In this document: in pieces, positions 1 through 56,455 of the stretch
Layout: every line of letters begins with the position of its first letter
Position numbering within the stretch: the stretch's first letter is position 1
From: a virus
Direction: 5' to 3' (one strand)
Virus record (IMG/VR): IMGVR_UViG_3300045988_124381
DNA: 56,455 bases
The notes under the pieces: model-generated
What the model was told of the DNA's origin: nothing
The model's database searches: none
What the model saw: only the letters and a program-made list of their open reading frames with translations
Program-made: the position numbers and the translations under genes

Positions 1-62
1 GGTTTATATCCTTTTTTTTAATCTATAAATCAGAGAAATTAGCTTGTGAAGCAGTGACTAAA
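1..62. repeat. Terminal direct repeat, copy 1 (identical to 56394-56455)
   Basis: ggtttatatcctttttttta...gcagtgactaaa read identically at both window ends. Confidence 0.95.
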
Positions 63-102
63 ATACGCTAATTATCAGTATATTAGCCTTTAACCAAAGA
101 AG

Positions 103-144
103 AGCGGTAAGCGGGACTCGAACCCGTGACCCTTAGCTTGGGAA
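103..144 (-). other. tRNA-Gly(CCC)-like 3-prime segment (anticodon loop to discriminator); candidate attP core
   Basis: Minus strand reads ttcccaa (loop) gctaa gggtc acggg ttcgagt cccgc ttaccgc t. No matching 5-prime half upstream. Lies next to the integrase across the contig junction. Confidence 0.55.
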
Positions 145-233
145 TATTTCTCCAATTTATAGTGTATCTGGTTATAAATTAATTTATTATAAGTGTTCTT
201 CCTTATGTCTAGGATAAGCTTTTGAACATATTT

Positions 234-572
234 TTATTTGAATGCTTTTCCTATTCTATCCCCGGAAACCCATCCGTCACCGAACTGACAGTTCTTGATG
301 TCTACAATATAGACTCCTTTTATCTCCAGTCCTTTACCTTGTGCTTCTTCCAGGTATGTACGTGCATAAGCATCAAAATTTGCTCCAGAATAAGCGTCTA
401 CGGCAAGGATGAGAAAGTTCGCGTCGGTCAGTTCGCCTTTGTAGATTCCTATATCGGCATCCACAAGACTCTGAACGTATCTGTCGGCTTTATCCTTCTG
501 TTCCTGGGATGGCTTGTTCCCTCCGCAGCCAAACAATGATATTGCCAGTATAGTCAGCAGTATTTTCTTCAT
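234..572 (-). CDS. Small lipoprotein, function unknown
   Basis: N-terminus MKKILLTILAISLFGCGG, signal peptide plus lipobox Cys; last gene of the repressor operon. Confidence 0.7.
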   Translation of the reverse strand: MKKILLTILAISLFGCGGNKPSQEQKDKADRYVQSLVDADIGIYKGELTDANFLILAVDAYSGANFDAYARTYLEEAQGKGLEIKGVYIVDIKNCQFGDGWVSGDRIGKAFK

Positions 573-602
573 GGATTTAGATAGTTAGTTTGTTCTTTTC
601 GA

Positions 603-1544
603 TTAAACTTCTAGGGATGATATAAATGCTTCAGATGTTTGTTTGTCAGAAATAGTCAGCTTTTGATATTCAGACACGGCTTGTTCAATAAACCCTCGTT
701 TCTTCAAAACCTTGAGTTTGGGTATAAGAGATGCGACCTTATCAGCATCGACTGATGACATTTGTTTATGCACATTGAGGCAAAAATCAATCGCTGACTG
801 CAAATCTTCCAATCCTGTTTCTTCCATATAGAATTTACATGCTTCTGGTACACGGTTCAATCTTATGAATTTAGATATTATATACTGCATGGAATCATTG
901 GGGTCAAAATCAATATCATCATAGGACACAGCCTGTAGCTGATATTCATCAATTTTTTCTATATCATCAATCGAGCACCCAGTACGATTCTTTAAAAGCT
1001 CCTTAGCTTCGTTTATTCTTTCCTCACGCAAAAGCTCTTCCCTCTCCTTTTCCTTCTGCTCTTGGCAAATGCCTTTATACTCTTCCGAGATAGGATTTCT
1101 GTGTTGATTCAAAATTCGATTCTTTTCGTAATCAAACTCTTCCTCCGTCAATATTCCTTTCTCTTTATAGTCGTAAATTTTTTCAAGTAAGTCATACAGA
1201 AAGTATCTGTCTTGAGTAGTTTTCTCCAATGTAATAGCAGTCCCAGATGCGGAAACCATAAACATGGATTTGCCACCGCCAGAAACTTCGTCAAAATCCA
1301 CATGTAAACCGACGATTGCATCTGCATGATAACTTTCAGCCTTTCCAGTCAGTTCCTTCATTACTTCATCGTAAATTGTAGTCAATTTACTCTTGTAGCT
1401 TCCAGAACGTCCGCCAAATACATCTGTCAAAGAGGCTGCAATATCGGAAAACAGATTTGTACCTATTACAACATTCGCATTGACTACCCCAAGATATTTT
1501 CTTATTGTATATCCTTCTATACTATTTGTTGTTGTTACTATCAT
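603..1544 (-). CDS. YbjQ/UPF0145 (DUF74) domain fused to a SHOCT-like motif and an acidic helical C-terminal region
   Basis: First ~105 aa align by eye with E. coli YbjQ (GGRSGSY, MFMVSASGTA). LLEKIYDYKEKGILTEEEFDYEKNRIL fits SHOCT. Start lies 1 nt after the CI stop. Confidence 0.8.
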   Translation of the reverse strand: MIVTTTNSIEGYTIRKYLGVVNANVVIGTNLFSDIAASLTDVFGGRSGSYKSKLTTIYDEVMKELTGKAESYHADAIVGLHVDFDEVSGGGKSMFMVSASGTAITLEKTTQDRYFLYDLLEKIYDYKEKGILTEEEFDYEKNRILNQHRNPISEEYKGICQEQKEKEREELLREERINEAKELLKNRTGCSIDDIEKIDEYQLQAVSYDDIDFDPNDSMQYIISKFIRLNRVPEACKFYMEETGLEDLQSAIDFCLNVHKQMSSVDADKVASLIPKLKVLKKRGFIEQAVSEYQKLTISDKQTSEAFISSLEV

Positions 1545-1545
1545 G

Positions 1546-2244
1546 TTATTTCATTGTGTTCATTCTAATACTCAATTTTACCAAAGCCATAGCTCTCACA
1601 GAAGATAACGGAAAATCTTTGGGCTGATGGTTTTGATTGTAACTTACCAGTTTTATCCAGTCTTCACCTTTTTCTGAATGCTGGACGTATTTTACAGTTA
1701 AGTATTCATCTCCATCCAGATCTATTGACACAAGGTACATTTCTCCAAAGAAAATATGACTCATTTCTAAAGGTACCTCCTTATATGCTACGATGTCACC
1801 AGATTTAAGTAATGGATACATGGAATCTCCTTTGACATAAACAGCTCCATCGCATTTAGGGATATTTGGAATATTGATTTGTCCAAGGATATTCTGGTCT
1901 TTGTTATCGAAGAGGGATTTCAAGTTTGCAGCAGCTTCAACATCATAAAGGGTTATCAATCCATCTTCCTCTGTTTTTTCTATGCTTTTAGGATGAAATA
2001 TTTGAGTAACTTCCGGTTGATGGCGCAAAGGTGTTCCACGACCTGTTAAGATATAGTCCGTGTTTACTTCATCTCTAACAGAAGATAAGGCTAAAATCAT
2101 ATCCAAAGAGGCCTGTTGCCTACCTGAACGAACCTGAGAAAAAGTAGATTTCTTTATTTCCGATTCGACAAGAAAGTCTTTGTCTTGGGAATAAATGGAA
2201 TCAACCGTTTCTAAAAATCTTTTAGTGACTTCATTTCTTTCCAT
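1546..2244 (-). CDS. CI/LexA-like repressor (HTH plus S24 peptidase)
   Basis: N-terminal HTH-like region; C-terminal GDSMYPLL Ser motif typical of S24 autoproteolytic repressors. Confidence 0.85.
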   Translation of the reverse strand: MERNEVTKRFLETVDSIYSQDKDFLVESEIKKSTFSQVRSGRQQASLDMILALSSVRDEVNTDYILTGRGTPLRHQPEVTQIFHPKSIEKTEEDGLITLYDVEAAANLKSLFDNKDQNILGQINIPNIPKCDGAVYVKGDSMYPLLKSGDIVAYKEVPLEMSHIFFGEMYLVSIDLDGDEYLTVKYVQHSEKGEDWIKLVSYNQNHQPKDFPLSSVRAMALVKLSIRMNTMK

Positions 2245-2256
2245 AAAAAATAAACT

Positions 2257-2291
2257 TTTGTTTGTAGTTTATGAAATATAAACTATCTTTG
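2257..2291 (+). promoter_or_regulatory. Bacteroidetes-type promoter (TTTG-N19-TATCTTTG) with palindromic operator GTTTAT-N5-ATAAAC in the spacer
   Basis: TTTG at 2261-2264, palindrome 2267-2283, -7 box 2284-2291; near-identical copy at 3316-3346. Confidence 0.6.
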
Positions 2292-2361
2292 TACCCGTAA
2301 CAAGTACGAGGTGTTACAGGAACAAATAGGTTAAACATTCCTCCGAGGAGGTTTAATATAT

Positions 2362-2397
2362 GCACCCATGATAGCTCGTACCTATTGTGGGTGTTTT
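2362..2397 (+). terminator. Hairpin plus T-run about 100 nt downstream of the 2257-2291 promoter
   Basis: caccca/tgggtg outer stem, atag/ctat inner stem, followed by tttt. Confidence 0.5.
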
Positions 2398-2467
2398 GAT
2401 AAGCTATTGTAGAGCCTTCATTCTCTTGTTGAATAAGGTTGAAATGATATTCTAAATAAAAAACGAT

Positions 2468-2713
2468 ATGAAAACATTCCACATTATATTATGTATAGCT
2501 GATTTAATCTCATTTATCGGTTTATTGATAGCTTCAGAGGTCTGGGTAAACATCTTTTTTGTGCTTTTTATATTCACTATGATTATGCTCATTGCATTGG
2601 GAATTATTCTACTGTCTATACCATACGATGAAGACGGTTTCGATTATTCGGATACACTCACAAGTCATCATCCTTTTGTACAGTGGCTGCGAAGGCATCA
2701 CGGAGTAGATTAA
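2468..2713 (+). CDS. Small membrane protein (2 predicted TM segments)
   Basis: Hydrophobic stretches LISFIGLLIASEVWVNIFFVLFIFTMIMLIALGIILL. Confidence 0.45.
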   Translation: MKTFHIILCIADLISFIGLLIASEVWVNIFFVLFIFTMIMLIALGIILLSIPYDEDGFDYSDTLTSHHPFVQWLRRHHGVD

Positions 2714-3249
2714 ACCTTGGTTTCCATATCGTCAAGTATGCTCATAACCTCCTTTTTCTCTTTTATATCAGTAAGTAGTATAATTCTTTTGTATTCAAAT
2801 ACATCGTCTTTAGACAATTTCACAGGATAGTCTTTGTGTATAATCTTGATTTTCATTATAATTTCATCCATTTTGTCCTTGTCAATATTTGTTTTTGTTA
2901 AGCACTCCATACTCTTAAATAGATAATATAACGCAGCTTCGCTATGAGTCTTTCTCTGCTCGTTTACTCCCTGAAAAAAGAATGTGAGGTACATGCTGTG
3001 GTATAGAACATTATTCGAATTTTCCTCAATATCTTTTCTGATTGATTTTTTGATTTCCTTTTTCAATATAAAAGCATTGTAAATCTGGATTGCCATATAA
3101 ATTGTGACAACCAAAGTTAATACTGCTATAGATAAACTTGCCCCATCGCTACTATAAGGCTTTATATCCATTTTGCAAAGCCATAAGGTTGTAACGCTTA
3201 TTGCTATTGAGGCTATGCCTAATCCTAACGCCAAATTATCTTTCTTCAT
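2710..3249 (-). CDS. Membrane protein, N-terminal 2 TM plus soluble C-terminal domain, unknown function
   Basis: Visibly AT-rich ORF between the two operator copies; N-terminal hydrophobic helices. Confidence 0.5.
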   Translation of the reverse strand: MKKDNLALGLGIASIAISVTTLWLCKMDIKPYSSDGASLSIAVLTLVVTIYMAIQIYNAFILKKEIKKSIRKDIEENSNNVLYHSMYLTFFFQGVNEQRKTHSEAALYYLFKSMECLTKTNIDKDKMDEIIMKIKIIHKDYPVKLSKDDVFEYKRIILLTDIKEKKEVMSILDDMETKV

Positions 3250-3315
3250 ATAATAATGTATTAAGGTTCTTAATAGTTAAATAATGTTTATAGTCTATAT
3301 TTTATGAACTATTTC

Positions 3316-3346
3316 TTTGTGGTTTATAAAATATAAACTACATTTG
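3316..3346 (+). promoter_or_regulatory. Early rightward promoter (TTTG-N19-TACATTTG) with the same palindromic operator
   Basis: TTTG 3316-3319, GTTTATAAAATATAAAC 3322-3338, -7 box 3339-3346, 60 nt upstream of ATG 3406. Confidence 0.65.
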
Positions 3347-3405
3347 CATATCGAAACTAAGATACGAAACAAATATAGTAAAAACCTACTAAAAAGCACA
3401 CGATT

Positions 3406-3726
3406 ATGAAAAGAAATGTATTGCACGAGATTATGAGCCTTGCATGGCAATTTGTAAAACGCAATGGATTTACAATGAGTGAAGCGCTCAAATGCGCTTG
3501 GGCAAACATGAAGCTGAAGGCTGCCATGAAGCAAAAAATAGTAAAGTTCTACTTCAAGAAAGTTGACGGTTCTGTACGCGAAGCATACGGTACACTGAAA
3601 GAAAACCTGATACCAGCAACCAGCGGTGACAACAGAAAGAAGAATGACACCGTTCAGGTGTATTTCGATACAGAGAAACAAGAATACAGATGCTTTAAGA
3701 AAGCTAACCTTTTAAATATCGCATGA
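3406..3726 (+). CDS. SH3-like beta-barrel protein (DUF2693/WYL_2-like)
   Basis: VKFYFKKVDGSVREAYGTL resembles the signature of this family; first gene after the operator. Confidence 0.45.
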   Translation: MKRNVLHEIMSLAWQFVKRNGFTMSEALKCAWANMKLKAAMKQKIVKFYFKKVDGSVREAYGTLKENLIPATSGDNRKKNDTVQVYFDTEKQEYRCFKKANLLNIA

Positions 3727-3974
3727 CTATGAGAGCAACAGAAGTCAGTAACAAGTTAGATGAACTCTACAGAGAGTTAGAATCTGTTAGAGGCATGTCA
3801 GAATCAGAAGTTTGCAGCAAATACAATGCAGACTGCAAGCAAGACATTGAAGATATTATCGAAGAAGAAATAGAGGCGTTGAAGTCTTACGATTGCGATG
3901 ATTACAGCGAAGATGACGGTATGGACTACATCAACCTGCAACAGTCACAAGGATTGCCTGTAATATGCTGGTAA
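3723..3974 (+). CDS. Acidic hypothetical protein
   Basis: Start overlaps the upstream stop; no recognisable motif. Confidence 0.45.
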   Translation: MTMRATEVSNKLDELYRELESVRGMSESEVCSKYNADCKQDIEDIIEEEIEALKSYDCDDYSEDDGMDYINLQQSQGLPVICW

Positions 3975-4349
3975 CAAATATACCCTGCTGACGGACTGAA
4001 CGGCAACCGATAGCGAGAATCGGGCAGGGTTCTACTTGATTGGTTCTTTGACATGATGGAAATTTTAGGCTTACCGTTAAGCCTGACGTGAAACGGACGA
4101 CTGAGTAGCGATAACGGCTGGGTGAAAAGAGTATGAGTAATGGACTGCACTAAGCAAACGCAGCATACGAATCACACAGATAACAAAAACGACTTATACG
4201 ATTGCAGGTGGCCGTAGGCCGGCTACAAAGACAATCTTCACTGATTAGACACCAGCAAGAACTATATATCCCGTGGCTTATCAAAGGTTTGGTAAGCAGT
4301 AAGGCAACCACCGGAACGCCCACGGGGACGAATTTTAAAACGCACGATT

Positions 4350-4520
4350 ATGAAAAAACTTCTTTTTCTCTGTGCATTGTCTGTACTGGTGATGCACTTC
4401 AATCAAGACCTTTCACCTCTGTATTGGGTTGGTCTTATTGGATTTACATTAACAAGTATATTAATTGCAAAAAGATTAGATGATGAACGAGCTGCAAGAA
4501 ATAATAAAAAGCATCTGTGA
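4350..4520 (+). CDS. Small membrane protein (56 aa), below the ORF-track cutoff
   Basis: Hand translation MKKLLFLCALSVLVMHFNQDLSPLYWVGLIGFTLTSILIAKRL...; ATG lies within a CACGATTATG copy. Confidence 0.45.
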   Translation: MKKLLFLCALSVLVMHFNQDLSPLYWVGLIGFTLTSILIAKRLDDERAARNNKKHL

Positions 4521-4653
4521 TGACTTCGCAGACATCAATGCTATACTGGCAGCTCGTTCTCGTGAGCTTGACAGAAGAATTGCTTTTGATGAAGAGATAA
4601 GTGAACAGATTAATTCAATATTAAAATCAAGGAAAGATGAAAAAAGGAGATAA
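4480..4653 (+). CDS. Small hypothetical protein (57 aa)
   Basis: Hand translation MMNELQEIIKSICDDFADINAILAARSRELDRRIAFDEE...; overlaps both neighbours. Confidence 0.4.
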   Translation: MMNELQEIIKSICDDFADINAILAARSRELDRRIAFDEEISEQINSILKSRKDEKRR

Positions 4654-4783
4654 GGTTAAGACATGGGTTTCAACACAGATTGGAACGGTCAAAAAGGTAT
4701 TAAGCAATGGTAGGGTTGTAGTCGTATTCAAAGGCTCTAAAGTAGAATATGAGCTTGATCCTTTTATGGTGAAATTGGTATAG
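4637..4783 (+). CDS. Small hypothetical protein (48 aa)
   Basis: Hand translation MKKGDKVKTWVSTQIGTVKKVLSNGRVVVVFKGSKVEYELDPFMVKLV. Confidence 0.4.
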   Translation: MKKGDKVKTWVSTQIGTVKKVLSNGRVVVVFKGSKVEYELDPFMVKLV

Positions 4784-4813
4784 TCATACTTTTAAAAAAT
4801 AGTGAATGGGTAA

Positions 4814-4842
4814 GTGTCGGGCTGTGAGGTTCGGCACTTTTT
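4814..4842 (+). terminator. Rho-independent terminator-like hairpin
   Basis: 9-bp stem including G-U pairs (gtgtcgggc/gttcggcac), 6-nt loop, ttttt. Confidence 0.55.
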
Positions 4843-4844
4843 AT

Positions 4845-4920
4845 TGGCAGATAGTTCAGGCGGTAGAACACCATGTATGGGTTAGCATGGAAGTCACGGG
4901 TTCAAGTCCCGTTCTGTCAG
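4845..4920 (+). tRNA. tRNA-like gene with canonical acceptor, D and T arms but an enlarged anticodon loop (8-10 nt); isotype undetermined
   Basis: tggcaga ta gttc aggcggta gaac a ccatg tatgggttag catgg aagtc acggg ttcaagt cccgt tctgtca g; U1:A72 and G73. Confidence 0.6.
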
Positions 4921-4942
4921 CAAACAATCAAATACTAAAACT

Positions 4943-5185
4943 ATGGTAAGAGAAATTACAGTAGACGAAAACTACCAGACAGTACGGCTGTTTGACGCAA
5001 TGAAGAAAGGGGACATCTACAAGGTTCCCTACGACAAGAAACGGCATAACGGAATCAAGCTGGAAGCCTCACGCCGCAATCGTGACCTCCGGCTGATCGG
5101 GATCTTAAAGAATAAAATGGACGTGAAGTACAGGGTATCGGCAACAGAATATCCGGGCTTCTCAGCAATTATCTGCTTAAAATAA
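4943..5185 (+). CDS. Hypothetical protein
   Basis: ORF in a same-strand array; no recognisable motif. Confidence 0.45.
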   Translation: MVREITVDENYQTVRLFDAMKKGDIYKVPYDKKRHNGIKLEASRRNRDLRLIGILKNKMDVKYRVSATEYPGFSAIICLK

Positions 5186-5191
5186 ACGCTT

Positions 5192-5398
5192 ATGATAAAT
5201 GAGGAAGTTTTGAAGATTGTTTTGAATGACAAGACTTTTGGGCGTGACACCGCTGCTGATATTGTAGGCGGTCTGTCACGATTGAGAGAGTTGGTAGGGC
5301 AAGGGCTTGTAAGGGCAGAAAAGCCTAGCAACAAGCAAAACGGAAAGTGGTTTTGCAACGCTTGGGATGTGATTAAACATGCGAAATTGAAATATTAA
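5192..5398 (+). CDS. Hypothetical protein
   Basis: ORF in a same-strand array; no recognisable motif. Confidence 0.45.
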   Translation: MINEEVLKIVLNDKTFGRDTAADIVGGLSRLRELVGQGLVRAEKPSNKQNGKWFCNAWDVIKHAKLKY

Positions 5399-5414
5399 TT
5401 TAAAAAATCATATT

Positions 5415-6350
5415 ATGAGTTTGATTAAGAAATCTAATGAATTGGTAATTCCTTCCACCGTTAAGATGATGATTTACGGTCAGGCAGGTATGGGTAAGAC
5501 AACAGTAGCTTTGAGTGCACCTAAACCATTATTACTCGACTTTGATAATGGTGTGAAACGTGTAAATATGGCTCATCTTGACGGTATAGACATCGTTCAG
5601 GTAAGTTCATGGCAGGATGTTCAACAAGTATTACAGGAAGATCTTTCGTCTTATCAGACAATCGTAGTGGACACTATCGGTAAGATGATGGATTTTATTA
5701 TCTCTTATAAATGTGGAACTAGGCAGCCGCAAATTAAGGATTGGGGCGGCATCAACGCTGAGTTCTCATGGATGACACGCACTCTTTCATCATTGAATAA
5801 GAATGTAGTGTTTGTAGCTCATAGGGATACACGAAAAGAGGGGGACGATACGGTATTTATCCCTGCTTTGCGAGAGAAATCCTATAATTCTATTGTGACA
5901 GAACTCGATTTGCTTGGGTATTTGGAAATGCGTAACGAAAACGGCGTGCAGAAGCGTACAATCACGTTTGATCCGACATCAAGGAACGACGGTAAGAATA
6001 CCTGTAACCTGCCCGGATTGATGCAGGTTCCAACGATACTTGACCGAAACGGAAATCCAACTGCCAAAAATGACTTCATTACCTCAAAGGTGATTGTACC
6101 CTATCTTAACATGTTGCAGGTAAAGAAAGAAGAAGCTGCAAAGTATGATAAGGTGATTGCTGAAATCAGGGAGAACATTGAACTTATTACTGATGCCAAT
6201 TCTGCAAATGAGTTTGCGTCAAGAATTAATGAGTTTGAGCATGTAGGCAGTTCCTTGAATATGGCCAGAAATCTGTTTTCAGCAAAAGTAAAAGCTCTCG
6301 GGCTGGTATTCGACAAAGAGACAAAGACCTATGCAGACAAAGCAGCCTAA
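5415..6350 (+). CDS. AAA_24 / Sak4-like RecA-fold ATPase
   Basis: Walker A MMIYGQAGMGKTT, Walker B-like IVVDTIG; sits upstream of nuclease and SSB as in phage recombination modules. Confidence 0.75.
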   Translation: MSLIKKSNELVIPSTVKMMIYGQAGMGKTTVALSAPKPLLLDFDNGVKRVNMAHLDGIDIVQVSSWQDVQQVLQEDLSSYQTIVVDTIGKMMDFIISYKCGTRQPQIKDWGGINAEFSWMTRTLSSLNKNVVFVAHRDTRKEGDDTVFIPALREKSYNSIVTELDLLGYLEMRNENGVQKRTITFDPTSRNDGKNTCNLPGLMQVPTILDRNGNPTAKNDFITSKVIVPYLNMLQVKKEEAAKYDKVIAEIRENIELITDANSANEFASRINEFEHVGSSLNMARNLFSAKVKALGLVFDKETKTYADKAA

Positions 6351-7101
6351 ATTCAAGTTCTATGCTACACTTTTGGATGCCTTTACAAGCTATCTGAAAA
6401 GTGATGCCATTTGGGAAAGGTATTGGGGATTCAGTGAGAATCCCCCACATACCCCCGAAGAGTTCAGACAGCAGCAGTTTCAGAGTCTGATTGACACTAT
6501 AAACCGTATTCCGTTTGATAGTGAAGCAGCCGACAAGGGAACGGCTTTCAATGAGGTGATAGACTGTATGATTGAAAACAGGAGATCAGAAAAGGTACAG
6601 GTGGAAAGACTACTGTCAGACATGCAGGATGGCAGACAAACATTGGTCGGACTGAGAGCCACCTATAAATGCCGTCAGTTCGATTTCCCTATCTCAATCT
6701 GCCGTGAGTTTGCAGACTATTACAAAGGAGCCTTAACCCAGCAACGGGTTGAAGCAGTTTTGCCTACATGTTTCGGAGGAATTCTTCTATATGGTTATAT
6801 AGATGAACTGATGCCGATGTCAGTACATGACATCAAGACTACCGGAAGTTATTATGTAGGTAAGTACAAAGACCACTGGCAGCACATGGTTTATCCATAC
6901 TGTCTGATGCAGGGCGGCAGCGATGTCAGGATGTTCGAGTATAACATCACGGACTTTCGTGCGACCTATACCGAAAGCTATACTTTCGTTCCCGAACGAG
7001 ATATTCCCATCCTCACTAACCATTGTGAGGACTTTATACGGTTCTTGAATGACAACAGAGATTTGATAACCGATAAGAAAATTTTTGCAGAAGATGAGTA
7101 A
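6331..7101 (+). CDS. PD-(D/E)XK (RecB/Cas4-like) nuclease
   Basis: GYIDEL...VHDIKT and QHMVY (QxxxY) motifs. Confidence 0.65.
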   Translation: MQTKQPKFKFYATLLDAFTSYLKSDAIWERYWGFSENPPHTPEEFRQQQFQSLIDTINRIPFDSEAADKGTAFNEVIDCMIENRRSEKVQVERLLSDMQDGRQTLVGLRATYKCRQFDFPISICREFADYYKGALTQQRVEAVLPTCFGGILLYGYIDELMPMSVHDIKTTGSYYVGKYKDHWQHMVYPYCLMQGGSDVRMFEYNITDFRATYTESYTFVPERDIPILTNHCEDFIRFLNDNRDLITDKKIFAEDE

Positions 7102-7540
7102 CCAAGTAACCGGACGGCTGGTTTATATTGGACAGCCCCAAGAAATCCCATCCAAAAGCGGTGGCAACCCGTTTGTGAAGCGTGAGTTTATTCTTGATGC
7201 CACAACCCACGATCCCTATACAGGTGAACGCAGCCAGTACGAGAACATTCTACCTCTTGAAGTAAGCGGTGACAAATGTGCTGAACTAGATAATTATAGG
7301 GTAGGCGATGTGATAACGGTTTCTTTTGCCTTGCAGGGCAGGGAATGGACGAATCAGGACGGACAGGTGAAACGGATGGTGTCCATCCGCTGCTATAAAC
7401 TGGAAGCCCGTCAGCCAATGCGCCAGCCAGCATCCATGCCAGCACAGCAACCGGCACCGATACAAACGCCGACCATGGCACAGGCGTTTCCACCTGATGT
7501 AGATGCTAACGGAAATCCAAAAGACGATTTACCTTTTTAG
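7094..7540 (+). CDS. ssb: Single-stranded DNA-binding protein, DUF3127 type
   Basis: OB-fold-like core, Pro/Gln-rich linker and C-terminal DDLPF tip typical of SSB tails; ATG at 7094 preferred over the TTG at 7085. Confidence 0.65.
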   Translation: MSNQVTGRLVYIGQPQEIPSKSGGNPFVKREFILDATTHDPYTGERSQYENILPLEVSGDKCAELDNYRVGDVITVSFALQGREWTNQDGQVKRMVSIRCYKLEARQPMRQPASMPAQQPAPIQTPTMAQAFPPDVDANGNPKDDLPF

Positions 7541-7543
7541 CCT

Positions 7544-7984
7544 ATGAGCTTATTTAATCTGAAGAATGAATATGATATACCCAAGTTCAAGGCTTATGTA
7601 AACAAGCTGTTTCAGGAACGTGCAGTTGTGGAGGTAAAGAAGAAATTGCCTAACCGCACACTCGCACAAAACAGTTATTTACATCTGCTTTTAGGGTATT
7701 TCGGTAGTGAATACGGTTGCAGCCTTGATGAAGCCAAAATAGACTTCTACAAAAGGACTTGCAACCGTGATTTGTTTGAGAGAAAGACGGTCAACAAAAA
7801 AGGAAAAGAAGTAACCTATCTGAGAAGTTCGTCAGAGCTGACGACAGGTGAAATGACATTGAGTATTGACCGTTTTAGAAACTGGTCTGCGTCCGTTGCC
7901 GGTATCTATTTGCCGGCTGCAAACGAACAACAGATGCTTATCTACGCACAACAAGAAATCGAACGTAATAAAGAGTTTATCTAA
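7544..7984 (+). CDS. ninB: NinB/Orf-like recombination mediator
   Basis: RTLAQNSYLHLLLGYF parallels lambda NinB RSLDQNRKLWACLG; later SSSELTTGEM parallels STSRMRVGEF. Confidence 0.55.
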   Translation: MSLFNLKNEYDIPKFKAYVNKLFQERAVVEVKKKLPNRTLAQNSYLHLLLGYFGSEYGCSLDEAKIDFYKRTCNRDLFERKTVNKKGKEVTYLRSSSELTTGEMTLSIDRFRNWSASVAGIYLPAANEQQMLIYAQQEIERNKEFI

Positions 7985-7996
7985 AATTTTGAGATT

Positions 7997-8182
7997 ATGA
8001 AAAAAAGAAAATTTCCCCAAGATGTAGCAAGATTCTTTAATCCAGAGAAGTCAATTAATCCTAATTCAAGCGGCATTCATCAAAGAGAGAAGGCCTTACA
8101 AAGAAGTTTCATCCCTGTTTATAATGGTATGGGTACCGCTAAAAAGATTTATAATAGGTTCGGTGTAAAAAGTTATAGATAA
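7997..8182 (+). CDS. Small basic hypothetical protein
   Basis: ORF in the array; Lys/Arg-rich. Confidence 0.4.
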   Translation: MKKRKFPQDVARFFNPEKSINPNSSGIHQREKALQRSFIPVYNGMGTAKKIYNRFGVKSYR

Positions 8183-8184
8183 TT

Positions 8185-8616
8185 ATGGACAAATTTTTAG
8201 GACAAGACATTCCTGAGCAGGAACGATGGCAGTTCCTTCAGGACAATGCCGATGCAGTAGAAAAAATCGGTTACACCCACAGATTTACCCCTGAAGAACT
8301 GGCCCAGAAGAAAGAAACCTTGGCCGAGGTTTCAATTACCATCAACGATGTTGAATTGGAGAAGAAAGAGGCTATGGAAAGTTATAAAGAACGCCTGAAG
8401 CCTTTGAATGAAGAAAAGCAGGAACTTTTGGACAACATTAAAAGAGGTTCTGAGTTCGTGGAAAATGAAGAATGCGCCAAAATTCTTTATCACGAGGAAA
8501 AGATGGCCGGATTCTACAACAAGTTAGGTGAACTGGTTTATAGTCGCCCGATCATGCCACAAGAAATGCAGAAGACAGTATTTAGTATTAACCGTAAAAC
8601 AGGAACAGATAATTAA
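8185..8616 (+). CDS. Hypothetical coiled-coil protein
   Basis: Glu/Lys-rich heptad-like central region. Confidence 0.45.
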   Translation: MDKFLGQDIPEQERWQFLQDNADAVEKIGYTHRFTPEELAQKKETLAEVSITINDVELEKKEAMESYKERLKPLNEEKQELLDNIKRGSEFVENEECAKILYHEEKMAGFYNKLGELVYSRPIMPQEMQKTVFSINRKTGTDN

Positions 8617-8618
8617 TT

Positions 8619-9356
8619 ATGAGTGAGAACAAAATCAACCTGGTTGTGCCGAAAGAATATAATGGTAAACCTATCGAAGTAGTATTGAGAGAAGGTGAAG
8701 CATCCGTAGCCCTTGACCCGAAAGAACCGGAAAGAGTAGTTATCAATGGAACGATAGAAGCACCCTTCAGATGGCTGGAAAAGCGTGTCGAACTGATTAA
8801 TCAGAAATCGGCCAATATCATTGTAAACCGTGATAAGATGGGGTTGATATTAACTATTGATGAAACCAACTACTATCAGACTGAAATCAGTGGTGTTTTA
8901 CAACCTTCAAAGGAAGTGCTGGAGTTCGGTATCAATACCGACAAGAAATGGGAGCCTATCAAATTGTCCCAGTTCTTCAAGATGCACCGTGCCTTCTTCA
9001 AGGATAAGTCTGAGAACATGATGCTGGTTTCCACTTTGAAGAATTTCAAGGCGAAGGTGAATCAGGATATAGAACGTAGCAAAGAGGAAAACGGCAGCAA
9101 GACGGATAATTATTCTCAGGTAGTTGATTCTAATCTACCGAAATCATTCAAACTGAACATTCCTCTTTTCAAAGGTTTTCAGTGTGAAGAAATCGAGGTT
9201 GAAATTTATGCTGATGTAGATGGACGGGAAGTTTCTCTCTCTTTGGTCTCTGCCGGTGCGAATGAAGCCATTGAGGAATACAAGAACAAAGTGATTGATG
9301 AACAGATTGAAGCAATCAAAGACGTTGCACCTGACATCGTAATCATCGAAGTATAA
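8619..9356 (+). CDS. Hypothetical protein
   Basis: ORF in the array; followed by the gcccg-gaaaga-cgggc hairpin. Confidence 0.45.
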   Translation: MSENKINLVVPKEYNGKPIEVVLREGEASVALDPKEPERVVINGTIEAPFRWLEKRVELINQKSANIIVNRDKMGLILTIDETNYYQTEISGVLQPSKEVLEFGINTDKKWEPIKLSQFFKMHRAFFKDKSENMMLVSTLKNFKAKVNQDIERSKEENGSKTDNYSQVVDSNLPKSFKLNIPLFKGFQCEEIEVEIYADVDGREVSLSLVSAGANEAIEEYKNKVIDEQIEAIKDVAPDIVIIEV

Positions 9357-9381
9357 TTGACAGCCCGGAAAGACGGGCCCT

Positions 9382-9485
9382 GGTATCGTGGCGGAACTGG
9401 TAGACGCTATGCTCAACGATTGGACGGTCAATCCATAGATGCAAAGAACTGACAACTCATGCAGGTTCGAATCCTGCCGGTACCA
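9382..9485 (+). tRNA. tRNA-like element with Leu-type D arm and canonical T arm/acceptor but a 53-nt non-canonical central region
   Basis: ggtatcg tg gcg gaactggtaga cgc ... gcagg ttcgaat cctgc cggtacc a. Centre holds nested helices ctatg/catag and gattg/caatc and a ctcaac stretch. Confidence 0.45.
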
Positions 9486-9504
9486 CAAACTAAAATTATG
9501 AATT

Positions 9505-9981
9505 ATGCCGTATTACATCAAAAAACCTAAAAAGAAGAAAGAAAAGCCTTTGCCGTTATTTGACAAGGCAGGTATCAAGATTAAGAAGAAGCCGGATTTA
9601 GTGGCCAAACTCGACAAAGTTTTCAGCCGCTATATCCGGCTTCGTGATTGTATGCCAAACGGGTATTTCCGTTGTATCTCATGCGGCCAGATAAAGCCAT
9701 ACGCACAGGCCGATTGCGGACACTTCCATTCGCGCCGCCACATGGCCACACGCTTTGACGAGGACAACGCCCACGCAGAATGCCGGGCGTGCAACCGATT
9801 CAGTGCTGACCATCTGATACAATATGAAAAGAACCTGAAGGTCAAAATCGGCCAGCAACGTTTCGATAAGCTGGCATGGAAGGCCGGACAAACAAAGAAA
9901 TGGAGTGATTTAGAGTTAATGGAACTCACAAAGTATTATAAGGCTTTGGGAGATAAGTTGGGTAAGGAGAAAGGACTATGA
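9505..9981 (+). CDS. ninG: NinG/Rap-like recombination endonuclease
   Basis: FSRYIRLRD...CISCG...CGHFHSRRH...RFDEDNAHAECRACN matches the NinG Cys/His pattern. Confidence 0.7.
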   Translation: MPYYIKKPKKKKEKPLPLFDKAGIKIKKKPDLVAKLDKVFSRYIRLRDCMPNGYFRCISCGQIKPYAQADCGHFHSRRHMATRFDEDNAHAECRACNRFSADHLIQYEKNLKVKIGQQRFDKLAWKAGQTKKWSDLELMELTKYYKALGDKLGKEKGL

Positions 9982-10154
9982 ATGAATTAAAGCCCGGAAC
10001 ATTCGTAATGATGGTAAAAAACGAGGATGGATCATTTTCTCCCGTTGGGATGAATAAGGAACAAGCATACATTGTGCTTTCTTTTTTAAGCCGTTTGAGT
10101 GAGGACGAACCGTTTATCGTAAAAGACAACGAGAAATATGTACAAACTACGTGA
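9978..10154 (+). CDS. Small hypothetical protein (58 aa)
   Basis: Hand translation MNELKPGTFVMMVKNEDGSFSPVGMNKEQAYIV...; overlaps both neighbours. Confidence 0.4.
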   Translation: MNELKPGTFVMMVKNEDGSFSPVGMNKEQAYIVLSFLSRLSEDEPFIVKDNEKYVQTT

Positions 10155-11307
10155 TTATCAACAAAGGGCCAGTGATGCTGCAGTAAATTTCTTTGCAAAC
10201 AAAGCCAAGAAAAACAATGCTATTATGGTGTTGCCGACGGGGGCAGGGAAGAGTCTTGTGATAGCTGATATCGCCAGCCGCCTTGAAGGGCATACGCTGG
10301 TGTTTCAGCCGTCAAAAGAGATATTGGAACAGAATTTCCTGAAGCTCTGTTCTTATGGAATTCTGGACTGTTCCATTTATTCCGCATCATTTGGGCGGAA
10401 AGAGATTTCAAGAATAACATTCGCTACGATTGGTAGTGTTGTCAATCATCCTGAGCTTTTTCAGCATTTCAAGAATATAATTATAGATGAATGCCATCTG
10501 GTTAACCCGAAAGAAGGAATGTATAAATCATTTCTTTCTATGCTGAAGTGCAAGGTGCTTGGATTGACGGCTACACCTTACCGCCTTGCATCAAGCAGGG
10601 ATTTTGGCAGTATGTTGAAGTTTATCACTCGGACCCGGCCTTGTGTATTCTCTGAGGTCATTTATCAGGTTCAAATCTCCACCCTTTTGGATATGGGTTA
10701 TCTGTCAAAACTGAATTATTATGAAATGAACCCTTTAGGATGGAATGAACTTAATCTGAAGGTAAACACGACCGGAGCCGACTACACAGACAAGTCTGTC
10801 GTAAAGGAGTATGAGCGTATCGATTTTTACGGGTTTCTGGTCAGCATTGTACAAAGACTAATGAACCCTAAAAGCGGGATAAAACGAAAAGGTATATTGG
10901 TCTTCACGAGGTTTTTGAAAGAAGCTGAACGCCTTACCTGGTCTATTCCCGGAGCGGCCATCGTTTCAGGAGAAACCCCAAAGAAAGAGCGCGAGAGTAT
11001 TCTTGAGGCATTCAAGGCCGGAGAAATTCCGGTCGTGGCCAATGTCGGCGTACTTACTACCGGATTTGATTACCCAGAACTGGATACGATTGTCATGGCA
11101 CGTCCTACGATGTCTTTGGCACTGTGGTATCAAATAGTCGGCCGTGCCATCCGTCCGCACCCGAGTAAAGAGGCCGGATGGATCGTTGACCTTTGTGGAA
11201 ACAAAAAACGATTTGGAGAAGTGAAGGATCTTCGCCTTGTTGATAGTGGAAATGGTAAATGGGCAGTGTTCTCTAATAACAGGCAGTTGACTAACGTAAG
11301 ATTCTAA
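10138..11307 (+). CDS. SF2 DEAD/DEAH-box helicase (phage replicative/accessory helicase)
   Basis: Motif I LPTGAGKS, motif II IIDECH, motif III LTATP, motif VI QIVGRAIR. Confidence 0.85.
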   Translation: MYKLRDYQQRASDAAVNFFANKAKKNNAIMVLPTGAGKSLVIADIASRLEGHTLVFQPSKEILEQNFLKLCSYGILDCSIYSASFGRKEISRITFATIGSVVNHPELFQHFKNIIIDECHLVNPKEGMYKSFLSMLKCKVLGLTATPYRLASSRDFGSMLKFITRTRPCVFSEVIYQVQISTLLDMGYLSKLNYYEMNPLGWNELNLKVNTTGADYTDKSVVKEYERIDFYGFLVSIVQRLMNPKSGIKRKGILVFTRFLKEAERLTWSIPGAAIVSGETPKKERESILEAFKAGEIPVVANVGVLTTGFDYPELDTIVMARPTMSLALWYQIVGRAIRPHPSKEAGWIVDLCGNKKRFGEVKDLRLVDSGNGKWAVFSNNRQLTNVRF

Positions 11308-11311
11308 AACT

Positions 11312-12229
11312 ATGGAAGAAGGATTTTTGAGACTAAGCCGCAGGTTTTTCTCGAATGAAATGTGGAAAGTTGCCCGTGAGTTTTCGGAATGCGAAGCGTG
11401 GCTTGACTTGATTCAGTCAGCACGATTTGATGCAACCGACGAGGCGTATAGCGAACTCATCGGAGGTCGAGAAATCTCTTATACAAGAGGTCAATATCCG
11501 GCATCCATATCGTTTTTGATGAAGCGTTGGAAATGGTCTGAAAAGAAAGTCAGGTATTTTCTTTCCAAATTGAAGAAGAAGGGGATGATTACAACTTGCA
11601 ACCAACAGGGTATGACTGTCATAACCCTATGCAATTATGATGACTACAATCCTATCAAGGACAAGCCAAAGGACAATGGTAAGGGCATAGATAATGATAA
11701 AGAGATCAATGACTTAAAGGTGTCTATGGGCGAACTAAGGGCAGAGCTAAGGGCAATGTCAAAAAAAATGGCTGATAAGATTGAAGATTTGGGGCAAGGT
11801 AGGGGCAATAAGAAAAAGAAAGATAAAGAAATTATTAATAATATTATTCCCCCCACACCCCCCAAGGGGGAGGGACTTAACATAAAAGCCCGTTCTCTTT
11901 TTGAAACCCATTATAGACAGTTGTTTGGAAGTGATTATTACTGGACGGCCAAAGATGCAGGGGCAATGTCCCAGTTACTTCAGAAGCTGAAGTTCCAGCG
12001 GGAGCAAAAGCAGATGGACGTAGCTGAGGATTCAATTCTGTATGCTCTTCAGTATCTGCTATCGTCCATAAAAGAGGGGTGGATATTCGAGAATTTCAGT
12101 GTGACGAACATCAATTCCAAGTTTAACGAGATAGTTTCCCAAGCCAAGAAAAAGGCTTATTCCAAAACAGATATAGGCGTAGTCCTGAAAGATAATTCTA
12201 CTGAAAAATACAAAGACAAAGGATGGTAA
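11312..12229 (+). CDS. Putative replisome organiser / replication initiation protein
   Basis: Position between helicase and DnaC-like loader; N-terminal winged-helix-like region, low-complexity Lys-rich linker. Confidence 0.45.
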   Translation: MEEGFLRLSRRFFSNEMWKVAREFSECEAWLDLIQSARFDATDEAYSELIGGREISYTRGQYPASISFLMKRWKWSEKKVRYFLSKLKKKGMITTCNQQGMTVITLCNYDDYNPIKDKPKDNGKGIDNDKEINDLKVSMGELRAELRAMSKKMADKIEDLGQGRGNKKKKDKEIINNIIPPTPPKGEGLNIKARSLFETHYRQLFGSDYYWTAKDAGAMSQLLQKLKFQREQKQMDVAEDSILYALQYLLSSIKEGWIFENFSVTNINSKFNEIVSQAKKKAYSKTDIGVVLKDNSTEKYKDKGW

Positions 12230-12230
12230 C

Positions 12231-12815
12231 ATGGAACAGATAGATTTCAGACAAACAATCGAAAGGCTGAAGGATACGGGGTTTTCACCTGTACCGAATA
12301 CGGTAGAAATTTCTATTCCGGATGCAAAGAATGTTTTAAGGGCTGGTATTAAATACTTCACGGGGGAGAATGCCAGATGGCTTCCGGAGTATGAAGAGGT
12401 TGCAAACTGGTTGGCCGGCAATGGAGGTCGTGGGCTGTTGTGTTTCGGCAATTGTGGAAGAGGGAAGACCCTTATTTGCGGAAGGATTGTTCCTCTGATC
12501 CTGAATCATTATTGCCGGAAGGTGGTAAGCTGCTACGATGCACAGCAGATGAACGCTGATCTGGACGCTGTGAAGCAGAAGCATATCATCTACGTCGACG
12601 ATATAGGGATAGAGAATTTAAGTGTGAAATACGGCGAAAGAAGGCTTGCTTTTGCAGAGTTGGCAGACGAGGCTGAGAAGAAAGGGAAACTTCTTATCCT
12701 GACTACTAACCTGTCGATTGATGAGTTGAGAGAAAAGTACGGTGAGAGAACCATCGACCGTTTGAAAGCTATAACCAGAACCGTATTGTTCAGCGGTGAA
12801 AGCCTACGAAAATGA
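12231..12815 (+). CDS. DnaC/IstB-like AAA+ helicase loader
   Basis: Walker A GNCGRGKT, Walker B IIYVDDIG. Confidence 0.7.
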   Translation: MEQIDFRQTIERLKDTGFSPVPNTVEISIPDAKNVLRAGIKYFTGENARWLPEYEEVANWLAGNGGRGLLCFGNCGRGKTLICGRIVPLILNHYCRKVVSCYDAQQMNADLDAVKQKHIIYVDDIGIENLSVKYGERRLAFAELADEAEKKGKLLILTTNLSIDELREKYGERTIDRLKAITRTVLFSGESLRK

Positions 12816-12994
12816 AAATCACAATCTACTGGGTAACGCGGAATTGGGAGTTAATCCGGAAACTGCGTGATAAATACAAAATACCCCAATATACAACTGT
12901 TAATGGTATAACTGAGGCGGAGGTTGACGAACAAACATTAAGCAATCTCCGCAAGGGTGAGCCAAAATATTTGATTATCAGAAAAATTGAATAG
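12812..12994 (+). CDS. Hypothetical protein
   Basis: Start overlaps the upstream stop. Confidence 0.4.
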   Translation: MKITIYWVTRNWELIRKLRDKYKIPQYTTVNGITEAEVDEQTLSNLRKGEPKYLIIRKIE

Positions 12995-13010
12995 TTAAAT
13001 AAAAAATAGC

Positions 13011-13694
13011 ATGAAAACAGAACTTCTACAGAGGCAGCTTGATATGCTCAAAATAGAGTATCAGAAAGCGTTGTTGAAAAACGACAGGGTCGAAATAAAA
13101 AGGCTGTATGACGATATACATAATCTCGTCAAAGAAATAGAGGTAGCCAAAGGTGAGGAAATAATTCAGAAAGCCAAGGATTCCGGAATACTTGAGAAAA
13201 CAAGCCGTATGATATGCCTTGTGCAACTGATGATGTGTGAAACCAACGATCTGTTGTCTGAGATAGAGGATAACTTTAAGGAAAGCAGGATAATGACAGA
13301 CAGTATTGTCTATATGCAGAAAGAATACTATAAAGCAGCGGACTTGTACTTCAAGGAATTTGCTAAGATAGTTGATTTCAACAAAAAAGGTGACGATATG
13401 TTCAGTGATCTGGAGGGGTTCGACAACATGATACGCATATTTGCCGGCCTGAAGGATATGCCTAAGCCTGCATCCTTGATGGGCGGATGCAAACAGGCAG
13501 CAGGAAAGGCAAACGGACTCAGTCAAATGTGTACGAAGTGCCCGTTAAGATATAATCCTGAAACGCTTATCTGTCAGGCTTGTGATAAGTCGTTTAAGGA
13601 GGGCTTTCAGAAGGGAGCTAAATGGTTGGAAAAGAAAAGAATTGATAGAATAATGAACAAAGACAAGGAGGTGCAAAATGATAACAGAAAATGA
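13011..13694 (+). CDS. Hypothetical protein with C-terminal Cys cluster
   Basis: CTKCPLRYNPETLICQAC suggests a zinc ribbon. Confidence 0.45.
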   Translation: MKTELLQRQLDMLKIEYQKALLKNDRVEIKRLYDDIHNLVKEIEVAKGEEIIQKAKDSGILEKTSRMICLVQLMMCETNDLLSEIEDNFKESRIMTDSIVYMQKEYYKAADLYFKEFAKIVDFNKKGDDMFSDLEGFDNMIRIFAGLKDMPKPASLMGGCKQAAGKANGLSQMCTKCPLRYNPETLICQACDKSFKEGFQKGAKWLEKKRIDRIMNKDKEVQNDNRK

Positions 13695-13911
13695 TCCAAT
13701 TCTTCCACGTAAAGTGGATTTGGAAAAGAATCCGTCTGGGACTGAATTGAAAATCGCCCAGCATCGGGAACTGGAGAAACATGGAAGATATGTAGCTATC
13801 CCCGGCGATAAGTCACATACAAGAATTTTCGTCCGCAACGGTGAGGATACGGGAAAGAAGATAGCCGCGTATTTAGAAAGAATCAATAACCGGCCTCAAA
13901 GATGGAACTGA
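13678..13911 (+). CDS. Hypothetical protein
   Basis: Overlapping ORF in the array. Confidence 0.4.
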   Translation: MITENDPILPRKVDLEKNPSGTELKIAQHRELEKHGRYVAIPGDKSHTRIFVRNGEDTGKKIAAYLERINNRPQRWN

Positions 13912-13912
13912 T

Positions 13913-14425
13913 ATGGGGAGGCAGGAAAATTTAAGTGATTATTATGAGATGGCTAAGTATGAAGCCAAGGCAGAAAGGGAATTGAAGGTAGAGTCTTGGT
14001 TTCATGTTACCATACAATATCATGATGATAATGGGAACTATGTAATTCTATATACGTATGCTTTGCCAAAGGAAATGTATTTCAAATATGATTGGGTTAT
14101 CCGTTGGAGGATTGCAAAGTTACAATGCAAATATCCAAGATATTGTGTGTATTCAAGTATTTCCTTTTATGATAAACGCTCTGGAGAACTGATGTTTGAT
14201 AGTTGTCTTAGGAAACTGATTTCCGCTAAGGCAAAGGTGTCGAAAGCTGAAAAAATGATGCGTGAATACATCGAGTACAACCGCCAGAACAATCTGTTCT
14301 TTGACGAGAATACGGACGAGGAGCTGGTTAAGTTCCGAGAAAAACTGGAGCGCAAGAAACTCGAGTGTGCAGAATGCGAGAAGAGGTTAGAATTATTAGT
14401 TGAAAAAAGGAGAAATAATCAATGA
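13913..14425 (+). CDS. Hypothetical protein
   Basis: ORF in the array. Confidence 0.45.
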   Translation: MGRQENLSDYYEMAKYEAKAERELKVESWFHVTIQYHDDNGNYVILYTYALPKEMYFKYDWVIRWRIAKLQCKYPRYCVYSSISFYDKRSGELMFDSCLRKLISAKAKVSKAEKMMREYIEYNRQNNLFFDENTDEELVKFREKLERKKLECAECEKRLELLVEKRRNNQ

Positions 14426-14997
14426 AAAAAGAAGAATTATTTTATCTGCTTGGCATAGAAGACATAAGAGACATGCCAGAAGCGATAGAACGAATAATAT
14501 TGGGTGATATTGAGGAGAGAAACCGCATATACCGAGATTTCTTGAAAGTTAACGACTACGACTTGTCATACGATTGGTTCCAGGAGATATACGAAGGGGA
14601 ACTTTCCGAGCGAAAACAGAAGAAGCAGGACTTTACACCAAATGAGTTGGGAGTAATATGCTCACAGCTGACCGATGGTAAAGGTAATGTTCACGAACCT
14701 ACAGCGGGAAACGGTTCGATGATTATAGCTGATTGGTGGCAGCGTTGTCGGCGTTTAATTCCTTGGGAGCATTTCCCATCACAGAATATGGTAACGTGTT
14801 GGGAACTTTCTTCGCGATCAATCCCAATTCTTCTGTTTAACCTCAGCATTCGCGGAATAATGGGATATGTGTATCATGGCGATGTTTTGGAAAATGAAGT
14901 AAAGCAGAAGTACATTCTTCTGAACAGGACAGATGATTCTTTGGGATTTTCAGAGGTTATTAAAGTTGGTATAAATGATATAATTGTAAAAGAATGA
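14422..14997 (+). CDS. N-terminal half of a gamma-class N6-adenine DNA methyltransferase (motifs X and I only)
   Basis: DFTPNELG then HEPTAGNGSMI (SAM motif I) then CWELSSRSIPILLFNLSIRGI. ORF ends before any NPPY/F motif IV. Confidence 0.5.
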   Translation: MKKEELFYLLGIEDIRDMPEAIERIILGDIEERNRIYRDFLKVNDYDLSYDWFQEIYEGELSERKQKKQDFTPNELGVICSQLTDGKGNVHEPTAGNGSMIIADWWQRCRRLIPWEHFPSQNMVTCWELSSRSIPILLFNLSIRGIMGYVYHGDVLENEVKQKYILLNRTDDSLGFSEVIKVGINDIIVKE

Positions 14998-15929
14998 AAT
15001 TGAATGAGGTTTACAACCTTTGGGTTGTATCGAAAACTAGACAAGTAAAGAAATCGACCATTGCCACGTATAAGATGATATATGCAAATTCAATATCACC
15101 GGAGTTTGGGAATATGGATATTAAGATTTTAAACAAGAAATGTGTTCAACCCGTCATTTATCGTTGGCTAGATGAAGGTAGGTCGGCTAAATATTGTAAT
15201 GATATTCTGATAGTTTTCCGAATGATAATGCGCTATGCATCTGAAGAAATGGATGAAGATATACCGGACATACATTGGAGGATGGTTTTCCCGACAACTT
15301 CAAAAAGAGCTTTTGATAAAGTAGAAAGATACACACAAGAAGAATATCGTAAGATTGTCAATTATGCAATTGAAAATCCATCTCCAAGGAATCTCGGTAT
15401 ATTATTGACTATATGCACAGGAATGCGTATAGGGGAAATATGTGCTCTGCAATGGAAAGACGTAGATTTTGACACAAAGACAATACAAGTATACAGAACA
15501 ATAGAGCGTATTTATAACCATGATACAAAAGTGTCTGAAATAATATTTAGTACTCCGAAAACATCCTCATCACAACGGCGTATTCCAATCATGAGGGAAA
15601 TTATTCCAATGATGAAAAAGTTTTGTGCTGTAAGTAAACCGGAATATTATGTATGTACGTGTTCCGAGAATTTTATCGAACCAAGAACGTACAGAAATTA
15701 TTATCGGTCATTTATCCTTGAGAAGGTCAAGCTTGGGCATGTGATTAAATTTCATGGATTGCGTCACACCTTTGCTACGGTCATGATTGAAAATAAGGTA
15801 GATATTAAAACAACATCTGTGATACTTGGTCATTCAGATGTCAGTACTACATTAAATGTTTATGTGCATCCGTCTGAAGAAGCTAAAAGAAGTGCTATGA
15901 ATGTAGGATTAAAGAAATTATTTAAGTAA
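14994..15929 (+). CDS. Tyrosine recombinase (XerC/phage-integrase type, 311 aa)
   Basis: GMRIGEICALQWKDVD (Arg box), HGLRHTFAT, LGHSDVSTTLNVYVH (His/Tyr box). Confidence 0.85.
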   Translation: MKLNEVYNLWVVSKTRQVKKSTIATYKMIYANSISPEFGNMDIKILNKKCVQPVIYRWLDEGRSAKYCNDILIVFRMIMRYASEEMDEDIPDIHWRMVFPTTSKRAFDKVERYTQEEYRKIVNYAIENPSPRNLGILLTICTGMRIGEICALQWKDVDFDTKTIQVYRTIERIYNHDTKVSEIIFSTPKTSSSQRRIPIMREIIPMMKKFCAVSKPEYYVCTCSENFIEPRTYRNYYRSFILEKVKLGHVIKFHGLRHTFATVMIENKVDIKTTSVILGHSDVSTTLNVYVHPSEEAKRSAMNVGLKKLFK

Positions 15930-16010
15930 GAAAATCAATGAAAACGAAATTGTATTACCTGTTCCTGGCAGTCATGTGGTGGCTGCTGGGATAGGTGGAA
16001 AGGAGAAACT

Positions 16011-16199
16011 ATGGCTGCATACGATGTAAACGGACGATGTGAAGACTGCACATTTGCAGACGTATTTGGAAGAAACTGCCAGCATGGGATGCTTTTCCCT
16101 GTTATGGTGCTGATGGCATACGGTGATGTGTATAAGTGCCCAAATTTCGAGAAAAAGACTATCGAACAAATTAGTGAACAGATAGCTCAAAGAGAATAA
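16011..16199 (+). CDS. Cys-rich small hypothetical protein
   Basis: ggaaaggagaaac precedes the ATG; the same 13-mer precedes the next gene. Confidence 0.45.
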   Translation: MAAYDVNGRCEDCTFADVFGRNCQHGMLFPVMVLMAYGDVYKCPNFEKKTIEQISEQIAQRE

Positions 16200-16216
16200 C
16201 GTAGAAAGGAGAAACC

Positions 16217-16519
16217 ATGAGAAGAGAAGATATTGACAAAGCAGCAGTAGATAGCTGTGTTATTGAGAATAGCATTTTTAATCCTGAATTAACCCCGTAT
16301 TATGAACAAGGATTCAAAGACGGTGCCAACTGGCGAATCAATAGCGTGTGGCATGAGATGTGCGAAAAACCCGATTTTTCAAAACTCCCAATTTTGTTAC
16401 AACATAAAAATGGTAAGATTCATTTTATTGATGATATACCTTCATCTTGGATTTATCTTCAAAAGTATTACACAAGATGGGCATACGTCAAAGACTTAAT
16501 ACCAAACATGGAGGAATGA
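16217..16519 (+). CDS. Hypothetical protein
   Basis: ORF in the array. Confidence 0.45.
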   Translation: MRREDIDKAAVDSCVIENSIFNPELTPYYEQGFKDGANWRINSVWHEMCEKPDFSKLPILLQHKNGKIHFIDDIPSSWIYLQKYYTRWAYVKDLIPNMEE

Positions 16520-16998
16520 ATATGAAAACAACAATTAACAAACCTGTAGAAGTAGAAGTGAAATTTTTAAAGGTAGATGCTACCGTTCGTTATTGGCAAG
16601 ATAGTGACATTAACGGTACAGAAGATTGTGATTGCGAGGAAGAAACGAATGAGCCTCAAATGCCATGTGCTAAGTATATAGGAGAGCAAAACAGAACTCT
16701 TCGGGCATACGACTGGCATTGGAAGCCGATTATCGACATAGACAATGGACGCATAATTAATTGGACCGATGGCATTACCGCTTCAATTCATTATAAGGTG
16801 TGCGACGAGTTCAGTTGCGACCTTATTGATGATGGGAACAATGTCATTTATTCTTATGAGGGTTATGTGCCACGCTGCATGTGTCCCAAGGAAAATGGAT
16901 ATGGGGATTACATTATCATGGATATTGACGGCAATGGGTTCATTCAGAATTGGAGGACTGAACTTGCATTAAGAATATTGGAAGAAAACGAGGATTGA
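16516..16998 (+). CDS. Hypothetical protein
   Basis: ATG 16516 overlaps the upstream stop (ATGA) and follows ggagga; preferred over the 16447 start. Confidence 0.45.
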   Translation: MNMKTTINKPVEVEVKFLKVDATVRYWQDSDINGTEDCDCEEETNEPQMPCAKYIGEQNRTLRAYDWHWKPIIDIDNGRIINWTDGITASIHYKVCDEFSCDLIDDGNNVIYSYEGYVPRCMCPKENGYGDYIIMDIDGNGFIQNWRTELALRILEENED

Positions 16999-17000
16999 TC

Positions 17001-17108
17001 ATGAAAGCCATATCCATCAAACAGCCGTGGGCGAGCTTAATCGCTCACGGTATCAAAGACATGAAAAAAATTGAGTTATTGTTTTATTTTTGTGTATTCT
17101 TTATCTGA
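17001..17108 (+). pseudogene. 5-prime remnant of an ASCH-domain gene, truncated after about 20 codons
   Basis: MKAISIKQPWASLIAHGIKD is a typical ASCH N-terminus. The frame then runs into AT-rich sequence (MKKIELLFYFCVFFI stop) and overlaps the convergent gene. Confidence 0.6.
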
Positions 17109-17630
17109 TGGCCTAGTAAGATTCCATTGACAGATTAAGACTTTACGATTTTTCTTATACCATTTTTTTATTGATTTTAGATATTTATTTTCAATATTTC
17201 CGTTGAGTTGAGTACATTCCATTATAGTGAATGCTGCTTCTTGTTCATCAATTAATACATGGAAGTGTGGTGGTAAGTGGTCGTTTGTACGTATTTCTAT
17301 TTTTATTTTATTATTTATTAAGTCTATAGCCCTGCATGGACCAGGGCATATTTCTGGTGTGAATGGAATCTTATATTTTATCCTTAAGTATATGCGGTAT
17401 AAATTAGGCAATAAGAAAAATGGAAGTAATAGGAGATGTAAGGAACCCCAAAATATAATGAAAAAAGTAAGCACGAAATAGCCCAACAATTTTTCATACC
17501 ATTTATTTTTGTTTACATGAGTAATATTTTTATTGTCTTCATCATATAATCCATATTCAATATCTTCTGATATAGTAAGCCTTAAATTTTCTTCTAAATA
17601 ATCCTTTATTATTTGAATTCCTTTTTCCAT
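17076..17630 (-). CDS. Membrane-anchored DUF4160-domain protein
   Basis: C-terminal NDHLPPHFHVLIDEQEAAFTI is the DUF4160 signature; a hydrophobic segment LLGYFVLTFFIIFWGSLHLLLLPFFLL precedes it. Confidence 0.7.
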   Translation of the reverse strand: MEKGIQIIKDYLEENLRLTISEDIEYGLYDEDNKNITHVNKNKWYEKLLGYFVLTFFIIFWGSLHLLLLPFFLLPNLYRIYLRIKYKIPFTPEICPGPCRAIDLINNKIKIEIRTNDHLPPHFHVLIDEQEAAFTIMECTQLNGNIENKYLKSIKKWYKKNRKVLICQWNLTRPSDKEYTKIKQ

Positions 17631-17753
17631 GTAACTTTTTTATCAAATCATACAAAAAACATACCAAAGTTTTTACTGACAGGCCTTGTCAGTGCTTTGT
17701 GGATACCCGGTAACTGCTTTGTGGCGGTTATCGGGTTATTCACAGATAAAGTA

Positions 17754-19115
17754 TTATTTGCGTACATTTTCAAATGCCAAGTTTATGCATTTATTTATAT
17801 GTTGTTTATCTAGAGATTCTATTTCACCTTTTCTATTTATATTTTCTATTATTGATATTTTATCGATTGATGGAGACTTGTCATTGTACCAAAAAGACTG
17901 ATTGTGTGTTTGGTAATAATTTAAGTCCTTTATGGAATAGCTTTTTGAGTTATATTTAAAGCTATTTGATGGTGTTAGATAATAAATCATTAAGAACACA
18001 TTCACGCAATTTAATAGACTTAATTCAGGTAATTTAAATAAATATTCCTTTATAGTAATAATATCATTTATACCTATCATTTTAAATAAAGCAATAGTGT
18101 AAGTTAACGGTGACTTAGTATTGAATTTAGTTCCTAAATAATCGTTCCCTATATAGTCCCTTTCAATAATATAACTATCCATCCCACTTATAATGCTTTT
18201 AATGGTTCTAATTGATAAAGAGCTTATTTTCTTCTCAAGTTCATTCGACATATTGTTGAAATCTTCTTTTGATAAACAACATTTATTTGATATTATTTTA
18301 TATAAATATTCTTGTGCTACTTTATTTATAGAATAATAAAATGGTTGATGACTTATAAATTTATTAATATAACCATTGTAATTAGCATTTTTCCCGTAGC
18401 AATGGTAGAAGATATTTTCGGTTGTACTGTTATCAAAAATCGTAATAATATTATCAAAATCAAACTTATTACTATAGTTCGATTTCTCATATAAATGTTC
18501 GTCTATATGAGCTCCTAATACATTCAATATGCGAAACAAATGTGCAGGGTCAATACGGTCAAGGTCTTCTATGATTAGGACTGTTTTATAACCAGATGAT
18601 TTGATGTATTTTAATGTTTCTATAATAAGTTCTGTGTAGCCATCATGTTCGTATAACCCTCCTTTTTGTGATGTAAACCAAGATTCATATTTTTTGAATG
18701 TCGTTTGTTCTTCTTTATATTTCTTAGCAAATGTCTTCCCTTTTTCAAGAATTTTATTTAGAATTTCTCCTTTGGGCAAACAAGAAATCAAGAAACTTAT
18801 TACTTCTTTTAGACTTTCCAAAGTGAATATAGAGTTTGTAATACCTTCAAAATCAATTGGATTTAATTTTCCATCTTTAGCCAATTGAAAAAGTATATCT
18901 CGTTTTATGTATTCGAAAATATCCTGGTTGTCTGCAATCGAATAATTGATAGGGTATAAGGTTATAAAATAATAATCATCTTTATAGAGTTTCTTGAATT
19001 CATTAAGAAAGAATGTCTTCCCATCTCCAAATTTTGCAGAGAAGATAGTACGTTCATTTATTTCAAGATGAGATTTGAAATCAGATAATTCTTTGTCTAT
19101 TGGTATGAGTTCCAT
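17754..19115 (-). CDS. KAP-family P-loop NTPase
   Basis: Walker A SAKFGDGKT, Walker B LIIEDLDRIDPAHLFRILNVL typical of KAP NTPases; start taken at MELIPID (19115). Confidence 0.7.
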   Translation of the reverse strand: MELIPIDKELSDFKSHLEINERTIFSAKFGDGKTFFLNEFKKLYKDDYYFITLYPINYSIADNQDIFEYIKRDILFQLAKDGKLNPIDFEGITNSIFTLESLKEVISFLISCLPKGEILNKILEKGKTFAKKYKEEQTTFKKYESWFTSQKGGLYEHDGYTELIIETLKYIKSSGYKTVLIIEDLDRIDPAHLFRILNVLGAHIDEHLYEKSNYSNKFDFDNIITIFDNSTTENIFYHCYGKNANYNGYINKFISHQPFYYSINKVAQEYLYKIISNKCCLSKEDFNNMSNELEKKISSLSIRTIKSIISGMDSYIIERDYIGNDYLGTKFNTKSPLTYTIALFKMIGINDIITIKEYLFKLPELSLLNCVNVFLMIYYLTPSNSFKYNSKSYSIKDLNYYQTHNQSFWYNDKSPSIDKISIIENINRKGEIESLDKQHINKCINLAFENVRK

Positions 19116-19246
19116 AATATTAAGATTAAATTGTTTCAGTAAAATTATATATAAAAATTGGATTCTGAAAGTAAGATTAATAAACTGTAAACCTTTTATA
19201 CCATAAAACAAATTCTATATAATCAATCAATTAAAATCAACAAATT

Positions 19247-19819
19247 ATGAATCTAAATGAACTAAGAGATAAAGCCTACCGTAACGCAGTTGCCCACGGA
19301 TGGCACGAAGAAAACCTAAGTGATGAACATTTCCTCTGTCTGGTCATATCCGAACTGATGGAAGCGGTGGAAGCTGACCGCAAAGGAAAACATGCTGATA
19401 CCAAAAAGTTCAATCAGGAAATGGATTACTACATACACGAGATGAAGCTGTATGGAGAAAACTATGATAAAGCCTATCGTGATACGTTTGAATATTATCT
19501 TAAAGATAGTGTGGAGGATGAACTTGCCGACGCCTGCATCCGGTTGTTGGATTTGGCAGGATTGAGAGGGTATGATTTGGACAAATTGGACTACGAAGGA
19601 AGCGATACAGTGGACTATTCCGAAATGGATTTTACGGAATCCATGTACAGAATATGTGTGTATGTAACTGACGGATTCTACAACGAATATTATGACACTC
19701 TTCTGAATGAGATATTCGCTTTCTGCAAAGACAGAAGTATAGACATCTTCTGGTTTATCAATCAGAAGATGAAGTACAATGAACTACGCCCATATAAGCA
19801 CGGAGATAAAAGCTACTGA
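19247..19819 (+). CDS. MazG-like all-alpha NTP pyrophosphohydrolase
   Basis: AHGWHEE...ISELMEAVEA...EDELADACIRLLDLAG pattern of phage MazG-like enzymes. Confidence 0.55.
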   Translation: MNLNELRDKAYRNAVAHGWHEENLSDEHFLCLVISELMEAVEADRKGKHADTKKFNQEMDYYIHEMKLYGENYDKAYRDTFEYYLKDSVEDELADACIRLLDLAGLRGYDLDKLDYEGSDTVDYSEMDFTESMYRICVYVTDGFYNEYYDTLLNEIFAFCKDRSIDIFWFINQKMKYNELRPYKHGDKSY

Positions 19820-19821
19820 CC

Positions 19822-20178
19822 ATGAAACACATATTCTACGCCTTAATCATTCTGCAAGCCCTGTACGAGCTTGTGAAGCTGTTTAGATGTAAATCCCTTT
19901 ACCGGCATGTGAAAGTATTCCAGAAGCTGGATAAGGCATCAAAAAAATGGTATCTGATGGCGCATCCGTGGTTTCATGTTGCGCTGCTTATAGATACTAT
20001 CGGGATTTTACTTTTGGGTATAGGATTGTTTTCAAGTCAATGGGTGTGTTTCCTCATTATCTTGGCCATGAGTTTTAGTCAGATCCAAAAGCTAGGAGCA
20101 TGGGCGGTATTTCTGGACAGCCTGATTACGGTCATCATCTACGTATTTGCCATCCTTAACGCATATCATTTGTCATAA
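19822..20178 (+). CDS. Membrane protein (3-4 TM)
   Basis: Multiple hydrophobic helices. Confidence 0.5.
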   Translation: MKHIFYALIILQALYELVKLFRCKSLYRHVKVFQKLDKASKKWYLMAHPWFHVALLIDTIGILLLGIGLFSSQWVCFLIILAMSFSQIQKLGAWAVFLDSLITVIIYVFAILNAYHLS

Positions 20179-20272
20179 AACAAAAAAAGGGAGCCAGCCC
20201 ACACGATTAGAAGCCAACTCCCACACACGATTATGATGCAAATATACTAATTCATTCTAAAACTATCGAACT

Positions 20273-20710
20273 ATGACAAAAGAATTTTCATCAATCGTGG
20301 AGTTGAAATCTATACGTGAACAGAAATCAAGATTATCGGAAAGAGAGCAGGAGCTTTCGTTACCAGTCCTGACTGATCTGTCGCTTATTCCGGAGATTTA
20401 CGGCTGGTTCAAGGAGATCCTTTCCGGGATGGACTGCCCTCCCAATCCTGAGAGCGTTACTCAGCGGAAGAAGTTCCTCTTCATCGTTCTGTTCCTGTTC
20501 GCCCCCAGCGTGCTGGCCGGCGGACGGCTGCCGAACGGTATCCGGGCAGAAATTTCCGGTGTGTTCCCGGATGTCTCCCCATGTGTAATATCGAACAATA
20601 TCGCCGATGTTTCCTTTATTTACCAGCAATATAAGGATTTCAGGCAGGATATAGAGTATCTTTACAATCAGATTTTAGAAAGGTTGAAAGTCAAAGAACT
20701 GATCAAGTAA
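20273..20710 (+). CDS. Hypothetical protein
   Basis: ORF in the array; central hydrophobic stretch. Confidence 0.45.
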   Translation: MTKEFSSIVELKSIREQKSRLSEREQELSLPVLTDLSLIPEIYGWFKEILSGMDCPPNPESVTQRKKFLFIVLFLFAPSVLAGGRLPNGIRAEISGVFPDVSPCVISNNIADVSFIYQQYKDFRQDIEYLYNQILERLKVKELIK

Positions 20711-20740
20711 CAGAATGTTTTTAATGGGGATAAAGTCCCT

Positions 20741-20989
20741 TTGTTTGAATTTTTATGTCTAACAAATTTAAATTTTAAAGGCCGAGTCAGAAGAAGAACA
20801 AAATCAGGTTGGGAAATAGCTCGACAAGCCGACAGATTAGCTCAACAGCGTTATGGAAGTAACTTTGACAATCCTAATAATCTTGTAAATAGGATTGCAG
20901 GCAGGTATCTTGGAAACTTCAATAGAAATGGAACCAGTTGGAATACACAAGTTTCAAAACGTATTTACATGGGACTTAATGATGGGTAA
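20741..20989 (+). CDS. Small Arg-rich protein ending RIYMGLNDG (start codon uncertain; frame is open from 20711)
   Basis: No in-frame ATG near the 5-prime end; paralog of 27650-27835. Confidence 0.45.
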   Translation: MFEFLCLTNLNFKGRVRRRTKSGWEIARQADRLAQQRYGSNFDNPNNLVNRIAGRYLGNFNRNGTSWNTQVSKRIYMGLNDG

Positions 20990-21011
20990 TTAGTAAAAGA
21001 ACTAATCGAGT

Positions 21012-21045
21012 AAAAAAGCCGGAAGCATAAAGCTCCGGCTTTTTG
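21012..21045. terminator. Bidirectional terminator between convergent genes
   Basis: aaaaa-agccgga-loop-tccggct-ttttt. Confidence 0.7.
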
Positions 21046-21046
21046 T

Positions 21047-21445
21047 TTACATTCTAAAATTTTTACCGCGTCCAATTCTTTCAAGGTATGTATCTGAAGA
21101 TTCTGTGGGTAAACAGATCGGAATGTTAAAACGAACTTTAGATATGGTGGAATTCTGTGCAGTAGATTCTGATGAAACTCCTGCATTTATAATTTTAGCA
21201 ATTCCAATTCCTGACTTTTCACCTGAATTTTCAGTAACAGATAGAGCTATATCCATATCTATATGCTGAACTCGTGGAGCTGGAATATAATAACCTGATT
21301 TAGGAGGTAATGCATATTCATTATCAGAGCCTCTATAGCAATCAGGATTAATTAAGACATTCTGGTCTTTGTATTTCTTTTGCACTTCTAACACTCCATC
21401 TATAATTTGGCTAATAGTTTCAGTAATAAATTCTTTAAGTTCCAT
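21047..21445 (-). CDS. Small hypothetical protein (possibly trypco2-like effector-associated fold)
   Basis: Pattern of alternating beta-like segments around SGEKSGIGIAKIINAGVS; weak impression only. Confidence 0.3.
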   Translation of the reverse strand: MELKEFITETISQIIDGVLEVQKKYKDQNVLINPDCYRGSDNEYALPPKSGYYIPAPRVQHIDMDIALSVTENSGEKSGIGIAKIINAGVSSESTAQNSTISKVRFNIPICLPTESSDTYLERIGRGKNFRM

Positions 21446-21515
21446 AATTATTTTCCTTTTTCTATTTTTATTTTATACAATAAACCCCGAACTACGAAGA
21501 ACGGGGCTGAAATAG

Positions 21516-22361
21516 TTATTTATAGATGTAATTATATCTTAGCTCGGATTTGTTATCCTTGTAACTATATGAAACACATATTTTATTTATAGTGCCATCT
21601 TCATTATAAAAATAGTCATAATATGTCCAAGAATCTGAATATGATTCCTTTTTCGATTTTCTTTGAATACGACCTGAAGAGTCATACTGGTATTCATATT
21701 TTTGCTCTATTGATTCTTTTCCAGTATCCCCATTTATATAAGTTTCCTGAAGTAAATTATCATGTGAATCATATTCAAAAATGAAGCTACCAAACAGAGA
21801 GCCATCATCAATATTTGTTTTTTCTATATAGATATTTTTCCCTTCATACCTATATTCGCTTATATAGCCAAAATTGTTGCTAACCCAAATGTCTTTTTCT
21901 ACTGTTTTTATCAATCTTTTTTGACTATCATATTCGTATGTCCATTCTTCATTCAGGTTTCCATCGTCATCATATACCAGCATGCGTGACACGGAGTCAA
22001 TGTTGTTATATTCATATTTACGTTTTTTTTCAAACAAAGTAAACGTATATTCGTTCATTTCCACTACACGCTTTTTGTCGTCGTATTCATATTTGTAATT
22101 GCAATCGATCCTACCATCCAATAAAGCGTTATAGTAGTTGGTGGTTTTTTCTTGCAATGTTCCGTCTGGATTATAGATATACTGTTCGTAAAGTTCTCCA
22201 TATTCATTTATCTCTCCAAATTTCTTTTCATGTTCGTTTATTACAATTTCAGACAGAACTTTATTTCCATTATTTCCTCCGGGTTCTCCATCACCATCGC
22301 TACTGCACCCCACAAAACACAAAGCCACCAGTATAGGCAAAATAAATAACATTTTCTTCAT
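21516..22361 (-). CDS. Lipoprotein with YD/RHS-like repeats
   Basis: MKKMLFILPILVALCFVGCSS lipobox; recurring YEYD...(R/K)(L/V) units (YKYEYDDKKRVV, YEYDSQKRLI, FEYDSHDNLL, YQYDSSGRIQ). Confidence 0.65.
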   Translation of the reverse strand: MKKMLFILPILVALCFVGCSSDGDGEPGGNNGNKVLSEIVINEHEKKFGEINEYGELYEQYIYNPDGTLQEKTTNYYNALLDGRIDCNYKYEYDDKKRVVEMNEYTFTLFEKKRKYEYNNIDSVSRMLVYDDDGNLNEEWTYEYDSQKRLIKTVEKDIWVSNNFGYISEYRYEGKNIYIEKTNIDDGSLFGSFIFEYDSHDNLLQETYINGDTGKESIEQKYEYQYDSSGRIQRKSKKESYSDSWTYYDYFYNEDGTINKICVSYSYKDNKSELRYNYIYK

Positions 22362-22380
22362 TTTACTTTGGTTTTATTGA

Positions 22381-22674
22381 TTAAACATCCATTTCCAATA
22401 ACTTTCTTAAATCCTCAAACGAGTGAACTTCATAAATAGTTCCTTTTACTTTTACAAAGCCGTTCACTTCGGAATCAGGTGTATTTCTTACAAATAGCTC
22501 CGAAATATCCACCTCTAAAGCATTTGCAATACGTTCTAAAGATTGTAATTGCGGATAATCACCTCTTAATGTCTTATTAAGACTAATATCAGATATACCC
22601 ATCTTATCAGCCAAATCTTTTTGAGTAAGACCCTTAGACTGGCAAAGTTCTTTTATCCTTGTTCTAAAATCCAT
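22381..22674 (-). CDS. XRE-family HTH transcriptional regulator
   Basis: GLTQKDLADKMGISDISLNKTLRGD helix-turn-helix. Confidence 0.75.
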   Translation of the reverse strand: MDFRTRIKELCQSKGLTQKDLADKMGISDISLNKTLRGDYPQLQSLERIANALEVDISELFVRNTPDSEVNGFVKVKGTIYEVHSFEDLRKLLEMDV

Positions 22675-22696
22675 AATACTACATAGTTTTATTGCA

Positions 22697-22704
22697 CAAA
22701 TATA
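22697..22704 (-). promoter_or_regulatory. -7 box TATATTTG for the leftward XRE operon
   Basis: Plus strand reads caaatata 22 nt upstream of the minus-strand ATG. Confidence 0.4.
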
Positions 22705-22864
22705 GGTGTTTATACTATATAATACAATAAAGAGTGAAAAATAAATCCAAGTAGTTTTATTATTAACATAAATTAAGTATGCAAATATTGCGTAATTAAA
22801 CTATATAGTATTACTTTGTACTATCAAATAAAACGAAGTAGTATAATTTTTAATACGCACGATT

Positions 22865-23063
22865 ATGAAAGAGTATCAAGACGCAACTGTTGAATGTAAA
22901 AAAAATAATATGCAACCCATGTGCATTAGATGAGTACGAAGTCACTATAAGGCCTACTAATGGTAAGCCTGAATATGTAACATACACTTATGGTAGTCTA
23001 TTTGAGAGCAATGAATCTATCTGTGATAGAATTTATCGTCAATGGATAAAAGAGAGTAAGTGA
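22865..23063 (+). pseudogene. Small gene interrupted by a +1 frame change at an A8 tract (22898-22905)
   Basis: ATG in a CACGATTATG copy. Frame stops at 22931. The next frame continues CNPCALDEYEVTIRPTNGKPEYVTYTYGS... to 23063. A7 would give one 65-aa ORF. Confidence 0.45.
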
Positions 23064-23130
23064 TAAGTTTAACCAGCAGGGCGAAAGCCCTGCAATTACA
23101 CACGATTATTAATTTTTAATACACACGATT

Positions 23131-23997
23131 ATGAAGACATTAAAAGAACAAGTAGAAGAAATCAAGAACATGAAAGGTTCTAAGTCAGCAAAGAAAGCAG
23201 CTTTCGTCAAGTTGGGTTTGAGAAAGTACGAAGTTGAACTTCTTATGTCTGAACTGCCTAAGACTATCAGAGAAACGCACAAGTTTACTTTTGGCGTTGA
23301 GATTGAATGCCTGGTAGCTGCAAACCTTATGCGTGAATGTGCTACAAGAAATGAAATGCCTTTTCGCTATGAGGGCTACAACCACACAGACAACAACCAC
23401 TACTACAAGTTTGTATCTGATTCTTCTATTAGAGGTGAAAATCCTATAGAATGTGTTTCACCGGTTCTTACTGGTAAGGCAGGTATGAAAAGCCTAGAAA
23501 CCTGCTGCAAAGCTTTAAATGAGGCAGGTGCACAAGTGAATATATCTACTGGTTTACACGTTCACATAGGGGCTGCAAGCCTCTCAGATGAAGCTTATAT
23601 CAATGTTTTCAAGAACTATCAGAAGCTAGAGAGAGTGATTGATACTTTCATGGCACGATCAAGACGAGCAAACAACAGTCAGTGGTGCAGAACACTTCAA
23701 GGTTTAAGCTTTGAATGTTGCATTACTAAGCATGATGTTCTAAGTATTATGAGAGGTAATAGATATTTTAAGGTTAATGCCTGCTCTTATGCTCGTCACA
23801 ACACGATAGAGTTCAGGCAGCATCAAGGTTCTACAGATTTCGAGAAAATTTCTAACTGGGTGAATTTCTGTGCTAAGCTAGTAGCTTGGTCTAAGAAGAA
23901 CGTACTAAGTTCAGAGGTTTTTTCAATTGCAGAAATACCTTTCTTGACAGCGAAAGAAAAGTCATTCTTTAAATCACGTGCTGAGGTTCTTGCATGA
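23131..23997 (+). CDS. Amidoligase_2 family (glutamine-synthetase-like COOH-NH2 ligase)
   Basis: FGVEIE, IECVSPVL, STGLHVHIG, NTIEFRQHQGS signature blocks. Confidence 0.8.
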   Translation: MKTLKEQVEEIKNMKGSKSAKKAAFVKLGLRKYEVELLMSELPKTIRETHKFTFGVEIECLVAANLMRECATRNEMPFRYEGYNHTDNNHYYKFVSDSSIRGENPIECVSPVLTGKAGMKSLETCCKALNEAGAQVNISTGLHVHIGAASLSDEAYINVFKNYQKLERVIDTFMARSRRANNSQWCRTLQGLSFECCITKHDVLSIMRGNRYFKVNACSYARHNTIEFRQHQGSTDFEKISNWVNFCAKLVAWSKKNVLSSEVFSIAEIPFLTAKEKSFFKSRAEVLA

Positions 23998-24527
23998 ACC
24001 TCACACGATATAATTTGCTTGATATGTGCTGTATTATTTATAAACCAAAAGGTGTCCAGATGCCAACGCTGGACATCTTAAATAAGGTTCAGAGAATCAA
24101 TCATCATGGTTATGGCTTTGTTTCTTCTAAGCATAGATATAAGACTATGGATTATCAAAAGTTTTTAGTTCATCTTTCAAAGGTGGGTATTGAAGAAGAA
24201 TGTATCATTCACATGAGGTGGGCAACACATGGTTCTAAGTGTAGAAAGAACTGTCACCCGTTTGTCGAGAATGGCGTTTATTTTGCTCACAATGGTGTTT
24301 TGCCTATTCAGTCAGTAAACGATATGACAGATAGCGAAATCTTCTTCAGAAATCAAGTTTACCCTCTTGTAATGAAATATGGGTATGAAGCAAAGGTAAC
24401 AGAATCCATGATGATGGCTGTCGCTGGCAGTTCTAAATTCGCCATGATGTACAAAGGCAAAGTAAAGCTATATGGTGATTATACGAAATTGAACGGTGTA
24501 TATTATTCTAATTTAAGATGGCTATGA
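23994..24527 (+). CDS. Class II (Ntn) glutamine amidotransferase
   Basis: MCCIIYK (Cys nucleophile after Met at 24024, or after a 10-aa propeptide if ATG 23994 is used), NHHGYGF, HMRWATHGS, NCHPF, FAHNGVL, TDSEIFF. Confidence 0.75.
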   Translation: MNLTRYNLLDMCCIIYKPKGVQMPTLDILNKVQRINHHGYGFVSSKHRYKTMDYQKFLVHLSKVGIEEECIIHMRWATHGSKCRKNCHPFVENGVYFAHNGVLPIQSVNDMTDSEIFFRNQVYPLVMKYGYEAKVTESMMMAVAGSSKFAMMYKGKVKLYGDYTKLNGVYYSNLRWL

Positions 24528-24688
24528 AAAGAAAATATTTTGACACTAAACAAGCCGCTGTCAAAACTAAGAATAAGCGTTCTAAAAATGGAGAACAAGG
24601 CTTGCATGTATTTAAAATGCCAAAAGGATCAAGAAAAAATGGAAAATTTGTCGTATGCACTGAGATTGAATATTTGAATACATACTAA
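24518..24688 (+). CDS. Small basic hypothetical protein (56 aa)
   Basis: Hand translation MAMKRKYFDTKQAAVKTKNKRSKNGEQGLHVFKMPKGSRKNGKFVVCTEIEYLNTY; start lies in a repeated junction motif. Confidence 0.4.
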   Translation: MAMKRKYFDTKQAAVKTKNKRSKNGEQGLHVFKMPKGSRKNGKFVVCTEIEYLNTY

Positions 24689-24719
24689 TCGGTAGTCTTT
24701 GTGACTGCCTTAATTTAAG

Positions 24720-24929
24720 ATGGTTATGAAAAGAGAAAAATTAAAGGTTAAAGCATCAGATGTAAGAAGCATAAAAATGAGCGTAAATCCGCCTAAAGTG
24801 GTTGTGGATGCAGGGTATAGAGTGATTCATGACGGTGAAATAAAATGCTGGGTAGGTATAGGCTGGTTGACCGAAGGCAGAGCGTCAAAGAGTGACTATT
24901 ATAAGATACCAGAGGTTGTAAACGGATAA
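24720..24929 (+). CDS. Hypothetical protein
   Basis: Start lies in the repeated junction motif. Confidence 0.45.
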   Translation: MVMKREKLKVKASDVRSIKMSVNPPKVVVDAGYRVIHDGEIKCWVGIGWLTEGRASKSDYYKIPEVVNG

Positions 24930-24941
24930 TTTAAGATAGCT

Positions 24942-25271
24942 ATGAGAAATGTAGATATTGACGTAATGCGAGAGATTTTAGAAGAGCATGGAATTTTAGT
25001 GAATGAAGATGTTGCTAAATCCATAACAGAGGATTTTGTATGCCATTTAGAAGTATGTAGAGAAATGGATGTATCACAATTTAGAGGATGTAATACCGAA
25101 TCTGATACAGAGAAAATCATGCGATTAGAAGCAGAACTGAAGAAGGTTAAAAGAGAGCTTTCAAAGGCATCTACAGAGAATGAAGTCTATAGAGATAATG
25201 TTATGAAAAGACATAACGCATCGTCTGTATGGATTGAAGATGGAGTGATAAAATATAGTTATGGGGTATGA
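24942..25271 (+). CDS. Hypothetical protein
   Basis: Start lies in the repeated junction motif. Confidence 0.45.
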   Translation: MRNVDIDVMREILEEHGILVNEDVAKSITEDFVCHLEVCREMDVSQFRGCNTESDTEKIMRLEAELKKVKRELSKASTENEVYRDNVMKRHNASSVWIEDGVIKYSYGV

Positions 25272-25441
25272 ACGAGAAAGAAATCCTGCAAGAAATAATC
25301 GAGTGGCTGGGTAATGATACCAGCTACTTGTCTACAAGAACAGACTATGGCCGGGGTTATAAAAACGGCATAGAGCGTGCAAAGGCAATAGTCGAGGAAA
25401 TAATCAGTGAACATGATCCTGATTTATTAGCAAACAATTAG
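25268..25441 (+). CDS. Small hypothetical protein (57 aa)
   Basis: ATGA overlap with the upstream stop; hand translation MNEKEILQEIIEWLGNDTSYLSTRTDYGRGYKNGIERAKAIVEE... Confidence 0.4.
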   Translation: MNEKEILQEIIEWLGNDTSYLSTRTDYGRGYKNGIERAKAIVEEIISEHDPDLLANN

Positions 25442-25494
25442 CTAATTGTTTCGTATGTGTTGAATCGTTGTTTAGAATTGTCTTCATAATTAGG

Positions 25495-25502
25495 TATCTT
25501 TG
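25495..25502 (+). promoter_or_regulatory. -7 box TATCTTTG immediately upstream of the tRNA
   Basis: Ends 12 nt before tRNA position 1. Confidence 0.45.
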
Positions 25503-25514
25503 TATAGATGCCAT

Positions 25515-25587
25515 CGCGGGTTAGAGCAGTGGTCAGCTCGTCACTTTGACTTGGTGAAGGCCGGTGGTTCGAATCCACCACCCGCAA
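25515..25587 (+). tRNA. tRNA with anticodon GAC (Val) on an initiator-tRNA-like scaffold
   Basis: cgcgggt ta gagc agtggtca gctc g tcact ttgactt ggtga aggcc ggtgg ttcgaat ccacc acccgca a. C1xA72 mismatch, A11:U24; close to E. coli tRNA-fMet outside the anticodon arm. Confidence 0.75.
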
Positions 25588-25618
25588 CGAAATATTAACT
25601 TATAAATTTTACACGATT

Positions 25619-25978
25619 ATGGAAATACTTACGCTTATCATCAAACAGAAGTTCTTTGACGAAATCTTGTCAGGTAAGAAAACTCAAGAGTTCAGAGAGA
25701 TTAGACCTACAACTCAGAAGAAATACTGCCAACTGGATGCCGATGGTTATTGTGTCGAAATAGACGGCATTTTACAGCCCCGACACTATGATGCTATTCA
25801 GTTCTTTGTAGGCTACAATAAAGACAGATCCAGTGCATTGGTTGAAGTCAAAGACGCAAAGATCGAATTGTTTGAAGATGAGAATCACAATTTAATTGAG
25901 TACACCTGTCAGGGCGAAATATACTTGGCCGCACAGGTCGTTTATGACCTTGGCCGAGTGATAGAAAAGCATGTTTAA
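25619..25978 (+). CDS. ASCH (PUA-like) domain protein
   Basis: ILTLIIKQKFFDEILSGKKTQEFREIR N-terminal ASCH pattern. Confidence 0.6.
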   Translation: MEILTLIIKQKFFDEILSGKKTQEFREIRPTTQKKYCQLDADGYCVEIDGILQPRHYDAIQFFVGYNKDRSSALVEVKDAKIELFEDENHNLIEYTCQGEIYLAAQVVYDLGRVIEKHV

Positions 25979-25999
25979 CCCTTTAAAACTTGTTGTTGA

Positions 26000-26161
26000 G
26001 TCAGAACAAACAGAAGTACATTTTCAACGAGTAACTACCGTGGGGGCCGTACTGGATTGACAGACCCTAACACCGGTAGAACTTCACAGGGTGGGAGATA
26101 TATTACCCGCCGGCAGCAGTATTATAACGTCCGCACAGGACTTGGTATGAGTGGCGGATAA
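26000..26161 (+). CDS. Arg/Gly-rich small ORF with no ATG/GTG start; first sense codon is GTC
   Basis: Open from GTC 26000 (right after in-frame TGA) to TAA 26159-26161, which shares an A with the next ATG. The only canonical alternative start is TTG 26057. Confidence 0.35.
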   Translation, partial: VRTNRSTFSTSNYRGGRTGLTDPNTGRTSQGGRYITRRQQYYNVRTGLGMSGG

Positions 26162-26832
26162 TGACACTGCAAGAGAGAACATACAGCTATATTGACCTCG
26201 TCAGACAAAAGACTGACGGGGTTTTGCTGTTTCTGTCCTTGGGTAAGGATTCTTTAGTATTACTGGATATGATCTATCCGAAGTTTGAAAGGATAGTCTG
26301 CGTGTTCATGTACTTTGTTAAAGGTTTAGCGCACATCGAAAGATGGGTTGGATGGGTAAAAGCTAAATATCCGAAGATAGAGTTTGTTCAGGTGCCCCAC
26401 TGGAACCTTACTTACATTCTTCGTGGTGGGATGTATTGCGTGCCAAACCCGAAAGTAAAGCTTCTGAAACTGGCCGATGTGGTGAAGGCCATGCAACTCA
26501 AATACGGCCTTTACTACACGTTCTTGGGTATGAAGAAGGCCGACGGCATGAACCGTCGTCTTATGCTGAAAGGCTATGAAGTCAACGGATACGAGAACAA
26601 CAGTATGTGCTATCCTTTGGCAGATTGGACGCAGAAAGACATCCTGTCCTACATGAAGCAGAACGGGCTGCCGGAGCCTGTCCGGTATTCGCTGAAGGCC
26701 AGTTCGGGTGTAGGGTTCAATTTGGATTGTATGTTATGGCTGGAGAAGAACTACCCGCAGGACTTACAGAAAATTTACAAGGTGTTCCCAATGGCTGAAA
26801 GAATTCTTTGGGAACATAAACAAAAGCAATAG
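26161..26832 (+). CDS. PAPS reductase / PP-loop ATP pyrophosphatase family protein
   Basis: LLFLSLGKDS PP-loop, GMKKADGMNRR, CYPLADWTQKDILSYMKQNGLP. Confidence 0.8.
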   Translation: MTLQERTYSYIDLVRQKTDGVLLFLSLGKDSLVLLDMIYPKFERIVCVFMYFVKGLAHIERWVGWVKAKYPKIEFVQVPHWNLTYILRGGMYCVPNPKVKLLKLADVVKAMQLKYGLYYTFLGMKKADGMNRRLMLKGYEVNGYENNSMCYPLADWTQKDILSYMKQNGLPEPVRYSLKASSGVGFNLDCMLWLEKNYPQDLQKIYKVFPMAERILWEHKQKQ

Positions 26833-26834
26833 GT

Positions 26835-27575
26835 ATGGAACTGAGCAAATACATAAAGAGTGAATCGGTGGAACTTAACCGTTCCGCCATTCATTTTGCA
26901 GATTATAACCCCAGGAAACTTTCTGAGGAAGCCCGAAAGACGTTAAAACGGGGTATCAAGAAGTTCGGGCTGGTTGGAGGTATCGTAGTCAACAAGCGGA
27001 CTGGCCTTACTGTCGTGTCCGGCCACCAGCGCCTGACGGTTATGGATGAGCTCCAGAAATTCCCGGAAAACGATTATAGAATCCGTGTCGATGTGATTGA
27101 CGTGGATGAGAAGCAGGAAAAAGAGTTGAATATCCTGATGAACAACCCGAACGCACAAGGAGCTTGGGACTATGACGCTTTGGCTCGATTAGTTCCGGAC
27201 ATTGATTACCAGGATGCAGGTCTGACTGCCGCCGATCTGAATATGATTGGCTGTGATTTTCTTCTCCAGACAGAAGAAGAAAGTTCTATCGCGGAAGCTT
27301 TGGAGGATATGATGGCACCGGTAACGGAGCAGAAAGAAGCCGAGAAAGCCGCCAAGCAGATGGAAAGAGCCGAGAAGGTGGCCCACATGAAGGAAGTCAA
27401 GCAGCAGGTGAAAGATGCAGCCCAGAAGCAGGCACAAGATATGGACGCTTATCTCATGCTTTCCTTCGATACGTTTGAAGCTAAGGCAGCTTTTTGTGAA
27501 AGATTTGGATATGATCCATATTCCAAGTTCATCAAGGGTGAGGTATTCGATGAACAGGTAGAAAGAATTGAATGA
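26835..27575 (+). CDS. ParB/Srx N-terminal (ParB-like nuclease) domain protein
   Basis: ADYNPRKLS...LKRGIKKFGLVGGIVVN...VVSGHQRL. Confidence 0.75.
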   Translation: MELSKYIKSESVELNRSAIHFADYNPRKLSEEARKTLKRGIKKFGLVGGIVVNKRTGLTVVSGHQRLTVMDELQKFPENDYRIRVDVIDVDEKQEKELNILMNNPNAQGAWDYDALARLVPDIDYQDAGLTAADLNMIGCDFLLQTEEESSIAEALEDMMAPVTEQKEAEKAAKQMERAEKVAHMKEVKQQVKDAAQKQAQDMDAYLMLSFDTFEAKAAFCERFGYDPYSKFIKGEVFDEQVERIE

Positions 27576-27649
27576 GAAATTAAAACAAGGAGGGATGCCG
27601 AGTTAGAAGGAAAACTTATAGCCAGTTGTATCAACAGTCAAGACGAATA

Positions 27650-27835
27650 ATGTATAACGCTGGAAGGCAATACGGGCTTGGTACAGATAGGCAAAGAAGT
27701 ATAAGAGACAGAACGAGGTCTATAATGGAAAGATATGCAGCGAGAATAGACAGTTATTTCTCAAAAAGAGGAATTGATGTTTATGGCAATAAGCCTGTTT
27801 CTCGCCGTATTTATATGGGTAACAATAATGGATGA
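27650..27835 (+). CDS. Small Arg-rich protein ending RIYMGNNNG
   Basis: Paralog of 20741-20989 (AGRQYGLG vs AQQRYGSN; VSRRIYMGNNNG vs VSKRIYMGLNDG). Confidence 0.5.
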   Translation: MYNAGRQYGLGTDRQRSIRDRTRSIMERYAARIDSYFSKRGIDVYGNKPVSRRIYMGNNNG

Positions 27836-27975
27836 ATATGGTGGGAGATTTTATCCTTTTGCTAAAGAGGCTTATAAAGCAGAATTTCTTTTGTGTCCAT
27901 CATTACGTTTGGAAAGGACCTTTAGACTTCCGCTATGAAATCTGTGATAAGTGTGGAAAATTAAAAAAGAGTTGA
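27832..27975 (+). CDS. Small hypothetical protein (47 aa) with CxxC
   Basis: ATGA overlap upstream; stop abuts the next ATG; ...YEICDKCGKLKKS. Confidence 0.4.
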   Translation: MNMVGDFILLLKRLIKQNFFCVHHYVWKGPLDFRYEICDKCGKLKKS

Positions 27976-28158
27976 ATGAAAGCATCAGAAGAATTTGGAG
28001 AAATTATTGACAGGATAGACAACCTGTTAGGAGCATTGGGGTTACCTATGCAAGCGGAGTTTCATGTAAATCAGATGAAGCATGAGCTCAGTGAAATATC
28101 GGATAAATTGAAACGAATATACGTCGAAGAAGAGGGTGAAAACCCTTGGGAGGAATAA
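27976..28158 (+). CDS. Hypothetical protein
   Basis: ORF in the array just upstream of the terminase. Confidence 0.45.
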   Translation: MKASEEFGEIIDRIDNLLGALGLPMQAEFHVNQMKHELSEISDKLKRIYVEEEGENPWEE

Positions 28159-28161
28159 ATT

Positions 28162-28677
28162 ATGAGCAATAGTGAATCTCAACATAAGAAACACGCAGGA
28201 GGGCGAAAGCCTAAATTTGACTACAAGAGTGAGGAGTTTCTCTCTCAAGTGGAAACGTATGCCAAGAAGGGATTCACGGACAAAGAAATCGCTTTTGCTT
28301 TAGGACTATGCCCTCAAACATTCAGTGAAAAGAAGAGTGAGCACTGCGAATTAAGCGAAGTATTAGCGCGCGGGCGTGCAACCATCACCGCTGCTGTGCG
28401 TGCGAAGTTCCTTGCTATGGCTTTGGGCGGTATCAAGACCAAGAGTACTGTAGTCAGGAAGTTGAAAGACCAGGACGGTAATCTTACCGGCGAAGAAGAG
28501 CTTCAGGTAAGTGAAAGCGAGCTGGCTCCAAACCTTCAGGCCATGTCAGTCTGGCTGTACCATCATGATGAGGAGTGGAGAAAGGTTGAACGTCGCCAGG
28601 ATGAAGACGCTGATATTCCAAAGGACATTGATCATGGTATCAGTATTGACTCATGGATTAAAGACAAGCTGAAATGA
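28162..28677 (+). CDS. terS: Terminase small subunit
   Basis: HTH-like KGFTDKEIAFALGL; position immediately upstream of and overlapping TerL. Confidence 0.55.
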   Translation: MSNSESQHKKHAGGRKPKFDYKSEEFLSQVETYAKKGFTDKEIAFALGLCPQTFSEKKSEHCELSEVLARGRATITAAVRAKFLAMALGGIKTKSTVVRKLKDQDGNLTGEEELQVSESELAPNLQAMSVWLYHHDEEWRKVERRQDEDADIPKDIDHGISIDSWIKDKLK

Positions 28678-29942
28678 TTGTTCCTCAAGAAATATATCAT
28701 CCGTTATACACCGATTGTGAGAAGTTTATCATCCTTATCACCGGTGGCCGTGGATCGGGAAAGAGTTTCAACGCTTCTACCTTCATTGAGCGTTTGACGT
28801 TCGAAATGACTCCGGTGGAGAAGATTGTCCACCAGATCCTTTATACACGTTACACGATGGTATCTGCCGGCATGTCTATCATTCCGGAAATGATGGAAAA
28901 GATAGAGCTGGACGGAACCACGAAGTATTTCAAGACCACCAAGACGGACATCGTAAACCGGATGACTGGCAGTCGTATCATGTTCAGAGGTATCAAGACT
29001 TCTTCCGGAAATCAGACTGCCAAGCTGAAATCCATTCAGGGTATCACGACATTTGTCTGCGATGAAGCGGAGGAATGGACCAGTGAGGAAGAGTTTGACA
29101 AGATTATGCTCTCCATCCGTAAGAAGGGAATCCAAAACCGCATTATCATTATTATGAATCCCTGTGATTCGAACCATTTCATCTACAAGAAATACATCGA
29201 AAATACCCACCGACTGGTGGAGATTGACGGTGCTCAGGTTCAAATCTCAACTCATCCCAATGTTCTTCACATCCATACGACGTACTTCGACAATATCGAG
29301 AACCTTTCTCCTGAGTTCCTGAGAGAAGTCAAGGAGATGAAAGAGAAGAATCCGGAAAAATACGCTCATGTGGTTATCGGACGATGGGCAGACGTGGCTG
29401 AGGGTGCCGTGTTCAAGAAATGGGGTATCGTAGATGAGTTCCCAATGTGGTGCAAGAAGGTGGCTATCGGGCTGGATTTCGGTTATACCAATGATCCTAC
29501 AGCAGCTATCCGGTGCGGAATCATAGACAATGCACTATATCTGGATGAAATAGATTATAGAACTGGATTATTATCTGGGGATATTATAAAAACCTTGCGG
29601 CCTTGGAATCTGAGAGTGATTGCCGACAGTGCAGACCCGCGACTCATTCAGGAAATCCATAACGGAGGTATCAAGATTTATCCAGTAGAGAAAGGACAAG
29701 GTTCTGTCAATGCCGGTATAGACAAGATGCAGGGTATGGAAATTTTCATTACTAAACATTCTTATAACCTTCAACGGGAGTTCAGAAATTATGTATGGGC
29801 CAAGGATAAGGATGGAAACTATATCAACGAGCCAGAAGATCACGATAACCACGGTATTGATGCTGCTCGTTACTATGTGCTGGGAGAACTTCTCGGCAGG
29901 ATTATGAAACCGAAAGACATTTCAGGAGTATTTGGACATTAA
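28674..29942 (+). CDS. terL: Terminase large subunit (PBSX-like)
   Basis: Walker A ITGGRGSGKS, Walker B FVCDEAEE, C-terminal RNaseH-like nuclease acidic residues. Confidence 0.85.
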   Translation: MIVPQEIYHPLYTDCEKFIILITGGRGSGKSFNASTFIERLTFEMTPVEKIVHQILYTRYTMVSAGMSIIPEMMEKIELDGTTKYFKTTKTDIVNRMTGSRIMFRGIKTSSGNQTAKLKSIQGITTFVCDEAEEWTSEEEFDKIMLSIRKKGIQNRIIIIMNPCDSNHFIYKKYIENTHRLVEIDGAQVQISTHPNVLHIHTTYFDNIENLSPEFLREVKEMKEKNPEKYAHVVIGRWADVAEGAVFKKWGIVDEFPMWCKKVAIGLDFGYTNDPTAAIRCGIIDNALYLDEIDYRTGLLSGDIIKTLRPWNLRVIADSADPRLIQEIHNGGIKIYPVEKGQGSVNAGIDKMQGMEIFITKHSYNLQREFRNYVWAKDKDGNYINEPEDHDNHGIDAARYYVLGELLGRIMKPKDISGVFGH

Positions 29943-29952
29943 ACTTTGAAAT

Positions 29953-31464
29953 ATGACTTTAGAAGAAATTTTAGCTATGCCGGAAGTAGAGAGAAAAATC
30001 TACTATCTGAAGAAAGGACGAAAGACCGAGCAACCAAACGCTCACGCCCTTTACAACGACTGGAATCCGAACAAGCACGAGATAGTGATTGATGAGGAAA
30101 AATATCCGAAAATCAAAATCACTACCCAGCCTGAGAAACGGATTACAGACCCGACAACCGGGAAAGAATATGTGGAACCGGCGGTAAGGAAAGAAGTTGA
30201 TCCGAATAGAATTGCCCTTCCTATCGAGCAGGATATAGTGAACATTCAGACTGCCTTCACAGTCGGAACAGAACCGGTTCTTGACTGCCAGCCGGACCAG
30301 TCGGAAGAAAGTCTTCTTTCTGCCTTGAAGCAGGTATTCAAGAAGAATAAACTGAAATACCAGAACAAGAAGGTCGTGCGTGCATGGTTGGCCGAGCAGG
30401 AAGTGGCCGAGTACTGGTATGTAGTGAAAGATGATGGTTTCTGGGCCAAGCTCAAGCGCAAGATTTCAGGAATCTTCGGCAAGTCAAAGCCTGAATACCG
30501 TCTGAAGAGTGCCATCTGGTCACCATTTCGAGGTGACAAGCTCTACCCTTTCTTCAACGATCAGGGGGATTTAGTAGCTCTCTCTCGTGAATACAAGAAG
30601 AAAGACTTGAATGATGTAGAAATCACCTGTTTTATGACCATCACCAAGGATATGGTTTACCAGTGGGAACTGACGAGCAACTGGGTCGACAAGGGTTCTT
30701 TCGCACATGGGTTCAAGAAAATGCCGGTGATCTACATGTATCGTCCGGAAGCTTATTGCGAGAAGATAAAATCTTTACGTGTAAGACTGGAGAAGCTTCT
30801 TTCTAGTTATGCGGACTGCATCGACTATCATTTTTTCCCGATCCTTATGTTGTTTGGGAATGTGGAGAATTTCTCCGGTGAGTTCAAGAATCGGGTGGTC
30901 GAGCTGACCGGGGAGGGAGCAAATGCCCAGTACCTTACCTGGTCACAGGTGCCTGACACCATCAAGTTCGAGGTAGAAACCTTGTTAAGTCAGATTTACG
31001 GACTGACCAATACTCCCAGAATATCATTTGACTCCCTGAAGGGTACAGGTAATGCTGTATCCGGTGTGACTTTTGACTATGTGTTCATGTCTACCCACCT
31101 GAATGTGGAGAATCTGAATGAAACAGTAGGGGAGTTCATGCAACGGCGTGTGAACTTTCTTGTTTCTGCCTTGGGTTCCGTGAATTCAACTCTTGAAACA
31201 GCCTCTGAAACCATCGATGTGGACGTGCAAATGCAGCCGTATAAGTTGGAGGACATCAAGGATAAGATTGACACTGCTATTAAGGCTAAGGACGGTGAAA
31301 TCTGGTCACAACAGCGGGCCATCACCTTTGTAGGGAACGTGGATTCGGTTTTGGATGAGATTGAAGCCATCAAGGAAGAGCAGGCAGAGAAGCAGAAGAA
31401 CGACATTGAGAAACAGAAACAGCTTTCCTCTCTCAAAAGTGCTAGTAGCAAATCTGAAGAATAG
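29953..31464 (+). CDS. Portal protein
   Basis: Size and position after TerL; acidic/coiled C-terminus. Confidence 0.7.
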   Translation: MTLEEILAMPEVERKIYYLKKGRKTEQPNAHALYNDWNPNKHEIVIDEEKYPKIKITTQPEKRITDPTTGKEYVEPAVRKEVDPNRIALPIEQDIVNIQTAFTVGTEPVLDCQPDQSEESLLSALKQVFKKNKLKYQNKKVVRAWLAEQEVAEYWYVVKDDGFWAKLKRKISGIFGKSKPEYRLKSAIWSPFRGDKLYPFFNDQGDLVALSREYKKKDLNDVEITCFMTITKDMVYQWELTSNWVDKGSFAHGFKKMPVIYMYRPEAYCEKIKSLRVRLEKLLSSYADCIDYHFFPILMLFGNVENFSGEFKNRVVELTGEGANAQYLTWSQVPDTIKFEVETLLSQIYGLTNTPRISFDSLKGTGNAVSGVTFDYVFMSTHLNVENLNETVGEFMQRRVNFLVSALGSVNSTLETASETIDVDVQMQPYKLEDIKDKIDTAIKAKDGEIWSQQRAITFVGNVDSVLDEIEAIKEEQAEKQKNDIEKQKQLSSLKSASSKSEE

Positions 31465-31538
31465 AACAATTCAGTCAGAAAAATTACGGGGCATATATAA
31501 AACAGACAGAAAAAATCTAAAATATTGACTAATTAAAT

Positions 31539-31569
31539 AGCGGTATCTTTCGTGGTACCGCTATTTTTT
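31539..31569 (+). terminator. Rho-independent terminator after the portal gene
   Basis: agcggta/taccgct stem then attttttat. Confidence 0.65.
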
Positions 31570-31579
31570 ATGTAATTGC

Positions 31580-31610
31580 TTTGTTTTTAGTACCAAATTT
31601 AGTACCTTTG
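31580..31610 (+). promoter_or_regulatory. Promoter TTTG-N19-TACCTTTG for hicAB-1
   Basis: The spacer contains a direct repeat of tagtacc; ATG 18 nt downstream. Confidence 0.6.
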
Positions 31611-31627
31611 CATAAAACGAAAACACA

Positions 31628-31885
31628 ATGGGGTCAAAAGAGAAATTGATAGAACGGTTCAAGAAGCTGCCAAAGGATTTTACCTTTGAAGAAACCCTTT
31701 CTTTACTTAGTTACTTCGGCTATACCAAGCATAACAAAGGGGCCACTTCCGGTTCCCGTATCCGTTTCAAGAACGAAGAAACCGGGCAATACATAGACAT
31801 ACATCGTCCACACCCTGGAAGTATAATGAAAGCGTGGATGATGAAAGCGATTTATCAGCATTTGAAAAATAACGGTTTAATATAA
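31628..31885 (+). CDS. hicA: HicA-family toxin
   Basis: GATSGSRIRFKN...YIDIHRPHPGSIMK pattern; followed by HicB. Confidence 0.6.
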   Translation: MGSKEKLIERFKKLPKDFTFEETLSLLSYFGYTKHNKGATSGSRIRFKNEETGQYIDIHRPHPGSIMKAWMMKAIYQHLKNNGLI

Positions 31886-31891
31886 AGGACT

Positions 31892-32254
31892 ATGGATTAT
31901 TTGGAATACAAAGGTTACAAGGGTTCTGTGGAATACAGCAAAGAGGATAATTGCCTTTGCGGTAAAGTACAAGGAATGGGCAACAAAGCCTTGATTCTTT
32001 ATGAAGGGACTACCATTGACGAACTCCGAAAGGATTTTGAAGAAGGGATTGACAGCTATCTCGAAGGATGTAAAGCGGATGGTGTTGAGCCGGTAAAACC
32101 GTTTAGCGGAAAACTCAACCTACGTATGACTTCTGAGCTTCATGCACGTGTGGCTGCATTTGCCGCAAGTACAGGAATGACCATTAATGATTTCATCAAC
32201 AAGGCCATTGTCAATGAATTGGAACATGATTGTATCACTTTAAAAAGAAATTAA
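31892..32254 (+). CDS. hicB: HicB-family antitoxin with RHH C-terminus
   Basis: YKGYKGSVEYSKEDNCLCGKV...FSGKLNLRMTSELHARVAAFAASTGMTINDFINKAI. Confidence 0.8.
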   Translation: MDYLEYKGYKGSVEYSKEDNCLCGKVQGMGNKALILYEGTTIDELRKDFEEGIDSYLEGCKADGVEPVKPFSGKLNLRMTSELHARVAAFAASTGMTINDFINKAIVNELEHDCITLKRN

Positions 32255-32255
32255 A

Positions 32256-32612
32256 ATGAAAGTTAAAATTGGAGATTACAATTTACTAGAATCAATTACT
32301 ATTATTCAAATGCATAATTCACCTATATATTGTGAATTAGAAGATAAAATAGAAGGTGATGTACATTTAGAGATTGATTTTAAAGAGGATAGAAATGAAC
32401 CTCGTCCATATACAAATATTAAAGCGCAAGATAATTATAAATTGCTTATTACTATTTATAATCAAAAAGACAATGGTGGAAACTTGGAATTGATCAAAAT
32501 AGGAACTTATATGAGGAAGTATGAATTATACATAAATATTCGTATTGTAGATATTCATGATGATACTCATACTATTATCTTAAATTTATATACTAAGGAG
32601 ATGGAGGGATAA
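32256..32612 (+). CDS. Hypothetical cytosolic protein (118 aa), AT-rich
   Basis: Tightly packed after hicB; no recognisable motif. Confidence 0.5.
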   Translation: MKVKIGDYNLLESITIIQMHNSPIYCELEDKIEGDVHLEIDFKEDRNEPRPYTNIKAQDNYKLLITIYNQKDNGGNLELIKIGTYMRKYELYINIRIVDIHDDTHTIILNLYTKEMEG

Positions 32613-32614
32613 TT

Positions 32615-32971
32615 ATGGTTGAGGAACAGAATAATAGGTTTATATCCGGAACATATTCAAATGTTAAAAGTAGTCTTATAGAGATTACCGAAGATAAGTT
32701 AAATATTATTGTAAATAAATATTCTAATCAACTCAGAAAGACTAGAGATTGGGTAGGTTATAGTGGCATTTTAGTAACAATCCTACTATCATTACTAACG
32801 TGTGATTTTAATAATAATTTTTTAGGTATATCTAGTGATATTTGGTATGCTTTGTTTGTGATAGGTTTTATTGTTTCTGCTTTCTTGCTTTTAATATCCA
32901 TTTATAATGCTGTTAGATTTAGAAATATATCAGAGAAAATGATTAAAGAAATAAAAAACGAAGATAATTAA
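32615..32971 (+). CDS. Hypothetical 2-TM membrane protein (118 aa), AT-rich
   Basis: GYSGILVTILLSLLT and WYALFVIGFIVSAFLLLISIY helices; soluble N-terminal helix. Confidence 0.5.
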   Translation: MVEEQNNRFISGTYSNVKSSLIEITEDKLNIIVNKYSNQLRKTRDWVGYSGILVTILLSLLTCDFNNNFLGISSDIWYALFVIGFIVSAFLLLISIYNAVRFRNISEKMIKEIKNEDN

Positions 32972-32978
32972 GTATTTC

Positions 32979-33012
32979 AGCGTGATTATTCCAGTAGTCA
33001 CGCTTCCTTTTT
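32979..33012 (+). terminator. Rho-independent terminator
   Basis: agcgtga/tcacgct stem then tcctttttg. Confidence 0.6.
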
Positions 33013-33125
33013 GTCTAAAAACGAACATTCTCCCAATTGTTTCGTATCGTTAACCTCAAAATTTCCCCTTCCCTTTTTATATAAGTAAATTTACCGTATG
33101 AAATTATTAATCAAACTCATACGGT

Positions 33126-33782
33126 ATGACAATCTTTGAACAAATCTTGGCAGGACTGCAACAGAAATTCTCTGGGGTGGACACTGCTACACTCACCCGT
33201 ATCGCCACAAAGAAGGCTGAGGGTGTAACGGACGAAACGAAGGTAAACTCTATTGTTGAGGGTATCTCATTTCAGGACGTGATGCAAAATTATGGTGATT
33301 TCCGTGCAGGACAGGCGCAGACTTCCGCTGTTTCAAACTACGAGAAGAAGCATGGACTGAAAGACGGGAAACCAATCGAGAATCCGAAACCAGAACCACC
33401 GAAACCAAACGACCCTCCAAAGCCGCAGGAAACGGACATCGCAAAGATGATTGCCGATGGCATCGCCGCCGGTATCAAGCCGTTTGCCGACAAGCTGGCC
33501 AAAATGGAGGAAAATGAAGCGCAGGCGCAGCGCAATTCTCAGATTTCAGCAGTGGCGAAGAAGTATGGTATTCCCGAATTTATGCTGAAAGACCGCAACA
33601 TTCCTGAAAACACGGACTTGGATACTTATTTCAAGGACATGAAGCAGGATATGTCTAACAACGGGTTTCAGTTCTCCAAAGCTCCTGAAACTGCCGAACA
33701 GAAGCAGGAGAAGGAAGCGAGCGAGTTCGCCAAAATGATTGAGGCGGACACAAAATCTATTGTCGAACAACAAAACAAGTAA
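33126..33782 (+). CDS. Putative scaffolding protein
   Basis: Position before the capsid genes; helical, Pro/Lys-rich linker, acidic C-terminal half. Confidence 0.45.
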   Translation: MTIFEQILAGLQQKFSGVDTATLTRIATKKAEGVTDETKVNSIVEGISFQDVMQNYGDFRAGQAQTSAVSNYEKKHGLKDGKPIENPKPEPPKPNDPPKPQETDIAKMIADGIAAGIKPFADKLAKMEENEAQAQRNSQISAVAKKYGIPEFMLKDRNIPENTDLDTYFKDMKQDMSNNGFQFSKAPETAEQKQEKEASEFAKMIEADTKSIVEQQNK

Positions 33783-33785
33783 TTT

Positions 33786-34568
33786 ATGTCAGCAGGATTT
33801 AAGTACAACATTGAGCCTGAGCCGTCCATCGAGGAACGCTATGACGTTTCCACCGGTGTAAGACGTAGAGGCCCTTACAAGCTGGAGACGACCAACCTTG
33901 TTGCTGGTTCATTTCTTCCATCCTTCACTCCGATTGCCGCTGATTTGGTAAAGAAAACCGCTCAGGTGGCCATCCGTGTAGAAGTCTATGAAAAGTTTAC
34001 CACTGGTTCCAATACCACTTTGAAGATCAAGACAAACTCTTTGGCTTATGTGGGTATGCATCTAGGTAATGGTTCTCATGGAGCTACCATCAATAGTATT
34101 GACAAATCAAACAAAGCTTTCGATAAGTTGACGCTGGCCGCCGACTTTGGTGAAACATTGGAAGCCGGTACTGTACTCTATGAAGCGACAGCTGTAGATG
34201 GTACTACCCCGAAGGTTATTGCCAACTCAGCCTTGTACGGAAGAGTACAAGTTGAAGAAGGCATCGTATTAGTTGCCCTTTTGATGCGAGCTTTTGAAAT
34301 CGAGCCAACAAAGTTGGTTATGCCTTTCTCTGATATTGATAAAGCTAATATGCCGCATTTCCAGTTCAACGCTGCTGGTGTGCAATCACCGGCTGGTGTT
34401 TCGTATGAACTGCCAGAAGCATCTGATTCTGTAATGGGAGGTATTCAATTAGGATTTTCTCAAAGCGGAAAGAAATATCCAGTAGCATTGGAAGGTGGTA
34501 AAGCTTATGTTGAAGTTCCTTGGACTGATAATAACATACCTATCAGGCAGCTAACTCAAGCACTTTAG
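33786..34568 (+). CDS. Putative head decoration / capsid accessory protein
   Basis: Position between scaffold and major capsid; C-terminal fibre-like S-x-x-x-G-x-I-Q-L-G motif. Confidence 0.4.
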   Translation: MSAGFKYNIEPEPSIEERYDVSTGVRRRGPYKLETTNLVAGSFLPSFTPIAADLVKKTAQVAIRVEVYEKFTTGSNTTLKIKTNSLAYVGMHLGNGSHGATINSIDKSNKAFDKLTLAADFGETLEAGTVLYEATAVDGTTPKVIANSALYGRVQVEEGIVLVALLMRAFEIEPTKLVMPFSDIDKANMPHFQFNAAGVQSPAGVSYELPEASDSVMGGIQLGFSQSGKKYPVALEGGKAYVEVPWTDNNIPIRQLTQAL

Positions 34569-34681
34569 GATTGGTAAAGCAAGGTACAAAAGTAGATGAT
34601 GCAGCAGGTGGTGATGAAAAAGACAAAATCAACGCTCTTCTCGCATCATTAAGAGCAGCTGGTATTATCGCAAGCAAATAA
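34535..34681 (+). other. -1 frame C-terminal extension ORF overlapping the end of 33786-34568
   Basis: Frame -1 is open from 34535 and reads HTYQAANSSTLGLVKQGTKVDDAAGGDEKDKINALLASLRAAGIIASK; no ATG of its own. Confidence 0.4.
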
Positions 34682-34699
34682 AGAAAGGAGGACTAATAT

Positions 34700-35803
34700 A
34701 TGATGCTAACCATTCATACACTTTTCAATGACCCGAACATCGTGAACGCAGTCATTCAGCGCGTCCTTCAGACACGTAAGGATGCTATCTATTGGCAGCA
34801 GTATCTCACGTTCCGCCGCACAACAACCCGTGTATTCAAGGACTACATCGGTACGGTAACAGGAGTTATGGCAGGTTCCATCAACTCACGCTATGGTGCT
34901 AAGCCTATCCGTGAGCGTAGGGAAATCGGCTCGGGGTATGGTGAAATCGCCTACTTGGGCGACCGCTACCAAATCTCCATTGACCGCCTTAGCGACTTGC
35001 AGGACTTGGTGGACAAGTACAACGCCGCCAAGACAGCCGACCAGGTGCAGGCTATGCGTGAAATCGTGGACTTCATCTACGACGATTACCGCCAGGCACT
35101 CCTTGCCGCCCACAAGCGCATGGACATCGTGGTAGGCTCGTTGCTGATGACCGGAAAAGCTACGGTGAAGAACAAGGACGACAATGCCGCCGGAGTGGAC
35201 TTGCTGAATATCGAACTCCCGTTCAAGGTCATCACTCCAACTTCTGGTGACAAGACGAACTTCATCACCTACCTGCAACAGCAAATCAATGCGTTGGCTC
35301 CGGACTACGGCGTGTTCCCGAAGATGATTATGTCCCGTGGTACGTTTGTCAAGAACATCATCGGCTCGGCAGAGTTCGGCGACAAGTTTAAGATGCAGCT
35401 TTCCGGCAATGAGATGTACCTCTCCACCGGATTGATTACATCGCAGCTGGCATCGCAGGTGTTCACAGGCATCGGGCTTCCGGCCATCGAAATCAAGGAA
35501 GACTACGTGAAAGACCAGACGGGAAAGAACGTGGCCATCTATGCCGACGACCGCATCACCCTCTTGCCGCAAGACCGTATTGGCTACATGCGTTGGCACA
35601 CTCCGTATGAAGCCACAGACCCGACGCCCGGACGCAACTATTCCGGTACGGACGATGACAGGACTGGTTCAAACGGAGGTATGCTGATTTGTGGCTACAA
35701 GGACGACAACGGACGTTATCTTGAATACACTGCAGAGTGGATTCCACAGATCACAAATCCGAACTTGATTGTTAACTTCGATTTGACAACAATGAACGCA
35801 TGA
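34700..35803 (+). CDS. Major capsid protein (gpE-like)
   Basis: Size, position and strong aaggagga upstream; N-terminus resembles the major capsid protein E family. Confidence 0.6.
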   Translation: MMLTIHTLFNDPNIVNAVIQRVLQTRKDAIYWQQYLTFRRTTTRVFKDYIGTVTGVMAGSINSRYGAKPIRERREIGSGYGEIAYLGDRYQISIDRLSDLQDLVDKYNAAKTADQVQAMREIVDFIYDDYRQALLAAHKRMDIVVGSLLMTGKATVKNKDDNAAGVDLLNIELPFKVITPTSGDKTNFITYLQQQINALAPDYGVFPKMIMSRGTFVKNIIGSAEFGDKFKMQLSGNEMYLSTGLITSQLASQVFTGIGLPAIEIKEDYVKDQTGKNVAIYADDRITLLPQDRIGYMRWHTPYEATDPTPGRNYSGTDDDRTGSNGGMLICGYKDDNGRYLEYTAEWIPQITNPNLIVNFDLTTMNA

Positions 35804-36114
35804 TAGCAAAAGACTACATATCACAGAAGTTTCAGACCTTCGGCATTAATTTGTCGGAGGCTGACCTTTTGGAGATAAGTCTGTCTTCAGAGATAAGCGG
35901 AGAGGATGAGATGGACCAGTCAAACATCGGTTTCGTGTCGGTAGCTATGGCGAAGTTCATCCCCTCTCTATTACTTAAAGCCACTTCAATCAGCGAGAAC
36001 GGTTTCTCTATGTCTTGGAATATTCAAGGTGTAAAGGAATATTACTCGTTTTTATGTAAGAAGTACGGACTTGAAGACACTCTGTCAGATAAACCTAAAG
36101 TCAGATTCCTATGA
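35800..36114 (+). CDS. Putative head-tail connector (gp6-like)
   Basis: Position and size; overlapping starts. Confidence 0.4.
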   Translation: MIAKDYISQKFQTFGINLSEADLLEISLSSEISGEDEMDQSNIGFVSVAMAKFIPSLLLKATSISENGFSMSWNIQGVKEYYSFLCKKYGLEDTLSDKPKVRFL

Positions 36115-36434
36115 TATTTGCTCCACATACATTACAAGTTAAGGTTACTACTTCGATGGAAGAAGACGAGTTCGGCCGGCCTATTCCAGAAACAGGTGGT
36201 GAAAGCTGGCAGGACGTGTGTAGGTGCCGATGCGACGACAACTCTACCAAAGAGTTTACTTCGGAGAACGGTGAAGTGTATCGACCGAATTACCACGTAG
36301 TATGTGAGAAGAAAATCTCTCTGAAGGCTGGTGATGAAGTCAGATGTATGGATGGTGAGAATGTTAGAGGAGCAGGCAAGGTTTATATGGTAAAAAATAC
36401 TAACTATTTTGGATACTCAGAGATATGGCTGTAA
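36111..36434 (+). CDS. Putative head closure / head-tail adaptor
   Basis: Position and size. Confidence 0.4.
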   Translation: MIFAPHTLQVKVTTSMEEDEFGRPIPETGGESWQDVCRCRCDDNSTKEFTSENGEVYRPNYHVVCEKKISLKAGDEVRCMDGENVRGAGKVYMVKNTNYFGYSEIWL

Positions 36435-36721
36435 AGTTTGATTTTTCGGATGTGGATAGCTTTTTCGAGCAAGGTTATGCAGAGGTGAAAGCTATTGAGG
36501 AAAAAGTAGGAAAGGAAGCTGTCGATTACGCTGTGAAGAATGGCAACTATCAGAACCGGACCGGAACACTCCGTAAGTCAAACAAATATTCAGTTCAAGA
36601 TGACGGACTGGAGTTAAGGAATGAAGCCGAATACGCTTCGTTCGTAGAATCCAAAGGATACGAGGTCCTGACTGGTGCAGCCCTATTTGCTGAGAAACGA
36701 TTGAAGGAGGAAATCAAATGA
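36425..36721 (+). CDS. HK97 gp10-like head-tail joining protein
   Basis: NRTGTLRKSN motif and AEYASFVE typical of the gp10 family. Confidence 0.55.
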   Translation: MAVKFDFSDVDSFFEQGYAEVKAIEEKVGKEAVDYAVKNGNYQNRTGTLRKSNKYSVQDDGLELRNEAEYASFVESKGYEVLTGAALFAEKRLKEEIK

Positions 36722-37014
36722 AACGAATATTCAAGTATGAATTGATTGTAGCAAACCATTCAAAATTATGCCTACCTGTAGGAGCAAAAATATTATCTGT
36801 TCAAGCACAACGAGATACTGTTTGTTTATGGGCATTAGTAGATGAATGTCAAAAAGATTTATGCTTAGTGGACATTTTTATGTATGCAACAGGGCAAAAT
36901 GTTTCTGATAAAGACTTGGAAGATAAAAGATTTGCCGGGACTGTTCAACTTGATGAACTGGTTCTTCATGTATTCCTTCAGTATGAAAATAATATTCAAT
37001 ATTTGATTGTATGA
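36718..37014 (+). CDS. Conserved prophage beta-rich small protein inserted within the head-tail genes
   Basis: IFKYEL...LPVGAKILSVQAQ...LWALVD...LHVF pattern seen in many prophages. Confidence 0.4.
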   Translation: MKRIFKYELIVANHSKLCLPVGAKILSVQAQRDTVCLWALVDECQKDLCLVDIFMYATGQNVSDKDLEDKRFAGTVQLDELVLHVFLQYENNIQYLIV

Positions 37015-37403
37015 TAGTAACCACCGACATAGCGAACATACTTTACCGTGATTGCCAGTCTTTCGGCATATCCATCGTTCCCCACGGAAAGAAGTTGACG
37101 GGTGAATTGAAATCCGAAAGGATCGTCATTCACGCTAAAAAGCAGCAACCTGAAACGTACTGGAAGAAGTCTTTCGTGGAAGTGAACCTTTGTGTTCCAG
37201 ACCTGAAAGAAGGTGAAGCCAACACCATCCGGCTGAACGAACTTGAAAAACAGGCTCAAAAGCTGTTTGACGGCGTAACCGGACGCTATGACGGTACCAC
37301 CTATCATTATTCCATCGATACAATCGGAACTGAGGAGGACACATCCTTAAAGTGTCATTATGTGAATGTAAGAATTTTGTTTGAAGTTTTAAATGTGAAA
37401 TAA
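37011..37403 (+). CDS. Putative tail terminator / tail completion protein
   Basis: Position directly upstream of the major tail gene. Confidence 0.4.
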   Translation: MIVTTDIANILYRDCQSFGISIVPHGKKLTGELKSERIVIHAKKQQPETYWKKSFVEVNLCVPDLKEGEANTIRLNELEKQAQKLFDGVTGRYDGTTYHYSIDTIGTEEDTSLKCHYVNVRILFEVLNVK

Positions 37404-37404
37404 T

Positions 37405-37956
37405 ATGGCAGAAGCAAAGAAAATCACAGCCGTGAATATCAAAAAACTTTTATATGGAGAAACAAGCGGGATTTCCGCGGATTTGACAGGACAGGCTTTG
37501 TACACTCTTTTGCAAGGTGACACATTGAAAGAAGTTAAAAATATTCATGGCGACACATGGACGCTTGAAGAAGCGGAAGCAAGCCGAACCAATTATAAAA
37601 ATCAGCTCACGGGTCAGACCTATCGCAGTGAAAAGGAAATGGGCGACGTGACCGTCAACTTTACGATTGGTGAATACGACTATCCGACGAAGAAAGACCT
37701 TATGGGTGGTGATGTTATCAACACTGATAAAGGCTGGAAGCGTGCAAGGGGCAAGGTGAACATCGAAAAGTTGATTGTTGCCCTGACCGAAGACGACCAG
37801 TATTGCGTCATTCCCCGCGCAGATATCGGGGCTCGTGAAGCGACTACAGATAAGGCTATTGGGCTTCCGGTGAGTGCTGTAGAACTTGAGCCGAAAGACT
37901 CCGCTATCGCTCCAGAATACTGGTTTGATTCCGAAGAGGTAAAAGCTGGCATGTAA
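37405..37956 (+). CDS. Major tail protein
   Basis: Position upstream of the chaperone pair and tape measure; followed by a terminator-like hairpin. Confidence 0.5.
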   Translation: MAEAKKITAVNIKKLLYGETSGISADLTGQALYTLLQGDTLKEVKNIHGDTWTLEEAEASRTNYKNQLTGQTYRSEKEMGDVTVNFTIGEYDYPTKKDLMGGDVINTDKGWKRARGKVNIEKLIVALTEDDQYCVIPRADIGAREATTDKAIGLPVSAVELEPKDSAIAPEYWFDSEEVKAGM

Positions 37957-38034
37957 TGCCTATCCGATAGGTAGAGATTATATTCCATAACAGGGGTGGG
38001 CTTTATGGCTTCACCCCCTTAATTATTTTTTTAC

Positions 38035-38418
38035 ATGAATCAAGGTGCAAAAATCATATCAGAATCCATTATTGGCGGTGATTTCAGAACGGTATTTGTT
38101 GGAGGAAAAGCTTATACTGTCTATCCGCCTACAATCTATAAGTTAGTCGGAGCTATCTCCCATCTGTCAGACGTACAAGAGGCCGAAAACTTGAAAAATG
38201 TTCTGCTCTCCTTGGGAGAAAGCGAGGCTTATTCCAAGGCATTATCCTGGCTGATTACAGGTGATGAAAGTTTGAGTGAGGAGTTAGCTAAAGGAACATA
38301 TGAAGAAAATGTGAACGCATTAGATGAAGCCTTTTCCATGATTGATTCAAAGGTTTTTCTCAAAGCTGTCAGCTTGGCGAGGAACGTAAGCCTGCTGGCA
38401 GCGAAACCGAGGTTGTAG
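38035..38418 (+). CDS. Tail assembly chaperone (G-like)
   Basis: Position upstream of the tape measure; -1 frame overlap with the next ORF. Confidence 0.55.
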   Translation: MNQGAKIISESIIGGDFRTVFVGGKAYTVYPPTIYKLVGAISHLSDVQEAENLKNVLLSLGESEAYSKALSWLITGDESLSEELAKGTYEENVNALDEAFSMIDSKVFLKAVSLARNVSLLAAKPRL

Positions 38419-38615
38419 GAAATGATACTCTCTTGGGACAGATTGCGTCGTTCATGGAAAACCTGCATCTGTCATACCGGGAAGTGGTCTACGAGATATC
38501 ATACAGGAATTTAGTATTAATGCAGCGCGATAAGCTCCATACCGTTACCGGGACCAAGGTTACAAAGGTGAAGGGTAAGGATATGGCTTCGCGCAGAAGA
38601 AGAAACAAGAAATAG
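38346..38615 (+). CDS. Tail assembly chaperone -1 frameshift extension (T-like)
   Basis: Frame -1 relative to 38035-38418 is open from 38346; T5 run at 38354-38358; basic C-terminus. Confidence 0.45.
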   Translation, partial: FKGFSQSCQLGEERKPAGSETEVVGNDTLLGQIASFMENLHLSYREVVYEISYRNLVLMQRDKLHTVTGTKVTKVKGKDMASRRRRNKK

Positions 38616-38674
38616 ATATGGCTCTATTAGAATGTTAAAAAGCAACAGAAACGTTACTTTTTTACGTTACAAAG

Positions 38675-38706
38675 TTTGCTTAATAGTAACGAAAATGTTA
38701 CCTTTG
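38675..38706 (+). promoter_or_regulatory. Promoter TTTG-N20-TACCTTTG for hicAB-2 with ACGTTAC/GTAACG repeats
   Basis: -7 region tacctttgcat is identical to the hicAB-1 promoter. Confidence 0.6.
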
Positions 38707-38733
38707 CATTGTCAATTAAAAGTTCTTTGATTT

Positions 38734-38919
38734 ATGAAGTTTTCAGAGTTTTACAAATTGATTGAGTCAGCAGGCTGGACAATCGAAAAGGGAAAGAAAC
38801 ATCACAAGTATGTTCATCCCGACTTTGACTACTTTATCCCTGTAGGCAGACATCCGGCCAAAGAGATACCTAAAGGTACTCTTGACAGCATGATGAAAAA
38901 GGCGGGGTTAAAGAAGTAA
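38734..38919 (+). CDS. hicA: HicA-family toxin
   Basis: GWTIEKGKKHHKYVHPDFDYFIPVGRHPAKEIPKGTLDSMMKKAGL. Confidence 0.8.
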   Translation: MKFSEFYKLIESAGWTIEKGKKHHKYVHPDFDYFIPVGRHPAKEIPKGTLDSMMKKAGLKK

Positions 38920-38977
38920 AAGAACAGCACCCACTTCGGTGGGTGCATTTAATTGACAAAACTTAAAATACACGATT

Positions 38978-39382
38978 ATGAAGAAGATTCAGGCTATTAT
39001 TGAAAAAGCAGATGATGGAGGAATCTCTATCTATTCTGAAGATGTAAACGGTGCGTATGGCTTTGGGCTTACAGAACAAGAAGCGAAAGAGGACTTTATT
39101 TCTGTTTTAGAGGAACAGGCAGAATATTACAAAGAAAAACATGGTGAATTTCCAAGTTGGTATAAAGCTGGCTATTCTGTGGAGTATGTGTATGACTTAA
39201 GTGGATTTTTTGAGGCATTTCCGTTCATCAATGCCAGTAAGTTCGCAAAGGAAATAGGTTTAAATGAATCTGTGATGCGAAAATATAAAGGCAAGATCGT
39301 AACAGCTTCCGAGAAACAGAAAGCATATATACAATCCAAATACAATGAAATTCTTAAAAGAATGGAACTTGTCAAGTTTTGA
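38978..39382 (+). CDS. hicB: HicB-family antitoxin
   Basis: IQAIIEKADDGGISIYSEDVNGAYGFGLTEQEAKEDF N-terminal HicB fold pattern. Confidence 0.6.
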   Translation: MKKIQAIIEKADDGGISIYSEDVNGAYGFGLTEQEAKEDFISVLEEQAEYYKEKHGEFPSWYKAGYSVEYVYDLSGFFEAFPFINASKFAKEIGLNESVMRKYKGKIVTASEKQKAYIQSKYNEILKRMELVKF

Positions 39383-39432
39383 TATTCCAGCCGTGAGGCT
39401 TTGATATAAATTAAAGAACAAATTGACAATTT

Positions 39433-39459
39433 GGCGCATCATTATGATGCGCCTTTTTT
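39433..39459 (+). terminator. Rho-independent terminator
   Basis: ggcgcatc/gatgcgcc stem then tttttt. Confidence 0.75.
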
Positions 39460-39582
39460 ATTAAAACACTGAAAAACACAAATACGCAACAATAGGTTTA
39501 TTGTTTGGTATTAATCATCGTAAAAACTGAATATTAATGAATTGAGGTGTAACTTCAAACATTAATATTCAGTTTATAATAT

Positions 39583-42500
39583 ATGGCTACACTTGTATTC
39601 CGCGTAAGCGCACAATATGATGAAGTTATAAGACTTCGTAATGAGATTAGTAAGCTGGAAGCCCAGTTAAAGAAGATGGACGTAAACAAATCCCCTGCAG
39701 CTGCAAAGGCTTTAGAAACACAACTGGCATCCACCCGTCAGCAGATGATGGGACTGGTAACTGAGGCGGCTAAAGCTGGCGCAGTGATGGAGAAAGACTT
39801 TAAATCCAATATTTACAATGCCTCACAATCTGTAAATGATTTTACTCAAAAAATTATTGACCAGAAAAGAGTTGTCAAAGACGTAGAACATGATGTTAAG
39901 CGGTTGGGCGATGCTTATAAAACAGCTTTAAAAAGAAATCCGACGGGAGCTGCAGGCTTATTATCAGAATACCAATCTGCAAAGAAGACTCTCGATGAAG
40001 AAAGAGCTACTTTATTTGGTTTGACTCAGCAGCAGGCTGAAGCCCGTCTTTCAGTAAAGAGACTGAAGGATGAATATGCAGCCTTTAAGGAAGAAGCAGG
40101 TGAAACGGTCGAAGCAAATGAAAAGATGTCCGTTTCCTTAACCAAAGTACTTGGTGTAATAGGTGGAGTAACTGCCTTGAAAACCTTTGCCACGGAACTT
40201 GTCAATGTACGAGGACAATTCCAGCAGCTTGAAATTGCTTTTTCAACCATGCTGAAAAGTAAGGAAAAAGCAGATAAACTGATGTCGGAACTGGTGGATA
40301 TTGCCGCAAAGACACCCTTCGACCTTCAAGGGGTGGCATCATCTGCCAAACAAATGATTGCTTATGGCTCGTCAGCCGAGAATGTGGGTAATGAGCTTGT
40401 AATGTTGGGGAATGTAGCCGCCGGTGTTGGATCTCAACTCAGTGAAATTGCTTATCTCTATGGTACATTAAGGACGCAGGGTAGAGCTTATGCCACAGAT
40501 ATTCGTCAATTTGCAGGACGTGGTATCCCTATTTATGAAGAACTGGCAAAGGTTCTTGGTGTTACAAAGGACGAAGTTTCCGGTTTGGTCACAGCAGGTA
40601 AGGTTGGCTTTAAGGAAGTAGAACAGGCATTCAAGAACATGACCAGCGAATCCGGAATCTATTATAATTTGATGCAGGAGCAGTCAAAATCTCTTACGGG
40701 GCAGTTAAGTAATCTTGGGGATGCTTGGGACACCATGCTCAATGAAATCGGTAAGGACACACAAGGAATAGCATCCTCCGGAATATCTGCTGTGAAGGGG
40801 CTGATTGAGAACTATGAAACGGTAGGTAAGGTCTTATTGGGATTGATAGCTACTTATGGAACTTATAAAACGGCTCTAATTGTTACGAGAATTACTCAAG
40901 ATGCGTTGACTGCACGTATGGAGCTTGCAATACTTGTAACTAAAGCACAGACTGTAGCGCAAAAGGCATTGAATTTGGCAATGAGCGTTAATCCGTATGC
41001 TGCGATAGCAACAGTTGTGGTAGTCACGAGTGCCGCTTTGTTAAATTATGCTAGTAATCTTGATAAATGCAAGAAGGGAATTGATGCATACAATAAATCT
41101 GTTGAGGAGGCAGCAAGGAAAGAGGCAGAGCATAAGGAAGAAATTGAAAAGCTTTTGTCAGTAGCGCAGGATGAACAGTCTTCTACTGAAGACAGAAAAG
41201 AAGCATTGATTCGTCTTGAGCAAAAATATCCAGACATATTCAAGAAATATAAAACAGAGGCAGACATGCTTCGTGATATATTGAATATAAAAAAACAAAT
41301 TAATGAGGAAGATGAACGAAGAAGAAATGTTTCCGATCAAGAAGAACTAAATAGATTGAATGCGGAAATCAATAAACTGAATGAAGCCATTAAATCGGCA
41401 TCGCAGTCTGGTGCTGGATTATCCATACAGTCATTGGTTAATGAAAAGAACAATCTTATTAAGCAGCGTGATCTGAAACAGGAGGAAGTTAATAAGAAAC
41501 GACATGATGAAATACTCTCAGACCTTTCTGGCTATTCTAATGAGCAACTTCAAAAAGAGGTGGACGTGAGAGAACGTTTGATGAAACGTTTGGAAAATGC
41601 TCAAAAGCTAGGAAATTCTGTCAAAAATGGTAAAATATTGAATGGAATATTGCCTGGTATCAAGACCAACGAACAGTTGCAAGCCGAGAAGCAAGCTATT
41701 GAACGGGAACTGAATAATAGAGGAAAGACAAATGATGAAACAAAAAACAAAAAGTATTGGGAAGATAAAAAGAAAGAAGCTGAAGCGGCTCGTGATGCGT
41801 TAGATGTATCTGAGAAAAATTCTGAAGAATGGAATAGATATACTCAGCAGATACAAGAAGCTCAGTCCCAGATTGAAAAGTATTCTGATTCTAGCACAAT
41901 TTTAAAAGACGCCGAGCGACAAAAGAAAGAGCAGCAACAGCTTGCAGAAGAACTCCTTCAGATTCGTAGGACCAATCAGCAGAACGAAATCAACCTGATG
42001 GAAGATGGGGCTGAAAAGAAGCGTAGACAGATTGAGCTGGATTACCAGAAAGAAATCGACGAAATTAAGAAGCAACGTCAAAAATGGGAAGATACACAAG
42101 GTGGAAAGCTTACGTCTGAACAGCGAGATGTATTGGGAAATCGTGCATCTAATGCCATGCAGTCACGTGAAAAAGGTCTAGCCGCAATTACAGATACTGA
42201 AAATCAGGCTGCTATTGAAGCTAACGAACGCTACCTGAAAAACTACGGCACGTTCATGCAAAAAAGACAGGCTATCACCGATGAGTACACCCGTAAAATA
42301 TCAGAGGCCACTACTCAGGGAGACAAGGACATACTCCAGAAAGAAATGGAGAAGGCTCTTTCCTCCCTTGATCTTGAAAAACTGAGGCAAGGCATCAACT
42401 GGGAACTTGTCTTCGGTGACTTGGATAAGGTATCTAAAGAGTCCTTGAACAAAGTGAAGCAGCAGCTTAGAGATTTTAAGAACTCGGATGAGTATAAGAA

Positions 42501-44202
42501 TATGGCCGTTGACCAGAAGAAGGTCATTGACGAGGCGTTGAACAACATTCAATCAACCCTTATTGACAAAGGCGGATTGCTGGCAGACTTACCTGAACAG
42601 TTAAGCGAACTGGCTAAGGCTCAGGAGGAACTGGCACAAGCTCAGGAAGAATATAATGAAGCCATGAAGAATGGTACGGATGCACAAAAGGAAGCTGCTA
42701 CAAAAAAGCTGAACGATGCCCAAAAGAAACAGCAAAACGCTCAGACCAACGTTCAGAAATCAACGGACAAAACGACAAGCAACCTTATCTCTTTGTCGAA
42801 TGTAATTACCCAGCTTGGTTCAAACTCTGAAATTTCCCTTTCTCAAATTGGAAACTTGGCTGGCGATGTTATTGATGTTTTTACAGAGGCAGGAAGTAAG
42901 ATTGGTGGAATCATTGGAGCTGCATTTTCTCTTTTAGATGCCATTGGGACACAGGGGCTGGATGGTTTCATAGGTAACATATTCAGTAGTGTCTTTAAGT
43001 CTGTAGGTGGAATATGGGATACTCTGACTTTCGGAGGATTCAGCAAACTCTTCGGTATTGGAGGAAACGAAAAAGAGGTGCAGGATACAATCAACAGACT
43101 CACGGACAGAAACGAAAAGTTGCAGTCTGCCATCGAATCCCTTACAGAAGAAATGAAGTCCAGCAAGGGAAGTGAGAAATCCGTAGCAGAGTACAATAAA
43201 GCCATCAAGTATCAGGAGGAATACAACAAGAATGTCCTTTCAAAAGCGCAGGCCAATGCTGGCTATCACAGTAAACATCATAGCTGGGCCTATTACATGG
43301 GCTGGTCGGAAAGTGACATACAATGGATTCGGGAAAATGTCATGGCAGAGTTCACAGGTACAGATTCTTTGTGGCAGATGTCTCCGGAGCAGATGGACTT
43401 ATTACGTCAGAATGTAGACTTGTGGCAGAAAATGGCCGATTCAGGGAAAGGAGGCTATGGAAATAGTGTCGTTGATGCACTAGGTGAATATGCAGATTTG
43501 GCCGGTAACCTCGAAGAACTGAAAGAGGGCCTTTTCGAACAGCTTACCGGAATAAGTTTTGATTCCATGTATGACAGTTTCATAGATACTCTCATGGATA
43601 TGGATGCCTCGGCGGAAGATTTTGCGGATAACCTATCCGAATACTTTATGCGTGCCATGCTTTCAGATAAAATCGGTAACATGTACAGCCAGAAGCTGGA
43701 AGACTGGTGGAACAGATTCGGTGAAAGTATGAAGGACGGAAACCTGAGTGAGAGTGAACGTAATTCACTCCAAAACGAATATATGGGGTACGTGAATGAA
43801 GCATTGAAACTACGGGATGAACTTGCCGCAGCTACCGGATACGACAAGGCTGGCAGCAGTTCCCAGCAGTCGGCCTCCAGCCGCGGATTCGGTACGGAAA
43901 TGACGCACGAGGATGCCGGAGAACTGAGCGGTCGGTTCACTGCCGTGTATGAGTCCAATCTTCGCATTGAGACAGCAGAACAGCAACAGACAGTGGCCAT
44001 TACGGAACTGCGAGGTTCCATCAGTTCCTTGATAGTGCAAGCAAATGGGCTATACAACATCGCAGACGAAACACGTACCATTTTGGCTAATTCCTATTTG
44101 GAGTTGCAGCAAATCAGAGAGAATACAGAAGATTCAGCCAAATACCTGAAAGATATAAAGGCTGACATCGCCGAGGTGAAACATAATACAGCAAGACTAT
44201 GA
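39583..44202 (+). CDS. Tape measure protein (1539 aa)
   Basis: Length, coiled-coil composition, position. Confidence 0.9.
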   Translation: MATLVFRVSAQYDEVIRLRNEISKLEAQLKKMDVNKSPAAAKALETQLASTRQQMMGLVTEAAKAGAVMEKDFKSNIYNASQSVNDFTQKIIDQKRVVKDVEHDVKRLGDAYKTALKRNPTGAAGLLSEYQSAKKTLDEERATLFGLTQQQAEARLSVKRLKDEYAAFKEEAGETVEANEKMSVSLTKVLGVIGGVTALKTFATELVNVRGQFQQLEIAFSTMLKSKEKADKLMSELVDIAAKTPFDLQGVASSAKQMIAYGSSAENVGNELVMLGNVAAGVGSQLSEIAYLYGTLRTQGRAYATDIRQFAGRGIPIYEELAKVLGVTKDEVSGLVTAGKVGFKEVEQAFKNMTSESGIYYNLMQEQSKSLTGQLSNLGDAWDTMLNEIGKDTQGIASSGISAVKGLIENYETVGKVLLGLIATYGTYKTALIVTRITQDALTARMELAILVTKAQTVAQKALNLAMSVNPYAAIATVVVVTSAALLNYASNLDKCKKGIDAYNKSVEEAARKEAEHKEEIEKLLSVAQDEQSSTEDRKEALIRLEQKYPDIFKKYKTEADMLRDILNIKKQINEEDERRRNVSDQEELNRLNAEINKLNEAIKSASQSGAGLSIQSLVNEKNNLIKQRDLKQEEVNKKRHDEILSDLSGYSNEQLQKEVDVRERLMKRLENAQKLGNSVKNGKILNGILPGIKTNEQLQAEKQAIERELNNRGKTNDETKNKKYWEDKKKEAEAARDALDVSEKNSEEWNRYTQQIQEAQSQIEKYSDSSTILKDAERQKKEQQQLAEELLQIRRTNQQNEINLMEDGAEKKRRQIELDYQKEIDEIKKQRQKWEDTQGGKLTSEQRDVLGNRASNAMQSREKGLAAITDTENQAAIEANERYLKNYGTFMQKRQAITDEYTRKISEATTQGDKDILQKEMEKALSSLDLEKLRQGINWELVFGDLDKVSKESLNKVKQQLRDFKNSDEYKNMAVDQKKVIDEALNNIQSTLIDKGGLLADLPEQLSELAKAQEELAQAQEEYNEAMKNGTDAQKEAATKKLNDAQKKQQNAQTNVQKSTDKTTSNLISLSNVITQLGSNSEISLSQIGNLAGDVIDVFTEAGSKIGGIIGAAFSLLDAIGTQGLDGFIGNIFSSVFKSVGGIWDTLTFGGFSKLFGIGGNEKEVQDTINRLTDRNEKLQSAIESLTEEMKSSKGSEKSVAEYNKAIKYQEEYNKNVLSKAQANAGYHSKHHSWAYYMGWSESDIQWIRENVMAEFTGTDSLWQMSPEQMDLLRQNVDLWQKMADSGKGGYGNSVVDALGEYADLAGNLEELKEGLFEQLTGISFDSMYDSFIDTLMDMDASAEDFADNLSEYFMRAMLSDKIGNMYSQKLEDWWNRFGESMKDGNLSESERNSLQNEYMGYVNEALKLRDELAAATGYDKAGSSSQQSASSRGFGTEMTHEDAGELSGRFTAVYESNLRIETAEQQQTVAITELRGSISSLIVQANGLYNIADETRTILANSYLELQQIRENTEDSAKYLKDIKADIAEVKHNTARL

Positions 44203-44621
44203 CAGGAGATTTATTTATCAATGGGAAAGATGCATGGGGCACATGGGGTGTCCGTATGGGCGACGGTTTTCTCGATGCAATCGACGGATTCAATGAGATG
44301 AAAGACTACATTGAGGATGAAAGCCGACTGGAACATGGCAAACGGGTGATAACAGATAATGCAAAAGTGGATTCGCGCGAAATCACTCTCCAGTTTACGA
44401 TCGAGGGAAATTCAGAAAACGATTACCGATCAAAGAAAAAAGCTTTTCAGACAGAACTGGAAAAAGGTGCCGTAAATATTAAAGTTCCAGCATTGGGAGA
44501 TGAAATATACAAGTTGATTTATCTTGGAAAGAGCATTTCTTATGGGATGAGTTCTGACCGCTGTTTTAGTAAAATTTCGAGCAAATTTGAAGAGCCTAAT
44601 CCTATGGATAGAAGCGAATAA
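44199..44621 (+). CDS. Distal tail protein
   Basis: Position overlapping the tape measure stop. Confidence 0.5.
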   Translation: MTGDLFINGKDAWGTWGVRMGDGFLDAIDGFNEMKDYIEDESRLEHGKRVITDNAKVDSREITLQFTIEGNSENDYRSKKKAFQTELEKGAVNIKVPALGDEIYKLIYLGKSISYGMSSDRCFSKISSKFEEPNPMDRSE

Positions 44622-44683
44622 CGAACATTCACCTTATTGTTTCAAATGGGAGTCCTGATTTTTAGGGCTTCCATTTTCTATTT

Positions 44684-47611
44684 ATGAACTTTGGGGATAT
44701 GATAGACATTAAAGACATATCAGGTAAAACAAGACTTTCCATCCCTATTAATAAGGGAGCTAAAGGAAAGTTCACTCTGATGAAGGAAGACTATATAATT
44801 CTTCCTTTTTCGGTTGCTAAGCCTGTGCAATTTAAACTTGGTGATTATGTAGATTTATCCGGTGTCCTTGATGAATCATTAGGTGGAAAGCTGGCGAAAA
44901 TCTATGAGATAACTGACCTTCAGAAGCCTACTTACAACACTTCAACTGGCGGCTATGATTATAATCTCCAGATGAACGCCTACTATTGGAAGTGGAAGAA
45001 CAAAATCTTTAAATACACTCCGGAACATGCAGGGAGCGAAGCATCATGGTCGCTTACTGCTGCCCTTGACGTGCAGCTCGGGGTATTCCTTCGTAACCTG
45101 AAAGCATTGGGATATACATATAAAGGAACAGACTTTATTTTCAGCATAGACGATACTGTTGAGAATAAGGCCGTGGCGATGACCTACGACAACATGAATT
45201 TGTTGGATGCCTTATTCTCAATGGCGGGTGAGGATAAGTGGAATTGCGATTGCTGGATAACGGACAACGTGATACATTTTGGGCGAAATGAGTTCGGAGA
45301 TGCCGTTAAAATTGAGCGTGGTGTCGAAGCGTCGTCTATCACCCGCAGCGAAAGCCAGGGCACTTATGCCACCCGCATCTATGCGTTTGGTTCAACAAAG
45401 AATATCCCCACGAACTACCGGCCCACCGACGAGCAGGCAGTAATCAATGGCGTGGTCCAGAAACGTCTGATGCTTCCGGCTGACACTCCCTATATTGATG
45501 CATACGAAGGTATGTCACAGGAAGAAGCCATTGAGGACGTGGTGGTATTTGATGATGTCTATCCCCGACGTGTTGGCACTTTATCAGACGTACACACACG
45601 AACCGAGGAAGTGGAAAATGAGGACGGCACGAAAGAAACTATTACGTACTATCGCTACAAGGATGCTGGGTTAGAGTTCAAAGAAGAGTATATTCTTGAA
45701 GGTGAAGAATTGAAAATTCAGTTTCAGTCAGGGAAGCTGAATGGTATGGAGTTTGGCGTAATCTTCAATCCCAAACCGAAAGATGAAAGTCGGGGAGATC
45801 AACTTTGGGAGATTGTCCGTAATGAAGATTATGGCAGACCATTACCGGATGATATGATGTATCCTGCCAACGGCGATGAATATATTCTTTCAGGTTTTGA
45901 TATCCAATTGGTGTCCGACCAGTATATTCCAGAAGCCGAGCAGGAACTGAAGGGAAAGGCGCAGAAGTACGCCGATAAGGTAAAAAAGGATGACGGTACC
46001 TATCCGACTACCCTAAGAAGCTCATGGGTTAAAGAGGATTTGATTTCACGAACTTTCGAATTTGGTCAACGTATCAATCTCGTAGATGATACATATTTTG
46101 AAAATGGGCGCATTTCACGTGTCTTGGGATGGGAAATGAATCTTGATATTCCTTGGGATTCTCCTGTTTACACGATTGGGGAAAGTATGCCTTATTCTCG
46201 TATCGGTGAAATTGAAAGTGATGTCGAGTCCTTAACCTACAAGGGACAAACATATTTTGGAAAAGGCGGAGTATATCTTATCAAAGTAAATGATTCAACT
46301 GCTCCAAGTGATAGTAATACGTTTTCTGCACTACGGGCATTAAAAATGTTCCTTCGCAAGGACCAGTCGGACGGCACTAACTTTCTTCTTAAATTCGGCG
46401 AGTTTATCGACAGCATGATTGCCGGTAAAGGTGCCGGGATATTCCCAGATGGTCGCGGGCAGTTCGAGAAGCTGGAAGTGCGCAGCGCAATAATCGTGAA
46501 AGAACTGATATACAATCGTTGGTTCTCTCAGGAAGGCAATGTCACTTACTCTGAGGCGGGAACTATCGAACGGATTGAACTTCTGTCGGACGGTACGTAT
46601 GACCTGTATCTCCGTCGTCGCTGGGATAATGATATCACAGCTTTCAAAGAGCAGGACGTAAGTTATGGCTCAGTGAATAACCTGAATACAGCAGGAGAAT
46701 ATTATGATAGCTGGTTCCGTGTCCTCAGTGTCATGCAGGCTGAGAATAAGATTAACGTGGTTCTTTATCCTGATGAAGAGGTGCCGGGTGGTAAGAACTA
46801 TCCTCCTGCTTCCGGCATGGTAATTACCCGTCGAGGTAACGCAGTGGATGAAGAACGGCAGGGATTCTGGTATATATCCAGCTATGAAGGCTGTATCTGC
46901 ATGCTTGACGGTGTCACGAAACCTATACTCGAGGAATCTAACTACAGCATCATTATCGGGAAACTGAAGAGGTTGGAACTGTTCGATAACCTCCCTATCA
47001 ATTACCAGCATAGCTATGTATATTGCCGTGGTATAGCCATTCAGGACTTGATGCGAATTAACTATCAGGGTTTGGTTGTCGTGCAGCTGAACGACCGTGG
47101 TTTCTGGTCATTGGAGGTAGCTCAAAGTGATAATCCTTATACTGCTGGCAAAGAAACGGTTGATACGGTATGGCATTACGGATGTCGCTGGAAATGTCTT
47201 GTCACCGGTACGACGGACGAACCTCGCTATGCCAGCACGGGCTGGGCGATGTGTGAAGGAAATCCGAATTTCACAATAGATATTGAAAGCGAAAACGGTT
47301 GGGCTTTCGATGCAACCCAGCTTCAGGAAGGAGTTGTATTTACGACTTTAAGTGTAACTGGAGAATTATACAACCGTGATGTGACAGACAGTATCCTTGA
47401 TACGGATGTAAGCTGGACACGAGATACGGGTAACGTGAGTGAGGATAACGCCTGGGCTATCAAGAGAGCTGATGCAGGCAAGACTCTTACATTGACGGTC
47501 GATGATTTGGGCATTGACTTTACTCGTAAAGGAGTGTGCTCTTTTAAAGCAACAGCTTTGCTCCGTGACGGTCAACAGACAGAAATAGCAGAACAAACAA
47601 TAACATTCTAA
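44684..47611 (+). CDS. Tail-associated/baseplate hub protein (975 aa)
   Basis: Size and position after Dit. Confidence 0.55.
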   Translation: MNFGDMIDIKDISGKTRLSIPINKGAKGKFTLMKEDYIILPFSVAKPVQFKLGDYVDLSGVLDESLGGKLAKIYEITDLQKPTYNTSTGGYDYNLQMNAYYWKWKNKIFKYTPEHAGSEASWSLTAALDVQLGVFLRNLKALGYTYKGTDFIFSIDDTVENKAVAMTYDNMNLLDALFSMAGEDKWNCDCWITDNVIHFGRNEFGDAVKIERGVEASSITRSESQGTYATRIYAFGSTKNIPTNYRPTDEQAVINGVVQKRLMLPADTPYIDAYEGMSQEEAIEDVVVFDDVYPRRVGTLSDVHTRTEEVENEDGTKETITYYRYKDAGLEFKEEYILEGEELKIQFQSGKLNGMEFGVIFNPKPKDESRGDQLWEIVRNEDYGRPLPDDMMYPANGDEYILSGFDIQLVSDQYIPEAEQELKGKAQKYADKVKKDDGTYPTTLRSSWVKEDLISRTFEFGQRINLVDDTYFENGRISRVLGWEMNLDIPWDSPVYTIGESMPYSRIGEIESDVESLTYKGQTYFGKGGVYLIKVNDSTAPSDSNTFSALRALKMFLRKDQSDGTNFLLKFGEFIDSMIAGKGAGIFPDGRGQFEKLEVRSAIIVKELIYNRWFSQEGNVTYSEAGTIERIELLSDGTYDLYLRRRWDNDITAFKEQDVSYGSVNNLNTAGEYYDSWFRVLSVMQAENKINVVLYPDEEVPGGKNYPPASGMVITRRGNAVDEERQGFWYISSYEGCICMLDGVTKPILEESNYSIIIGKLKRLELFDNLPINYQHSYVYCRGIAIQDLMRINYQGLVVVQLNDRGFWSLEVAQSDNPYTAGKETVDTVWHYGCRWKCLVTGTTDEPRYASTGWAMCEGNPNFTIDIESENGWAFDATQLQEGVVFTTLSVTGELYNRDVTDSILDTDVSWTRDTGNVSEDNAWAIKRADAGKTLTLTVDDLGIDFTRKGVCSFKATALLRDGQQTEIAEQTITF

Positions 47612-47612
47612 T

Positions 47613-48773
47613 ATGGGAATAAAAAGTAAGACAAAGAGATTGGATGTGAACTACACACCTTTCCAGATTAGCGGAAGTATAGAGGTTGTTGGTAGTGTTC
47701 CAGACCGGCAGATATACAGCAGCGATGTAAAGGAATATACTCCTGACTATACACTGACGCCTCTTGTACTGTTTCCGCGATGCAATGCAACCGATCCGGA
47801 TTCTTATCTGAAGAGCGGTCCGGTGAACGCATCTCTTACTAACATGAAATGGTATCAGATTATCGGTACTCAGAGAACATTGATAAATTCGGATAATACT
47901 GATTACGAGATAACGACAGAAGGAGATAATAAAGGACAGATTAAGGTAAAAAGAAATTCCTCTGTTTCTTCACCTCTTGCCTTTGAATTTTACGCTGAGT
48001 ATGTCGATACCCGTACCAGTCAAGTATATATGTTCCGCTTGAGTACTGTAATTCCGGTTTCAGACGCTACGCTTCCAACGCCAGTCCTGAAACTCGATAG
48101 CCCTGCTACGGTTGTATGGAATCCGTTACGCAATCCGTTGACGCGTAAGATTACAGCATCTGTATTTTACGGAAATGCTGATATCGCATCAGACAAGCAG
48201 AAGTGTAAATTCTTCTGGTATCGTATGAATGAAGGCAGTCTGGAAGAAATTACGGATGGCAACGGTGACAATGACTGGGAAGTTGAAGCAATAGACCATA
48301 ATACTTTAACGATTAATCAGGATTATATTGGGGAAGATCAGACTTATGTCTGCAAGCTGGGATATTCGGCAGATGGCAGTTTACCTTCTGCTCCTCCTGA
48401 CGATGCTCCCACGGCAACAACCACCATCCGGCGCCGCATACCGGAAGTGGAAGTCGACTGGAAAGGAGCACCAACACAAGTTGCCGGAGGAACGGAGAAA
48501 TTGAAATTGGAAGCGTTTGTGATGGACGGAATGGGTGTCGTATCTGATCCGGAAGAATGGTTCCGGTTTGTATGGAAAGTAAAATCTCCGTATTCTCAGA
48601 GTTATTCCAAGCAGGCTGAAGGAATCAAACCTACGATTACGTTCATTCCAGGGATGATGCTTGAATTAGAAGTGCAGGATAGGGGCCCGCAGGCTATACT
48701 TGTAGATGATACGGACGGTTCTGTATTGCAGGACGCTGACGGCAATGTACTTTTTGACAGAATTAATAACTAA
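47613..48773 (+). CDS. Tail fibre / receptor-binding region protein
   Basis: Position; beta-rich composition. Confidence 0.4.
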   Translation: MGIKSKTKRLDVNYTPFQISGSIEVVGSVPDRQIYSSDVKEYTPDYTLTPLVLFPRCNATDPDSYLKSGPVNASLTNMKWYQIIGTQRTLINSDNTDYEITTEGDNKGQIKVKRNSSVSSPLAFEFYAEYVDTRTSQVYMFRLSTVIPVSDATLPTPVLKLDSPATVVWNPLRNPLTRKITASVFYGNADIASDKQKCKFFWYRMNEGSLEEITDGNGDNDWEVEAIDHNTLTINQDYIGEDQTYVCKLGYSADGSLPSAPPDDAPTATTTIRRRIPEVEVDWKGAPTQVAGGTEKLKLEAFVMDGMGVVSDPEEWFRFVWKVKSPYSQSYSKQAEGIKPTITFIPGMMLELEVQDRGPQAILVDDTDGSVLQDADGNVLFDRINN

Positions 48774-48784
48774 TACATACGACT

Positions 48785-49105
48785 ATGGCATACTATGTGA
48801 AAGTGACAAAACAGGTAGCAGATAAGATGGGACTAACATCTATCCGTAACATGACGGCAGACGGAAATGTGCTGTTGTGGCAGTCTGATTTAAATTGCAT
48901 CGAAGGTGATACGATATTTGACAGAGCAGCACGTGTGGGCGGTGTGGCATTGACTCCTCAGTCGGCCCGCTTGGAAACAGACGGTATGGAGAATCCAGTA
49001 GAAGTATCTACTCCGGATGAATATCGGGATGACAAACCGACAATTTTACCTGAGTTCCCAGATACACCTACAGCTCTTAACGAGGAAGGAGGCAGTAATG
49101 AGTGA
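48785..49105 (+). CDS. Hypothetical tail-region protein
   Basis: Position. Confidence 0.4.
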   Translation: MAYYVKVTKQVADKMGLTSIRNMTADGNVLLWQSDLNCIEGDTIFDRAARVGGVALTPQSARLETDGMENPVEVSTPDEYRDDKPTILPEFPDTPTALNEEGGSNE

Positions 49106-50153
49106 GGCTAGTTCAGTACGGCAGGTCGTGTTCCTGCGCAAGGGTAGTGTATATATGCCTTTCCTGCAATCCAACATGGGCGACTTGTACCAGGAATATC
49201 AGGGTACAGCAGAAAACCTGACTAATATTTCCCCAGACTTTACTACAATTACACCTATGATAAGCTACATAATTACAAGTTCATTGGTTGTTGCCGGACT
49301 GGTCGTTCCCAGCTCGGTGAAATGGTACTTCAATGACACTGAGCTAACGTTTGGTAGCGACAAGATTTCAACGAATAGCTTAGGAGGAGAAACAGGTCAC
49401 TTCCAGAGTGTTCCTTATCAGGCTGGAGTACAGAATTACTTTGCTTTGAAAATCAGGAAAAACCTTGTCAAAGCATCCGGAGGTGCAGCATGTAACATCA
49501 AGGCTGAAGCCACGATTGCGGTAGGTAATACCTCCGACAAGGTCCAGGCTGTATATAACATACCGATAACGGTCGGAGTAGGTAACAGTAAGCGTGTTAC
49601 CATTATGGCCGGAGATAACAAGTTCTTTACTCTCACTGATAAGGGAGATTCCTGTATTTTAAAGGCTGTTGCATGGATTGGAAGTGATCAATTAAACGCA
49701 GGCCAGACTTATAAATGGTACACATTACAGTCTGGTTCATGGGTTTTATTGGACGGACAGACACAGCAAACGTTAACCGTCACAAATGATATGGTTGATA
49801 CTACCGGACAGTTCAAGGTAGAAGTATTCCAGGATGGTTTTTTAATCGGCATGGATGTTCAGACGGTAATAGATGCCAGTGATCCGTTCGATATCCTACC
49901 GAATCCCAATCCGGAAAATGAAACTATCGAACAGGGTTCCGGTGGCTCTGTTACCTATACACCGATTTTAGTAAAGCGTGGCAGCACAACTAAATTCAAG
50001 GACATGAAGTTCTTCTTTGTGTTCACGGATTCAGCAGGTAATATTCTTAATCCTGACACGGCTAAGGTTGCATCTTATACAGGTACGGTAACAGAGGCTA
50101 TGTGTGAGCAGGCTTCAGGTAATGTTGCAGTAGTAATAACAACAGAAGAATAA
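49098..50153 (+). CDS. Tail fibre / receptor-binding region protein
   Basis: ATG 49098 follows aggaaggagg and overlaps the upstream stop. Confidence 0.4.
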   Translation: MSEASSVRQVVFLRKGSVYMPFLQSNMGDLYQEYQGTAENLTNISPDFTTITPMISYIITSSLVVAGLVVPSSVKWYFNDTELTFGSDKISTNSLGGETGHFQSVPYQAGVQNYFALKIRKNLVKASGGAACNIKAEATIAVGNTSDKVQAVYNIPITVGVGNSKRVTIMAGDNKFFTLTDKGDSCILKAVAWIGSDQLNAGQTYKWYTLQSGSWVLLDGQTQQTLTVTNDMVDTTGQFKVEVFQDGFLIGMDVQTVIDASDPFDILPNPNPENETIEQGSGGSVTYTPILVKRGSTTKFKDMKFFFVFTDSAGNILNPDTAKVASYTGTVTEAMCEQASGNVAVVITTEE

Positions 50154-50157
50154 TATT

Positions 50158-51141
50158 ATGATTGCAGAAAAAAGAACAGAGGTTAATTATCGTGTTAAGC
50201 CAGTGACCAGGCTTCCTTATCCGGCTGGTATATATTCTTCTACTATGAGATATACGTGTTCGGCTAATGTGGCTCCTTATGTCGTATTCCAGCCTAATAC
50301 ATCACAGGATGCGGTCAGGTACGTAATGAACAAGGTCGGAACATGGCTGGGGACTGAGCAGGGCATGACACCGGCAGAAGATTATGCCAAGAACGGGGAA
50401 AATGCTACGTGGCTCCCGTTTGAACACTTCAATGCGATTGAGATTGAACTTGCCCTGATCCAATTCGCTAAAATCGGACAGGCCATATTCTATGACCAGT
50501 ACACGATATCGGAATATGGGAAAGATACCAATAACGATGATGTAACCAATTATAAGGATTTCAATGTGGCCGATCCGATGAATCCGGAAAATGCTTTTCG
50601 CCCGAATATTTGTTTGAATTGGAAAACAGGGGAAGCTTTTTTCTGGAGGTCAAATATGTTTGCTTCTCGTTCTGTGGGAGTAGGTTCTGTGGAGTTAGGA
50701 ACAAGTCAGGTAGCAATTCCGCTTACGTCTAATTTCGTAGCACTTACAGGAGAATGGAGAGGTAGTCCTCAATGGGGGCGTGTGCTTGCCTATGTTCCCG
50801 AAGACAGGGATTCGTGTTTGCCTAACTGGGACTATATGGAATTTACAATACAGAACGCTTCCAACGGACCCGCTATCCTTAATATAGGAGCTCTTGGAGA
50901 TATATGGGTAGGCGGTGAGAAGTATGTTATCAATACAATCACGATTGGTAAGTTTCGACATGTAAATCTTATGTTTAAAGTAATCCGGTATGCGTGTGGG
51001 ATAATAGATGGTATACGTTGTCAGGCTGGGATATTCTATGTAAAGAATGTTCATGATTTTGATATATCAAGATTTTACGACCAAACAACTCTTACGACTA
51101 AAGCCAATTTAACTTCAAAATCAATTTCGTTTAACGCTTAA
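50158..51141 (+). CDS. Tail fibre / receptor-binding region protein
   Basis: Position; last late structural gene. Confidence 0.4.
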   Translation: MIAEKRTEVNYRVKPVTRLPYPAGIYSSTMRYTCSANVAPYVVFQPNTSQDAVRYVMNKVGTWLGTEQGMTPAEDYAKNGENATWLPFEHFNAIEIELALIQFAKIGQAIFYDQYTISEYGKDTNNDDVTNYKDFNVADPMNPENAFRPNICLNWKTGEAFFWRSNMFASRSVGVGSVELGTSQVAIPLTSNFVALTGEWRGSPQWGRVLAYVPEDRDSCLPNWDYMEFTIQNASNGPAILNIGALGDIWVGGEKYVINTITIGKFRHVNLMFKVIRYACGIIDGIRCQAGIFYVKNVHDFDISRFYDQTTLTTKANLTSKSISFNA

Positions 51142-51223
51142 TCAAATTATTATGATACAGAAAAAATCTTTAAAAGACGCGATACAAAATCCAGAGATAA
51201 TATCAGTCCTCCCACGAGTCGGA

Positions 51224-51255
51224 TTTGTCTAATTTTATGTAAATATCTATTTTTG
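51224..51255 (+). promoter_or_regulatory. Promoter TTTG-N20-TATTTTTG for the internal integrase
   Basis: -7 box ends 8 nt before ATG 51264. Confidence 0.55.
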
Positions 51256-51263
51256 ACGTAAAA

Positions 51264-52457
51264 ATGGATAAGATAAAATACCGACTTGTCTACAATAGAA
51301 AGAAACAACTGAATAAGCAAGGAACTGCCTTGGTACAAGTCGAAGCATCACTCAATCAGCGCAAAGTTTATTTCAAAACAAACATATATCTCAAGCCAGA
51401 ACACTGGGATAAGCGGATTTCTCAGGTTATTGTTCATCCGCAAGCTGATGATCTAAATTCTATGTTGTTCGAGTTTGTTCTACACCTTCAGGGAATAGAA
51501 TTGGCTCTATGGAAACGTGGAGTTCCGGCCACATTATCCTTACTGAAAGACGCAATGAAGAAGAACCGTCCGGTTAATGTAACATTTCCTGTATTTGCGA
51601 AAGAATACGTTACACATTCTGATAGGAGAGAGAGTACAAAGGAGAATCTGTATACCACCATAACCGTATTGCAGGAGTTTAGACCAGGGCTAGATTTCAA
51701 GGATATTACTTATACGTTTCTGAAAGATTTCGAGGTATATCTTAGGGAAAAAGGCAACGGGGTGAACACTGTTGCAAAGCATTTGAGGCAGCTCAGAACA
51801 TTAGTCAACGAAGCAATAAATCAAGGATATATTCATGCAGACGCTTACCCGTTTCGCAAGTTTAAGATAAAGCAGGAAAAGGGAAGGCATGAGTTCTTGA
51901 CTCCGGACGAACTGAAAAAGTTGGAGAACCTCGAGGTTAGCGATAGAAAATTGCGTCACGTGCTGGATGCGTTCCTGTTCTGTTGCTATGTAGGATTACG
52001 TTTTTCTGACTTTTGCCAGCTCAAGCAGTCTAATTTTATCAAGGTAAATGGTAAGAAGTGGCTGCACTTCAAGTCGATTAAGACGGGTATTGAACTACAT
52101 CTACCGTTACATCTTCTATTCGAGGGGAAGGCACTGGCTATTCTGGATAAGTACAATATAGCAGAGTTCGCCAGCTTGGGCAGTAATTCGGAAGTGAACA
52201 AATGTCTTGCCCAAATAACCATGATGGCTCGGATTAAGAAGCACGTAACCTATCATACTGCCAGACATACCTGTGCTACGCTGCTCATTCATCAAGGTGT
52301 CCCGATTACGACAGTTCAGCGACTGCTAGGTCACACCTCAGTTAAGACTACAGAAATCTATTCGGAGATACTTTCAAATACTATCGTAAAGGACTTGAGA
52401 GCCATTAAGAGAAAGCGTATTGTAAATAACTTTCAAAATTATGCTTCAGCCCGGTAG
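51264..52457 (+). CDS. Tyrosine recombinase, Bacteroidetes arm-domain type (397 aa)
   Basis: GLRFSDFCQL, ARHTCATLLIHQGVPITTVQRLLGHTSVKTTEIYSE. Confidence 0.85.
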   Translation: MDKIKYRLVYNRKKQLNKQGTALVQVEASLNQRKVYFKTNIYLKPEHWDKRISQVIVHPQADDLNSMLFEFVLHLQGIELALWKRGVPATLSLLKDAMKKNRPVNVTFPVFAKEYVTHSDRRESTKENLYTTITVLQEFRPGLDFKDITYTFLKDFEVYLREKGNGVNTVAKHLRQLRTLVNEAINQGYIHADAYPFRKFKIKQEKGRHEFLTPDELKKLENLEVSDRKLRHVLDAFLFCCYVGLRFSDFCQLKQSNFIKVNGKKWLHFKSIKTGIELHLPLHLLFEGKALAILDKYNIAEFASLGSNSEVNKCLAQITMMARIKKHVTYHTARHTCATLLIHQGVPITTVQRLLGHTSVKTTEIYSEILSNTIVKDLRAIKRKRIVNNFQNYASAR

Positions 52458-52608
52458 AGTATGGGTAGACTTGATAGGCTCTACCTAAAATATACTGACA
52501 AGCGCTGTCACCCTTTTTGAAACAATATATTCTTTGTTCGTTTTTAACTTGTTTACCTTCGCTGAAAAGCCTTGGTAAATGAGTAGATTTGTGTGTGAAA
52601 TAGTAATT

Positions 52609-52658
52609 GCGCCCATGAGCGTGTTCCTTTTTCTGGGGATGCGCTTATGGGCGCTTTT
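52609..52658 (+). terminator. Long hairpin plus T-run downstream of the internal integrase
   Basis: gcgcccatgagcg/cgcttatgggcgc 13-bp stem (one G-U), then tttt. Confidence 0.6.
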
Positions 52659-52681
52659 GTTTAATTTAAAACCTTAATTGT

Positions 52682-53086
52682 ATGAAAAGATTCGTTTTCA
52701 TGTGTGTTGCACTCCTTTTGTGCGTGGTGAGTGTTTTTGCGGAAACTTCCGCTAGTGTAGAACCTTCTGTACCGGAGTTTCTGACCGGATTTGCCAGCTT
52801 TACAGGACTGGTGTCGATTGTTGTTCCGTCTGTGGTAGGTTTCATCGCTTCGAAGTTATCTAATCCTATGAATAAGTGGGTCAGCATGTGGGTAACCGCT
52901 GTAGTTGGTGTAATCGTTACCTTCTTCAGTTGGTGGATGAATCTCGGCTTTCCTCCGGCAGACGCAAGTATCTGGGTTGTGATGATTGATGCGTTGTTCG
53001 TAGCCTTGGCTTCGACCGGAATTGTATCTGTGGTAACAAGCGAATGGCTGGCCAAGTTGTTCGGTGGTAAGGTAAATAAGGAGTAA
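52682..53086 (+). CDS. Multi-TM membrane protein, putative holin component
   Basis: Signal-like N-terminus and 3 hydrophobic helices; first gene of the lysis cassette. Confidence 0.45.
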   Translation: MKRFVFMCVALLLCVVSVFAETSASVEPSVPEFLTGFASFTGLVSIVVPSVVGFIASKLSNPMNKWVSMWVTAVVGVIVTFFSWWMNLGFPPADASIWVVMIDALFVALASTGIVSVVTSEWLAKLFGGKVNKE

Positions 53087-53580
53087 TGCAGAATCTGATT
53101 ACCATAATAGCCCCGCAGCTACTTGTAGCCGGGGCTTACTCCTTTATTGGAGAGATAAAAGGGGTAGTGTTCGAGCTTCGCTGGATGCTGGCATTTATCG
53201 TCGTAATGATCGTAGCGGATTTTGTTCTAGGCATCATCGACAGTGTGGTTAAGAGAGGAGAGGATTTCCGGTTTAGCAGGGCTGGCCGCCGGACTGTGTG
53301 CAAGTTCATAGAGTATAATAGTTACCTTGTCGTTGGCTTCATGCTTGGTATATCCATCCTTCAGCCGATTGGGATATGTAGCTATACCATTTCAGCCATG
53401 TGCGGGCTTGGACTGGCATTCATATTTGAGTTTGATAGTATTGCTGACCATATCTGTGATATACATGGAATCAAGAACAAGGTTTCAATCAAGCGGCTGC
53501 TAGTAGGGTACATCAAGAAAAAGTATAATGCAGCCGGAGAAATCATTGAAGAAGTAACAAAAGAGGAGGAGAAGAAATGA
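53086..53580 (+). CDS. Putative holin (phage_holin_4-like)
   Basis: Multiple TM helices, charged C-terminus, directly upstream of the endolysin. Confidence 0.5.
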   Translation: MQNLITIIAPQLLVAGAYSFIGEIKGVVFELRWMLAFIVVMIVADFVLGIIDSVVKRGEDFRFSRAGRRTVCKFIEYNSYLVVGFMLGISILQPIGICSYTISAMCGLGLAFIFEFDSIADHICDIHGIKNKVSIKRLLVGYIKKKYNAAGEIIEEVTKEEEKK

Positions 53581-54068
53581 ATAAGATAGATGCGATTGTC
53601 GTTCACTGCTCGGCCACACGTGCCGGACAGGATATAGGTAGAAAAGAGATTAATCAGATGCACGTGGCTCGTGGTTTCCAGTGTATCGGGTATAATTATG
53701 TGGTAAGATTGGACGGTACGGTGGAAGTTGGCCGAAGCCTGACCATTGACGGGGCACACTGCAATTCTAAGGGCTTTAGTGGTATATCCTACAACAAGCA
53801 TTCCATTGGCATCTGCTATGTTGGTGGATTGGATGCTCACGGTAAGGCTGCTGATACACGAACGCCTGAGCAGAAGGAAGCGATTGCTAAGCTGATTAAA
53901 AAACTGTGTGCAAAGTACCAGATTGTAGAGGTATTGGGACATCGTGATACTTCGCCGGATCTGGACAGTGACGGTATTGTGGAACCGGAAGAGTGGACAA
54001 AGATGTGCCCCTGCTTCGATGTGCGTACGGAATATCCTTTTATTCCAGAAATCGTAGTCAAACCATGA
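53577..54068 (+). CDS. N-acetylmuramoyl-L-alanine amidase endolysin (Amidase_2/PGRP type)
   Basis: AIVVHCSAT, GYNYVV, GAHC, VLGHRD, CPCFD zinc-amidase motifs. Confidence 0.85.
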   Translation: MNKIDAIVVHCSATRAGQDIGRKEINQMHVARGFQCIGYNYVVRLDGTVEVGRSLTIDGAHCNSKGFSGISYNKHSIGICYVGGLDAHGKAADTRTPEQKEAIAKLIKKLCAKYQIVEVLGHRDTSPDLDSDGIVEPEEWTKMCPCFDVRTEYPFIPEIVVKP

Positions 54069-54529
54069 AGTATTTACCATATCTTTTAATAGCTGCACTG
54101 GCTTTCGGTTTAGGCTGGTGCAGCCGTTCACCAACTAAATGCAATACCGGAAAGGCTGATACCGTTACATCTGTTCATGTAGTTACGAAGGTAGATGTCG
54201 ATACTCAGTATATTCTGTCTCCACAACCTTATGTTGCCTGGATTGATAATTCTGATACTATTCATGCAAGCGACACCTGCTGTCATTTGCGTGAGTATAG
54301 GGAATACCAGGACAGCAATTACTACGCAAAGGTAAGCGGTGTTCAGCCTAGACTTGATGAGCTTCGGGTTTATCCCAAAACGGTATATGAAACGCAATAT
54401 ATCTATCGGGATATTGTTGGTAAGCCTAAACGGTGGGGGATTGGCTTGTCAGCCGGCTACGGTGTCGGAAGATATGGTTTATCTCCGGTATTGGCTGTAA
54501 CTGTCAATTATAATTTGTGGAATTGGTAG
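54065..54529 (+). CDS. Spanin-like membrane/lipoprotein
   Basis: ATGA overlap with the endolysin stop; MKYLPYLLIAALAFGLGWCS signal/lipobox-like. Confidence 0.45.
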   Translation: MKYLPYLLIAALAFGLGWCSRSPTKCNTGKADTVTSVHVVTKVDVDTQYILSPQPYVAWIDNSDTIHASDTCCHLREYREYQDSNYYAKVSGVQPRLDELRVYPKTVYETQYIYRDIVGKPKRWGIGLSAGYGVGRYGLSPVLAVTVNYNLWNW

Positions 54530-54577
54530 TTATTTGTATCTTCGTATTGTAGAATTAGCTTTATTGAAGCTGAATGT

Positions 54578-54613
54578 AAAGCCCTAACCAAATCAATGTC
54601 CGGAAAGGGCTTT
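54578..54613. terminator. Bidirectional terminator between the lysis cassette and minus-strand genes
   Basis: aaagccct/agggcttt stem. Confidence 0.6.
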
Positions 54614-54615
54614 AT

Positions 54616-55032
54616 TTACGACCTACTTTTTACTTCAAGAAGGTACTTTACACTTTTTTCCGAAACATTAAAGAAACAATTCTTATCACCTTTTGTCCGC
54701 CATACACGAAACCCACAGCTATACATTGCAAGAATAAATGTCCCATTACTGATATAGTTAATTACTCCATTTGTTTCTTTTGCGAGAATGTGTTCGACAA
54801 TATGCTTTAAAGAATATGAGTTTTCATTCTTATTTATTTTAGTAATAGGCCTCAAATAACAAAGTATAACATCACGTGCAGCATTTAACTCCAGGTAGTT
54901 GAATTCATTAACACACAGTGACTCAGTTCCAATAAAACCTCCGTTTATAAGCCCTCGTAAAGATTCTTCTCCTTCATAAATAGAGAAATCATAATCTAAT
55001 CTTTTATAAAACTCTAATGTTGCCATAATCAA
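54616..55032 (-). CDS. Hypothetical protein (138 aa), AT-rich, downstream of the integrase
   Basis: No recognisable motif. Confidence 0.45.
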   Translation of the reverse strand: MIMATLEFYKRLDYDFSIYEGEESLRGLINGGFIGTESLCVNEFNYLELNAARDVILCYLRPITKINKNENSYSLKHIVEHILAKETNGVINYISNGTFILAMYSCGFRVWRTKGDKNCFFNVSEKSVKYLLEVKSRS

Positions 55033-55091
55033 TATTTTTATTACAGTCTATAAAAATAGATCTTTTTTATCAAAAAAACTATTATCAATCA

Positions 55092-56339
55092 TTATCCTCT
55101 CATCATCATAATATCAGACCTCAGTTCGATGTACTCCTTGTATTTCTCTGGATTGTTCACGTAATCAATCACTCGAGAAATAGCCATATCCGCCTGCTTT
55201 TGCCGGACTTTTGTGTAATATCTGATAACACCTTTAGAACTATCTGAATGTCCAAGACAGTAATCAATTATCCCGTCAGGAATGCCTATCTCAGAAGCAT
55301 ACTGAGCAAAAGACTTACGAGCCGAGTAAAACATCACTTTCTCACTGATTCCAATAGATTTAACGAGTATAGCCAATGAACGTGATATATACCGTTGAAA
55401 GTTCTTATAAGTAAACTTATATCCGAAATCTAACTTTCCTGTTGCTTTATTCATCCATGTTTGTATAATATCCATGGCCGGTTCTGGAATGGTAAAGCTG
55501 ATAATTTTTGTGCCTATTGTCCTATTCCTCGATTTGGTACGTACATATTCAATCTTTTCGGATTTTCTGAAATCATAGCTCATAAGGTCTATCAGGTTGA
55601 TTCCTCCTAGATAGAACGACAAACAGAATAAATCTCTGGCTATGCGAAGTCTTTTCTCTTGTGGTGATGACTTCCTAATGGCATTGAATGTTTCTACACT
55701 TATGTCTATATCTCTGACTGGAGAAGAAGGTATTGAGAAATCAATGTATGGATGGACTTCATATTTCACTATACGTTTCTTTATCGCACGATTGATGATT
55801 GTTTTAGTATGTCGCATCATCATCCCATTCGTTGTTTCTCCTAACTTTTTGTTTTTTCTCAGAAAGCCAGAATACCCTTCAATTATCTCGGGAGTGATGT
55901 CACACAAAAGTATATCTCCATGAACATATTCGGTAAAATATCTCCGGTTTATTCTGAGTAGGCCAGCATACCCACTGCTTCCTTTTTCTATCAACTCATT
56001 TTCGTATGCTATGCAAATCTGCTGGAATGTGGCAGATGTATCTTCTGACTGAGATTTAGAGATAATATTCTTAATCTGTGCACATGTGTATATTTCTTTG
56101 TTTTTGATAGCATCAAGTTTCTCCTGGTATTCATTTAGGAGATTTCTTAGTTTGGAGTTCATCATTGAAGCGTCAGGCCTTTTTACAACCTGCCCGTTTT
56201 TGAATTGGGACTCTGAGTCAATGATGAAGTTTGTAATGATGTAGGAAGTTTCTTGTTTGTGGCAGACTGCAATCCTAATTTTATGCCTGCCATCTTTTAA
56301 GACTTTAGCCTTGAATACGGTCAATTTGAGTGTTGCCAT
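55092..56339 (-). CDS. int: Phage integrase, Bacteroidetes arm-domain tyrosine recombinase (415 aa)
   Basis: MATLKLTVFKAKVLKDGRHKIRI arm-binding N-terminus; ARKSFAQYA and LGHSD...IRYYTK catalytic boxes; adjacent to the contig junction and attP candidate. Confidence 0.85.
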   Translation of the reverse strand: MATLKLTVFKAKVLKDGRHKIRIAVCHKQETSYIITNFIIDSESQFKNGQVVKRPDASMMNSKLRNLLNEYQEKLDAIKNKEIYTCAQIKNIISKSQSEDTSATFQQICIAYENELIEKGSSGYAGLLRINRRYFTEYVHGDILLCDITPEIIEGYSGFLRKNKKLGETTNGMMMRHTKTIINRAIKKRIVKYEVHPYIDFSIPSSPVRDIDISVETFNAIRKSSPQEKRLRIARDLFCLSFYLGGINLIDLMSYDFRKSEKIEYVRTKSRNRTIGTKIISFTIPEPAMDIIQTWMNKATGKLDFGYKFTYKNFQRYISRSLAILVKSIGISEKVMFYSARKSFAQYASEIGIPDGIIDYCLGHSDSSKGVIRYYTKVRQKQADMAISRVIDYVNNPEKYKEYIELRSDIMMMRG

Positions 56340-56393
56340 ATAGATTAAAAATTTTAGGATAAGTAAAAGATAAGTGCAAAACCTCAAAAGTGA

Positions 56394-56455
56394 GGTTTAT
56401 ATCCTTTTTTTTAATCTATAAATCAGAGAAATTAGCTTGTGAAGCAGTGACTAAA
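56394..56455. repeat. Terminal direct repeat, copy 2
   Basis: Exact match to 1-62. Confidence 0.95.

Follow-up and report, generated by a model that had tools for sequence, protein, structure and literature searches.

A repeated box on phage start codons in Bacteroides and a predicted small RNA complementary to it

The DNA analyzed here, a 56,455-nucleotide stretch (IMG/VR virus record IMGVR_UViG_3300045988_124381; hereafter, the window) from a temperate phage or prophage of Bacteroides belonging to a widespread gut phage, raises the question of why a single 10-nucleotide sequence, CACGATTATG, recurs at the start codons of its genes. An exact scan of both strands located seven copies, beginning at positions 3399, 4343, 20226, 22858, 23124, 25612, and 38971 and all on the plus strand (7/7), which confirmed the copies listed in a sequence-only reading of this DNA, each of them ending in the ATG named for it. 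In 100 dinucleotide-preserving shuffles of the window the expected count was 0.16, and none (0/100) reached seven. The box overlaps the ATG and has no Shine-Dalgarno sequence. By itself, "ATT ATG" is a common start context in the window; what is distinctive is R-CACG at positions -8 to -4.

Six of the copies, all on the plus strand, open protein-coding genes. The box at 3399 to 3408 lies at the start (ATG at 3406) of a WYL_2/DUF2693 SH3-like gene, the first of a rightward early operon that faces a leftward operon including a CI-like repressor gene (1546 to 2244). A second box (4343 to 4352), at the start of a gene for a 56-aa hydrophobic protein, closes a 375-nt non-coding stretch that houses a DUF2693-FD RNA. 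The box at 22858 to 22867 starts a gene interrupted by an A8 run, which is the first rightward gene adjoining a divergent HTH_3 regulator (22381 to 22674, minus strand), and the next (23124 to 23133) starts an amidoligase gene (Amidoligase_2). A phrog_625 (ASCH-like) gene begins at the box at 25612 to 25621, directly preceded by a tRNA-Val gene (25515 to 25588). The last box (38971 to 38980) starts the gene of a HicB-like antitoxin, and the HicA toxin gene just upstream (38734 to 38919) has no box of its own. Earlier assignments from sequence for the SH3-like, amidoligase, phrog_625 (which carries the annotation ASCH in phage BS-TP2), HicB-like (beside HicA), and 56-aa hydrophobic proteins hold, as does the A8 run that splits the gene starting at 22865.

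Absence of the motif from orthologous starts in related genomes, which the sequence-only reading had named as counting against a regulatory role, does not apply: the motif is kept there. Bacteroides phage BS-TP2, a cultured distant relative, carries eight exact copies, all on the plus strand, and five of the eight are at annotated starts (DUF2693, LuxR-HTH, DNA methyltransferase, HicB, and ASCH); some of its boxed genes differ from those boxed in the window. Its gp17, the ortholog of the WYL_2/DUF2693 gene, carries the box, and the HicA/HicB arrangement is the same at gp43/gp44. Within 1.45 Mb around amidoligase homologs, the motif was found 201 times on the plus strand versus once on the minus strand, and it is almost strand-exclusive across about 4 Mb of related viral contigs. 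Among complete open reading frames (ORFs) opened by the motif in related contigs, which span 22 protein families, 297/304 (98%) are at least 30 aa long, and C-7, C-5, and G-4 are exact in 187/201 unique orthologous contexts. The largest target family in the relatives is phrog_625, with 121 instances. The amidoligase box is exact in 71/80 related loci, where the sequence upstream of it is of at least five unrelated types. Overall, these comparisons support a regulatory role for the motif, which is conserved, confined to one strand, and fixed in position at the start codons of genes that are not structural.

One claim of the sequence-only reading fell away: that all seven copies serve ORFs. The copy at 20226, formerly taken as the start of a 5-codon mini-ORF (ATG at 20233), does not serve as a start; it lies in a conserved minus-strand unit. 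It is most likely part of a gene for an antisense small RNA of about 50 nt, predicted at about 20237 to 20181 of that strand. Read from the minus strand, a promoter -7 box, TATATTTG (20239 to 20246), is of the TAnnTTTG type of the Bacteroides primary sigma factor (consensus as cited in PMC7366714); no -33 element was evident upstream of it. A putative seed, CAUCAUAAUCGUGU (20225 to 20238, minus strand), follows, in which bases 20226 to 20235 are the exact complement of CACGAUUAUG. The 5' end of the RNA reads CAUAAUCGUGU, and transcription probably starts within CAUCA. In the minimum-free-energy fold, the first 14 nt at the 5' end stay single-stranded and lead into a terminator hairpin (20189 to 20222, minus strand; -16.9 kcal/mol, z -2.6), whose loop (about 20203 to 20209) holds a second UAAUCGUG. 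A U-run, UUUUUUUGUUUU (20177 to 20188), present on the minus strand only, ends the predicted RNA. The mini-ORF copy would thus be the template of the RNA's 5' seed, which leaves six predicted target sites and one putative regulator gene. A search of Rfam 15 at 20100 to 20350 returned no family, and nothing beyond noise even at E<=10. The predicted RNA is previously undescribed; no paper on it was found, and the BV01 and BS-TP2 papers do not cover its expression or effect.

The predicted small RNA gene is present as a single copy in at least 120 viral contigs, and in BS-TP2 its locus is at about 26600 to 26650. Conservation extends exactly from the -7 box through the T-run, with flanks that are unrelated between lineages. 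The -7 box is kept in 17/17 true genomic copies and in 57/58 sequence variants, the remaining copy having been truncated through a 1-nt deletion; one contig collected without seed bias has TATATTATG in place of TATATTTG. In contigs gathered without reference to the seed, the standard seed was present in 119/121 of type B and 139/165 of type A. In the other 26/165 of type A, the seed differs by one substitution or by a 1-nt insertion, while the targets still read CACGATTATG; in these contigs seed and targets thus show no co-variation, and pairing can hardly be a strict requirement in every genome. Full-length variants have a T-rich run after the hairpin, and the sequence past it is unrelated between lineages. 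By comparison, 48 chance 17-mer matches in unrelated genomes were without the TATA prefix, hairpin, T-run, and extra boxes.

The hairpin arms are wholly different between about seven types, yet they always pair. In a set of nine variants, compensatory changes on both sides were seen at 12/13 hairpin pairs, and the covariation score was 1.00, versus 0.31 in shuffles and 0.08 to 0.28 in slid controls. All 117 of 117 hairpin cells in this set were paired, compared with 33 to 51% in slid controls, a figure that is inflated because the nine sequences were picked for pairing in the symmetric register; the compensatory changes between types are unaffected by this choice. Folding energies on the minus strand ranged from -17 to -24 kcal/mol in the 11 variants tested. 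For 7/11, the values were -17 to -22 kcal/mol on the minus strand versus -3 to -8 on the opposite strand, where the hairpin is weak because of 5 to 7 G·U pairs. In three type-D variants, which have one G·U pair each, the two strands fold nearly equally well, and one further variant (L094) is intermediate. The loop always contains (A/G)(A/G)UCGUG.

The seed has its exact complement, R-CACGAUUAUG, in six phage mRNAs, each time placed so that the AUG within it is the start codon. Predicted seed duplexes were -21.0, -20.9, -21.4, -21.8, -16.6, and -19.4 kcal/mol for the boxes at 3399, 4343, 22858, 23124, 25612, and 38971, respectively. When the seed was scanned against the window, against a background of -5.8 +/- 2.5 kcal/mol, five targets were the best trans hits and the sixth was within the top eight. 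Target position -8 is a purine in 76/78 non-redundant contexts, as expected because it lies opposite an invariant U (A-U or G·U), and position -9, opposite G or A, is a pyrimidine in 63/78. C at -9 occurs in 44% of contexts when the RNA has G and in 21% when it has A, a weak trend that is confounded by phylogeny. The similar A/T-rich upstream context previously reported for the copies is real but loose, and its informative part consists of the purine at -8, the pyrimidine at -9, and A at -12/-13. RNAs of the BS-TP2 type have GGUCGUG in the loop, and two G·U wobbles maintain its pairing with CACGAUU.

The anatomy of the unit, the strand on which it lies, the covariation of its structure, the conserved box and seed, and the spectrum of targets can all be read directly from these genomes. 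We propose, at a probability of roughly 70%, that the phage has a trans-acting small RNA which represses the translation of a regulon made up of early and accessory genes. The 5' end of the RNA would form a duplex of 11 to 12 bp, at -17 to -22 kcal/mol, that covers the start codon and A-3/A-6, the positions that Bacteroidetes use instead of a Shine-Dalgarno sequence. A duplex over the start codon would block ribosome loading and thereby repress translation. The targets would be the first gene of each rightward early operon together with several stand-alone accessory genes, the HicB antitoxin included. Given the housekeeping type of its promoter, the RNA is probably produced in lysogens, where it would add a second level of immunity or shut-off that works post-transcriptionally; it could also act in trans on incoming relatives. 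Its expression, its timing, and an effect that represses rather than activates are what we infer from the sequences. With A at -3 and -6, the motif also conforms to the start context general in Bacteroidetes, so that translation efficiency could account for part of its conservation.

The sequence-only reading had likened the motif to a translational operator. A site spanning the AUG fits this analogy, but a protein as the partner is not supported, and the likely partner is the antisense small RNA. T4 RegA is a protein that recognizes loosely conserved AU-rich sites spanning the AUG of many early mRNAs and shuts them off post-transcriptionally. The box resembles RegA operators in spanning the AUG of many early mRNAs; here, however, the box is an exact sequence, and an RNA is the candidate for its regulator. 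We consider it unlikely that the box is bound by a RegA-like repressor, or by another RNA-binding protein such as the Sm-like WYL_2/DUF2693 protein of the phage, with the locus at 20180 to 20246 being unrelated or a decoy. The box is identical at all genes, the first target gene encodes a WYL_2 Sm-like SH3 protein in both complete genomes in which RNA gene and boxes were examined (the window and BS-TP2), the phage also has a DUF2693-FD structured RNA, and seed variants with unchanged targets would be easier to tolerate with a protein reading the box. A decoy, however, must itself contain the motif and so needs a plus-strand transcript, and most hairpin types do not fold on that strand, with promoter box and U-run both on the minus strand. 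The purine preference at -8 and the pyrimidine preference at -9 are predicted by pairing with U and G and are unusual for protein recognition, and this reading leaves unexplained why the unpaired 5' end of the RNA is perfectly complementary. None of the roughly 30 ORFs (of about 86) scanned with Pfam or PHROGs was annotated as a translational repressor.

Two other readings dispense with a trans-acting regulator of translation. In one, to which we give little credence, the box is an optimal stand-alone Bacteroidetes start region that was copied with its leader by recombination and marks cassette junctions, without a dedicated regulator. The A at -3/-6 and the A-rich -12/-13 match the start context reported for Bacteroidetes (PMC7366714), and every copy follows a non-coding gap, where translational coupling is unavailable. 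The A8 gene lies between two leader copies and is missing in relatives, and the sequences upstream of the amidoligase gene in related loci form mosaics, with junctions that fall just 5' of the leader. The general start context is only (A/G)ATTATG, however, and most window genes start well without CACG; the exactness of C-7, C-5, and G-4 goes beyond a compositional preference, and no explanation is offered for a conserved antisense RNA gene that is built on the complement and repeats it in its loop. That the box is instead a DNA site, either a recombinase site or an asymmetric repressor "stoperator" of the Cluster A mycobacteriophage type, appears very improbable. It is indeed asymmetric, in one orientation relative to transcription and mostly intergenic, and two copies are in divergent regions adjoining repressor-like genes. 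A stoperator-type position would be independent of register, though, and the fixed ATG register (297/304) would have no rationale; the R/Y degeneracy at -8/-9 obeys wobble pairing rules, and the dependence of the hairpin on G·U pairs indicates that the 20200 locus works as RNA, which argues against a DNA site.

The antisense RNA proposed here has parallels in phages. P1/P7 c4, P4 CI, P22 sar, and lambda OOP are phage antisense RNAs that pair at or near ribosome-binding sites in the control of lysogeny or immunity; such immunity RNAs act on one operon, often the one that they overlap or are cut from, c4 has two repeated target sites, and c4 and CI are processed from longer transcripts. Like them, the predicted RNA is small, phage-encoded, and would pair with phage mRNAs. 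Unlike them, it has six dispersed targets (8 to 11 at most in BS-TP2) that share one box, in a set that varies between phages, and unlike c4 and CI it has a promoter box of its own. PeSL of T4-type phages are mobile regulatory cassettes that contain an early promoter and stem-loops, flank small accessory ORFs, and coincide with gene shuffling. The window may share with them repeated leader-type sequences with stem-loops, small accessory ORFs, and gene shuffling, but its repeated leader unit has no TAnnTTTG (-7) box and a core locked to the start codon.

In the host genus, the B. thetaiotaomicron RNA GibS uses a single-stranded 5' seed to pair with the regions of several mRNAs at which translation is initiated (PMC7366714). 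Four features expected of GibS-type or phage antisense RNAs are predicted for the phage RNA: its own promoter, an intrinsic terminator, compensatory changes, and an unpaired seed for multiple mRNAs. Both have a conserved single-stranded 5' seed and belong to an organism without Shine-Dalgarno sequences or Hfq. GibS is chromosomal and about 145 nt long, with a promoter of the PM2 class, imperfect extended seeds, and metabolic host targets (PMC7366714), whereas the predicted RNA is phage-borne, has a length of about 50 nt, and would target 10-12-nt boxes that are identical to one another and centered on the AUGs of the phage's own genes. There is no sequence or Rfam relationship between them, the GibS Rfam model scoring 17.9 bits at the small RNA locus versus the 115 required.

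The start-associated sequences (SAS) of Cluster K mycobacteriophages are short asymmetric repeats that occur in 11 to 19 copies in one orientation next to starts (mostly ATG) of non-structural genes of different families; they are absent from the host genome, their function is not known, and their authors left open a phage-encoded RNA or protein partner (PMC3203893). Their 13-bp consensus, GGGATAGGAGCCC, contains a Shine-Dalgarno core and lies 3 to 7 bp upstream of the start, and some have extended inverted repeats (PMC3203893). The box described here is SAS-like in its single orientation, its association with non-structural genes of different families, and its conservation across relatives. 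It does not belong to SAS, as its sequence is unrelated, it overlaps the AUG without a Shine-Dalgarno sequence, and a complementary RNA gene can be identified.

Of the near copies noted before, those at 23101 to 23110 (CACGATTATT) and 20202 to 20210 (CACGATTAG, the plus-strand complement of the small RNA's loop) are real, and "cacgatat" is weak and lies at 24004 to 24011, one base off its earlier position. The 23101 to 23110 copy (plus strand) has no start codon and is 14 nt upstream of the amidoligase box; many relatives keep it as CACGATTAT(C/T) behind the same hairpin, and it may be an additional pairing site of lower strength or a scar left by recombination. Structured elements had been reported before several copies and were found again, namely a GAAA-loop hairpin (23076 to 23093), a UUCG-loop hairpin (38927 to 38946), and the tRNA-Val; hairpins precede only some copies of the motif. 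A leader of about 23 nt is present in two copies that bracket the A8 gene, and in two relatives (L007 and L024) the amidoligase gene directly follows the first leader copy and the A8 gene is absent. This gives secondary support to the suggestion of a recombination junction, but the bracketing seems to follow from the leaders being repeated and not to be why the motif exists. For the suggested processing site, the evidence speaks neither for nor against. One-mismatch hits to the motif at 29099 and 29897 are inside a long ORF and look like chance.

The 10-mer CACGATTATG (hereafter the box) was found at seven exact sites in the window, all on the plus strand (3399, 4343, 20226, 22858, 23124, 25612, and 38971), compared to a chance expectation of 0.16 copies; none of 100 dinucleotide-preserving shuffles reached seven. 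A one-mismatch search returned 11 matches against 3.4 expected, among them a near copy at 23101. The sequence-only reading had reported that the exact copies end in ATG and serve seven ORFs. All seven do end in ATG, and six open real ORFs: a WYL_2/DUF2693, SH3-like protein, a 56-aa hydrophobic protein, a gene split by an A8 run, an Amidoligase_2 protein, phrog_625 (labelled ASCH in a relative), and a HicB-like antitoxin adjoining HicA. The copy at 20226, however, precedes only 4-5 codons (MMQI[Y]), as it does in every relative. The window itself is a phage or prophage of temperate, Bacteroides type, with an integrase (55092-56339), a CI-like S24 repressor (1546-2244), and a second HTH_3 regulator (22381-22674), all on the minus strand. 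Because the majority of its genes lack a Shine-Dalgarno sequence and (A/G)ATTATG starts are frequent, the distinctive part of the box is CACG at -7 to -4.

In the surroundings of 80 amidoligase homologs (viral contigs, 1.45 Mb), 201 copies of the 10-mer lay on the gene strand and one on the opposite strand. The amidoligase start itself carried the exact motif in 71 of the 80 loci, C-7 was changed to T in two and A-6 to G in one, a two-change version was present in one, and the motif was missing in five; the sequence just 5' of it was of five or more unrelated types, with either different promoters or a hairpin plus near copy. The sole related cultured phage, BS-TP2 of Bacteroides salyersiae, shares 76% DNA identity confined to head genes and has eight exact copies, again on the plus strand only. 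Five annotated starts bear the motif (DUF2693, LuxR-type HTH protein, DNA methyltransferase, HicB, and ASCH), one copy lies in frame 8 codons within an annotated start, and three further starts carry ACGATTATG. Across all collected loci, complete ORFs behind the motif reached at least 30 aa in 297 of 304 cases and represented 22 families, with a TIR-domain protein and DUF3560 among them. Where starts were orthologous by the criterion of five identical opening codons, 187 of 201 unique contexts held the exact 7-mer. The refuting outcome named in the sequence-only reading, that orthologous starts would lack the motif, is therefore not observed, and non-structural genes across the lineage share it as a start-locked signal.

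Where the sequence-only reading had taken the 20226 copy as the start of a served mini-ORF, we instead identified a predicted small RNA gene of ~50 nt on the opposite strand (approximately 20237-20181). From 20270 to 20170 the minus strand reads ...TATATTTG CATCATAATCGTGT GTGGGAGTTGGCTTCTAATCGTGTGGGCTGGCTCCC TTTTTTTGTTTT, in which TATATTTG fully matches TAnnTTTG, the -7 consensus for the primary sigma factor of Bacteroides (as cited in PMC7366714). After it comes CAUAAUCGUG, the exact complement of the motif, followed 3' by a 12-13 bp hairpin with UAAUCGUG in its loop and then a U-run. The near copy at 20202-20210 does exist, but it is this loop seen from the other strand. With the transcription start placed by promoter geometry, the predicted RNA folds at -16.9 kcal/mol (z = -2.6) and leaves its first 14 nt unpaired. 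A type I toxin-antitoxin role for the mini-ORF was rejected on account of its length of only 4-5 codons.

A scan of viral contigs with TTTGCATCATAATCGTG located the gene in at least 120 contigs, as a single copy in each, and pooling these with the other collected loci gave 58 sequence variants. The stretch from the -7 box through CATCATAATCGTGT is near-invariant among them, with unrelated flanking sequence on either side. The hairpin arms belong to about seven very different types, every one of which pairs; the loop holds (A/G)(A/G)UCGUG in all 58 variants, and full-length variants then have a T-rich run. An Rfam 15 search of the locus matched no family. A weak match to BF486P2 and related lytic phages of B. 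fragilis was rejected as promoter similarity before an ordinary gene. In loci L065 and L085 a deletion between two AATCGTGTGGG repeats takes out the 5' arm of the hairpin; the RNA gene of L130 has a triplicated seed (the unpaired 5' end complementary to the box), and that of L101 an additional 5' hairpin. One lineage (L075, L076, L078, and L080) has a boxless amidoligase start (TTTAAATTATG) but retains the box at its ASCH gene, and no RNA gene was present in the 5-10 kb fetched upstream of amidoligase.

Folding of the hairpin was compared between strands in 11 variants. Seven of these, with 5-7 G·U pairs, gave -17 to -22 kcal/mol on the minus strand versus -3 to -8 kcal/mol on the gene strand; the L094 hairpin, with four G·U pairs, showed an intermediate difference, and three variants of one hairpin class (type D), with a single G·U pair, folded near-equally on both strands. 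Given a plain MAFFT alignment of 24 RNA variants, RNAalifold recovered no structure, as unrelated stems were misaligned; a loop-anchored, equal-length alignment was therefore adopted for nine variants with symmetric 13+6+13 geometry. All 117 of 117 cells paired in this set, compared to 33-51% with slid partners, although the choice of variants that pair in that register inflates the paired percentage. Compensatory differences between types are not inflated in this way: both sides had changed in 12 of 13 pairs, with a covariation score of 1.00 compared to 0.31 in shuffles.

Target sequences were examined for traces of pairing with the RNA. Position -8 is a purine in 76 of 78 non-redundant target contexts, as predicted by pairing (A-U or G·U) with the invariant U that follows CGUG; a pyrimidine occupies -9 in 63 contexts, facing G or A of the RNA, and +4 is a purine in 74. 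The A-richness of -12 and -13 is general Bacteroidetes start context, and the dependence of -9 on the G or A of the RNA is a trend only, confounded by relatedness. The BS-TP2-type loop, GGUCGUG, can pair with CACGAUU via two G·U wobbles, and a search for distinct CACGACC targets found none besides the RNA gene itself. When nucleotides 1-16 of the RNA were scanned against both window strands, the cis copy at 20226 scored -26.2 kcal/mol over a background of -5.8 +/- 2.5 kcal/mol. Five of the remaining exact boxes were the best trans sites (-19.4 to -21.8 kcal/mol), and the sixth, at 25612, was inside the top eight (-16.6 kcal/mol). The WYL_2 gene also contains, 18 nt past its start, CACGAGATTATG (3424-3439, plus strand), a box with a 2-nt insertion that may be a chance resemblance (duplex -16.2 kcal/mol).

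Hairpin-anchored contig scans, which are unbiased as to seed, returned the standard seed in 119 of 121 type-B and 139 of 165 type-A contigs (two further hairpin classes). The other 26 type-A contigs have a seed with one substitution or a 1-nt insertion and unchanged boxes, so there is no seed-target co-variation; some genomes tolerate a seed mismatch or hold decaying copies of the RNA gene. Substitutions in orthologous boxes comprised four wobble-preserving and two pair-breaking changes plus two transversions, too few events to discriminate.

Alternative explanations of the box were weighed against these results. Its recognition by a protein, as an operator, is unlikely, since this would leave unexplained both the complementary RNA and the purine/pyrimidine wobble pattern; were the RNA locus a decoy for such a protein, it would have to act as plus-strand RNA, which is impossible for most hairpin types. 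Slightly less probable still is an optimised start region spread via recombination, which would account for the A-rich context and the mosaic junctions and fits the enclosure of the A8 gene, absent in L007 and L024, by two ~23-nt leader copies; yet it explains neither the exact CACG nor the RNA gene, and we take recombination between the repeated leaders to be a by-product. The fixed ATG register contradicts a stoperator-type DNA operator, to which we give very little credence. Two further ideas, pairing of the box with the 3' end of 16S rRNA and TAATAC as a sigma-70-like -10 element for leaderless transcripts, were rejected by inspection of the sequence and from what is known of promoters in Bacteroides.

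We therefore favor pairing of the small RNA with the box. Its unpaired 5' end would form an 11-12 bp duplex over -8 to +3/+4 of each target, covering the AUG together with A-3 and A-6, and should block initiation. Predicted targets include the gene that opens each rightward early operon, beside the two repressor-type regulators, and several stand-alone accessory genes; the HicB antitoxin is among them and the HicA toxin is not. The housekeeping-type promoter suggests that the RNA would be made in lysogens, and we read it as a putative post-transcriptional immunity layer or early shut-off, with both the direction of its action (repression) and the timing being inferred. Phage antisense RNAs of comparable immunity or shut-off logic are P1 c4, P4 CI, and P22 sar, from which the candidate differs in having a dispersed, box-defined regulon. 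Bacteroidetes lack Shine-Dalgarno sequences and Hfq, their post-transcriptional control is poorly understood, and to our knowledge only few of their trans-acting small RNAs have known targets. GibS of B. thetaiotaomicron demonstrates that such a pairing mode functions in a genus without Hfq (PMC7366714), and the candidate may be a phage-borne, GibS-like seed RNA in function.

In descriptive terms, the box is most like the start-associated sequence found in Cluster K mycobacteriophages, for which the authors allowed a phage-encoded RNA as a possible partner (PMC3203893). The two differ in sequence, position, and Shine-Dalgarno content, which places the box outside that family. Our literature search found neither the 10-mer nor its complement in this context, nor any account of a regulatory RNA in temperate phages of gut Bacteroides, and the papers on BS-TP2 and on BV01/Salyersviridae are silent on motif and RNA. 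The candidate has a clean, computable target set and is present in a cultured phage; as BS-TP2, grown on B. salyersiae BG8, is also reported in 33.5% of 930 metaviromes (PMC12694917), the hypothesis is directly testable. If confirmed, it would explain how accessory genes come under phage control, provide a compact orthogonal RNA switch (12-nt box plus ~50-nt RNA) for Bacteroides engineering, and possibly answer the question of what start-associated repeats do in other phages, which has stood since 2011.

A broader joint reading, which we regard as doubtful in its entirety, is that the one ~50-nt RNA defines a portable regulon with cross-immunity, a DUF2693 circuit, and activation of a neighbour in BS-TP2-type phages. 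A cassette gaining the 12-nt box at its start codon would be wired into a lysis-lysogeny or superinfection circuit, and the invariant seed would provide RNA-based cross-immunity among very common human-gut Bacteroidaceae phages. This circuit might also include the Sm-like DUF2693 protein and the DUF2693-FD RNA, e.g., as chaperone or sponge. The latter (Rfam RF02926, 76 bits) lies at 3982-4030 on the plus strand of the window, just 3' of the DUF2693/WYL_2 operon and followed by ~310 nt of non-coding sequence up to the box at 4343. In BS-TP2 (entry L081) it lies at 12753-12801, and a box copy immediately 5' (12731-12740) opens merely a 10-codon ORF, so the small RNA may also dock beside it.

In BS-TP2-type phages the plus-strand neighbour of the RNA gene encodes the Bro-N protein gp42 (L081 26630-26700), with AAUAAUCGUGUU directly before its AUG. 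This anti-box pairs with the cis box ~30 nt upstream, sequestering the gp42 start codon (-13.6 kcal/mol, z -3.8), and the RNA, once bound to the cis box, could activate the gene by freeing the start codon from the modelled hairpin. In 103 of 186 loci the anti-box complement, CACGATTA, stands on the small-RNA strand at a fixed -24 from the -7 box; the anti-box of the window has decayed (20219-20290, plus strand).

A 17-mer scan of species-representative genomes for the RNA gene gave 65 matches, close to the ~70 that we estimate by chance (2 x 596 Gb). Seventeen are true copies with TATA prefix, hairpin, loop, and T-run, mainly in Bacteroides, Phocaeicola, and Mediterranea assemblies, and a few lie in MAGs otherwise labelled (Prevotella/Prevotellaceae, Bacteroidetes, and one Lachnobacterium). 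The 48 chance matches served as a negative control; none had a TATA prefix, hairpin, loop, or T-run, or further boxes.

Several other features of the window were recorded, all on the plus strand. The A8 homopolymer (22898-22905) divides the 22865 gene into frames 22865-22933 and 22890-23063; sequencing error, phase variation, or programmed slippage could each account for it. The leader AATTTTTAATAC(G/A)CACGATTATG occurs twice (22841-22867 and 23107-23133), enclosing this gene, its hairpin, and the near copy; in relatives L007 and L024, amidoligase stands immediately behind the first leader copy, and the cassette looks like an insertion or deletion through recombination between leaders. That hairpin, GCAGGGC-GAAA-GCCCUGC (23076-23093), and another, GCACCCAC-UUCG-GUGGGUGC (38927-38946), are very stable tetraloop hairpins that lie 25-45 nt 5' of two boxes, lack a clear U-run, and are kept in relatives; they may serve in RNA processing or stability or act as weak terminators. 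The HicA/HicB module (38734-39382) sits among tail genes directly 5' of the tape-measure gene, a layout shared with BS-TP2 (gp43/gp44); as only the antitoxin gene has a box, the ratio of toxin to antitoxin could be altered by the small RNA. Three tRNA-like elements are present: a cleanly called tRNA-Val(GAC) at 25515-25588, an element at 4845-4921 that overlaps small ORFs and to which ARAGORN assigns a four-base anticodon (gggt), and a 104-nt element at 9382-9485 that has no ARAGORN call and scores above the Rfam tRNA threshold (36.5 bits).

Follow-up and report, generated by a model that had tools for sequence, protein, structure and literature searches.

The ASCH–MazG interval of a phage genome is a hypervariable cargo hotspot split by a conserved 64-nt hairpin element

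Results

Layout of the interval and the ASCH remnant

The window analysed here is a 56,455-nt stretch of viral DNA (IMG/VR record IMGVR_UViG_3300045988_124381), in which positions 17001–19246 run from the remnant of an ASCH gene to the start of a MazG-like gene. From left to right, this interval holds the ASCH remnant (17001–17062, plus strand), a module with a single gene for a 184-aa DUF4160 protein, termed DUF4160L (module 17063–17652, gene 17076–17630, minus strand), a short conserved motif beginning CAAAAAACATACCAAAG (17653–17672, no strand assigned), a conserved 64-nt backbone element (17673–17736, plus strand), and a second module with a single gene for a 453-aa KAP-like NTPase (module 17737–19222, gene 17754–19115, minus strand). 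The MazG upstream backbone and the first ~145 nt of the MazG-like gene (19247–19819, plus strand; a phrog_9236 pyrophosphatase, 8e-63) make up 19223–19390. Both minus-strand genes of the preliminary description were confirmed as ORFs.

The GC content is 0.276 for 17001–19246 and 0.271 for 17063–19222, against 0.40 for the whole 56-kb window. Among all 2.16-kb sliding windows across the 56 kb, 17063–19222 gave the minimum, the runner-up elsewhere being 0.3125, so the stretch is as AT-rich as had been claimed. The foreign composition and opposite orientation reported for the two genes likewise stand, in that they lie in low-GC accessory DNA antisense to the phage backbone. Megablast of 15000–21500 against GenBank phages gave zero matches. 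A scan for sigma-70 promoters, which does not cover Bacteroidota promoters, found sites at chance level. The motif at 17653–17672 lies between the 64-nt element and the 5′ end of the minus-strand cargo genes and is shared with three related loci (L020, L056 and L030) whose minus-strand cargo genes at this place differ; we infer that it is a putative promoter.

The ORF at 17001–17108 (plus strand, 35 aa) starts MKAISIKQPWASLIAHGIKD, and its N-terminus matches phrog_3193. Its first 20 codons are derived from ASCH, after which the open frame enters foreign sequence and stops at 17108. The remnant was delimited by its homology with the ASCH 5′ ends of relatives, being 88–98% identical to most of them, with homology breaking off at 17062–17067. 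Most relatives have intact ASCH orthologues of 123–148 aa, which score 27–29 bits with Pfam ASCH (cut-off 21.2), confirming that the gene is truncated here. The identical junction is found in L091, L098 and L099. The earlier idea of a two-gene island inserted into ASCH holds for the DUF4160L module, which abuts the remnant, but not for the KAP module, which does not. The arrival of the DUF4160L module goes together with the reduction of ASCH to its first 20 codons.

The DUF4160 protein

DUF4160L consists of an N-terminal extension with one long hydrophobic helix and a DUF4160 core. The core matched Pfam DUF4160 (PF13711) at 47 bits (cut-off 23) over residues 113–170, covering profile positions 6–65 of 65, and matched the NCBIfam DhiT model (NF048015) at 32.5 bits, under the equivalog cut-off of 100. 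The hydrophobic segment spans about residues 48–77 with a Kyte-Doolittle-19 maximum of 2.25 (at 57–68), and AlphaFold2 predicts a helix at residues 41–85. A DUF4160 core behind a membrane segment, as first described, is therefore supported by both the Pfam score and the hydropathy maximum. Foldseek against the PDB gave nothing credible for this protein, and PADLOC gave no model match.

No match to a DUF2442 antitoxin was obtained in the DUF4160L protein or in its listed neighbours, and the 590-bp module contains the 184-aa ORF alone, with room for a single gene. ORFs of 41–52 aa lie just upstream of some chromosomal DUF4160L copies and are not conserved between contexts. The protein is not unique to this phage. 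The full-length family formed 15 clusters of 48–97% identity, and clustering at 50% identity gave at least 20 clusters, carried by phages, conjugative elements and Abi islets. Elsewhere the gene was found on conjugative elements, beside AbiP/AbiC-like genes, in chromosomal islets and, at one capsule locus, immediately upstream of AbiLi/AbiLii (AbiL). DUF4160L appears to be an unusual variant of the DhiT toxin domain, tethered to the membrane and without an antitoxin.

The KAP-like NTPase

The KAP-like gene encodes 453 aa from its ATG and has ~107 nt of its own upstream region within the module. An alternative TTG start at 19211 would give 485 aa; the family alignment begins at the ATG. The preliminary description named the protein a KAP NTPase, and KAP-like it is, but with weaker support than that name implied. 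Its own score with Pfam KAP_NTPase (PF07693) is 17.7 bits, under the 20-bit cut-off, while the same model matched 21 of 32 full-length homologues at E ≤ 0.01 (best E = 8.6e-07) and the hotspot KAP allele of L023 at 28.2 bits. A member of the identical cluster is named 'KAP family P-loop domain' at NCBI. The Walker A residues G30 D31 G32 K33 (GDGKT) and the Walker B residues E183 D184 L185 D186 R187 are invariant in 32 members. Conservation in the family is 59–74% in the NTPase half and 21% in the C-terminus.

Transmembrane helices at the NTPase domain are typical of KAP proteins, PifA being an exception. No transmembrane segment was found in this protein, the Kyte-Doolittle-19 peak being 1.52 with no window reaching 1.6. 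The family comprises >2,000 clusters of soluble Bacteroidota NTPases and is common in Bacteroidota chromosomes. PADLOC gave no match at E ≤ 1, including to qatABCD, whose QatA is a KAP ATPase, and the module has a single gene. A PDB sequence search with the family profile found nothing, and Foldseek against the PDB returned weak generic AAA+/ORC/Cdc6/HslU matches only (best E = 6e-3). Some relatives of the protein give weak Pfam YobI-ATPase matches.

A conserved 64-nt hairpin element

The spacer between the two genes (17631–17753, 123 nt) has a GC content of 0.374, rising to 0.516 in its 64-nt core, and holds exact copies of the direct repeat TGCTTTGTGG at 17693 and 17715. In the first hairpin, 17675–17681 pairs with 17687–17693 and is followed by TGCTTTGTGG; in the second, 17703–17717 pairs in relatives with 17724–17738, and the second TGCTTTGTGG lies on the loop side. 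Both hairpins fold, with −41.9 kcal/mol (z = −8.7) for the plus strand of the window. The two hairpins and the 10-nt repeat in a GC-richer spacer were thus correctly noted from the start. What did not stand is their assignment as an RNA or regulatory component of a cassette. The element belongs to the backbone, being kept in ~80 related phages whatever their cargo, and it folds on the strand opposite to the two genes, with folding energies of −36.5 to −41.9 kcal/mol on the plus strand and −25.4 on the minus strand.

The element was 89–97% identical and in the same orientation in 65 of the first 90 loci, that orientation always being the one of ASCH and MazG. Each of 84 viral contigs has exactly one exact match to the core, and the window has a single copy, which rules out a dispersed repeat or MITE. 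In a structure test 97.7% of cells were paired, with one compensatory pair and six changes of G·U to G–C or A–U. A 41-aa antisense ORF over the element (17648–17773) was rejected as a gene: the corresponding ORFs in relatives start in unrelated flanks, the changes in the element preserve pairing, and the G·U pairs work on the plus strand only. Rfam gave no family match on 17400–18000, the sole result being a chance mir-10 (E = 3.8).

In most relatives a hairpin of about 15–18 bp is followed by the T-run TTTTATTT, and as little as ~33 nt may separate the element from the MazG start codon downstream. The plus-strand fold seen with this arrangement has −36.5 kcal/mol (z = −7.4). In the window the T-run is absent; the KAP module stands in place of the 10 nt between element and MazG. 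Because the T-run follows the element in relatives, the element most likely acts on the plus strand as an intrinsic terminator or attenuator ahead of MazG. A simple terminator scan did not call the element in the window, nor in L012, which has the T-run, and the terminator reading therefore relies on the fold and on inspection by eye. In broader terms, this compact element is a candidate for a regulatory RNA or a terminator.

Module borders and the cargo hotspot

Comparison with relatives that have an intact ASCH gene, proposed at the outset as a way to define the insertion borders, resolved them separately for each module. The borders of the DUF4160L module follow from homology with L100–L102 (17064–17702), L091 and L098. 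The left border of the KAP module (17737) comes from L080, which has the same gene in a different left context, and its right border (~19222) from L098, L035 and L028, in which the site is empty and ATTTTATTTT stands at that position. To the right, a block of ~100% identity with L005, L080 and L105 reaches ~19390 within MazG and then drops to 40–80%. Its ends lie within MazG and at the element. Normal composition does resume at 19247, as had been stated, but the recently exchanged block continues ~145 nt into MazG. L005 and L080 have the same KAP gene, with adjoining MazG genes that are 77% and 59% identical. Homologous recombination in conserved flanks (the element and the 5′ ends of ASCH and MazG) moves the modules from phage to phage, and 19223–19390 served as the right-hand recombination arm.

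The ASCH–MazG interval is a hypervariable cargo hotspot, split by the 64-nt element into two slots. The spacing of ASCH and MazG in relatives varies from 146 to 3091 bp, and the inserts have a low GC content, mostly 0.29–0.40. Their cargo includes diverged KAP alleles and KAP/YobI-like, HD-CE/GHKL (HD-CE plus HATPase_c), ORC-CDC6-like and SocA_Panacea proteins; it occurs in both orientations and often consists of several genes. A KAP-like gene is present in 17 of 80 element-bearing loci, always antisense, with 35–100% identity. PADLOC, run on six cargo proteins and two KAP alleles of relatives, gave no match except a weak REase for a 985-aa protein. The phages that share the hotspot form a large family of temperate siphophages whose hosts are gut Bacteroidota, probably Prevotella/Segatella.

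Each gene also occurs without the other. L005, L080, L105 and L106 carry the identical KAP allele without DUF4160, and L098 and L099 have the ASCH remnant with the same junction, DUF4160, the element and MazG, with KAP absent. Among the 24 longest contigs with the exact KAP protein, 14 are arranged like the window, one has other cargo in slot A and nine more are without DUF4160. DUF4160 is found in unrelated contexts as well. These configurations and the separate borders contradict the single two-gene cassette of the preliminary description.

Discussion

We favour, with moderate confidence, the reading that two single-gene modules were acquired independently in a recombining hotspot, and that each gene is most likely a lone anti-phage or exclusion gene. 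Slot A (17063–17652) holds an antisense, AT-rich module with a membrane-tethered protein of the DUF4160/DhiT type, and slot B (17737–19222) an antisense, AT-rich module with a soluble KAP-like NTPase. Each gene would act alone and be expressed in the lysogen, antisense to the early lytic operon. The N-terminal P-loop module of the KAP-like protein would hydrolyse NTP, and its hypervariable C-terminal ~190 aa may set target specificity or effector action, by analogy with KAP defences and PifA. In DUF4160L, a growth-inhibiting domain of the DhiT type would be held at the inner membrane by the hydrophobic helix, with the acidic N-terminal extension standing in for a separate DUF2442 antitoxin; infection might then release or activate the toxin domain.

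Gene neighbourhoods and recent literature make a defence or exclusion role plausible, and both genes are probably anti-phage genes. Protection against phages is known from single-gene KAP NTPases whose C-terminal regions are uncharacterised, and it requires Walker B (PMC13552941); PifA, a KAP member without transmembrane helices, excludes T7 (PMC13001434). Like EF_KAP, three KAP proteins from human-gut metagenomes (PMC13552941) and the F-plasmid PifA, the window protein is a single polypeptide with an N-terminal P-loop module. It shares with them Walker A GxxxxGKT, Walker B hhhhEDLDR, a ~190-aa C-terminal region without a recognisable domain and carriage on mobile DNA, and with PifA the lack of transmembrane helices (PMC13001434). 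It differs from EF_KAP, which has two transmembrane helices, in having none and in scoring under the Pfam KAP cut-off, and from the EF_KAP-type proteins generally in coming from a Bacteroidota phage family and in matching no PADLOC model. Tmn, of the YobI family (PMC13001434), is likewise a P-loop NTPase that defends on its own and has variable sensor regions; two transmembrane helices are inserted into its P-loop domain and it assembles into a decamer in the membrane, whereas the window protein has no hydrophobic segment and no PADLOC match.

For DUF4160, growth is inhibited by DhiT and the inhibition is neutralised by DhiA, a DUF2442 protein (PMC8198452); in Menshen, NsnC has DUF4160 as an effector domain (PMC12065111). 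The DUF4160 core, HLPPHFH included, is common to DUF4160L and to DhiT of the Dickeya dadantii type II toxin–antitoxin pair, from which DUF4160L departs by its ~100-aa N-terminal extension with the hydrophobic helix, by the lack of an adjacent DUF2442 gene and by a DhiT score of 32.5 against 100. As in NsnC, the DUF4160 module is C-terminal and joined to a further region, in a defence setting; NsnA/NsnB partners are absent, the two proteins have no PADLOC Menshen match, and the N-terminal part is different.

A bolder version of the favoured reading, which we regard as tentative and rather doubtful as a whole, would join three proposals. The antitoxin-less DUF4160L proteins would be new single-protein abortive-infection effectors in which extension and helix replace DUF2442, the soluble Bacteroidota KAP-like proteins would be a major unlisted defence family of human-gut prophages, and both would be exchanged via a structured 64-nt 'docking' element that would also control early-to-middle transcription.

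Among the alternatives, DUF4160L might be the toxin of an addiction (toxin–antitoxin) module that stabilises the prophage or mobile element instead of acting against phages, its antitoxin being its own N-terminal extension, a small ORF or an antisense RNA. The core does match the model of DhiT, whose toxicity is validated (PMC8198452), copies of the gene are carried by phages, conjugative elements and chromosomal islets, and the 41–52-aa ORFs upstream of some chromosomal copies could be partners. We nevertheless consider this unlikely: the DUF2442 partner is absent, the 590-bp module fits one gene, the small upstream ORFs vary between contexts, and a single-protein toxin–antitoxin fusion is unproven in the DUF4160L family.

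Less probable still is one co-functional cassette, in which the KAP NTPase would be the sensor and DUF4160L the membrane toxin effector, perhaps with an RNA encoded in the spacer. The two genes are adjacent, on the same strand and alike in composition, and this KAP allele is met more often in the paired layout than in any other context (14 of 24 contigs); in L101 a KAP-like gene and DUF4160L occur in one phage, 2.5 kb apart, and the DUF4160L homologues directly upstream of AbiLi/AbiLii adjoin another P-loop ATPase system. Against a cassette, each gene is found without the other in close relatives, including as identical or 82–91% identical alleles, and KAP-like alleles usually stand alone in slot A. 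The module borders are separate, and the DNA between the genes is a backbone element with an opposite-strand fold that is kept in phages with neither gene.

We give a similarly small chance to a role of one or both genes in the lytic cycle of the phage or in counter-defence, for instance with KAP as an anti-defence ATPase or DUF4160L as a holin-like or membrane-remodelling protein. Hotspots and accessory regions of phages hold counter-defence as well as defence genes, and this one lies in the early region, adjoining a MazG-like pyrophosphatase. However, the two genes run antisense to the early operon, their presence varies, and sibling phages have defence-type proteins in their place; KAP-like family members are also frequent on bacterial chromosomes throughout Bacteroidota, and DUF4160L occurs in non-phage elements beside Abi genes.

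An integron-like array, with the element as an attC- or att-like site for the tyrosine recombinase encoded at 14994–15929, was rejected as highly improbable. Cargo borders do fall at the element edges, the gene for this second tyrosine recombinase is only 1.1 kb upstream of the ASCH remnant, and L100–L102 have a full and a partial element copy flanking DUF4160L. But none of the 80 MazG-anchored relatives with the hotspot has the recombinase, each genome has a single element, the partial copy arose by a 22-nt deletion between the two direct repeats of 10 nt, cargo comes in both orientations and often as several genes, and crossovers lie in flanking genes, the exchanged block running 145 nt into MazG as homologous recombination predicts.

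Prophage 'moron' or defence hotspots are known between core genes, as in P2/P4-like phages or at rexAB or sieB of lambdoid phages, and prophage-borne anti-phage genes in a hotspot are a familiar kind of finding. The hotspot of independently acquired modules favoured here resembles these in its fixed position, its AT-rich, antisense and apparently autonomously transcribed cargo, and its turnover via conserved flanks. It differs in that a structured 64-nt element splits it and KAP-like NTPases dominate its cargo. The finding extends known patterns to an under-studied clade and does not overturn current ideas. Gut Bacteroidota, including Prevotella/Segatella, are thinly covered in current defence-system catalogues, and PADLOC was silent on both genes and on the KAP alleles tried.

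The well-delimited hotspot offers natural 'empty', 'single' and 'double' configurations. The KAP-like family with its diversifying C-terminus, DUF4160L and the hotspot itself are directly clonable for phage-challenge and toxicity tests, and the 64-nt element could be used as a marker to find cargo genes in this phage family.

A hotspot of variable cargo between ASCH and MazG

Mean GC in the window, a temperate phage of about 50 kb, is 0.40, and nearly all genes lie on the plus strand. The three ORFs of the preliminary description were found again: 35 aa at 17001–17108 (+), whose residues 1–20, MKAISIKQPWASLIAHGIKD, are an ASCH N-terminus; 184 aa at 17076–17630 (−), carrying DUF4160 and here called DUF4160L; and 453 aa at 17754–19115 (−), KAP-like. 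The reported AT-richness was also confirmed, the GC of 0.271 at 17063–19222 being the minimum among all 2.16-kb sliding windows (second lowest elsewhere, 0.3125 at about 21 kb). Downstream lies the MazG-like gene (19247–19819, +), a pyrophosphatase gene (phrog_9236, 8e-63) with a weak MazG-like match.

Related phage loci were fetched with the MazG-like protein as anchor (80 loci) and via the KAP protein (10 more); compared loci are denoted L001–L112. ASCH was intact, at 123–148 aa, in most of the 56 loci with both anchors, and two intact examples matched Pfam ASCH over the cut-off. In the window the gene is truncated, as first proposed. The distance from ASCH start to MazG start was anywhere between 146 and 3091 bp; the DNA in between is low in GC, and its gene content differs considerably from phage to phage. 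DNA homology between the window and its relatives was confined to three pieces: the ASCH 5′ end (17001–17062), a 64-nt element at 17673–17736, and the sequence from about 19223 onward. Other cargo included a 985-aa HD-CE plus GHKL-ATPase protein (L009), a 521-aa ORC-CDC6-like protein (L016), a KAP/YobI-like protein (L023), a 149-aa protein with a SocA_Panacea domain, whose gene overlaps that of a 203-aa partner (L105, 6302–7350, on the ASCH side of the element), and several small membrane proteins, all of them typical components of conflict systems. The L105 pair is likely to be a Panacea-type toxin–antitoxin pair; neither protein had a PADLOC match. The same locus bears a KAP allele identical to that of the window.

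The junction 17062/17063 is common to the DUF4160L-bearing relatives L091, L098 and L099, so the ASCH truncation goes with the DUF4160L module. Independent truncations were found in L001 (codon 19–21, by a 174-aa membrane-protein gene), L101 (codon ~17, with a frameshift, by a KAP-like gene 37% identical to that of the window) and L105 (codon 19), while in L018 and L021 deletions cut ASCH at codon 14 and fused it to the element. These repeated independent events indicate that ASCH is dispensable and that breaks recur in its conserved 5′ end. In L101 the truncated ASCH and KAP-like gene occupy 3814–5273, and DUF4160L lies 2.5 kb away, separated from the KAP-like gene by three backbone genes, one with an FRG domain.

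Two modules exchanged independently

The preliminary description took the two antisense genes as one defence or exclusion cassette with a possible RNA component in the spacer between them. The accessory, AT-rich nature of the genes stands. The single cassette does not, since each gene was met without the other and the spacer hairpins belong to a conserved backbone element: the region consists of two independent accessory modules on either side of this element, within a recombination-driven cargo hotspot. Module 1 (DUF4160L) runs from 17063/17064 to about 17652, and module 2 (KAP-like) from 17737 to about 19222.

The identical KAP protein was found in L005, L080, L105 and L106. Homology with the window begins at the element in L005, L105 and L106, the DNA to its left being unrelated, and at 17737 in L080, which has no element. 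Among the 24 longest public contigs with the exact KAP protein, 14 were window-like, 1 had other genes replacing DUF4160L and 9 had no DUF4160L. Conversely, L091 has DUF4160L (91% identity) and no KAP gene, and L098 and L099 have the ASCH remnant, DUF4160L (82% amino acid identity) and the element, followed directly by a T-run and MazG; this arrangement is a natural KAP-empty site. In L100–L102 the DUF4160 module (17064–17702) sits in a different backbone. Relatives without the KAP module read ...CGGGT ATTTTATTTT CAATCAATTAAAATCAA... and the window, at the same site, reads ...CGGGT [1,486 bp] CAATCAATTAAAATCAA..., from which it follows that the KAP module replaced the 10-nt T-run.

The block of ~100% identity between the window and L005, L080 and L105 continues about 145 nt into MazG (window 19247–19390), after which identity drops abruptly to 40–80%. 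This places the crossover in the conserved MazG 5′ region, and the MazG-like gene is a recombinant mosaic. On the sequences compared, this pattern points to spread by homologous recombination in conserved flanks rather than by site-specific insertion. A second tyrosine recombinase within the early region (14994–15929, +; 311 aa, Phage_integrase plus SAM_3) was considered as the agent of insertion and ruled out, being absent from the 80 MazG-anchored relatives; L084 and L087 alone encode it, at 57% identity. The proper phage integrase, with an Arm-DNA-binding domain, is encoded at 55092–56387.

The 64-nt element

The element, which coincides with the spacer hairpins and direct repeat of the preliminary description, is 89–97% identical in 65 loci, in backbone orientation every time; the flanking MazG gene is less conserved (81–88% DNA identity in most relatives). 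A strict 38-nt core pattern retrieved 84 viral contigs with one copy apiece. Element and MazG were co-oriented in all 46 loci with a detectable MazG, at a variable distance (about 33 nt in the simplest genomes). Whatever its role, the element is part of the phage backbone and not of the two AT-rich genes.

It comprises hairpin 1, ACTGACA-N5-TGTCAGT, with an invariant stem and variable loop; TGCTTTGTGR; a second hairpin of 15–18 bp, ATACCCGGTAACTGC...GCGGTTATCGGGTAT, whose loop side holds a second TGCTTTGTGG; and, in most relatives, the T-run TTTTATTT. Across 24 distinct variants, 97.7% of pair cells were standard pairs. One pair is altered on both sides in L022 (A-U to C-G), and a single G.U pair is replaced by G-C in three variants and by A-U in three; given so conserved a sequence, the covariation is modest. 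The predicted plus-strand RNA fold was −36.5 kcal/mol (z = −7.4) for a typical relative and −41.9 for the window, against only −25.4 for the minus strand. An Rfam search returned no family for the element, and a simple terminator scan did not call it. We infer that the element marks the boundary ahead of the MazG operon as a plus-strand intrinsic terminator or attenuator, and its near-invariant primary sequence suggests a protein-binding or regulatory site as well.

In L091 (about 5930–5960) and L100–L102 (e.g. L102, about 2858–2890) the element lacks exactly the 22 nt between its two TGCTTTGTGG direct repeats, a loss that destroys hairpin 2; L100–L102 have a second, full copy across the DUF4160 module from the first. 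At 17653–17672, and at equivalent sites in L020, L030 and L056, a short motif, CAAAAAACATACCAAAG, stands between the element and the point where unrelated minus-strand cargo genes start. Because of this placement, and because KAP-like genes elsewhere start 83–133 nt from the element, there is a hint that antisense cargo shares a promoter or leader supplied by the element's left flank.

The KAP-like protein

KAP-like genes are the commonest recognisable cargo (17 of 80 element-bearing loci, 35–100% identity), antisense in all 17, with the start codon usually 83–133 nt left of the element. Pfam KAP_NTPase scored 17.7 bits against the window protein, under the 20-bit cut-off, and matched 21 of the 32 aligned family members, some of which weakly match YobI-ATPase. 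PADLOC models matched neither this protein nor DUF4160L. Matches to the KAP-like protein fall into more than 2,197 clusters at 90% identity, typically of 435–475 aa and mostly from Prevotella, Phocaeicola and Bacteroides material; one member is titled "KAP family P-loop domain [Caudoviricetes sp.]" at NCBI. Among species-representative genomes the family extends across Bacteroidota, with a few matches in MAGs labelled as other phyla and no match above 49% identity.

Every aligned member has the Walker A (GDGKT) and Walker B (EDLDR) motifs unchanged, and family identity to the window protein falls from 59–74% (residues 1–260) through 38–44% (261–380) to 21% (381–453), so on alignment the family combines a conserved motor with a diversifying C-terminus. 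The AlphaFold2 model (mean pLDDT 79, pTM 0.74) gave only weak AAA+/ORC/Cdc6-type matches in the PDB (E ≥ 6e-3). KAP/YobI proteins typically have transmembrane helices, whereas no hydrophobic segment was found in the window protein (Kyte–Doolittle-19 maximum 1.52); PifA likewise lacks them (PMC13001434). The closest functional precedent is a set of single-gene KAP NTPases with uncharacterised C-terminal regions, three of them from human gut metagenomes, which block phages in a Walker B-dependent manner (PMC13552941). By analogy, the window protein is plausibly a putative member of this known kind of single-gene defence.

A membrane-tethered DUF4160 protein

Pfam DUF4160 matched residues 113–170 of DUF4160L (47 bits, cut-off 23), and the NCBIfam DhiT toxin model matched weakly (32.5 bits, cut-off 100). 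Fifteen clusters of 48–97% identity align over the full length, all with a conserved acidic N-terminus, a ~30-residue hydrophobic stretch, a PNLYRLYLRIKYKIPF linker and the DUF4160 core; the stretch varies in sequence and the linker is conserved. In DUF4160L the Kyte–Doolittle-19 maximum is 2.25 and AlphaFold2 places a helix at 41–85. A profile search of 1.8 billion representatives yielded 869 DUF4160 relatives; 24 of the best 149 have a hydrophobic segment upstream of the core and the remainder are short (median 128 aa), which makes the membrane-tethered form a distinct minority subfamily and not a one-off.

In the DhiTA (DUF4160/DUF2442) system the toxin, DhiT, is DUF4160 (PMC8198452), and in Menshen NsnC DUF4160 is an effector domain without known structural homologue (PMC12065111); a Foldseek search with DUF4160L was in line with the latter. 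Unlike DhiTA, module 1 has no DUF2442 gene and, at 590 bp, is too small for one. DUF4160L would represent a new architecture for the DhiT-type toxin domain, tethered to the membrane and lacking an antitoxin. Homologues in other phages, including L100–L102, adjoin AbiP/AbiC-like genes, those on conjugative elements lie within a conserved gene string starting with putAbiC, and in a capsule-synthesis locus the gene lies immediately upstream of AbiLi/AbiLii (241 and 58 bits). Such defence-island company suggests a role through guilt by association only. The most likely role of each module, working on its own, is anti-phage defence or exclusion carried by the prophage.

The conjugative elements (L108–L112, e.g. 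L110 990–4994) have relaxase, ParA and DUF4134/TrbC genes as neighbours, and their same-strand string encodes putAbiC, proteins of 235, 325 and 101 aa, DUF4160L in fifth place and a protein of 85–94 aa. The middle genes matched nothing in Pfam or PADLOC; the string could be a larger system.

Other low-GC regions of the window

What looks like another hotspot of cargo is a second low-GC antisense block at 21047–22674 (minus strand), whose GC of 0.319 is the next lowest of the window. Its products are a 97-aa HTH_3 (Cro/C1-type) protein, a 281-aa protein whose N-terminus is lipoprotein-like and which weakly matches RHS/YD-repeat, and a 132-aa protein. At the matching position L105 has a 205-aa gene and a 433-aa AAA_15/AAA_21 ATPase, the PADLOC candidate PDC-M29A (208 bits). 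A further GC dip (0.298, 32001–33000) within the structural-gene region spans three ORFs of 118–120 aa at 31892–32971.

Follow-up and report, generated by a model that had tools for sequence, protein, structure and literature searches.

The phage DNA analysed here (IMG/VR record IMGVR_UViG_3300045988_124381; the whole stretch of 56,455 nt is called the window) carries an amidoligase gene followed on the same strand by a gene for a class-II glutamine amidotransferase (GATase). Together they make up the core of a cassette known in phages as "gamma-glutamyl amide / putative peptidoglycan modification", reduced here to a two-gene Bacteroidales version. The two genes are indeed paired, with strict conservation, and a computational description of the pairing dates from 2009; a preliminary description of this DNA had stated correctly that surveys had noted the pairing in phages, and the published function is still a predicted one. 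The host element is a temperate phage of gut Bacteroidales, siphovirus-type, and the pair is best explained as a self-contained accessory enzyme module of that phage. The features of the region are as follows.

22381..22674, minus strand: gene for an XRE/Cro-CI-type helix-turn-helix (HTH) protein (Pfam HTH_3, E = 9e-12), divergent to the pair.
23076..23093, plus strand: perfect hairpin GCAGGGC-GAAA-GCCCTGC, read from the sequence, lacking a U-tract and situated between the amidoligase gene and a small ORF that precedes it.
23099..23133, plus strand: CACACGATTAT twice, at a distance of 23 nt, the downstream copy touching the amidoligase ATG.
23131..23997, plus strand: amidoligase gene, 288 aa (Pfam, PHROG, AF2, Foldseek); in the AF2 model a three-helix bundle (residues 1-42), a flexible linker (44-49) and a GS/YbdK-fold catalytic domain (52-288).
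23998..24023, plus strand: intergenic spacer of 26 nt, with a conserved C[AG]CACGAT element at 24002-24011.
24024..24527, plus strand: minimal, stand-alone class-II (Ntn, Cys1) GATase-type amidohydrolase, 167 aa (homolog N-termini, profiles, AF2); key residues C2, R65, N90-G91 and D103 in 167-aa numbering.

The 288-aa ORF generated hits on Amidoligase_2 (PF12224; E = 1.7e-28, 100.6 bits against a cutoff of 22, spanning positions 3-245 of the 245 in the profile) and on phrog_2443 'amidoligase' (E = 7e-79), and the four blocks previously read from it, FGVEIE (54-59), ECVSP (107-111), GLHVHIG (141-147) and EFRQHQGS (227-234), are in place. The AF2 model (pLDDT 89.5) matched YbdK best in Foldseek (1r8g, E = 7.5e-6) and next glutamine synthetases (GS), GshA and GmaS, with probability 1.0 to YbdK 1r8g/1tt4, several GS structures, GshA and GmaS; TMq was only ~0.45 because the amidoligase domain is smaller. 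Residues E57/E59, E107, H143/H145 and E227/R229 were ≥ 95% conserved across 71 loci, in which identity to the window protein falls to 20%, and the same ExE, E, HxH and ExR residues were invariant in alignment A2; we take them, by analogy with GS, to be metal/ATP sites. Alignments and model together show gene 1 to encode a predicted ATP-dependent carboxylate-amine ligase of GS/YbdK fold with an intact predicted metal/ATP site. The N-terminal three-helix domain is basic and generated zero Pfam matches even at E ≤ 10, on which ground its assignment as a SAP/HeH-type nucleic-acid-binding motif was dropped. The amidoligase family comprises 4,665 database proteins (profile search, E ≤ 1e-5), and prophages of Bacteroidales from human and animal guts carry it very commonly; in the literature searched we found neither a biochemical study of any PF12224 member nor an experimental characterisation of the ligase-GATase pair. 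A Klebsiella CfmP 'amidoligase' paper concerns an ATP-grasp enzyme and is irrelevant to Amidoligase_2.

The preliminary description had placed the start of the second gene in an ATGA overlap with the ligase stop, and had taken the two genes to be translationally coupled. The overlap is present at 23994-23997, but the GATase does not start there. Of 25 aligned GATase homologs, 22 begin with Met-Cys, which was invariant; an in-frame ATG upstream of it was present at only 50 of 120 related loci (missing at 70), 1-nt indels were found in the 30-nt stretch preceding it, which behaves as non-coding sequence, and residues 1-7 of the AF2 model of the long ORF were disordered. The overlap start was rejected on these grounds, and the true GATase coding sequence is 24024-24527, starting 26 nt past the ligase stop. 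The ligase-GATase spacer had a median of 63 nt in 68 loci with an overlap in only one, so coupling by overlap is not a trait of the family. For the Met-Cys at 24024, proposed earlier as either a start or the end of a 10-residue propeptide, the same evidence supports the start and makes a propeptide unnecessary.

The Met-Cys-Cys, HPF, HNG and TDSE blocks showed no variation in 25 diverse homologs, among which R75, N100-G101 and D113 (long-ORF numbering) were likewise invariant, and almost all of the best 150 representatives have a domain that begins at residue 1. The window protein itself scored 21.8 bits on Pfam GATase_4, just below the 23-bit cutoff; the family call therefore relies not on this score but on homologs bearing PF13230, on the profile match to GlmS and on fold matches. 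Most homologs carry a precomputed PF13230 match, and 43 of 44 extended relatives matched GATase_4. The A1 profile searched against PDB sequences hit the GlmS glutaminase domain (1xff, E = 2e-5) and also 3mdn, 1te5 and PurF, and aligned the HxRxATHG...HNG block with GlmS residues 68-102. The AF2 model (pLDDT 88.3, pTM 0.86) matched GlmS, EgtC and PurF in Foldseek at probability 1.0 and TMq ~0.55, with proteasome and asparaginase Ntn folds lower in the list, and has the predicted four-layer alpha-beta-beta-alpha Ntn fold. Both family calls of the preliminary description, which had named profile searches as a check, thus hold, the ligase by exceeding the PF12224 cutoff and the Ntn class-II GATase through its PF13230-bearing homologs, the A1 profile match to GlmS and the fold matches.

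Residue roles in the GATase were taken from the GlmS/PurF literature and are assumed to apply here. On this basis the alignments show that gene 2 keeps the putative nucleophile Cys, the Asn-Gly oxyanion hole, the Arg for the alpha-carboxylate and the Asp for the alpha-amino group, which is the full class-II set predicted to bind a free L-glutaminyl/gamma-glutamyl moiety. Both enzymes would act on glutamine/glutamate-type substrates, as nitrogen or amino-acid auxiliary metabolic genes (AMGs) might, interconverting Gln, Glu and ammonia or making a small gamma-glutamyl peptide to the benefit of phage replication or lysogen fitness. A nitrogen AMG role has been proposed for Phage-ZRK32, with only indirect growth data (PMC10945688), and an auxiliary metabolic role for OM43 phages (PMC10580990). 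In the present pair, however, GS-like synthesis and glutaminase activity would cancel out, and both proteins have diverged very far from the housekeeping enzymes GS, GlmS and PurF, NCBIfam similarity being only local and far under the cutoffs. The families of both proteins are phage-specific and not recent host-derived copies, unlike typical AMGs, and we regard a metabolic role of this kind as improbable.

The amidoligase gene lay directly upstream of the GATase gene on the same strand at all 71 assessable loci (one per species). The GATase was never seen without the amidoligase, and the pairing is absolute from the GATase side; the amidoligase occurs without the GATase in Porphyromonas phages and in Bacillus phages, the latter with a gamma-glutamylamine cyclotransferase nearby. 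The ligase-GATase order recurs on different phage backbones and also in the actinophages Marvin and Waltz. Across the 71 Bacteroidales loci there was no third conserved gene. The window and locus L097 share 89% identity in the ligase and 62% in the GATase, and the two genes have recombined independently in some lineages. Among the best 150 GATase representatives no fusion to the ligase was found, and C-terminal extensions were tails of low complexity, rich in Tyr/Gly/Ser and acidic, in which no domain could be recognised; a supposed GATase-ligase fusion in Mycobacterium phages Tesla/Marvin proved to be two adjoining genes, one of them mis-annotated.

Within the spacer, the conserved element is kept in relatives as CCTC[GA]CACGATTAAAA, and the 3′ half is variable, with 1-nt indels. 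The window contains 13 copies of the CACACGATTAT motif where 1.84 would be expected, and the motif touches the ATG of seven plus-strand ORFs that are preceded by intergenic gaps; the CACACGATTATG element may be a leader or operator. The hairpin at 23076..23093 was not called in the terminator scan, and sigma-70 promoter and terminator scans gave nothing above shuffled sequences. The window is enriched in a promoter pattern of Bacteroides type, with no exact match upstream of the ligase.

Of 74 loci, 44 had an XRE-type HTH homolog, which in 38 cases lay no more than 3 kb away and was mostly on the opposite strand; this gene is a frequent, not obligatory, neighbour of the pair. Downstream of the pair in the window lie four small ORFs (the preliminary description counted three), a tRNA (25515-25588), a protein matching phrog_625 and two more proteins, one of the PAPS_reduct family and one ParB-like; the tRNA, the PP-loop ATPase and the ParB-like protein had been recognised correctly, and the label 'ASCH' used there has neither Pfam nor NCBIfam support. 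The preliminary description had considered conceivable, as a pure inference, a modification pathway uniting these genes with the pair and possibly acting on RNA or DNA; its PP-loop ATPase is the PAPS-reductase-type protein. Pointing in that direction, an ASCH-like gene follows the GATase in ~13 loci, the basic N-terminal helical domain of the ligase is unexplained, and in some metagenomic contigs amidoligase and GATase genes adjoin thymidine-hypermodification genes (PMC8989533). Of 78 loci, however, just 21-22 had PAPS-reductase/ParB genes, in every case adjoining TerS/TerL and situated either downstream (+1.4 to +5 kb) or upstream (-5 to -8 kb) of the pair; the genes were missing from two of three distant backbones (L081-L086), and each of the small ORFs was conserved in at most one other locus. 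Pfam searches of the window detected no 5-HMUDK, aGPT-Pplase, dUMP hydroxymethylase, DpdA or QueC, and neither the three-helix domain nor the ASCH call gained Pfam support. The link to PAPS-reductase/ParB, the small ORFs and the tRNA was dropped on the co-occurrence counts, and that to DNA hypermodification on the lack of its marker genes in the window. Gene-neighbourhood comparison, another check that had been suggested, thus retained the ligase-GATase pair and not the wider downstream neighbourhood: the ASCH-like, PAPS-reductase and ParB genes are part of the packaging module and unlinked to the pair, and a nucleic-acid modification pathway is very improbable.

The downstream context of the pair varies between head module and packaging module. 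In ~25 loci the pair lies directly upstream of scaffold/capsid genes, and in Porphyromonas phages the amidoligase lies inside the structural module, as might be expected if the ligase tagged proteins or peptides or modified virion proteins through a PafA-like isopeptide bond that the Ntn enzyme processes or reverses. PafA and Dop belong to the GS-fold ligases, and the additional three-helix domain predicted in the model could dock a macromolecule. The Arg and Asp kept in the GATase, however, imply recognition of free Gln or gamma-Glu-X and not of a protein-embedded residue; the neighbouring small ORFs are not conserved, and a variable downstream context is expected of a moron at a module boundary, leaving only a slight chance for such tagging. 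The position of the pair, with minus-strand accessory genes on one side, the late operon on the other and often a divergent XRE regulator, suggests a moron. PADLOC generated no match for the ligase or the GATase, only the generic HTH neighbour matching regulator models, and assignment of the pair to a defence system was dropped.

In the accounts by Iyer et al. (2009, Mol Biosyst) and Hardies et al. (2013, J Virol), as quoted in later papers, the phage gamma-glutamyl amide/putative peptidoglycan-modification cassette is described from phiEco32, LUZ24, PaP3, tf, RIO-1, PSA-HP1 and PhiM6. As there, Amidoligase_2 adjoins a class-II GATase, both products are predicted to be cytoplasmic and the function is only predicted; the ligase model also matches the amidoligases of phages tf and CW02 (BFVD). 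Those cassettes have five to seven genes, including GGCT, ATP-grasp and a second COOH-NH2 ligase, lie in early regions of lytic podoviruses and encode GATases of 315-486 aa, whereas here there are two genes, a temperate Bacteroidales siphovirus-type element and a minimal domain of 167 aa, and the ligase adds the N-terminal three-helix domain. Pfam searches covering essentially all ORFs of the window detected no GGCT, GGACT, ATP-grasp or second COOH-NH2 ligase, a GGCT hidden among the small ORFs gave zero Pfam or tblastn signal, and GGACT was not detected at any of 78 Bacteroidales-type loci.

Related modules occur in Arthrobacter phage Waltz (gp94-96), Mycobacterium phage Marvin (gp105-106), Bacillus phage 031MP004 (gp40/gp44) and phage C75C1. 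The ligases of these actinophages and Firmicute phages are homologous to the window ligase (28-37% identity), and Waltz and Marvin share its ligase-GATase order; they differ in that the modules include GGACT, separate or fused to the GATase (C75C1 has a GATase-GGACT fusion), the GATases belong to other subfamilies or have C-terminal extensions, and the ligases have no N-terminal three-helix domain (tblastn alignments from residue 54). Among cellular systems, EgtA/EgtC likewise combines a GS/GCS2-fold ligase with a stand-alone GATase_4 Cys1 Ntn amidohydrolase, and YbdK/GCS2 is the best structural match of the ligase, with EgtC among the best of the GATase; sequence identity is only ~15%, the phage GATase domain is ~60 residues shorter than EgtC, and the Egt pathway needs intervening EgtB and EgtD, neither of which is linked to the pair here. 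MurT/GatD (PMC3267633) is a separate glutaminase and ATP-dependent ligase encoded by adjoining co-transcribed genes that amidates a cell-wall-precursor carboxylate, the substrate being the D-iso-glutamate of peptidoglycan and the amidation glutamine-dependent; its folds (Mur-ligase fold and class-I triad glutaminase) are unrelated to those of the pair, so that the likeness is one of possible working, not of family.

The mechanism that we favour, tentatively and at rather less than an even chance, is that of a two-subunit glutamine-dependent amidoligase. The Ntn subunit would convert glutamine to glutamate and ammonia, and the ligase would phosphorylate a carboxylate of a host molecule in the cytoplasm, then capture the ammonia (overall, R-COOH + Gln + ATP -> R-CONH2 + Glu + ADP + Pi). 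The need for the catalytic Cys to be residue 1 would keep the subunits apart as two polypeptides, and a GATase domain starting at residue 1 explains both the gene order and the absence of fusions to the ligase. A ligase sometimes alone and a GATase never alone is what one would expect if the latter were an accessory glutaminase subunit, and with no third conserved gene only the amidotransferase reading makes the two-gene module chemically self-sufficient; the moron-like position and the lack of PADLOC matches for both proteins also suggest it. The most plausible target, by speculation from the literature, would be a precursor of the cell envelope, either a stem peptide of peptidoglycan or a uronate of a surface polysaccharide, and such a modification might, equally speculatively, serve lysogenic conversion or superinfection exclusion.

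Several observations count against this amidotransferase reading. No characterised GS-fold ligase is known to be fed ammonia by a class-II glutaminase, the known characterised GS-fold enzymes all activate the gamma-carboxylate of glutamate, and the sole GATase_4 member known to be characterised, EgtC, is a gamma-glutamyl amidohydrolase and not an ammonia donor. GATase_4 is the best Pfam family of the window protein, whose structural match to EgtC (4zfl/4zfk/4zfj) equals that to GlmS. The main rival is a gamma-glutamyl add-and-remove module, EgtA/EgtC- or PuuA/PuuD-like, in which the ligase would join the gamma-carboxylate of Glu to an amine target and the Ntn enzyme (GGACT elsewhere) would later strip the gamma-glutamyl group, so that an amine (for instance a polyamine, an amino sugar or a lysine side chain) would be masked for a time, sequestered or recycled; we consider it a substantial, if unlikely, possibility. 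The best folds of the ligase (YbdK/GCS2, GS, GshA, GmaS) are those of glutamate gamma-carboxylate activators. The partner of the ligase alternates or co-occurs with GGACT in other phages, and this, together with the C75C1 GATase-GGACT fusion, points to cleavage of gamma-glutamyl amides and not to ammonia supply. The independent recombination of the two genes also fits an add-and-remove module and argues against a tightly co-adapted ammonia tunnel. The Pfam entry PF12224 names the partner a 'GAT-like thiol peptidase'. Hardies et al., as quoted in PMC4819975, wrote of a cassette 'metabolizing gamma-glutamyl amide linkages'. Against the rival, a ligase and a hydrolase acting on one bond would run a futile ATP cycle unless there is an intervening enzyme; the 71 Bacteroidales loci share no third gene, the window encodes no GGACT, ATP-grasp or COOH-NH2 ligase to fill that place, and the 167-aa domain, by comparison of lengths alone, is smaller than EgtC and offers no evident additional pocket that could take up a large leaving group.

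A further proposal, of which we are more doubtful, is that the pair is the first example of a new amidotransferase architecture, a GS-fold synthetase with a separate minimal class-II Ntn glutaminase, by which gut Bacteroidales prophages would amidate or gamma-glutamylate an envelope or macromolecular target selected by the clade-specific three-helix domain, altering the phage susceptibility or immune visibility of lysogens. The pairing has been known since the 2009 publication, and the pair described here brings no new chemistry. The Bacteroidales version cuts the cassette of five to seven genes down to the two indispensable ones, and this reduction to two small soluble proteins makes it the simplest system for finding the substrate. 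If the target is a component of the cell envelope, the pair would be a means of lysogenic conversion that is widespread among gut microbes.

The preliminary description had located both ORFs exactly, the first at 23131-23997 (+, 288 aa) and the second as the next ORF, and its family calls, an amidoligase and a class-II glutamine amidotransferase (GATase), were borne out by Pfam and PHROG, conserved residues, and profile and fold matches. The first product (hereafter the ligase) scored 100.6 bits against Pfam Amidoligase_2 (PF12224; cutoff 22) and matched PHROG 2443 'amidoligase' at E=7e-79; against PDB sequences it generated no match even at E<=10. Across the ligases aligned from 71 loci of different species, which are 20-93% identical to that of the window, at least 95% conservation was seen for G55, E57, E59, D97, S99, E107, P111, G141, H143, H145, N216, T225, E227, F228, R229 and G233, which make up the ExE...E...HxH...ExR signature of GS-type carboxylate-amine ligases. 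The AF2 model (pLDDT 89.5) matched YbdK (1r8g, E=7.5e-6), many glutamine synthetases, GshA and gamma-glutamylmethylamide synthetase, and, in the viral structure library, annotated amidoligases of Arthrobacter, Pseudomonas (tf), Salinivibrio, Cellulophaga and crAss-like phages. The ligase is thereby predicted to be an intact GS-fold ATP-dependent ligase. Its residues 1-42 were modelled as a three-helix bundle, a separate domain on a flexible linker, with a conserved K..L.K[LI]GL motif and no match in Pfam. This domain is common to Porphyromonas phage homologs and appears to be absent from Bacillus and Arthrobacter homologs, as their alignments begin at residue 54.

The second ORF scored 21.8 bits against GATase_4, slightly under the 23-bit cutoff; PF13230 is present in most of its 614 database homologs. 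Met-Cys is the N-terminus in 22 of 25 aligned homologs (46-96% identity), and the Cys is invariant. Among 120 related loci, only 50 had an in-frame ATG ten codons upstream of Met-Cys, and the 30-nt stretch before Met-Cys showed 1-nt indels and lacked codon periodicity; residues 1-7 were disordered in the AF2 model. Therefore, the GATase gene starts at 24024 (+, to 24527; 167 aa), 26 nt past the ligase stop. The ATGA overlap from which translational coupling had been proposed is present in the sequence, yet it is not the gene start, and the ligase-GATase spacer at 68 loci had a median of 63 nt (range -1 to 611), with overlap at one locus only; the coupling and the alternative of a 10-residue propeptide therefore both fall.

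Invariant among the 25 homologs (long-ORF numbering) were C12, which is residue 2 of the true GATase, R75, T78, G80 and S81, and the blocks N86-C87-H88-P89-F90, H99-N100-G101 and T112-D113-S114. In a profile search, the HxRxATHG...HNG block aligned with GlmS residues 68-102 (1xff, E=2e-5), with further matches to the stand-alone YafJ-like proteins 3mdn and 1te5 and to PurF, and the AF2 model (pLDDT 88.3, pTM 0.86) matched the GlmS glutaminase domain, EgtC and PurF with probability 1.0 and TMq ~0.55. These residues, profiles and folds point to an intact Cys1 glutamine/gamma-glutamyl amidohydrolase, a genuine Ntn class-II GATase-type domain ~60-70 residues shorter than canonical, in which the whole glutaminyl/gamma-glutamyl pocket is kept. 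In GlmS and PurF, an Arg binds the free alpha-carboxylate and an Asp the free alpha-amino group; by this analogy, the expected substrate is either glutamine in free form or a gamma-glutamyl-X compound rather than a protein-internal residue. Protein tagging by the pair is, in our judgement, quite improbable. Among the closest representative proteins of the GATase family, about 30% bear C-terminal tails of 80-250 residues (tail-bearing relatives P0310, P0315, P0324, P0338, P0340 and P0403), first Tyr/Gly/Ser-rich, next strongly acidic and helical, in which no Pfam domain was found.

A species-level scan (one genome per species) yielded 78 loci, nearly all from Bacteroidales (Bacteroides, Phocaeicola, Prevotella, Muribaculaceae, Alistipes, Paludibacteraceae). 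The ligase gene was directly upstream of the GATase gene at 71 of 71 assessable loci (64 by tblastn, 7 by sensitive HMM); left out of this count were two loci truncated at the end of a contig and five with unrelated GATases, GlmS for example. Distant GATase homologs (47-51% identity) lie on three backbones, always with an Amidoligase_2 gene immediately before: on one, scaffold and capsid genes follow the pair; on another, a homing HNH endonuclease separates the two genes, and the pair is followed by a 2,431-aa protein; on the third, as in the window, PAPS-reductase/ParB/terminase genes follow. Linkage of the GATase to the ligase is obligate and a third partner is absent in the Bacteroidales clade, where unbiased clustering of all ORFs at the loci found no third universally conserved gene beside the pair.

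A divergent XRE HTH gene was present at 44 of 74 loci, a 253-aa/151-aa/capsid module downstream of the pair at 20-25, and ASCH-like, PAPS-reductase, ParB, TerS, TerL and portal clusters at ~17-24 each. The PAPS-reductase/ParB genes lie downstream of the pair at some loci and 5-8 kb upstream elsewhere, always beside terminase genes, and are part of the packaging module, not of the pair. Four small ORFs at 24518-25441 are each conserved in at most one other locus. The suggested pathway combining the pair with these downstream genes is thus not supported, and a nucleic-acid pathway with PAPS-reductase/ParB is most improbable. In these phages, the PAPS-reductase-like and ParB-like genes (26161-27575, + in the window) form a module always travelling with TerS/TerL, often with a phrog_625 ASCH-like gene on its 5′ side, which resembles the known IbrA/IbrB- or DndC/DndB-like pairs; ParB-methyltransferase fusions (phrog_498, PADLOC MTase_II) likewise match the ParB-like protein over their N-terminal part.

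The ligase and GATase co-diverge overall (r=0.73), and recombinant lineages exist: between the window and one homologous locus (L097), the ligases are 89% identical and the GATases 62%. At two loci (L085, 6459-6995; L086, 1021-1557), the gene of an HNH/NUMOD4 homing endonuclease sits exactly between the two genes, and an endonuclease was reported in the same position in Pseudomonas phage UFV-P2 (ORF23-25), which suggests repeated homing at this junction.

The window spans 56.5 kb at 40% GC and represents a tailed phage or prophage that is temperate and of Bacteroidales type. Among its gene products are an S24 CI-like repressor, AAA_24, DUF3127, NinG and an SF2 helicase, and TerL, portal, head fibre and DUF6706 proteins; further features follow.

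Features of the window outside the pair
3397-3407, 4341-4351, 20200-20234, 22856-22866, 23099-23132, 25610-25620, 38969-38979, +, 11-nt element CACACGATTAT(G)
4845-4921, +, second tRNA-like gene (ARAGORN: four-base anticodon gggt, no amino-acid identity given)
14994-15929, +, tyrosine recombinase/integrase
17076-22361, -, accessory block: DUF4160, 453-aa protein without family match, 132-aa protein, RHS-repeat lipoprotein
25515-25588, +, tRNA (Rfam 55.8 bits; ARAGORN: Val, anticodon GAC)
31628-32254, +, HicA/HicB-like toxin-antitoxin pair in the structural module
38734-39382, +, second such pair, likewise embedded
51264-52457, +, tyrosine recombinase/integrase
55092-56339, -, tyrosine recombinase/integrase

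As the last two recombinases flank the end of the structural module, two mobile elements may meet within the window, or one element may be nested in another. The accessory block, immediately upstream of the pair, resembles a moron or cargo island, and PADLOC matched none of its proteins. A Bacteroides-type promoter pattern (TTTG...TAnnTTTG) precedes each HicAB-like pair (31580-31610, 38675-38706), and a HicAB pair also adjoins the amidoligase of a Porphyromonas phage. The tRNA folds as a normal cloverleaf with CCA not encoded, a C1-A72 mismatch atop the acceptor stem (an initiator-like feature) and a pyrimidine (U) at position 37; it shares ~80% DNA identity with 'tRNA-Met' of Vibrio phage phi-Grn1 and also with a region of Bacteroides phage BS-TP2. 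The tRNA-like gene overlaps small ORFs.

The 11-nt element occurs 13 times in the window versus 1.84 expected. Its + strand copies adjoin the ATG of genes after intergenic gaps (WYL_2, amidoligase, ASCH-like, HicB-like, small ORFs), it is doubled twice with copies 23-24 nt apart, and a degenerate copy 5′ of the GATase start is conserved in relatives. The element may serve as a phage-specific 5′ leader, in translation initiation, or as a site to which a regulator binds. The small ORF 5′ of the amidoligase (22865-23063, +) begins with the CGCACGATTATG element and after 22 codons is out of frame with a 57-aa ORF (22890-23063); the two meet at an A8 run (22900-22907), a sign of either a frameshift or an error in sequencing the homopolymer. 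Downstream lies a perfect hairpin (23076-23093) that has no U-tract.

Among cultured phages, those of Porphyromonas gingivalis carry the ligase alone, within the structural region; Bacillus phage 031MP004 carries it with a gamma-glutamylamine cyclotransferase (GGACT), Arthrobacter phage Waltz with both GGACT and GATase, phage C75C1 with a GATase-GGACT fusion (PF06094, E=2.7e-21, plus GATase_4), and Mycobacterium phage Marvin as an adjacent ligase-GATase pair. The ligase partners in these cultured-phage systems all handle gamma-glutamyl-nitrogen bonds. The pairing is annotated in LUZ24-like phages (PMC3890496), phage tf (PMC3517423), OM43 phages (PMC10580990), Pseudoalteromonas podoviruses (PMC5498523), PhiM6 (PMC6256558) and P. 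aeruginosa phage U17 (PMC11945000), all of which name Iyer et al. 2009 and Hardies et al. 2013 as its source. The pair in the window is a minimal Bacteroidales-phage version of this gene pairing described computationally in 2009. Secondary-metabolite synthesis was a speculation of the Marvin paper, as cited in PMC10580990, and nitrogen-metabolism AMGs were another (PMC10945688); a nitrogen AMG seems to us improbable. In some contigs, Lee et al. saw thymidine-hypermodification genes with amidoligase and amidotransferase genes as neighbours (PMC8989533); no such hypermodification genes were found in the window. No enzymology of the ligase family turned up in the literature searched.

We tentatively favour, as a possibility short of an even chance, that the ligase and GATase are two subunits of a glutamine-dependent amidoligase, because this is the sole reading that makes the two-gene module self-sufficient. 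It would account for the glutaminase never occurring alone, while the ligase can; a ligase without GATase would take free ammonia, and other amidotransferases have NH3-dependent forms. The absence of fusions in ligase-GATase order would likewise follow, since the Cys must be residue 1. The main rival, transient gamma-glutamylation of the EgtA/EgtC kind, has precedent, as to our knowledge every characterised GS-fold ligase activates the glutamate gamma-carboxylate and the sole characterised stand-alone GATase_4 is a gamma-glutamyl amidohydrolase, and it fits the GGACT association of the ligase; we rate it somewhat less likely than the two-subunit reading, and it is weakened because a ligase and a hydrolase acting on the same bond with nothing in between would run a futile cycle. 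For experiments, the locus offers the simplest way into this uncharacterised enzyme pair, which is widespread in phages.

Follow-up and report, generated by a model that had tools for sequence, protein, structure and literature searches.

The window, a 56,455-nt stretch of viral DNA (IMG/VR record IMGVR_UViG_3300045988_124381), contains a tRNA gene with a GAC anticodon. It is followed on the same strand by an ASCH-domain gene, a small Arg/Gly-rich ORF, a PAPS-reductase-like gene, a ParB-N-like gene, and a second small basic ORF, and a third small basic ORF lies upstream (Table 1). The ParB-N assignment is based on a weak Pfam match (E = 0.0064, 17 bits, cut-off 26.3); in the Bacteroides phage BS-TP2, the annotation of the homologue reads "ParB-like nuclease domain protein". 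ARAGORN called a tRNA-Val(GAC) at 25515–25588, and the Rfam tRNA model scored 55.8 bits for 25515–25587. The gene does not encode CCA. Boxes resembling TAnnTTTG recur 5' of the tRNA in Bacteroidales relatives. A preliminary description of this DNA had reported a tRNA with its own −7 box here, and the two programs and the reading of the sequence bore this out.

Table 1. Coordinates of the tRNA locus and of the related small ORFs in the window.
Feature	Position	Strand	Remarks
Third small basic ORF, 67 aa	20786..20989	+	First codon GTC; context GCCGA-GTC-AGA
Bacteroidota-type −7 promoter box, TAnnTTTG (TATCTTTG)	25495..25502	+	12 nt upstream of the tRNA 5' end; putative function
GAC tRNA	25515..25587	+	Initiator-type acceptor and D stem, Val anticodon
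ASCH-domain gene	25619..25978	+	Starts 31 nt after the tRNA
Start context GTTGA-GTC-AGA	25995..26005	+	A(−1) and G(−2) complementary to U37 and U38
Small Arg/Gly-rich ORF, 53 aa	26000..26161	+	First codon GTC; stop overlaps next ATG (TAATG)
PAPS-reductase-like gene	26161..26832	+	ATG overlaps small-ORF stop
ParB-N-like gene	26835..27575	+	Weak Pfam ParB_N match
Second small basic ORF, 77 aa	27602..27835	+	First codon GTT; context GCCGA-GTT-AGA; stop overlaps next ATG (ATGA)

As read from the window, the acceptor of the tRNA is CGCGGGU/ACCCGCA, with an unpaired C1×A72, the pairs G2:C71 and C3:G70, and the discriminator A73, and the D stem (GAGC/GCUC) contains A11:U24. In E. coli, an unpaired 1:72, A11:U24, G2:C71, and C3:G70 are the determinants of the formyltransferase, and a 1:72 mismatch blocks EF-Tu binding. 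The anticodon arm is UCACU-UUGACUU-GGUGA. It carries GAC in place of the CAU of tRNAfMet, and A29:U41, C30:G40, and U31·G39 in place of the three G:C pairs (29:41, 30:40, 31:39) that E. coli initiators need for P-site selection. The loop bases U32, U37, and U38 are unusual. The C1×A72 mismatch, A11:U24, the GAC loop, and the missing G:C pairs had all been pointed out in the preliminary description and were all found again. The ValRS identity elements A35, C36, and A73 are present, and G45 is also conserved. Elongator tRNAs are marked by a purine at position 37 and a pyrimidine11:purine24 pair; neither A11:U24 nor U37 is a feature of theirs, and it is these two that are conserved here.

At least 47 distinct sequence variants of this tRNA occur in Bacteroidota phages and prophages. 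Scanning IMG/VR with the anticodon arm gave at least 120 matches, and the CGCGGG...CCCGCAA acceptor was present in all matches listed. A scan with the 5' part yielded more variants with covarying anticodon stems (UCACU/GGUGA, CUACU/GGUAG, UCGCU/GGCGA, and CCAGU/ACUGG), and the loop was YYGACUU in all GAC variants found. Pairs were counted on an alignment of 28 GAC members and three CAU tRNAs (n = 31). In this alignment, 95.1% of the cloverleaf cells were paired as compared with 77.6% in shuffles, both sides had changed in 14 of 21 pairs, and the anticodon and T stems were 100% paired. Pairs 6:67 and 7:66 covaried freely. A11:U24, C3:G70, and G4:C69 were each found in all 31 sequences and G2:C71 in 30, and A73 was invariant. 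Position 1:72 was unpaired in 31/31, mostly as C×A, and as C×U in the Chryseobacterium phages and L166; the Watson–Crick pair required by EF-Tu was thus present in 0/31. The preliminary description had named a G1:C72 Val tRNA in relatives among the observations that would speak against its proposal, and what the relatives keep is an open 1:72 beside pairs that covary.

None of the aligned GAC members had a GGG/CCC anticodon stem. Leaving aside copies of the family itself (in BS-TP2 and in unannotated records), all annotated full-length matches in the phage collection were tRNA-Met. When the anticodon arm is set aside, one variant (L011) shares ~91% identity with L162, a CAU tRNA of canonical appearance that has a GGG/CCC stem (hand count on the alignment). 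BLAST against E. coli genomes returned only partial tRNA-Val matches, which covered the anticodon and T arms and left out the acceptor. With a Met-like body and anticodon and T arms resembling tRNA-Val, the tRNA therefore looks like an initiator body with a Val-type anticodon arm. ARAGORN overlooked one divergent member (L259/L263), in which the D and T loops are altered and the acceptor and anticodon arm are kept. The alignment indicates that the tRNA is a conserved, functional family keeping the initiator determinants, and comparative genomics as a whole strongly supports a natural variant of the initiator and phage tRNAs.

The GTC of the 26000 ORF directly follows an in-frame TGA. The preliminary description was correct in that GTC is the first codon after an in-frame stop, 21 nt past the preceding gene, and in that the stop is fused to the ATG of the next gene. 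It had also stated that the frame is free of ATG; there is one at codon 50 (26147), and a TTG at 26057. For a paralogue delimited as 20741–20989, an in-frame GTC had been noted at 20735. The homologous start of this paralogue is a different GTC, at 20786. The GTT-start paralogue at 27602 had been missed; AGGAGG is found 5' of it at 27588–27593. The motif GYNGAGTYAGA occurs exactly three times on the two strands of the window, at the starts of these three ORFs. Its expected count is 0.28, and three occurrences were reached in 0/100 shuffles.

The Arg/Gly-rich frame was conserved in all lineages, in differing frames relative to ASCH. The first conserved codon of the type-1 ORFs was GTC in 44 of 45 distinct sequences and GTT in one. 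The codon directly upstream was an in-frame TGA in most of these ORFs and AGA in the largest group. Several ORFs contained no ATG, GTG, or TTG at all (L124, L133, L151, L307, and L310). Upstream of the first canonical start, the variable sites at codon positions 1/2/3 numbered 3/4/14 and 6/5/11; many of the changes were synonymous, and codon 1 was invariant. This third-position variation from codon 1 onward disposes of the concern, raised in the preliminary description, that the frame might not be conserved. It argues that the small ORF is a real gene, selected at the protein level from codon 1 onward. A single genome has as many as four paralogues, all small and basic; they begin V-R-R-K... 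and end ...G-L-S-N-G. The small proteins matched no family in Pfam or PHROG. AlphaFold2 predicted the 53-aa protein to be mostly disordered, with one short C-terminal helix (pLDDT 53.6).

Other routes to these proteins were ruled out. Readthrough or frameshifting from ASCH into the small ORF is incompatible with the occurrence of all three relative frames among the lineages and with the intervening stops. Reinitiation after the in-frame TGA fails because this stop is missing from the largest group (AGA) and from the paralogues (CGA or AGA), and no upstream ORF ends there. An out-of-frame CTG or TTG start within GCTGA or GTTGA lies in the wrong frame, and its −3 position varies (T/C/A).

The 127 unique proteins of the family started with GTC (80), GTT (37), or ATG (8), and never with GTG; two apparent GTA starts were mis-calls, leaving a true GTA count of 0. 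GTY starts thus accounted for 117 of the 127, and the tRNA-bearing phages do not conform to the alternative raised in the preliminary description, that the frame always begins at TTG or ATG. The internal Val codons of the same ORFs were GTA (120), GTT (115), GTC (37), and GTG (31), so that GTA and GTG made up about half. A G34 anticodon reads C and U only, and the restriction to GTC and GTT starts fits it for this reason.

The start context is G-C-N-G-A-GTY-R. Among the 117 GTY ORFs, −5 was G in 109, −4 was C in 102, and −2 G and −1 A were each found in 116; the +4 position was always a purine. About half of these ORFs had a GAGGA(A)-like element at about −12 to −7. The near-invariant A(−1) is complementary to U37 of the tRNA, and the base that the preliminary description had counted as a weakness is thereby matched to the mRNA. 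In E. coli, position 37 of tRNAfMet pairs with mRNA position −1, as demonstrated with A37G and A37U variants (PMC10018350). The U37:A(−1) helix could be extended by U38:G(−2) and U33:R(+4), neither of which varies among the relatives. Pairing of mRNA positions −3 to −5 with G39, G40, and U41 was ruled out: the Chryseobacterium tRNAs have A39, C40, and U41, and yet the start context remains GCTGA.

The order tRNA, ASCH, small ORF, and PAPS reductase was kept at every locus with enough sequence to judge, even where the identity of the ASCH proteins fell to 33%. No terminator was found in the 31-nt and 21-nt gaps between the tRNA, ASCH, and the small ORF; therefore, the tRNA and its client mRNA are probably made together. 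In two of the three small ORFs of the window, the stop overlaps the ATG of the next gene (TAATG and ATGA), which suggests that such ORFs are translationally coupled to their downstream neighbors. The PAPS-reductase-like gene is probably coupled to the 26000 ORF in this manner.

A profile search for the small protein yielded 158 homologues. Full-length homologues from other phages had M-A-R-R or M-A-K-K at the column of the window's V, and the entries from tRNA-bearing phages had been shortened to internal ATGs. Synteny was kept on the contigs with ATG-start versions. Among these, no tRNA was found upstream of ASCH in L192–194, L196–197, L432, L433, L435, and L245/L283. At exactly the same locus, L195 carries a tRNA-Met(CAU) with C1×A72, and its ORFs start with ATG. 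Of the three initiator G:C pairs, this CAU tRNA lacks two, 29:41 and 31:39; its loop is CUCAUAA. The paralogues of L195 and L196 also start with ATG, and the homologue of the 27602 ORF in a tRNA-less relative begins MARRQKTYKQLY as compared with VRRKTYSQLY in the window. A scan for CAU-type tRNAs upstream of ASCH gave at least 120 matches; those listed were unrelated phage tRNA-Met genes, none with a PAPS-reductase homologue in the fetched stretches.

The preliminary description had proposed looking for co-occurrence of the tRNA with GTC-first ORFs. The GAC tRNA and a GTY-first ORF were found together at 219 of the 245 loci with a PAPS-reductase homologue; tRNA-less relatives use ATG, with few exceptions. 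Two loci that appeared to have no tRNA carried one of the L259/L263 type. After clustering at 60%, all nine GTY-start type-1 clusters (222 loci) had the tRNA just upstream. Six ATG-start clusters were scored as tRNA-free by a strict pattern; one of these (L207) includes loci with a homing-endonuclease-linked GAC copy. Two further ATG-start clusters carry the tRNA.

The exceptions fall on both sides. L278 keeps GA-GTY type-2 ORFs and has no tRNA in the 28 kb examined (contig 147052, which is ~22 kb longer), and L279 and L280 have none within ±10 kb. L278–L280 look like recombinants, in which a left arm lacking the tRNA has been joined to a right arm of tRNA-bearing ancestry. In L434, the tRNA is accompanied by a type-1 ORF that starts with ATG, and another ORF, shortly after the PAPS-reductase gene, starts with GTC. 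L436 also carries the tRNA, and the 8 kb seen of it contain no GTY ORF. The L212 group has the tRNA beside an ATG-start type-1 ORF and keeps other GTY ORFs. Here, an HNH homing-endonuclease gene lies inside the tRNA gene, such that the 5' half of the tRNA is followed by the endonuclease gene and a second, complete tRNA copy. This second copy is intact with C1×A72 in one sub-variant; in the other, it is a degenerate copy that has C1:G72, a mismatch in the T stem, and an ATG-start type-1 ORF as its neighbor.

With these comparative data, which support the earlier hypothesis of an initiator tRNA licensing GUC starts, we consider it likely (roughly three chances in four) that the tRNA is a phage-encoded initiator re-targeted from AUG to GUC and GUU. 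The other explanations appear less likely than a dedicated initiator. GTC and GTT could be deliberately weak starts read by the host fMet-tRNA, with an unrelated role for the tRNA. A naturally IF3-repressed GTC start is documented for the sigR gene (PMC5472188), the GAGGA-like element in about half of the ORFs could help weak initiation, and L278–L280 keep GTY ORFs with no tRNA nearby. However, weak reading would leave unexplained that GTG was never used in the 117 unique ORFs, that the anticodon matches the start codon, and that A(−1) matches U37. The ATG starts in the tRNA-less relatives and in the CAU-tRNA relative also oppose this explanation, and a sigR-like start without a dedicated tRNA does not agree with the cognate tRNA found upstream in 9/9 GTY type-1 clusters. 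We regard it as unlikely.

Still more doubtful is the role of a normal, though odd, elongator tRNA-Val that would help to decode GUC and GUU in phage genes. The ARAGORN label, the local resemblance of the anticodon and T arms to E. coli tRNA-Val, and the frequent attribution of phage tRNAs to codon compensation all agree with such a role. Against it stand the 1:72 position, unpaired throughout although the adjacent pairs covary, the non-elongator A11:U24 and U37, and the linkage of the tRNA to GTY-first ORFs. Compensation would call for a cognate codon over-used by the phage, and GTC is the rarest of the four Val codons in the window's long ORFs (17%). An anti-defense tRNA, with a loop altered to escape a host anticodon nuclease against tRNA-Val or tRNA-fMet, is very improbable: the loop is indeed unusual, but the initiator acceptor determinants, the GTY first codons, and the A(−1) context are left unaccounted for, and we do not know HicAB and HigB, encoded near the tRNA in BS-TP2, as tRNA anticodon nucleases. 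Changes in phage anticodon loops have been proposed to evade tRNA-targeting defenses (PMC10264068).

For the dedicated initiator, we infer the amino-acid identity, the formylation, the initiation itself, and the regulatory purpose of the GAC tRNA. The tRNA would be transcribed from its own −7 box, probably on one transcript with three downstream genes (ASCH, the small ORF, and the PAPS-reductase gene), from which it would be released by processing. The host ValRS would charge it with valine through A35, C36, A73, and G45, and the host formyltransferase would formylate it through the 1×72 mismatch, G2:C71, C3:G70, and A11:U24. It would then enter the P site on GUY codons in the G-C-N-G-A-GUY-R context, where U37, and perhaps U38 and U33, would extend the codon–anticodon helix to A(−1), G(−2), and R(+4). 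The main mechanistic gap in this reading is the absence of the three G:C pairs. The extended U37/U38 pairing or the Shine–Dalgarno-like element may offset it. Since the host fMet-tRNA reads GUC and GUU very poorly, efficient synthesis of the small Arg-rich proteins, three per genome here, would require the phage tRNA. The same may apply to genes with an ATG that overlaps a GTY-ORF stop.

We lean, with some reservation, toward a natural orthogonal initiation channel. In such a channel, a formylatable, initiator-derived Val-tRNA(GAC) would recognize GAGUY sites through a helix of 4–6 bp (from U33, G34, A35, C36, U37, and U38) and gate the small proteins and the coupled late genes. If so, these small Arg-rich proteins and late genes depend on the expression of the phage tRNA and are invisible to the host initiator.

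To our knowledge, natural initiation with a dedicated initiator, cellular or phage, always uses Met-tRNAi, and non-AUG starts are near-cognate readings by the same tRNA. Full-text literature searches turned up engineered analogues of a GAC initiator tRNA but no natural one. The GTC and GTT starts together with the GAC tRNA point to a natural private start codon not previously described. The canonical bacterial and phage tRNAfMet(CAU) shares C1×A72, A11:U24, A73, and the overall body with the phage tRNA; it differs in having CAU, the three G:C pairs, and A37, whereas the phage tRNA has GAC, none of these pairs, and U37. The closest engineered analogue is the E. coli tRNAfMet G34C36 of the RajBhandary laboratory, which has the same initiator acceptor stem, C1×A72, and GAC anticodon. 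This tRNA is valylated and formylated, and bacteria, archaea, and mammalian cells can all use it to initiate at GUC (PMC2268962). It is artificial and keeps the three G:C pairs and A37; in contrast, the phage tRNA occurs in nature, combines a Val-like anticodon stem with U37/U38 matched to the conserved GA before the start codon, and also has GUU sites. A synthetic i-tRNA(AAC)/GUU pair in E. coli likewise combines a private Val start codon with a dedicated initiator, orthogonal to the host starts. It is synthetic and has the anticodon AAC, unlike the natural GAC tRNA, and its Val formylation and deformylation are inefficient (bioRxiv 10.1101/2021.05.25.445580).

Two further systems are related in part. 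The Streptomyces sigR gene has a natural GTC first codon, as do the phage ORFs, and no dedicated tRNA (PMC5472188). It is a single cellular gene, weakly read by the normal initiator and repressed by IF3, whereas the phage ORFs adjoin a cognate tRNA. In the A37:U(−1) quadruplet pairing of tRNAfMet (PMC10018350), position 37 is likewise complementary to mRNA −1; in the phage system, the pair is U37:A(−1), is near-invariant, and may extend to U38:G(−2) and U33:R(+4). If our reading is true, the GAC tRNA would be the first initiator tRNA from nature that carries an amino acid other than methionine and has a start codon to itself, and it would be a natural counterpart of the synthetic orthogonal initiation systems. 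An initiator without the three G:C pairs would show an alternative way of working, possibly through pairing of positions 37/38 with mRNA −1/−2. It would also add a new layer of phage gene control, in prophages of Bacteroides that are abundant in the human gut.

We found the tRNA in genomes of Bacteroides, Phocaeicola, Parabacteroides, Mediterranea, Alloprevotella, Hallella, Ca. Azobacteroides, and Chryseobacterium. In these genera, a GCTGA-GTC ORF lies downstream of it wherever the sequence allows a view. The tRNA is also present, unannotated, in the cultivated phage BS-TP2, which was detected in 33.5% of samples (PMC12694917); tRNAs are not mentioned in the paper describing this phage. Gene callers restricted to ATG, GTG, and TTG miss or shorten GTY ORFs. 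The gp53 protein of BS-TP2 is annotated 11 codons short, and the widespread 42-aa 'MNGAGAGG...' entries miss 14 conserved N-terminal codons. In BS-TP2, the HicAB and HigB genes near the tRNA locus are of the toxin–antitoxin type.

The locus upstream of the ASCH gene, which neighbours the initiator-like tRNA-Val(GAC) (GAC tRNA) on its downstream side, carried a different tRNA in one relative (L195). This tRNA-Met(CAU) has the C1xA72 mismatch and the anticodon stem UUAGC/GCUAA, which has only one of the three G:C pairs of initiators. ATG is the start codon of all small ORFs in this relative. The combination of a C1xA72 CAU tRNA with ATG starts throughout suggests that the lineage originally had its own AUG initiator. 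A divergent member of the GAC tRNA family occurs in L259 and L263. Its D loop reads AGUCAGUCA and its T loop GGCAGAG; G18 G19 and T-psi-C are both absent, and the acceptor and anticodon arms are intact. The two loops give the impression of a joint replacement of the elbow contacts. ARAGORN made no call for this tRNA.

Coordinates of features in the window and in related loci
Feature	Location	Strand	Remark
DUF2693-FD RNA motif (RF02926)	window 3982-4030	+	full-length match, 76 bits
Second odd tRNA	window 4845-4921	+	Rfam tRNA, 49.7 bits
tRNA-like gene, 104 nt	window 9382-9485	+	Rfam, 36.5 bits
Amidoligase_2 (E = 1.7e-28) and weak GATase_4 gene	window 23131-24527	+	1 kb upstream of GAC tRNA
tRNA-Met(CAU), C1xA72	L195 3038-3110		upstream of ASCH; relative from GCA_020026285.1
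Divergent GAC tRNA	L259 2363-2436		also L263
HNH homing-endonuclease ORF (~170 aa)	L212 1834-2426		within GAC tRNA gene
Shortened ORF annotation	L001 6526-6720		BS-TP2 gp53; shortened likewise: P0052 and similar entries

The GAC tRNA gene was interrupted by an HNH endonuclease gene in L212 and also in L123, L281, L282, and L284-L290. The 5' half of the tRNA, which extends to about position 44, comes first; next is the endonuclease gene, and beyond it lies another copy of the tRNA, this one complete. Among the sub-variants of this complete copy, one is degenerate, having C1:G72 and a T-stem mismatch.

The recombinant phages L278, L279, and L280 retain type-2 ORFs (small basic paralogs of the ORF that follows ASCH) with GA-GTY starts. 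No GAC tRNA was found over 28 kb for L278 (which L441 extends) or within ±10 kb for L279 and L280. These phages could be natural knock-outs, or the tRNA could be supplied in trans or lie elsewhere on the contig.

Public annotations of the GTY-start ORFs are shortened, beginning at internal ATGs. The gp53 annotation of the cultivated Bacteroides phage BS-TP2 is 11 codons short, and the 42-aa 'MNGAGAGG...' entry, which was seen on 609 contigs, is missing 14 conserved codons at its N-terminal end. When positions around the starts were tabulated, about half of these ORFs were preceded, at a distance of 7-8 nt, by GAGGA or AGGAGG, which resemble Shine-Dalgarno sequences (in the window, at 27588-27593). 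Such elements were unexpected in Bacteroidota, which are not known to make much use of Shine-Dalgarno sequences.

L195, L432, and L433, which are relatives of the ATG type, have the Amidoligase_2/GATase_4 pair as well. All the small basic proteins share a conserved G-x-x-x-G C-terminus; therefore, as pure speculation, such a ligase could have them as its substrates or tags.

For the second odd tRNA of the window, ARAGORN returned 'tRNA-?(Pro|Thr)'. In this call, the anticodon loop has 8 nt and the anticodon has four bases (GGGU), resembling +1 frameshift-suppressor tRNAs. The ARAGORN model of the 104-nt gene, obtained with introns allowed, is a tRNA-Leu(AAG) whose anticodon loop contains an insertion of 21 nt.
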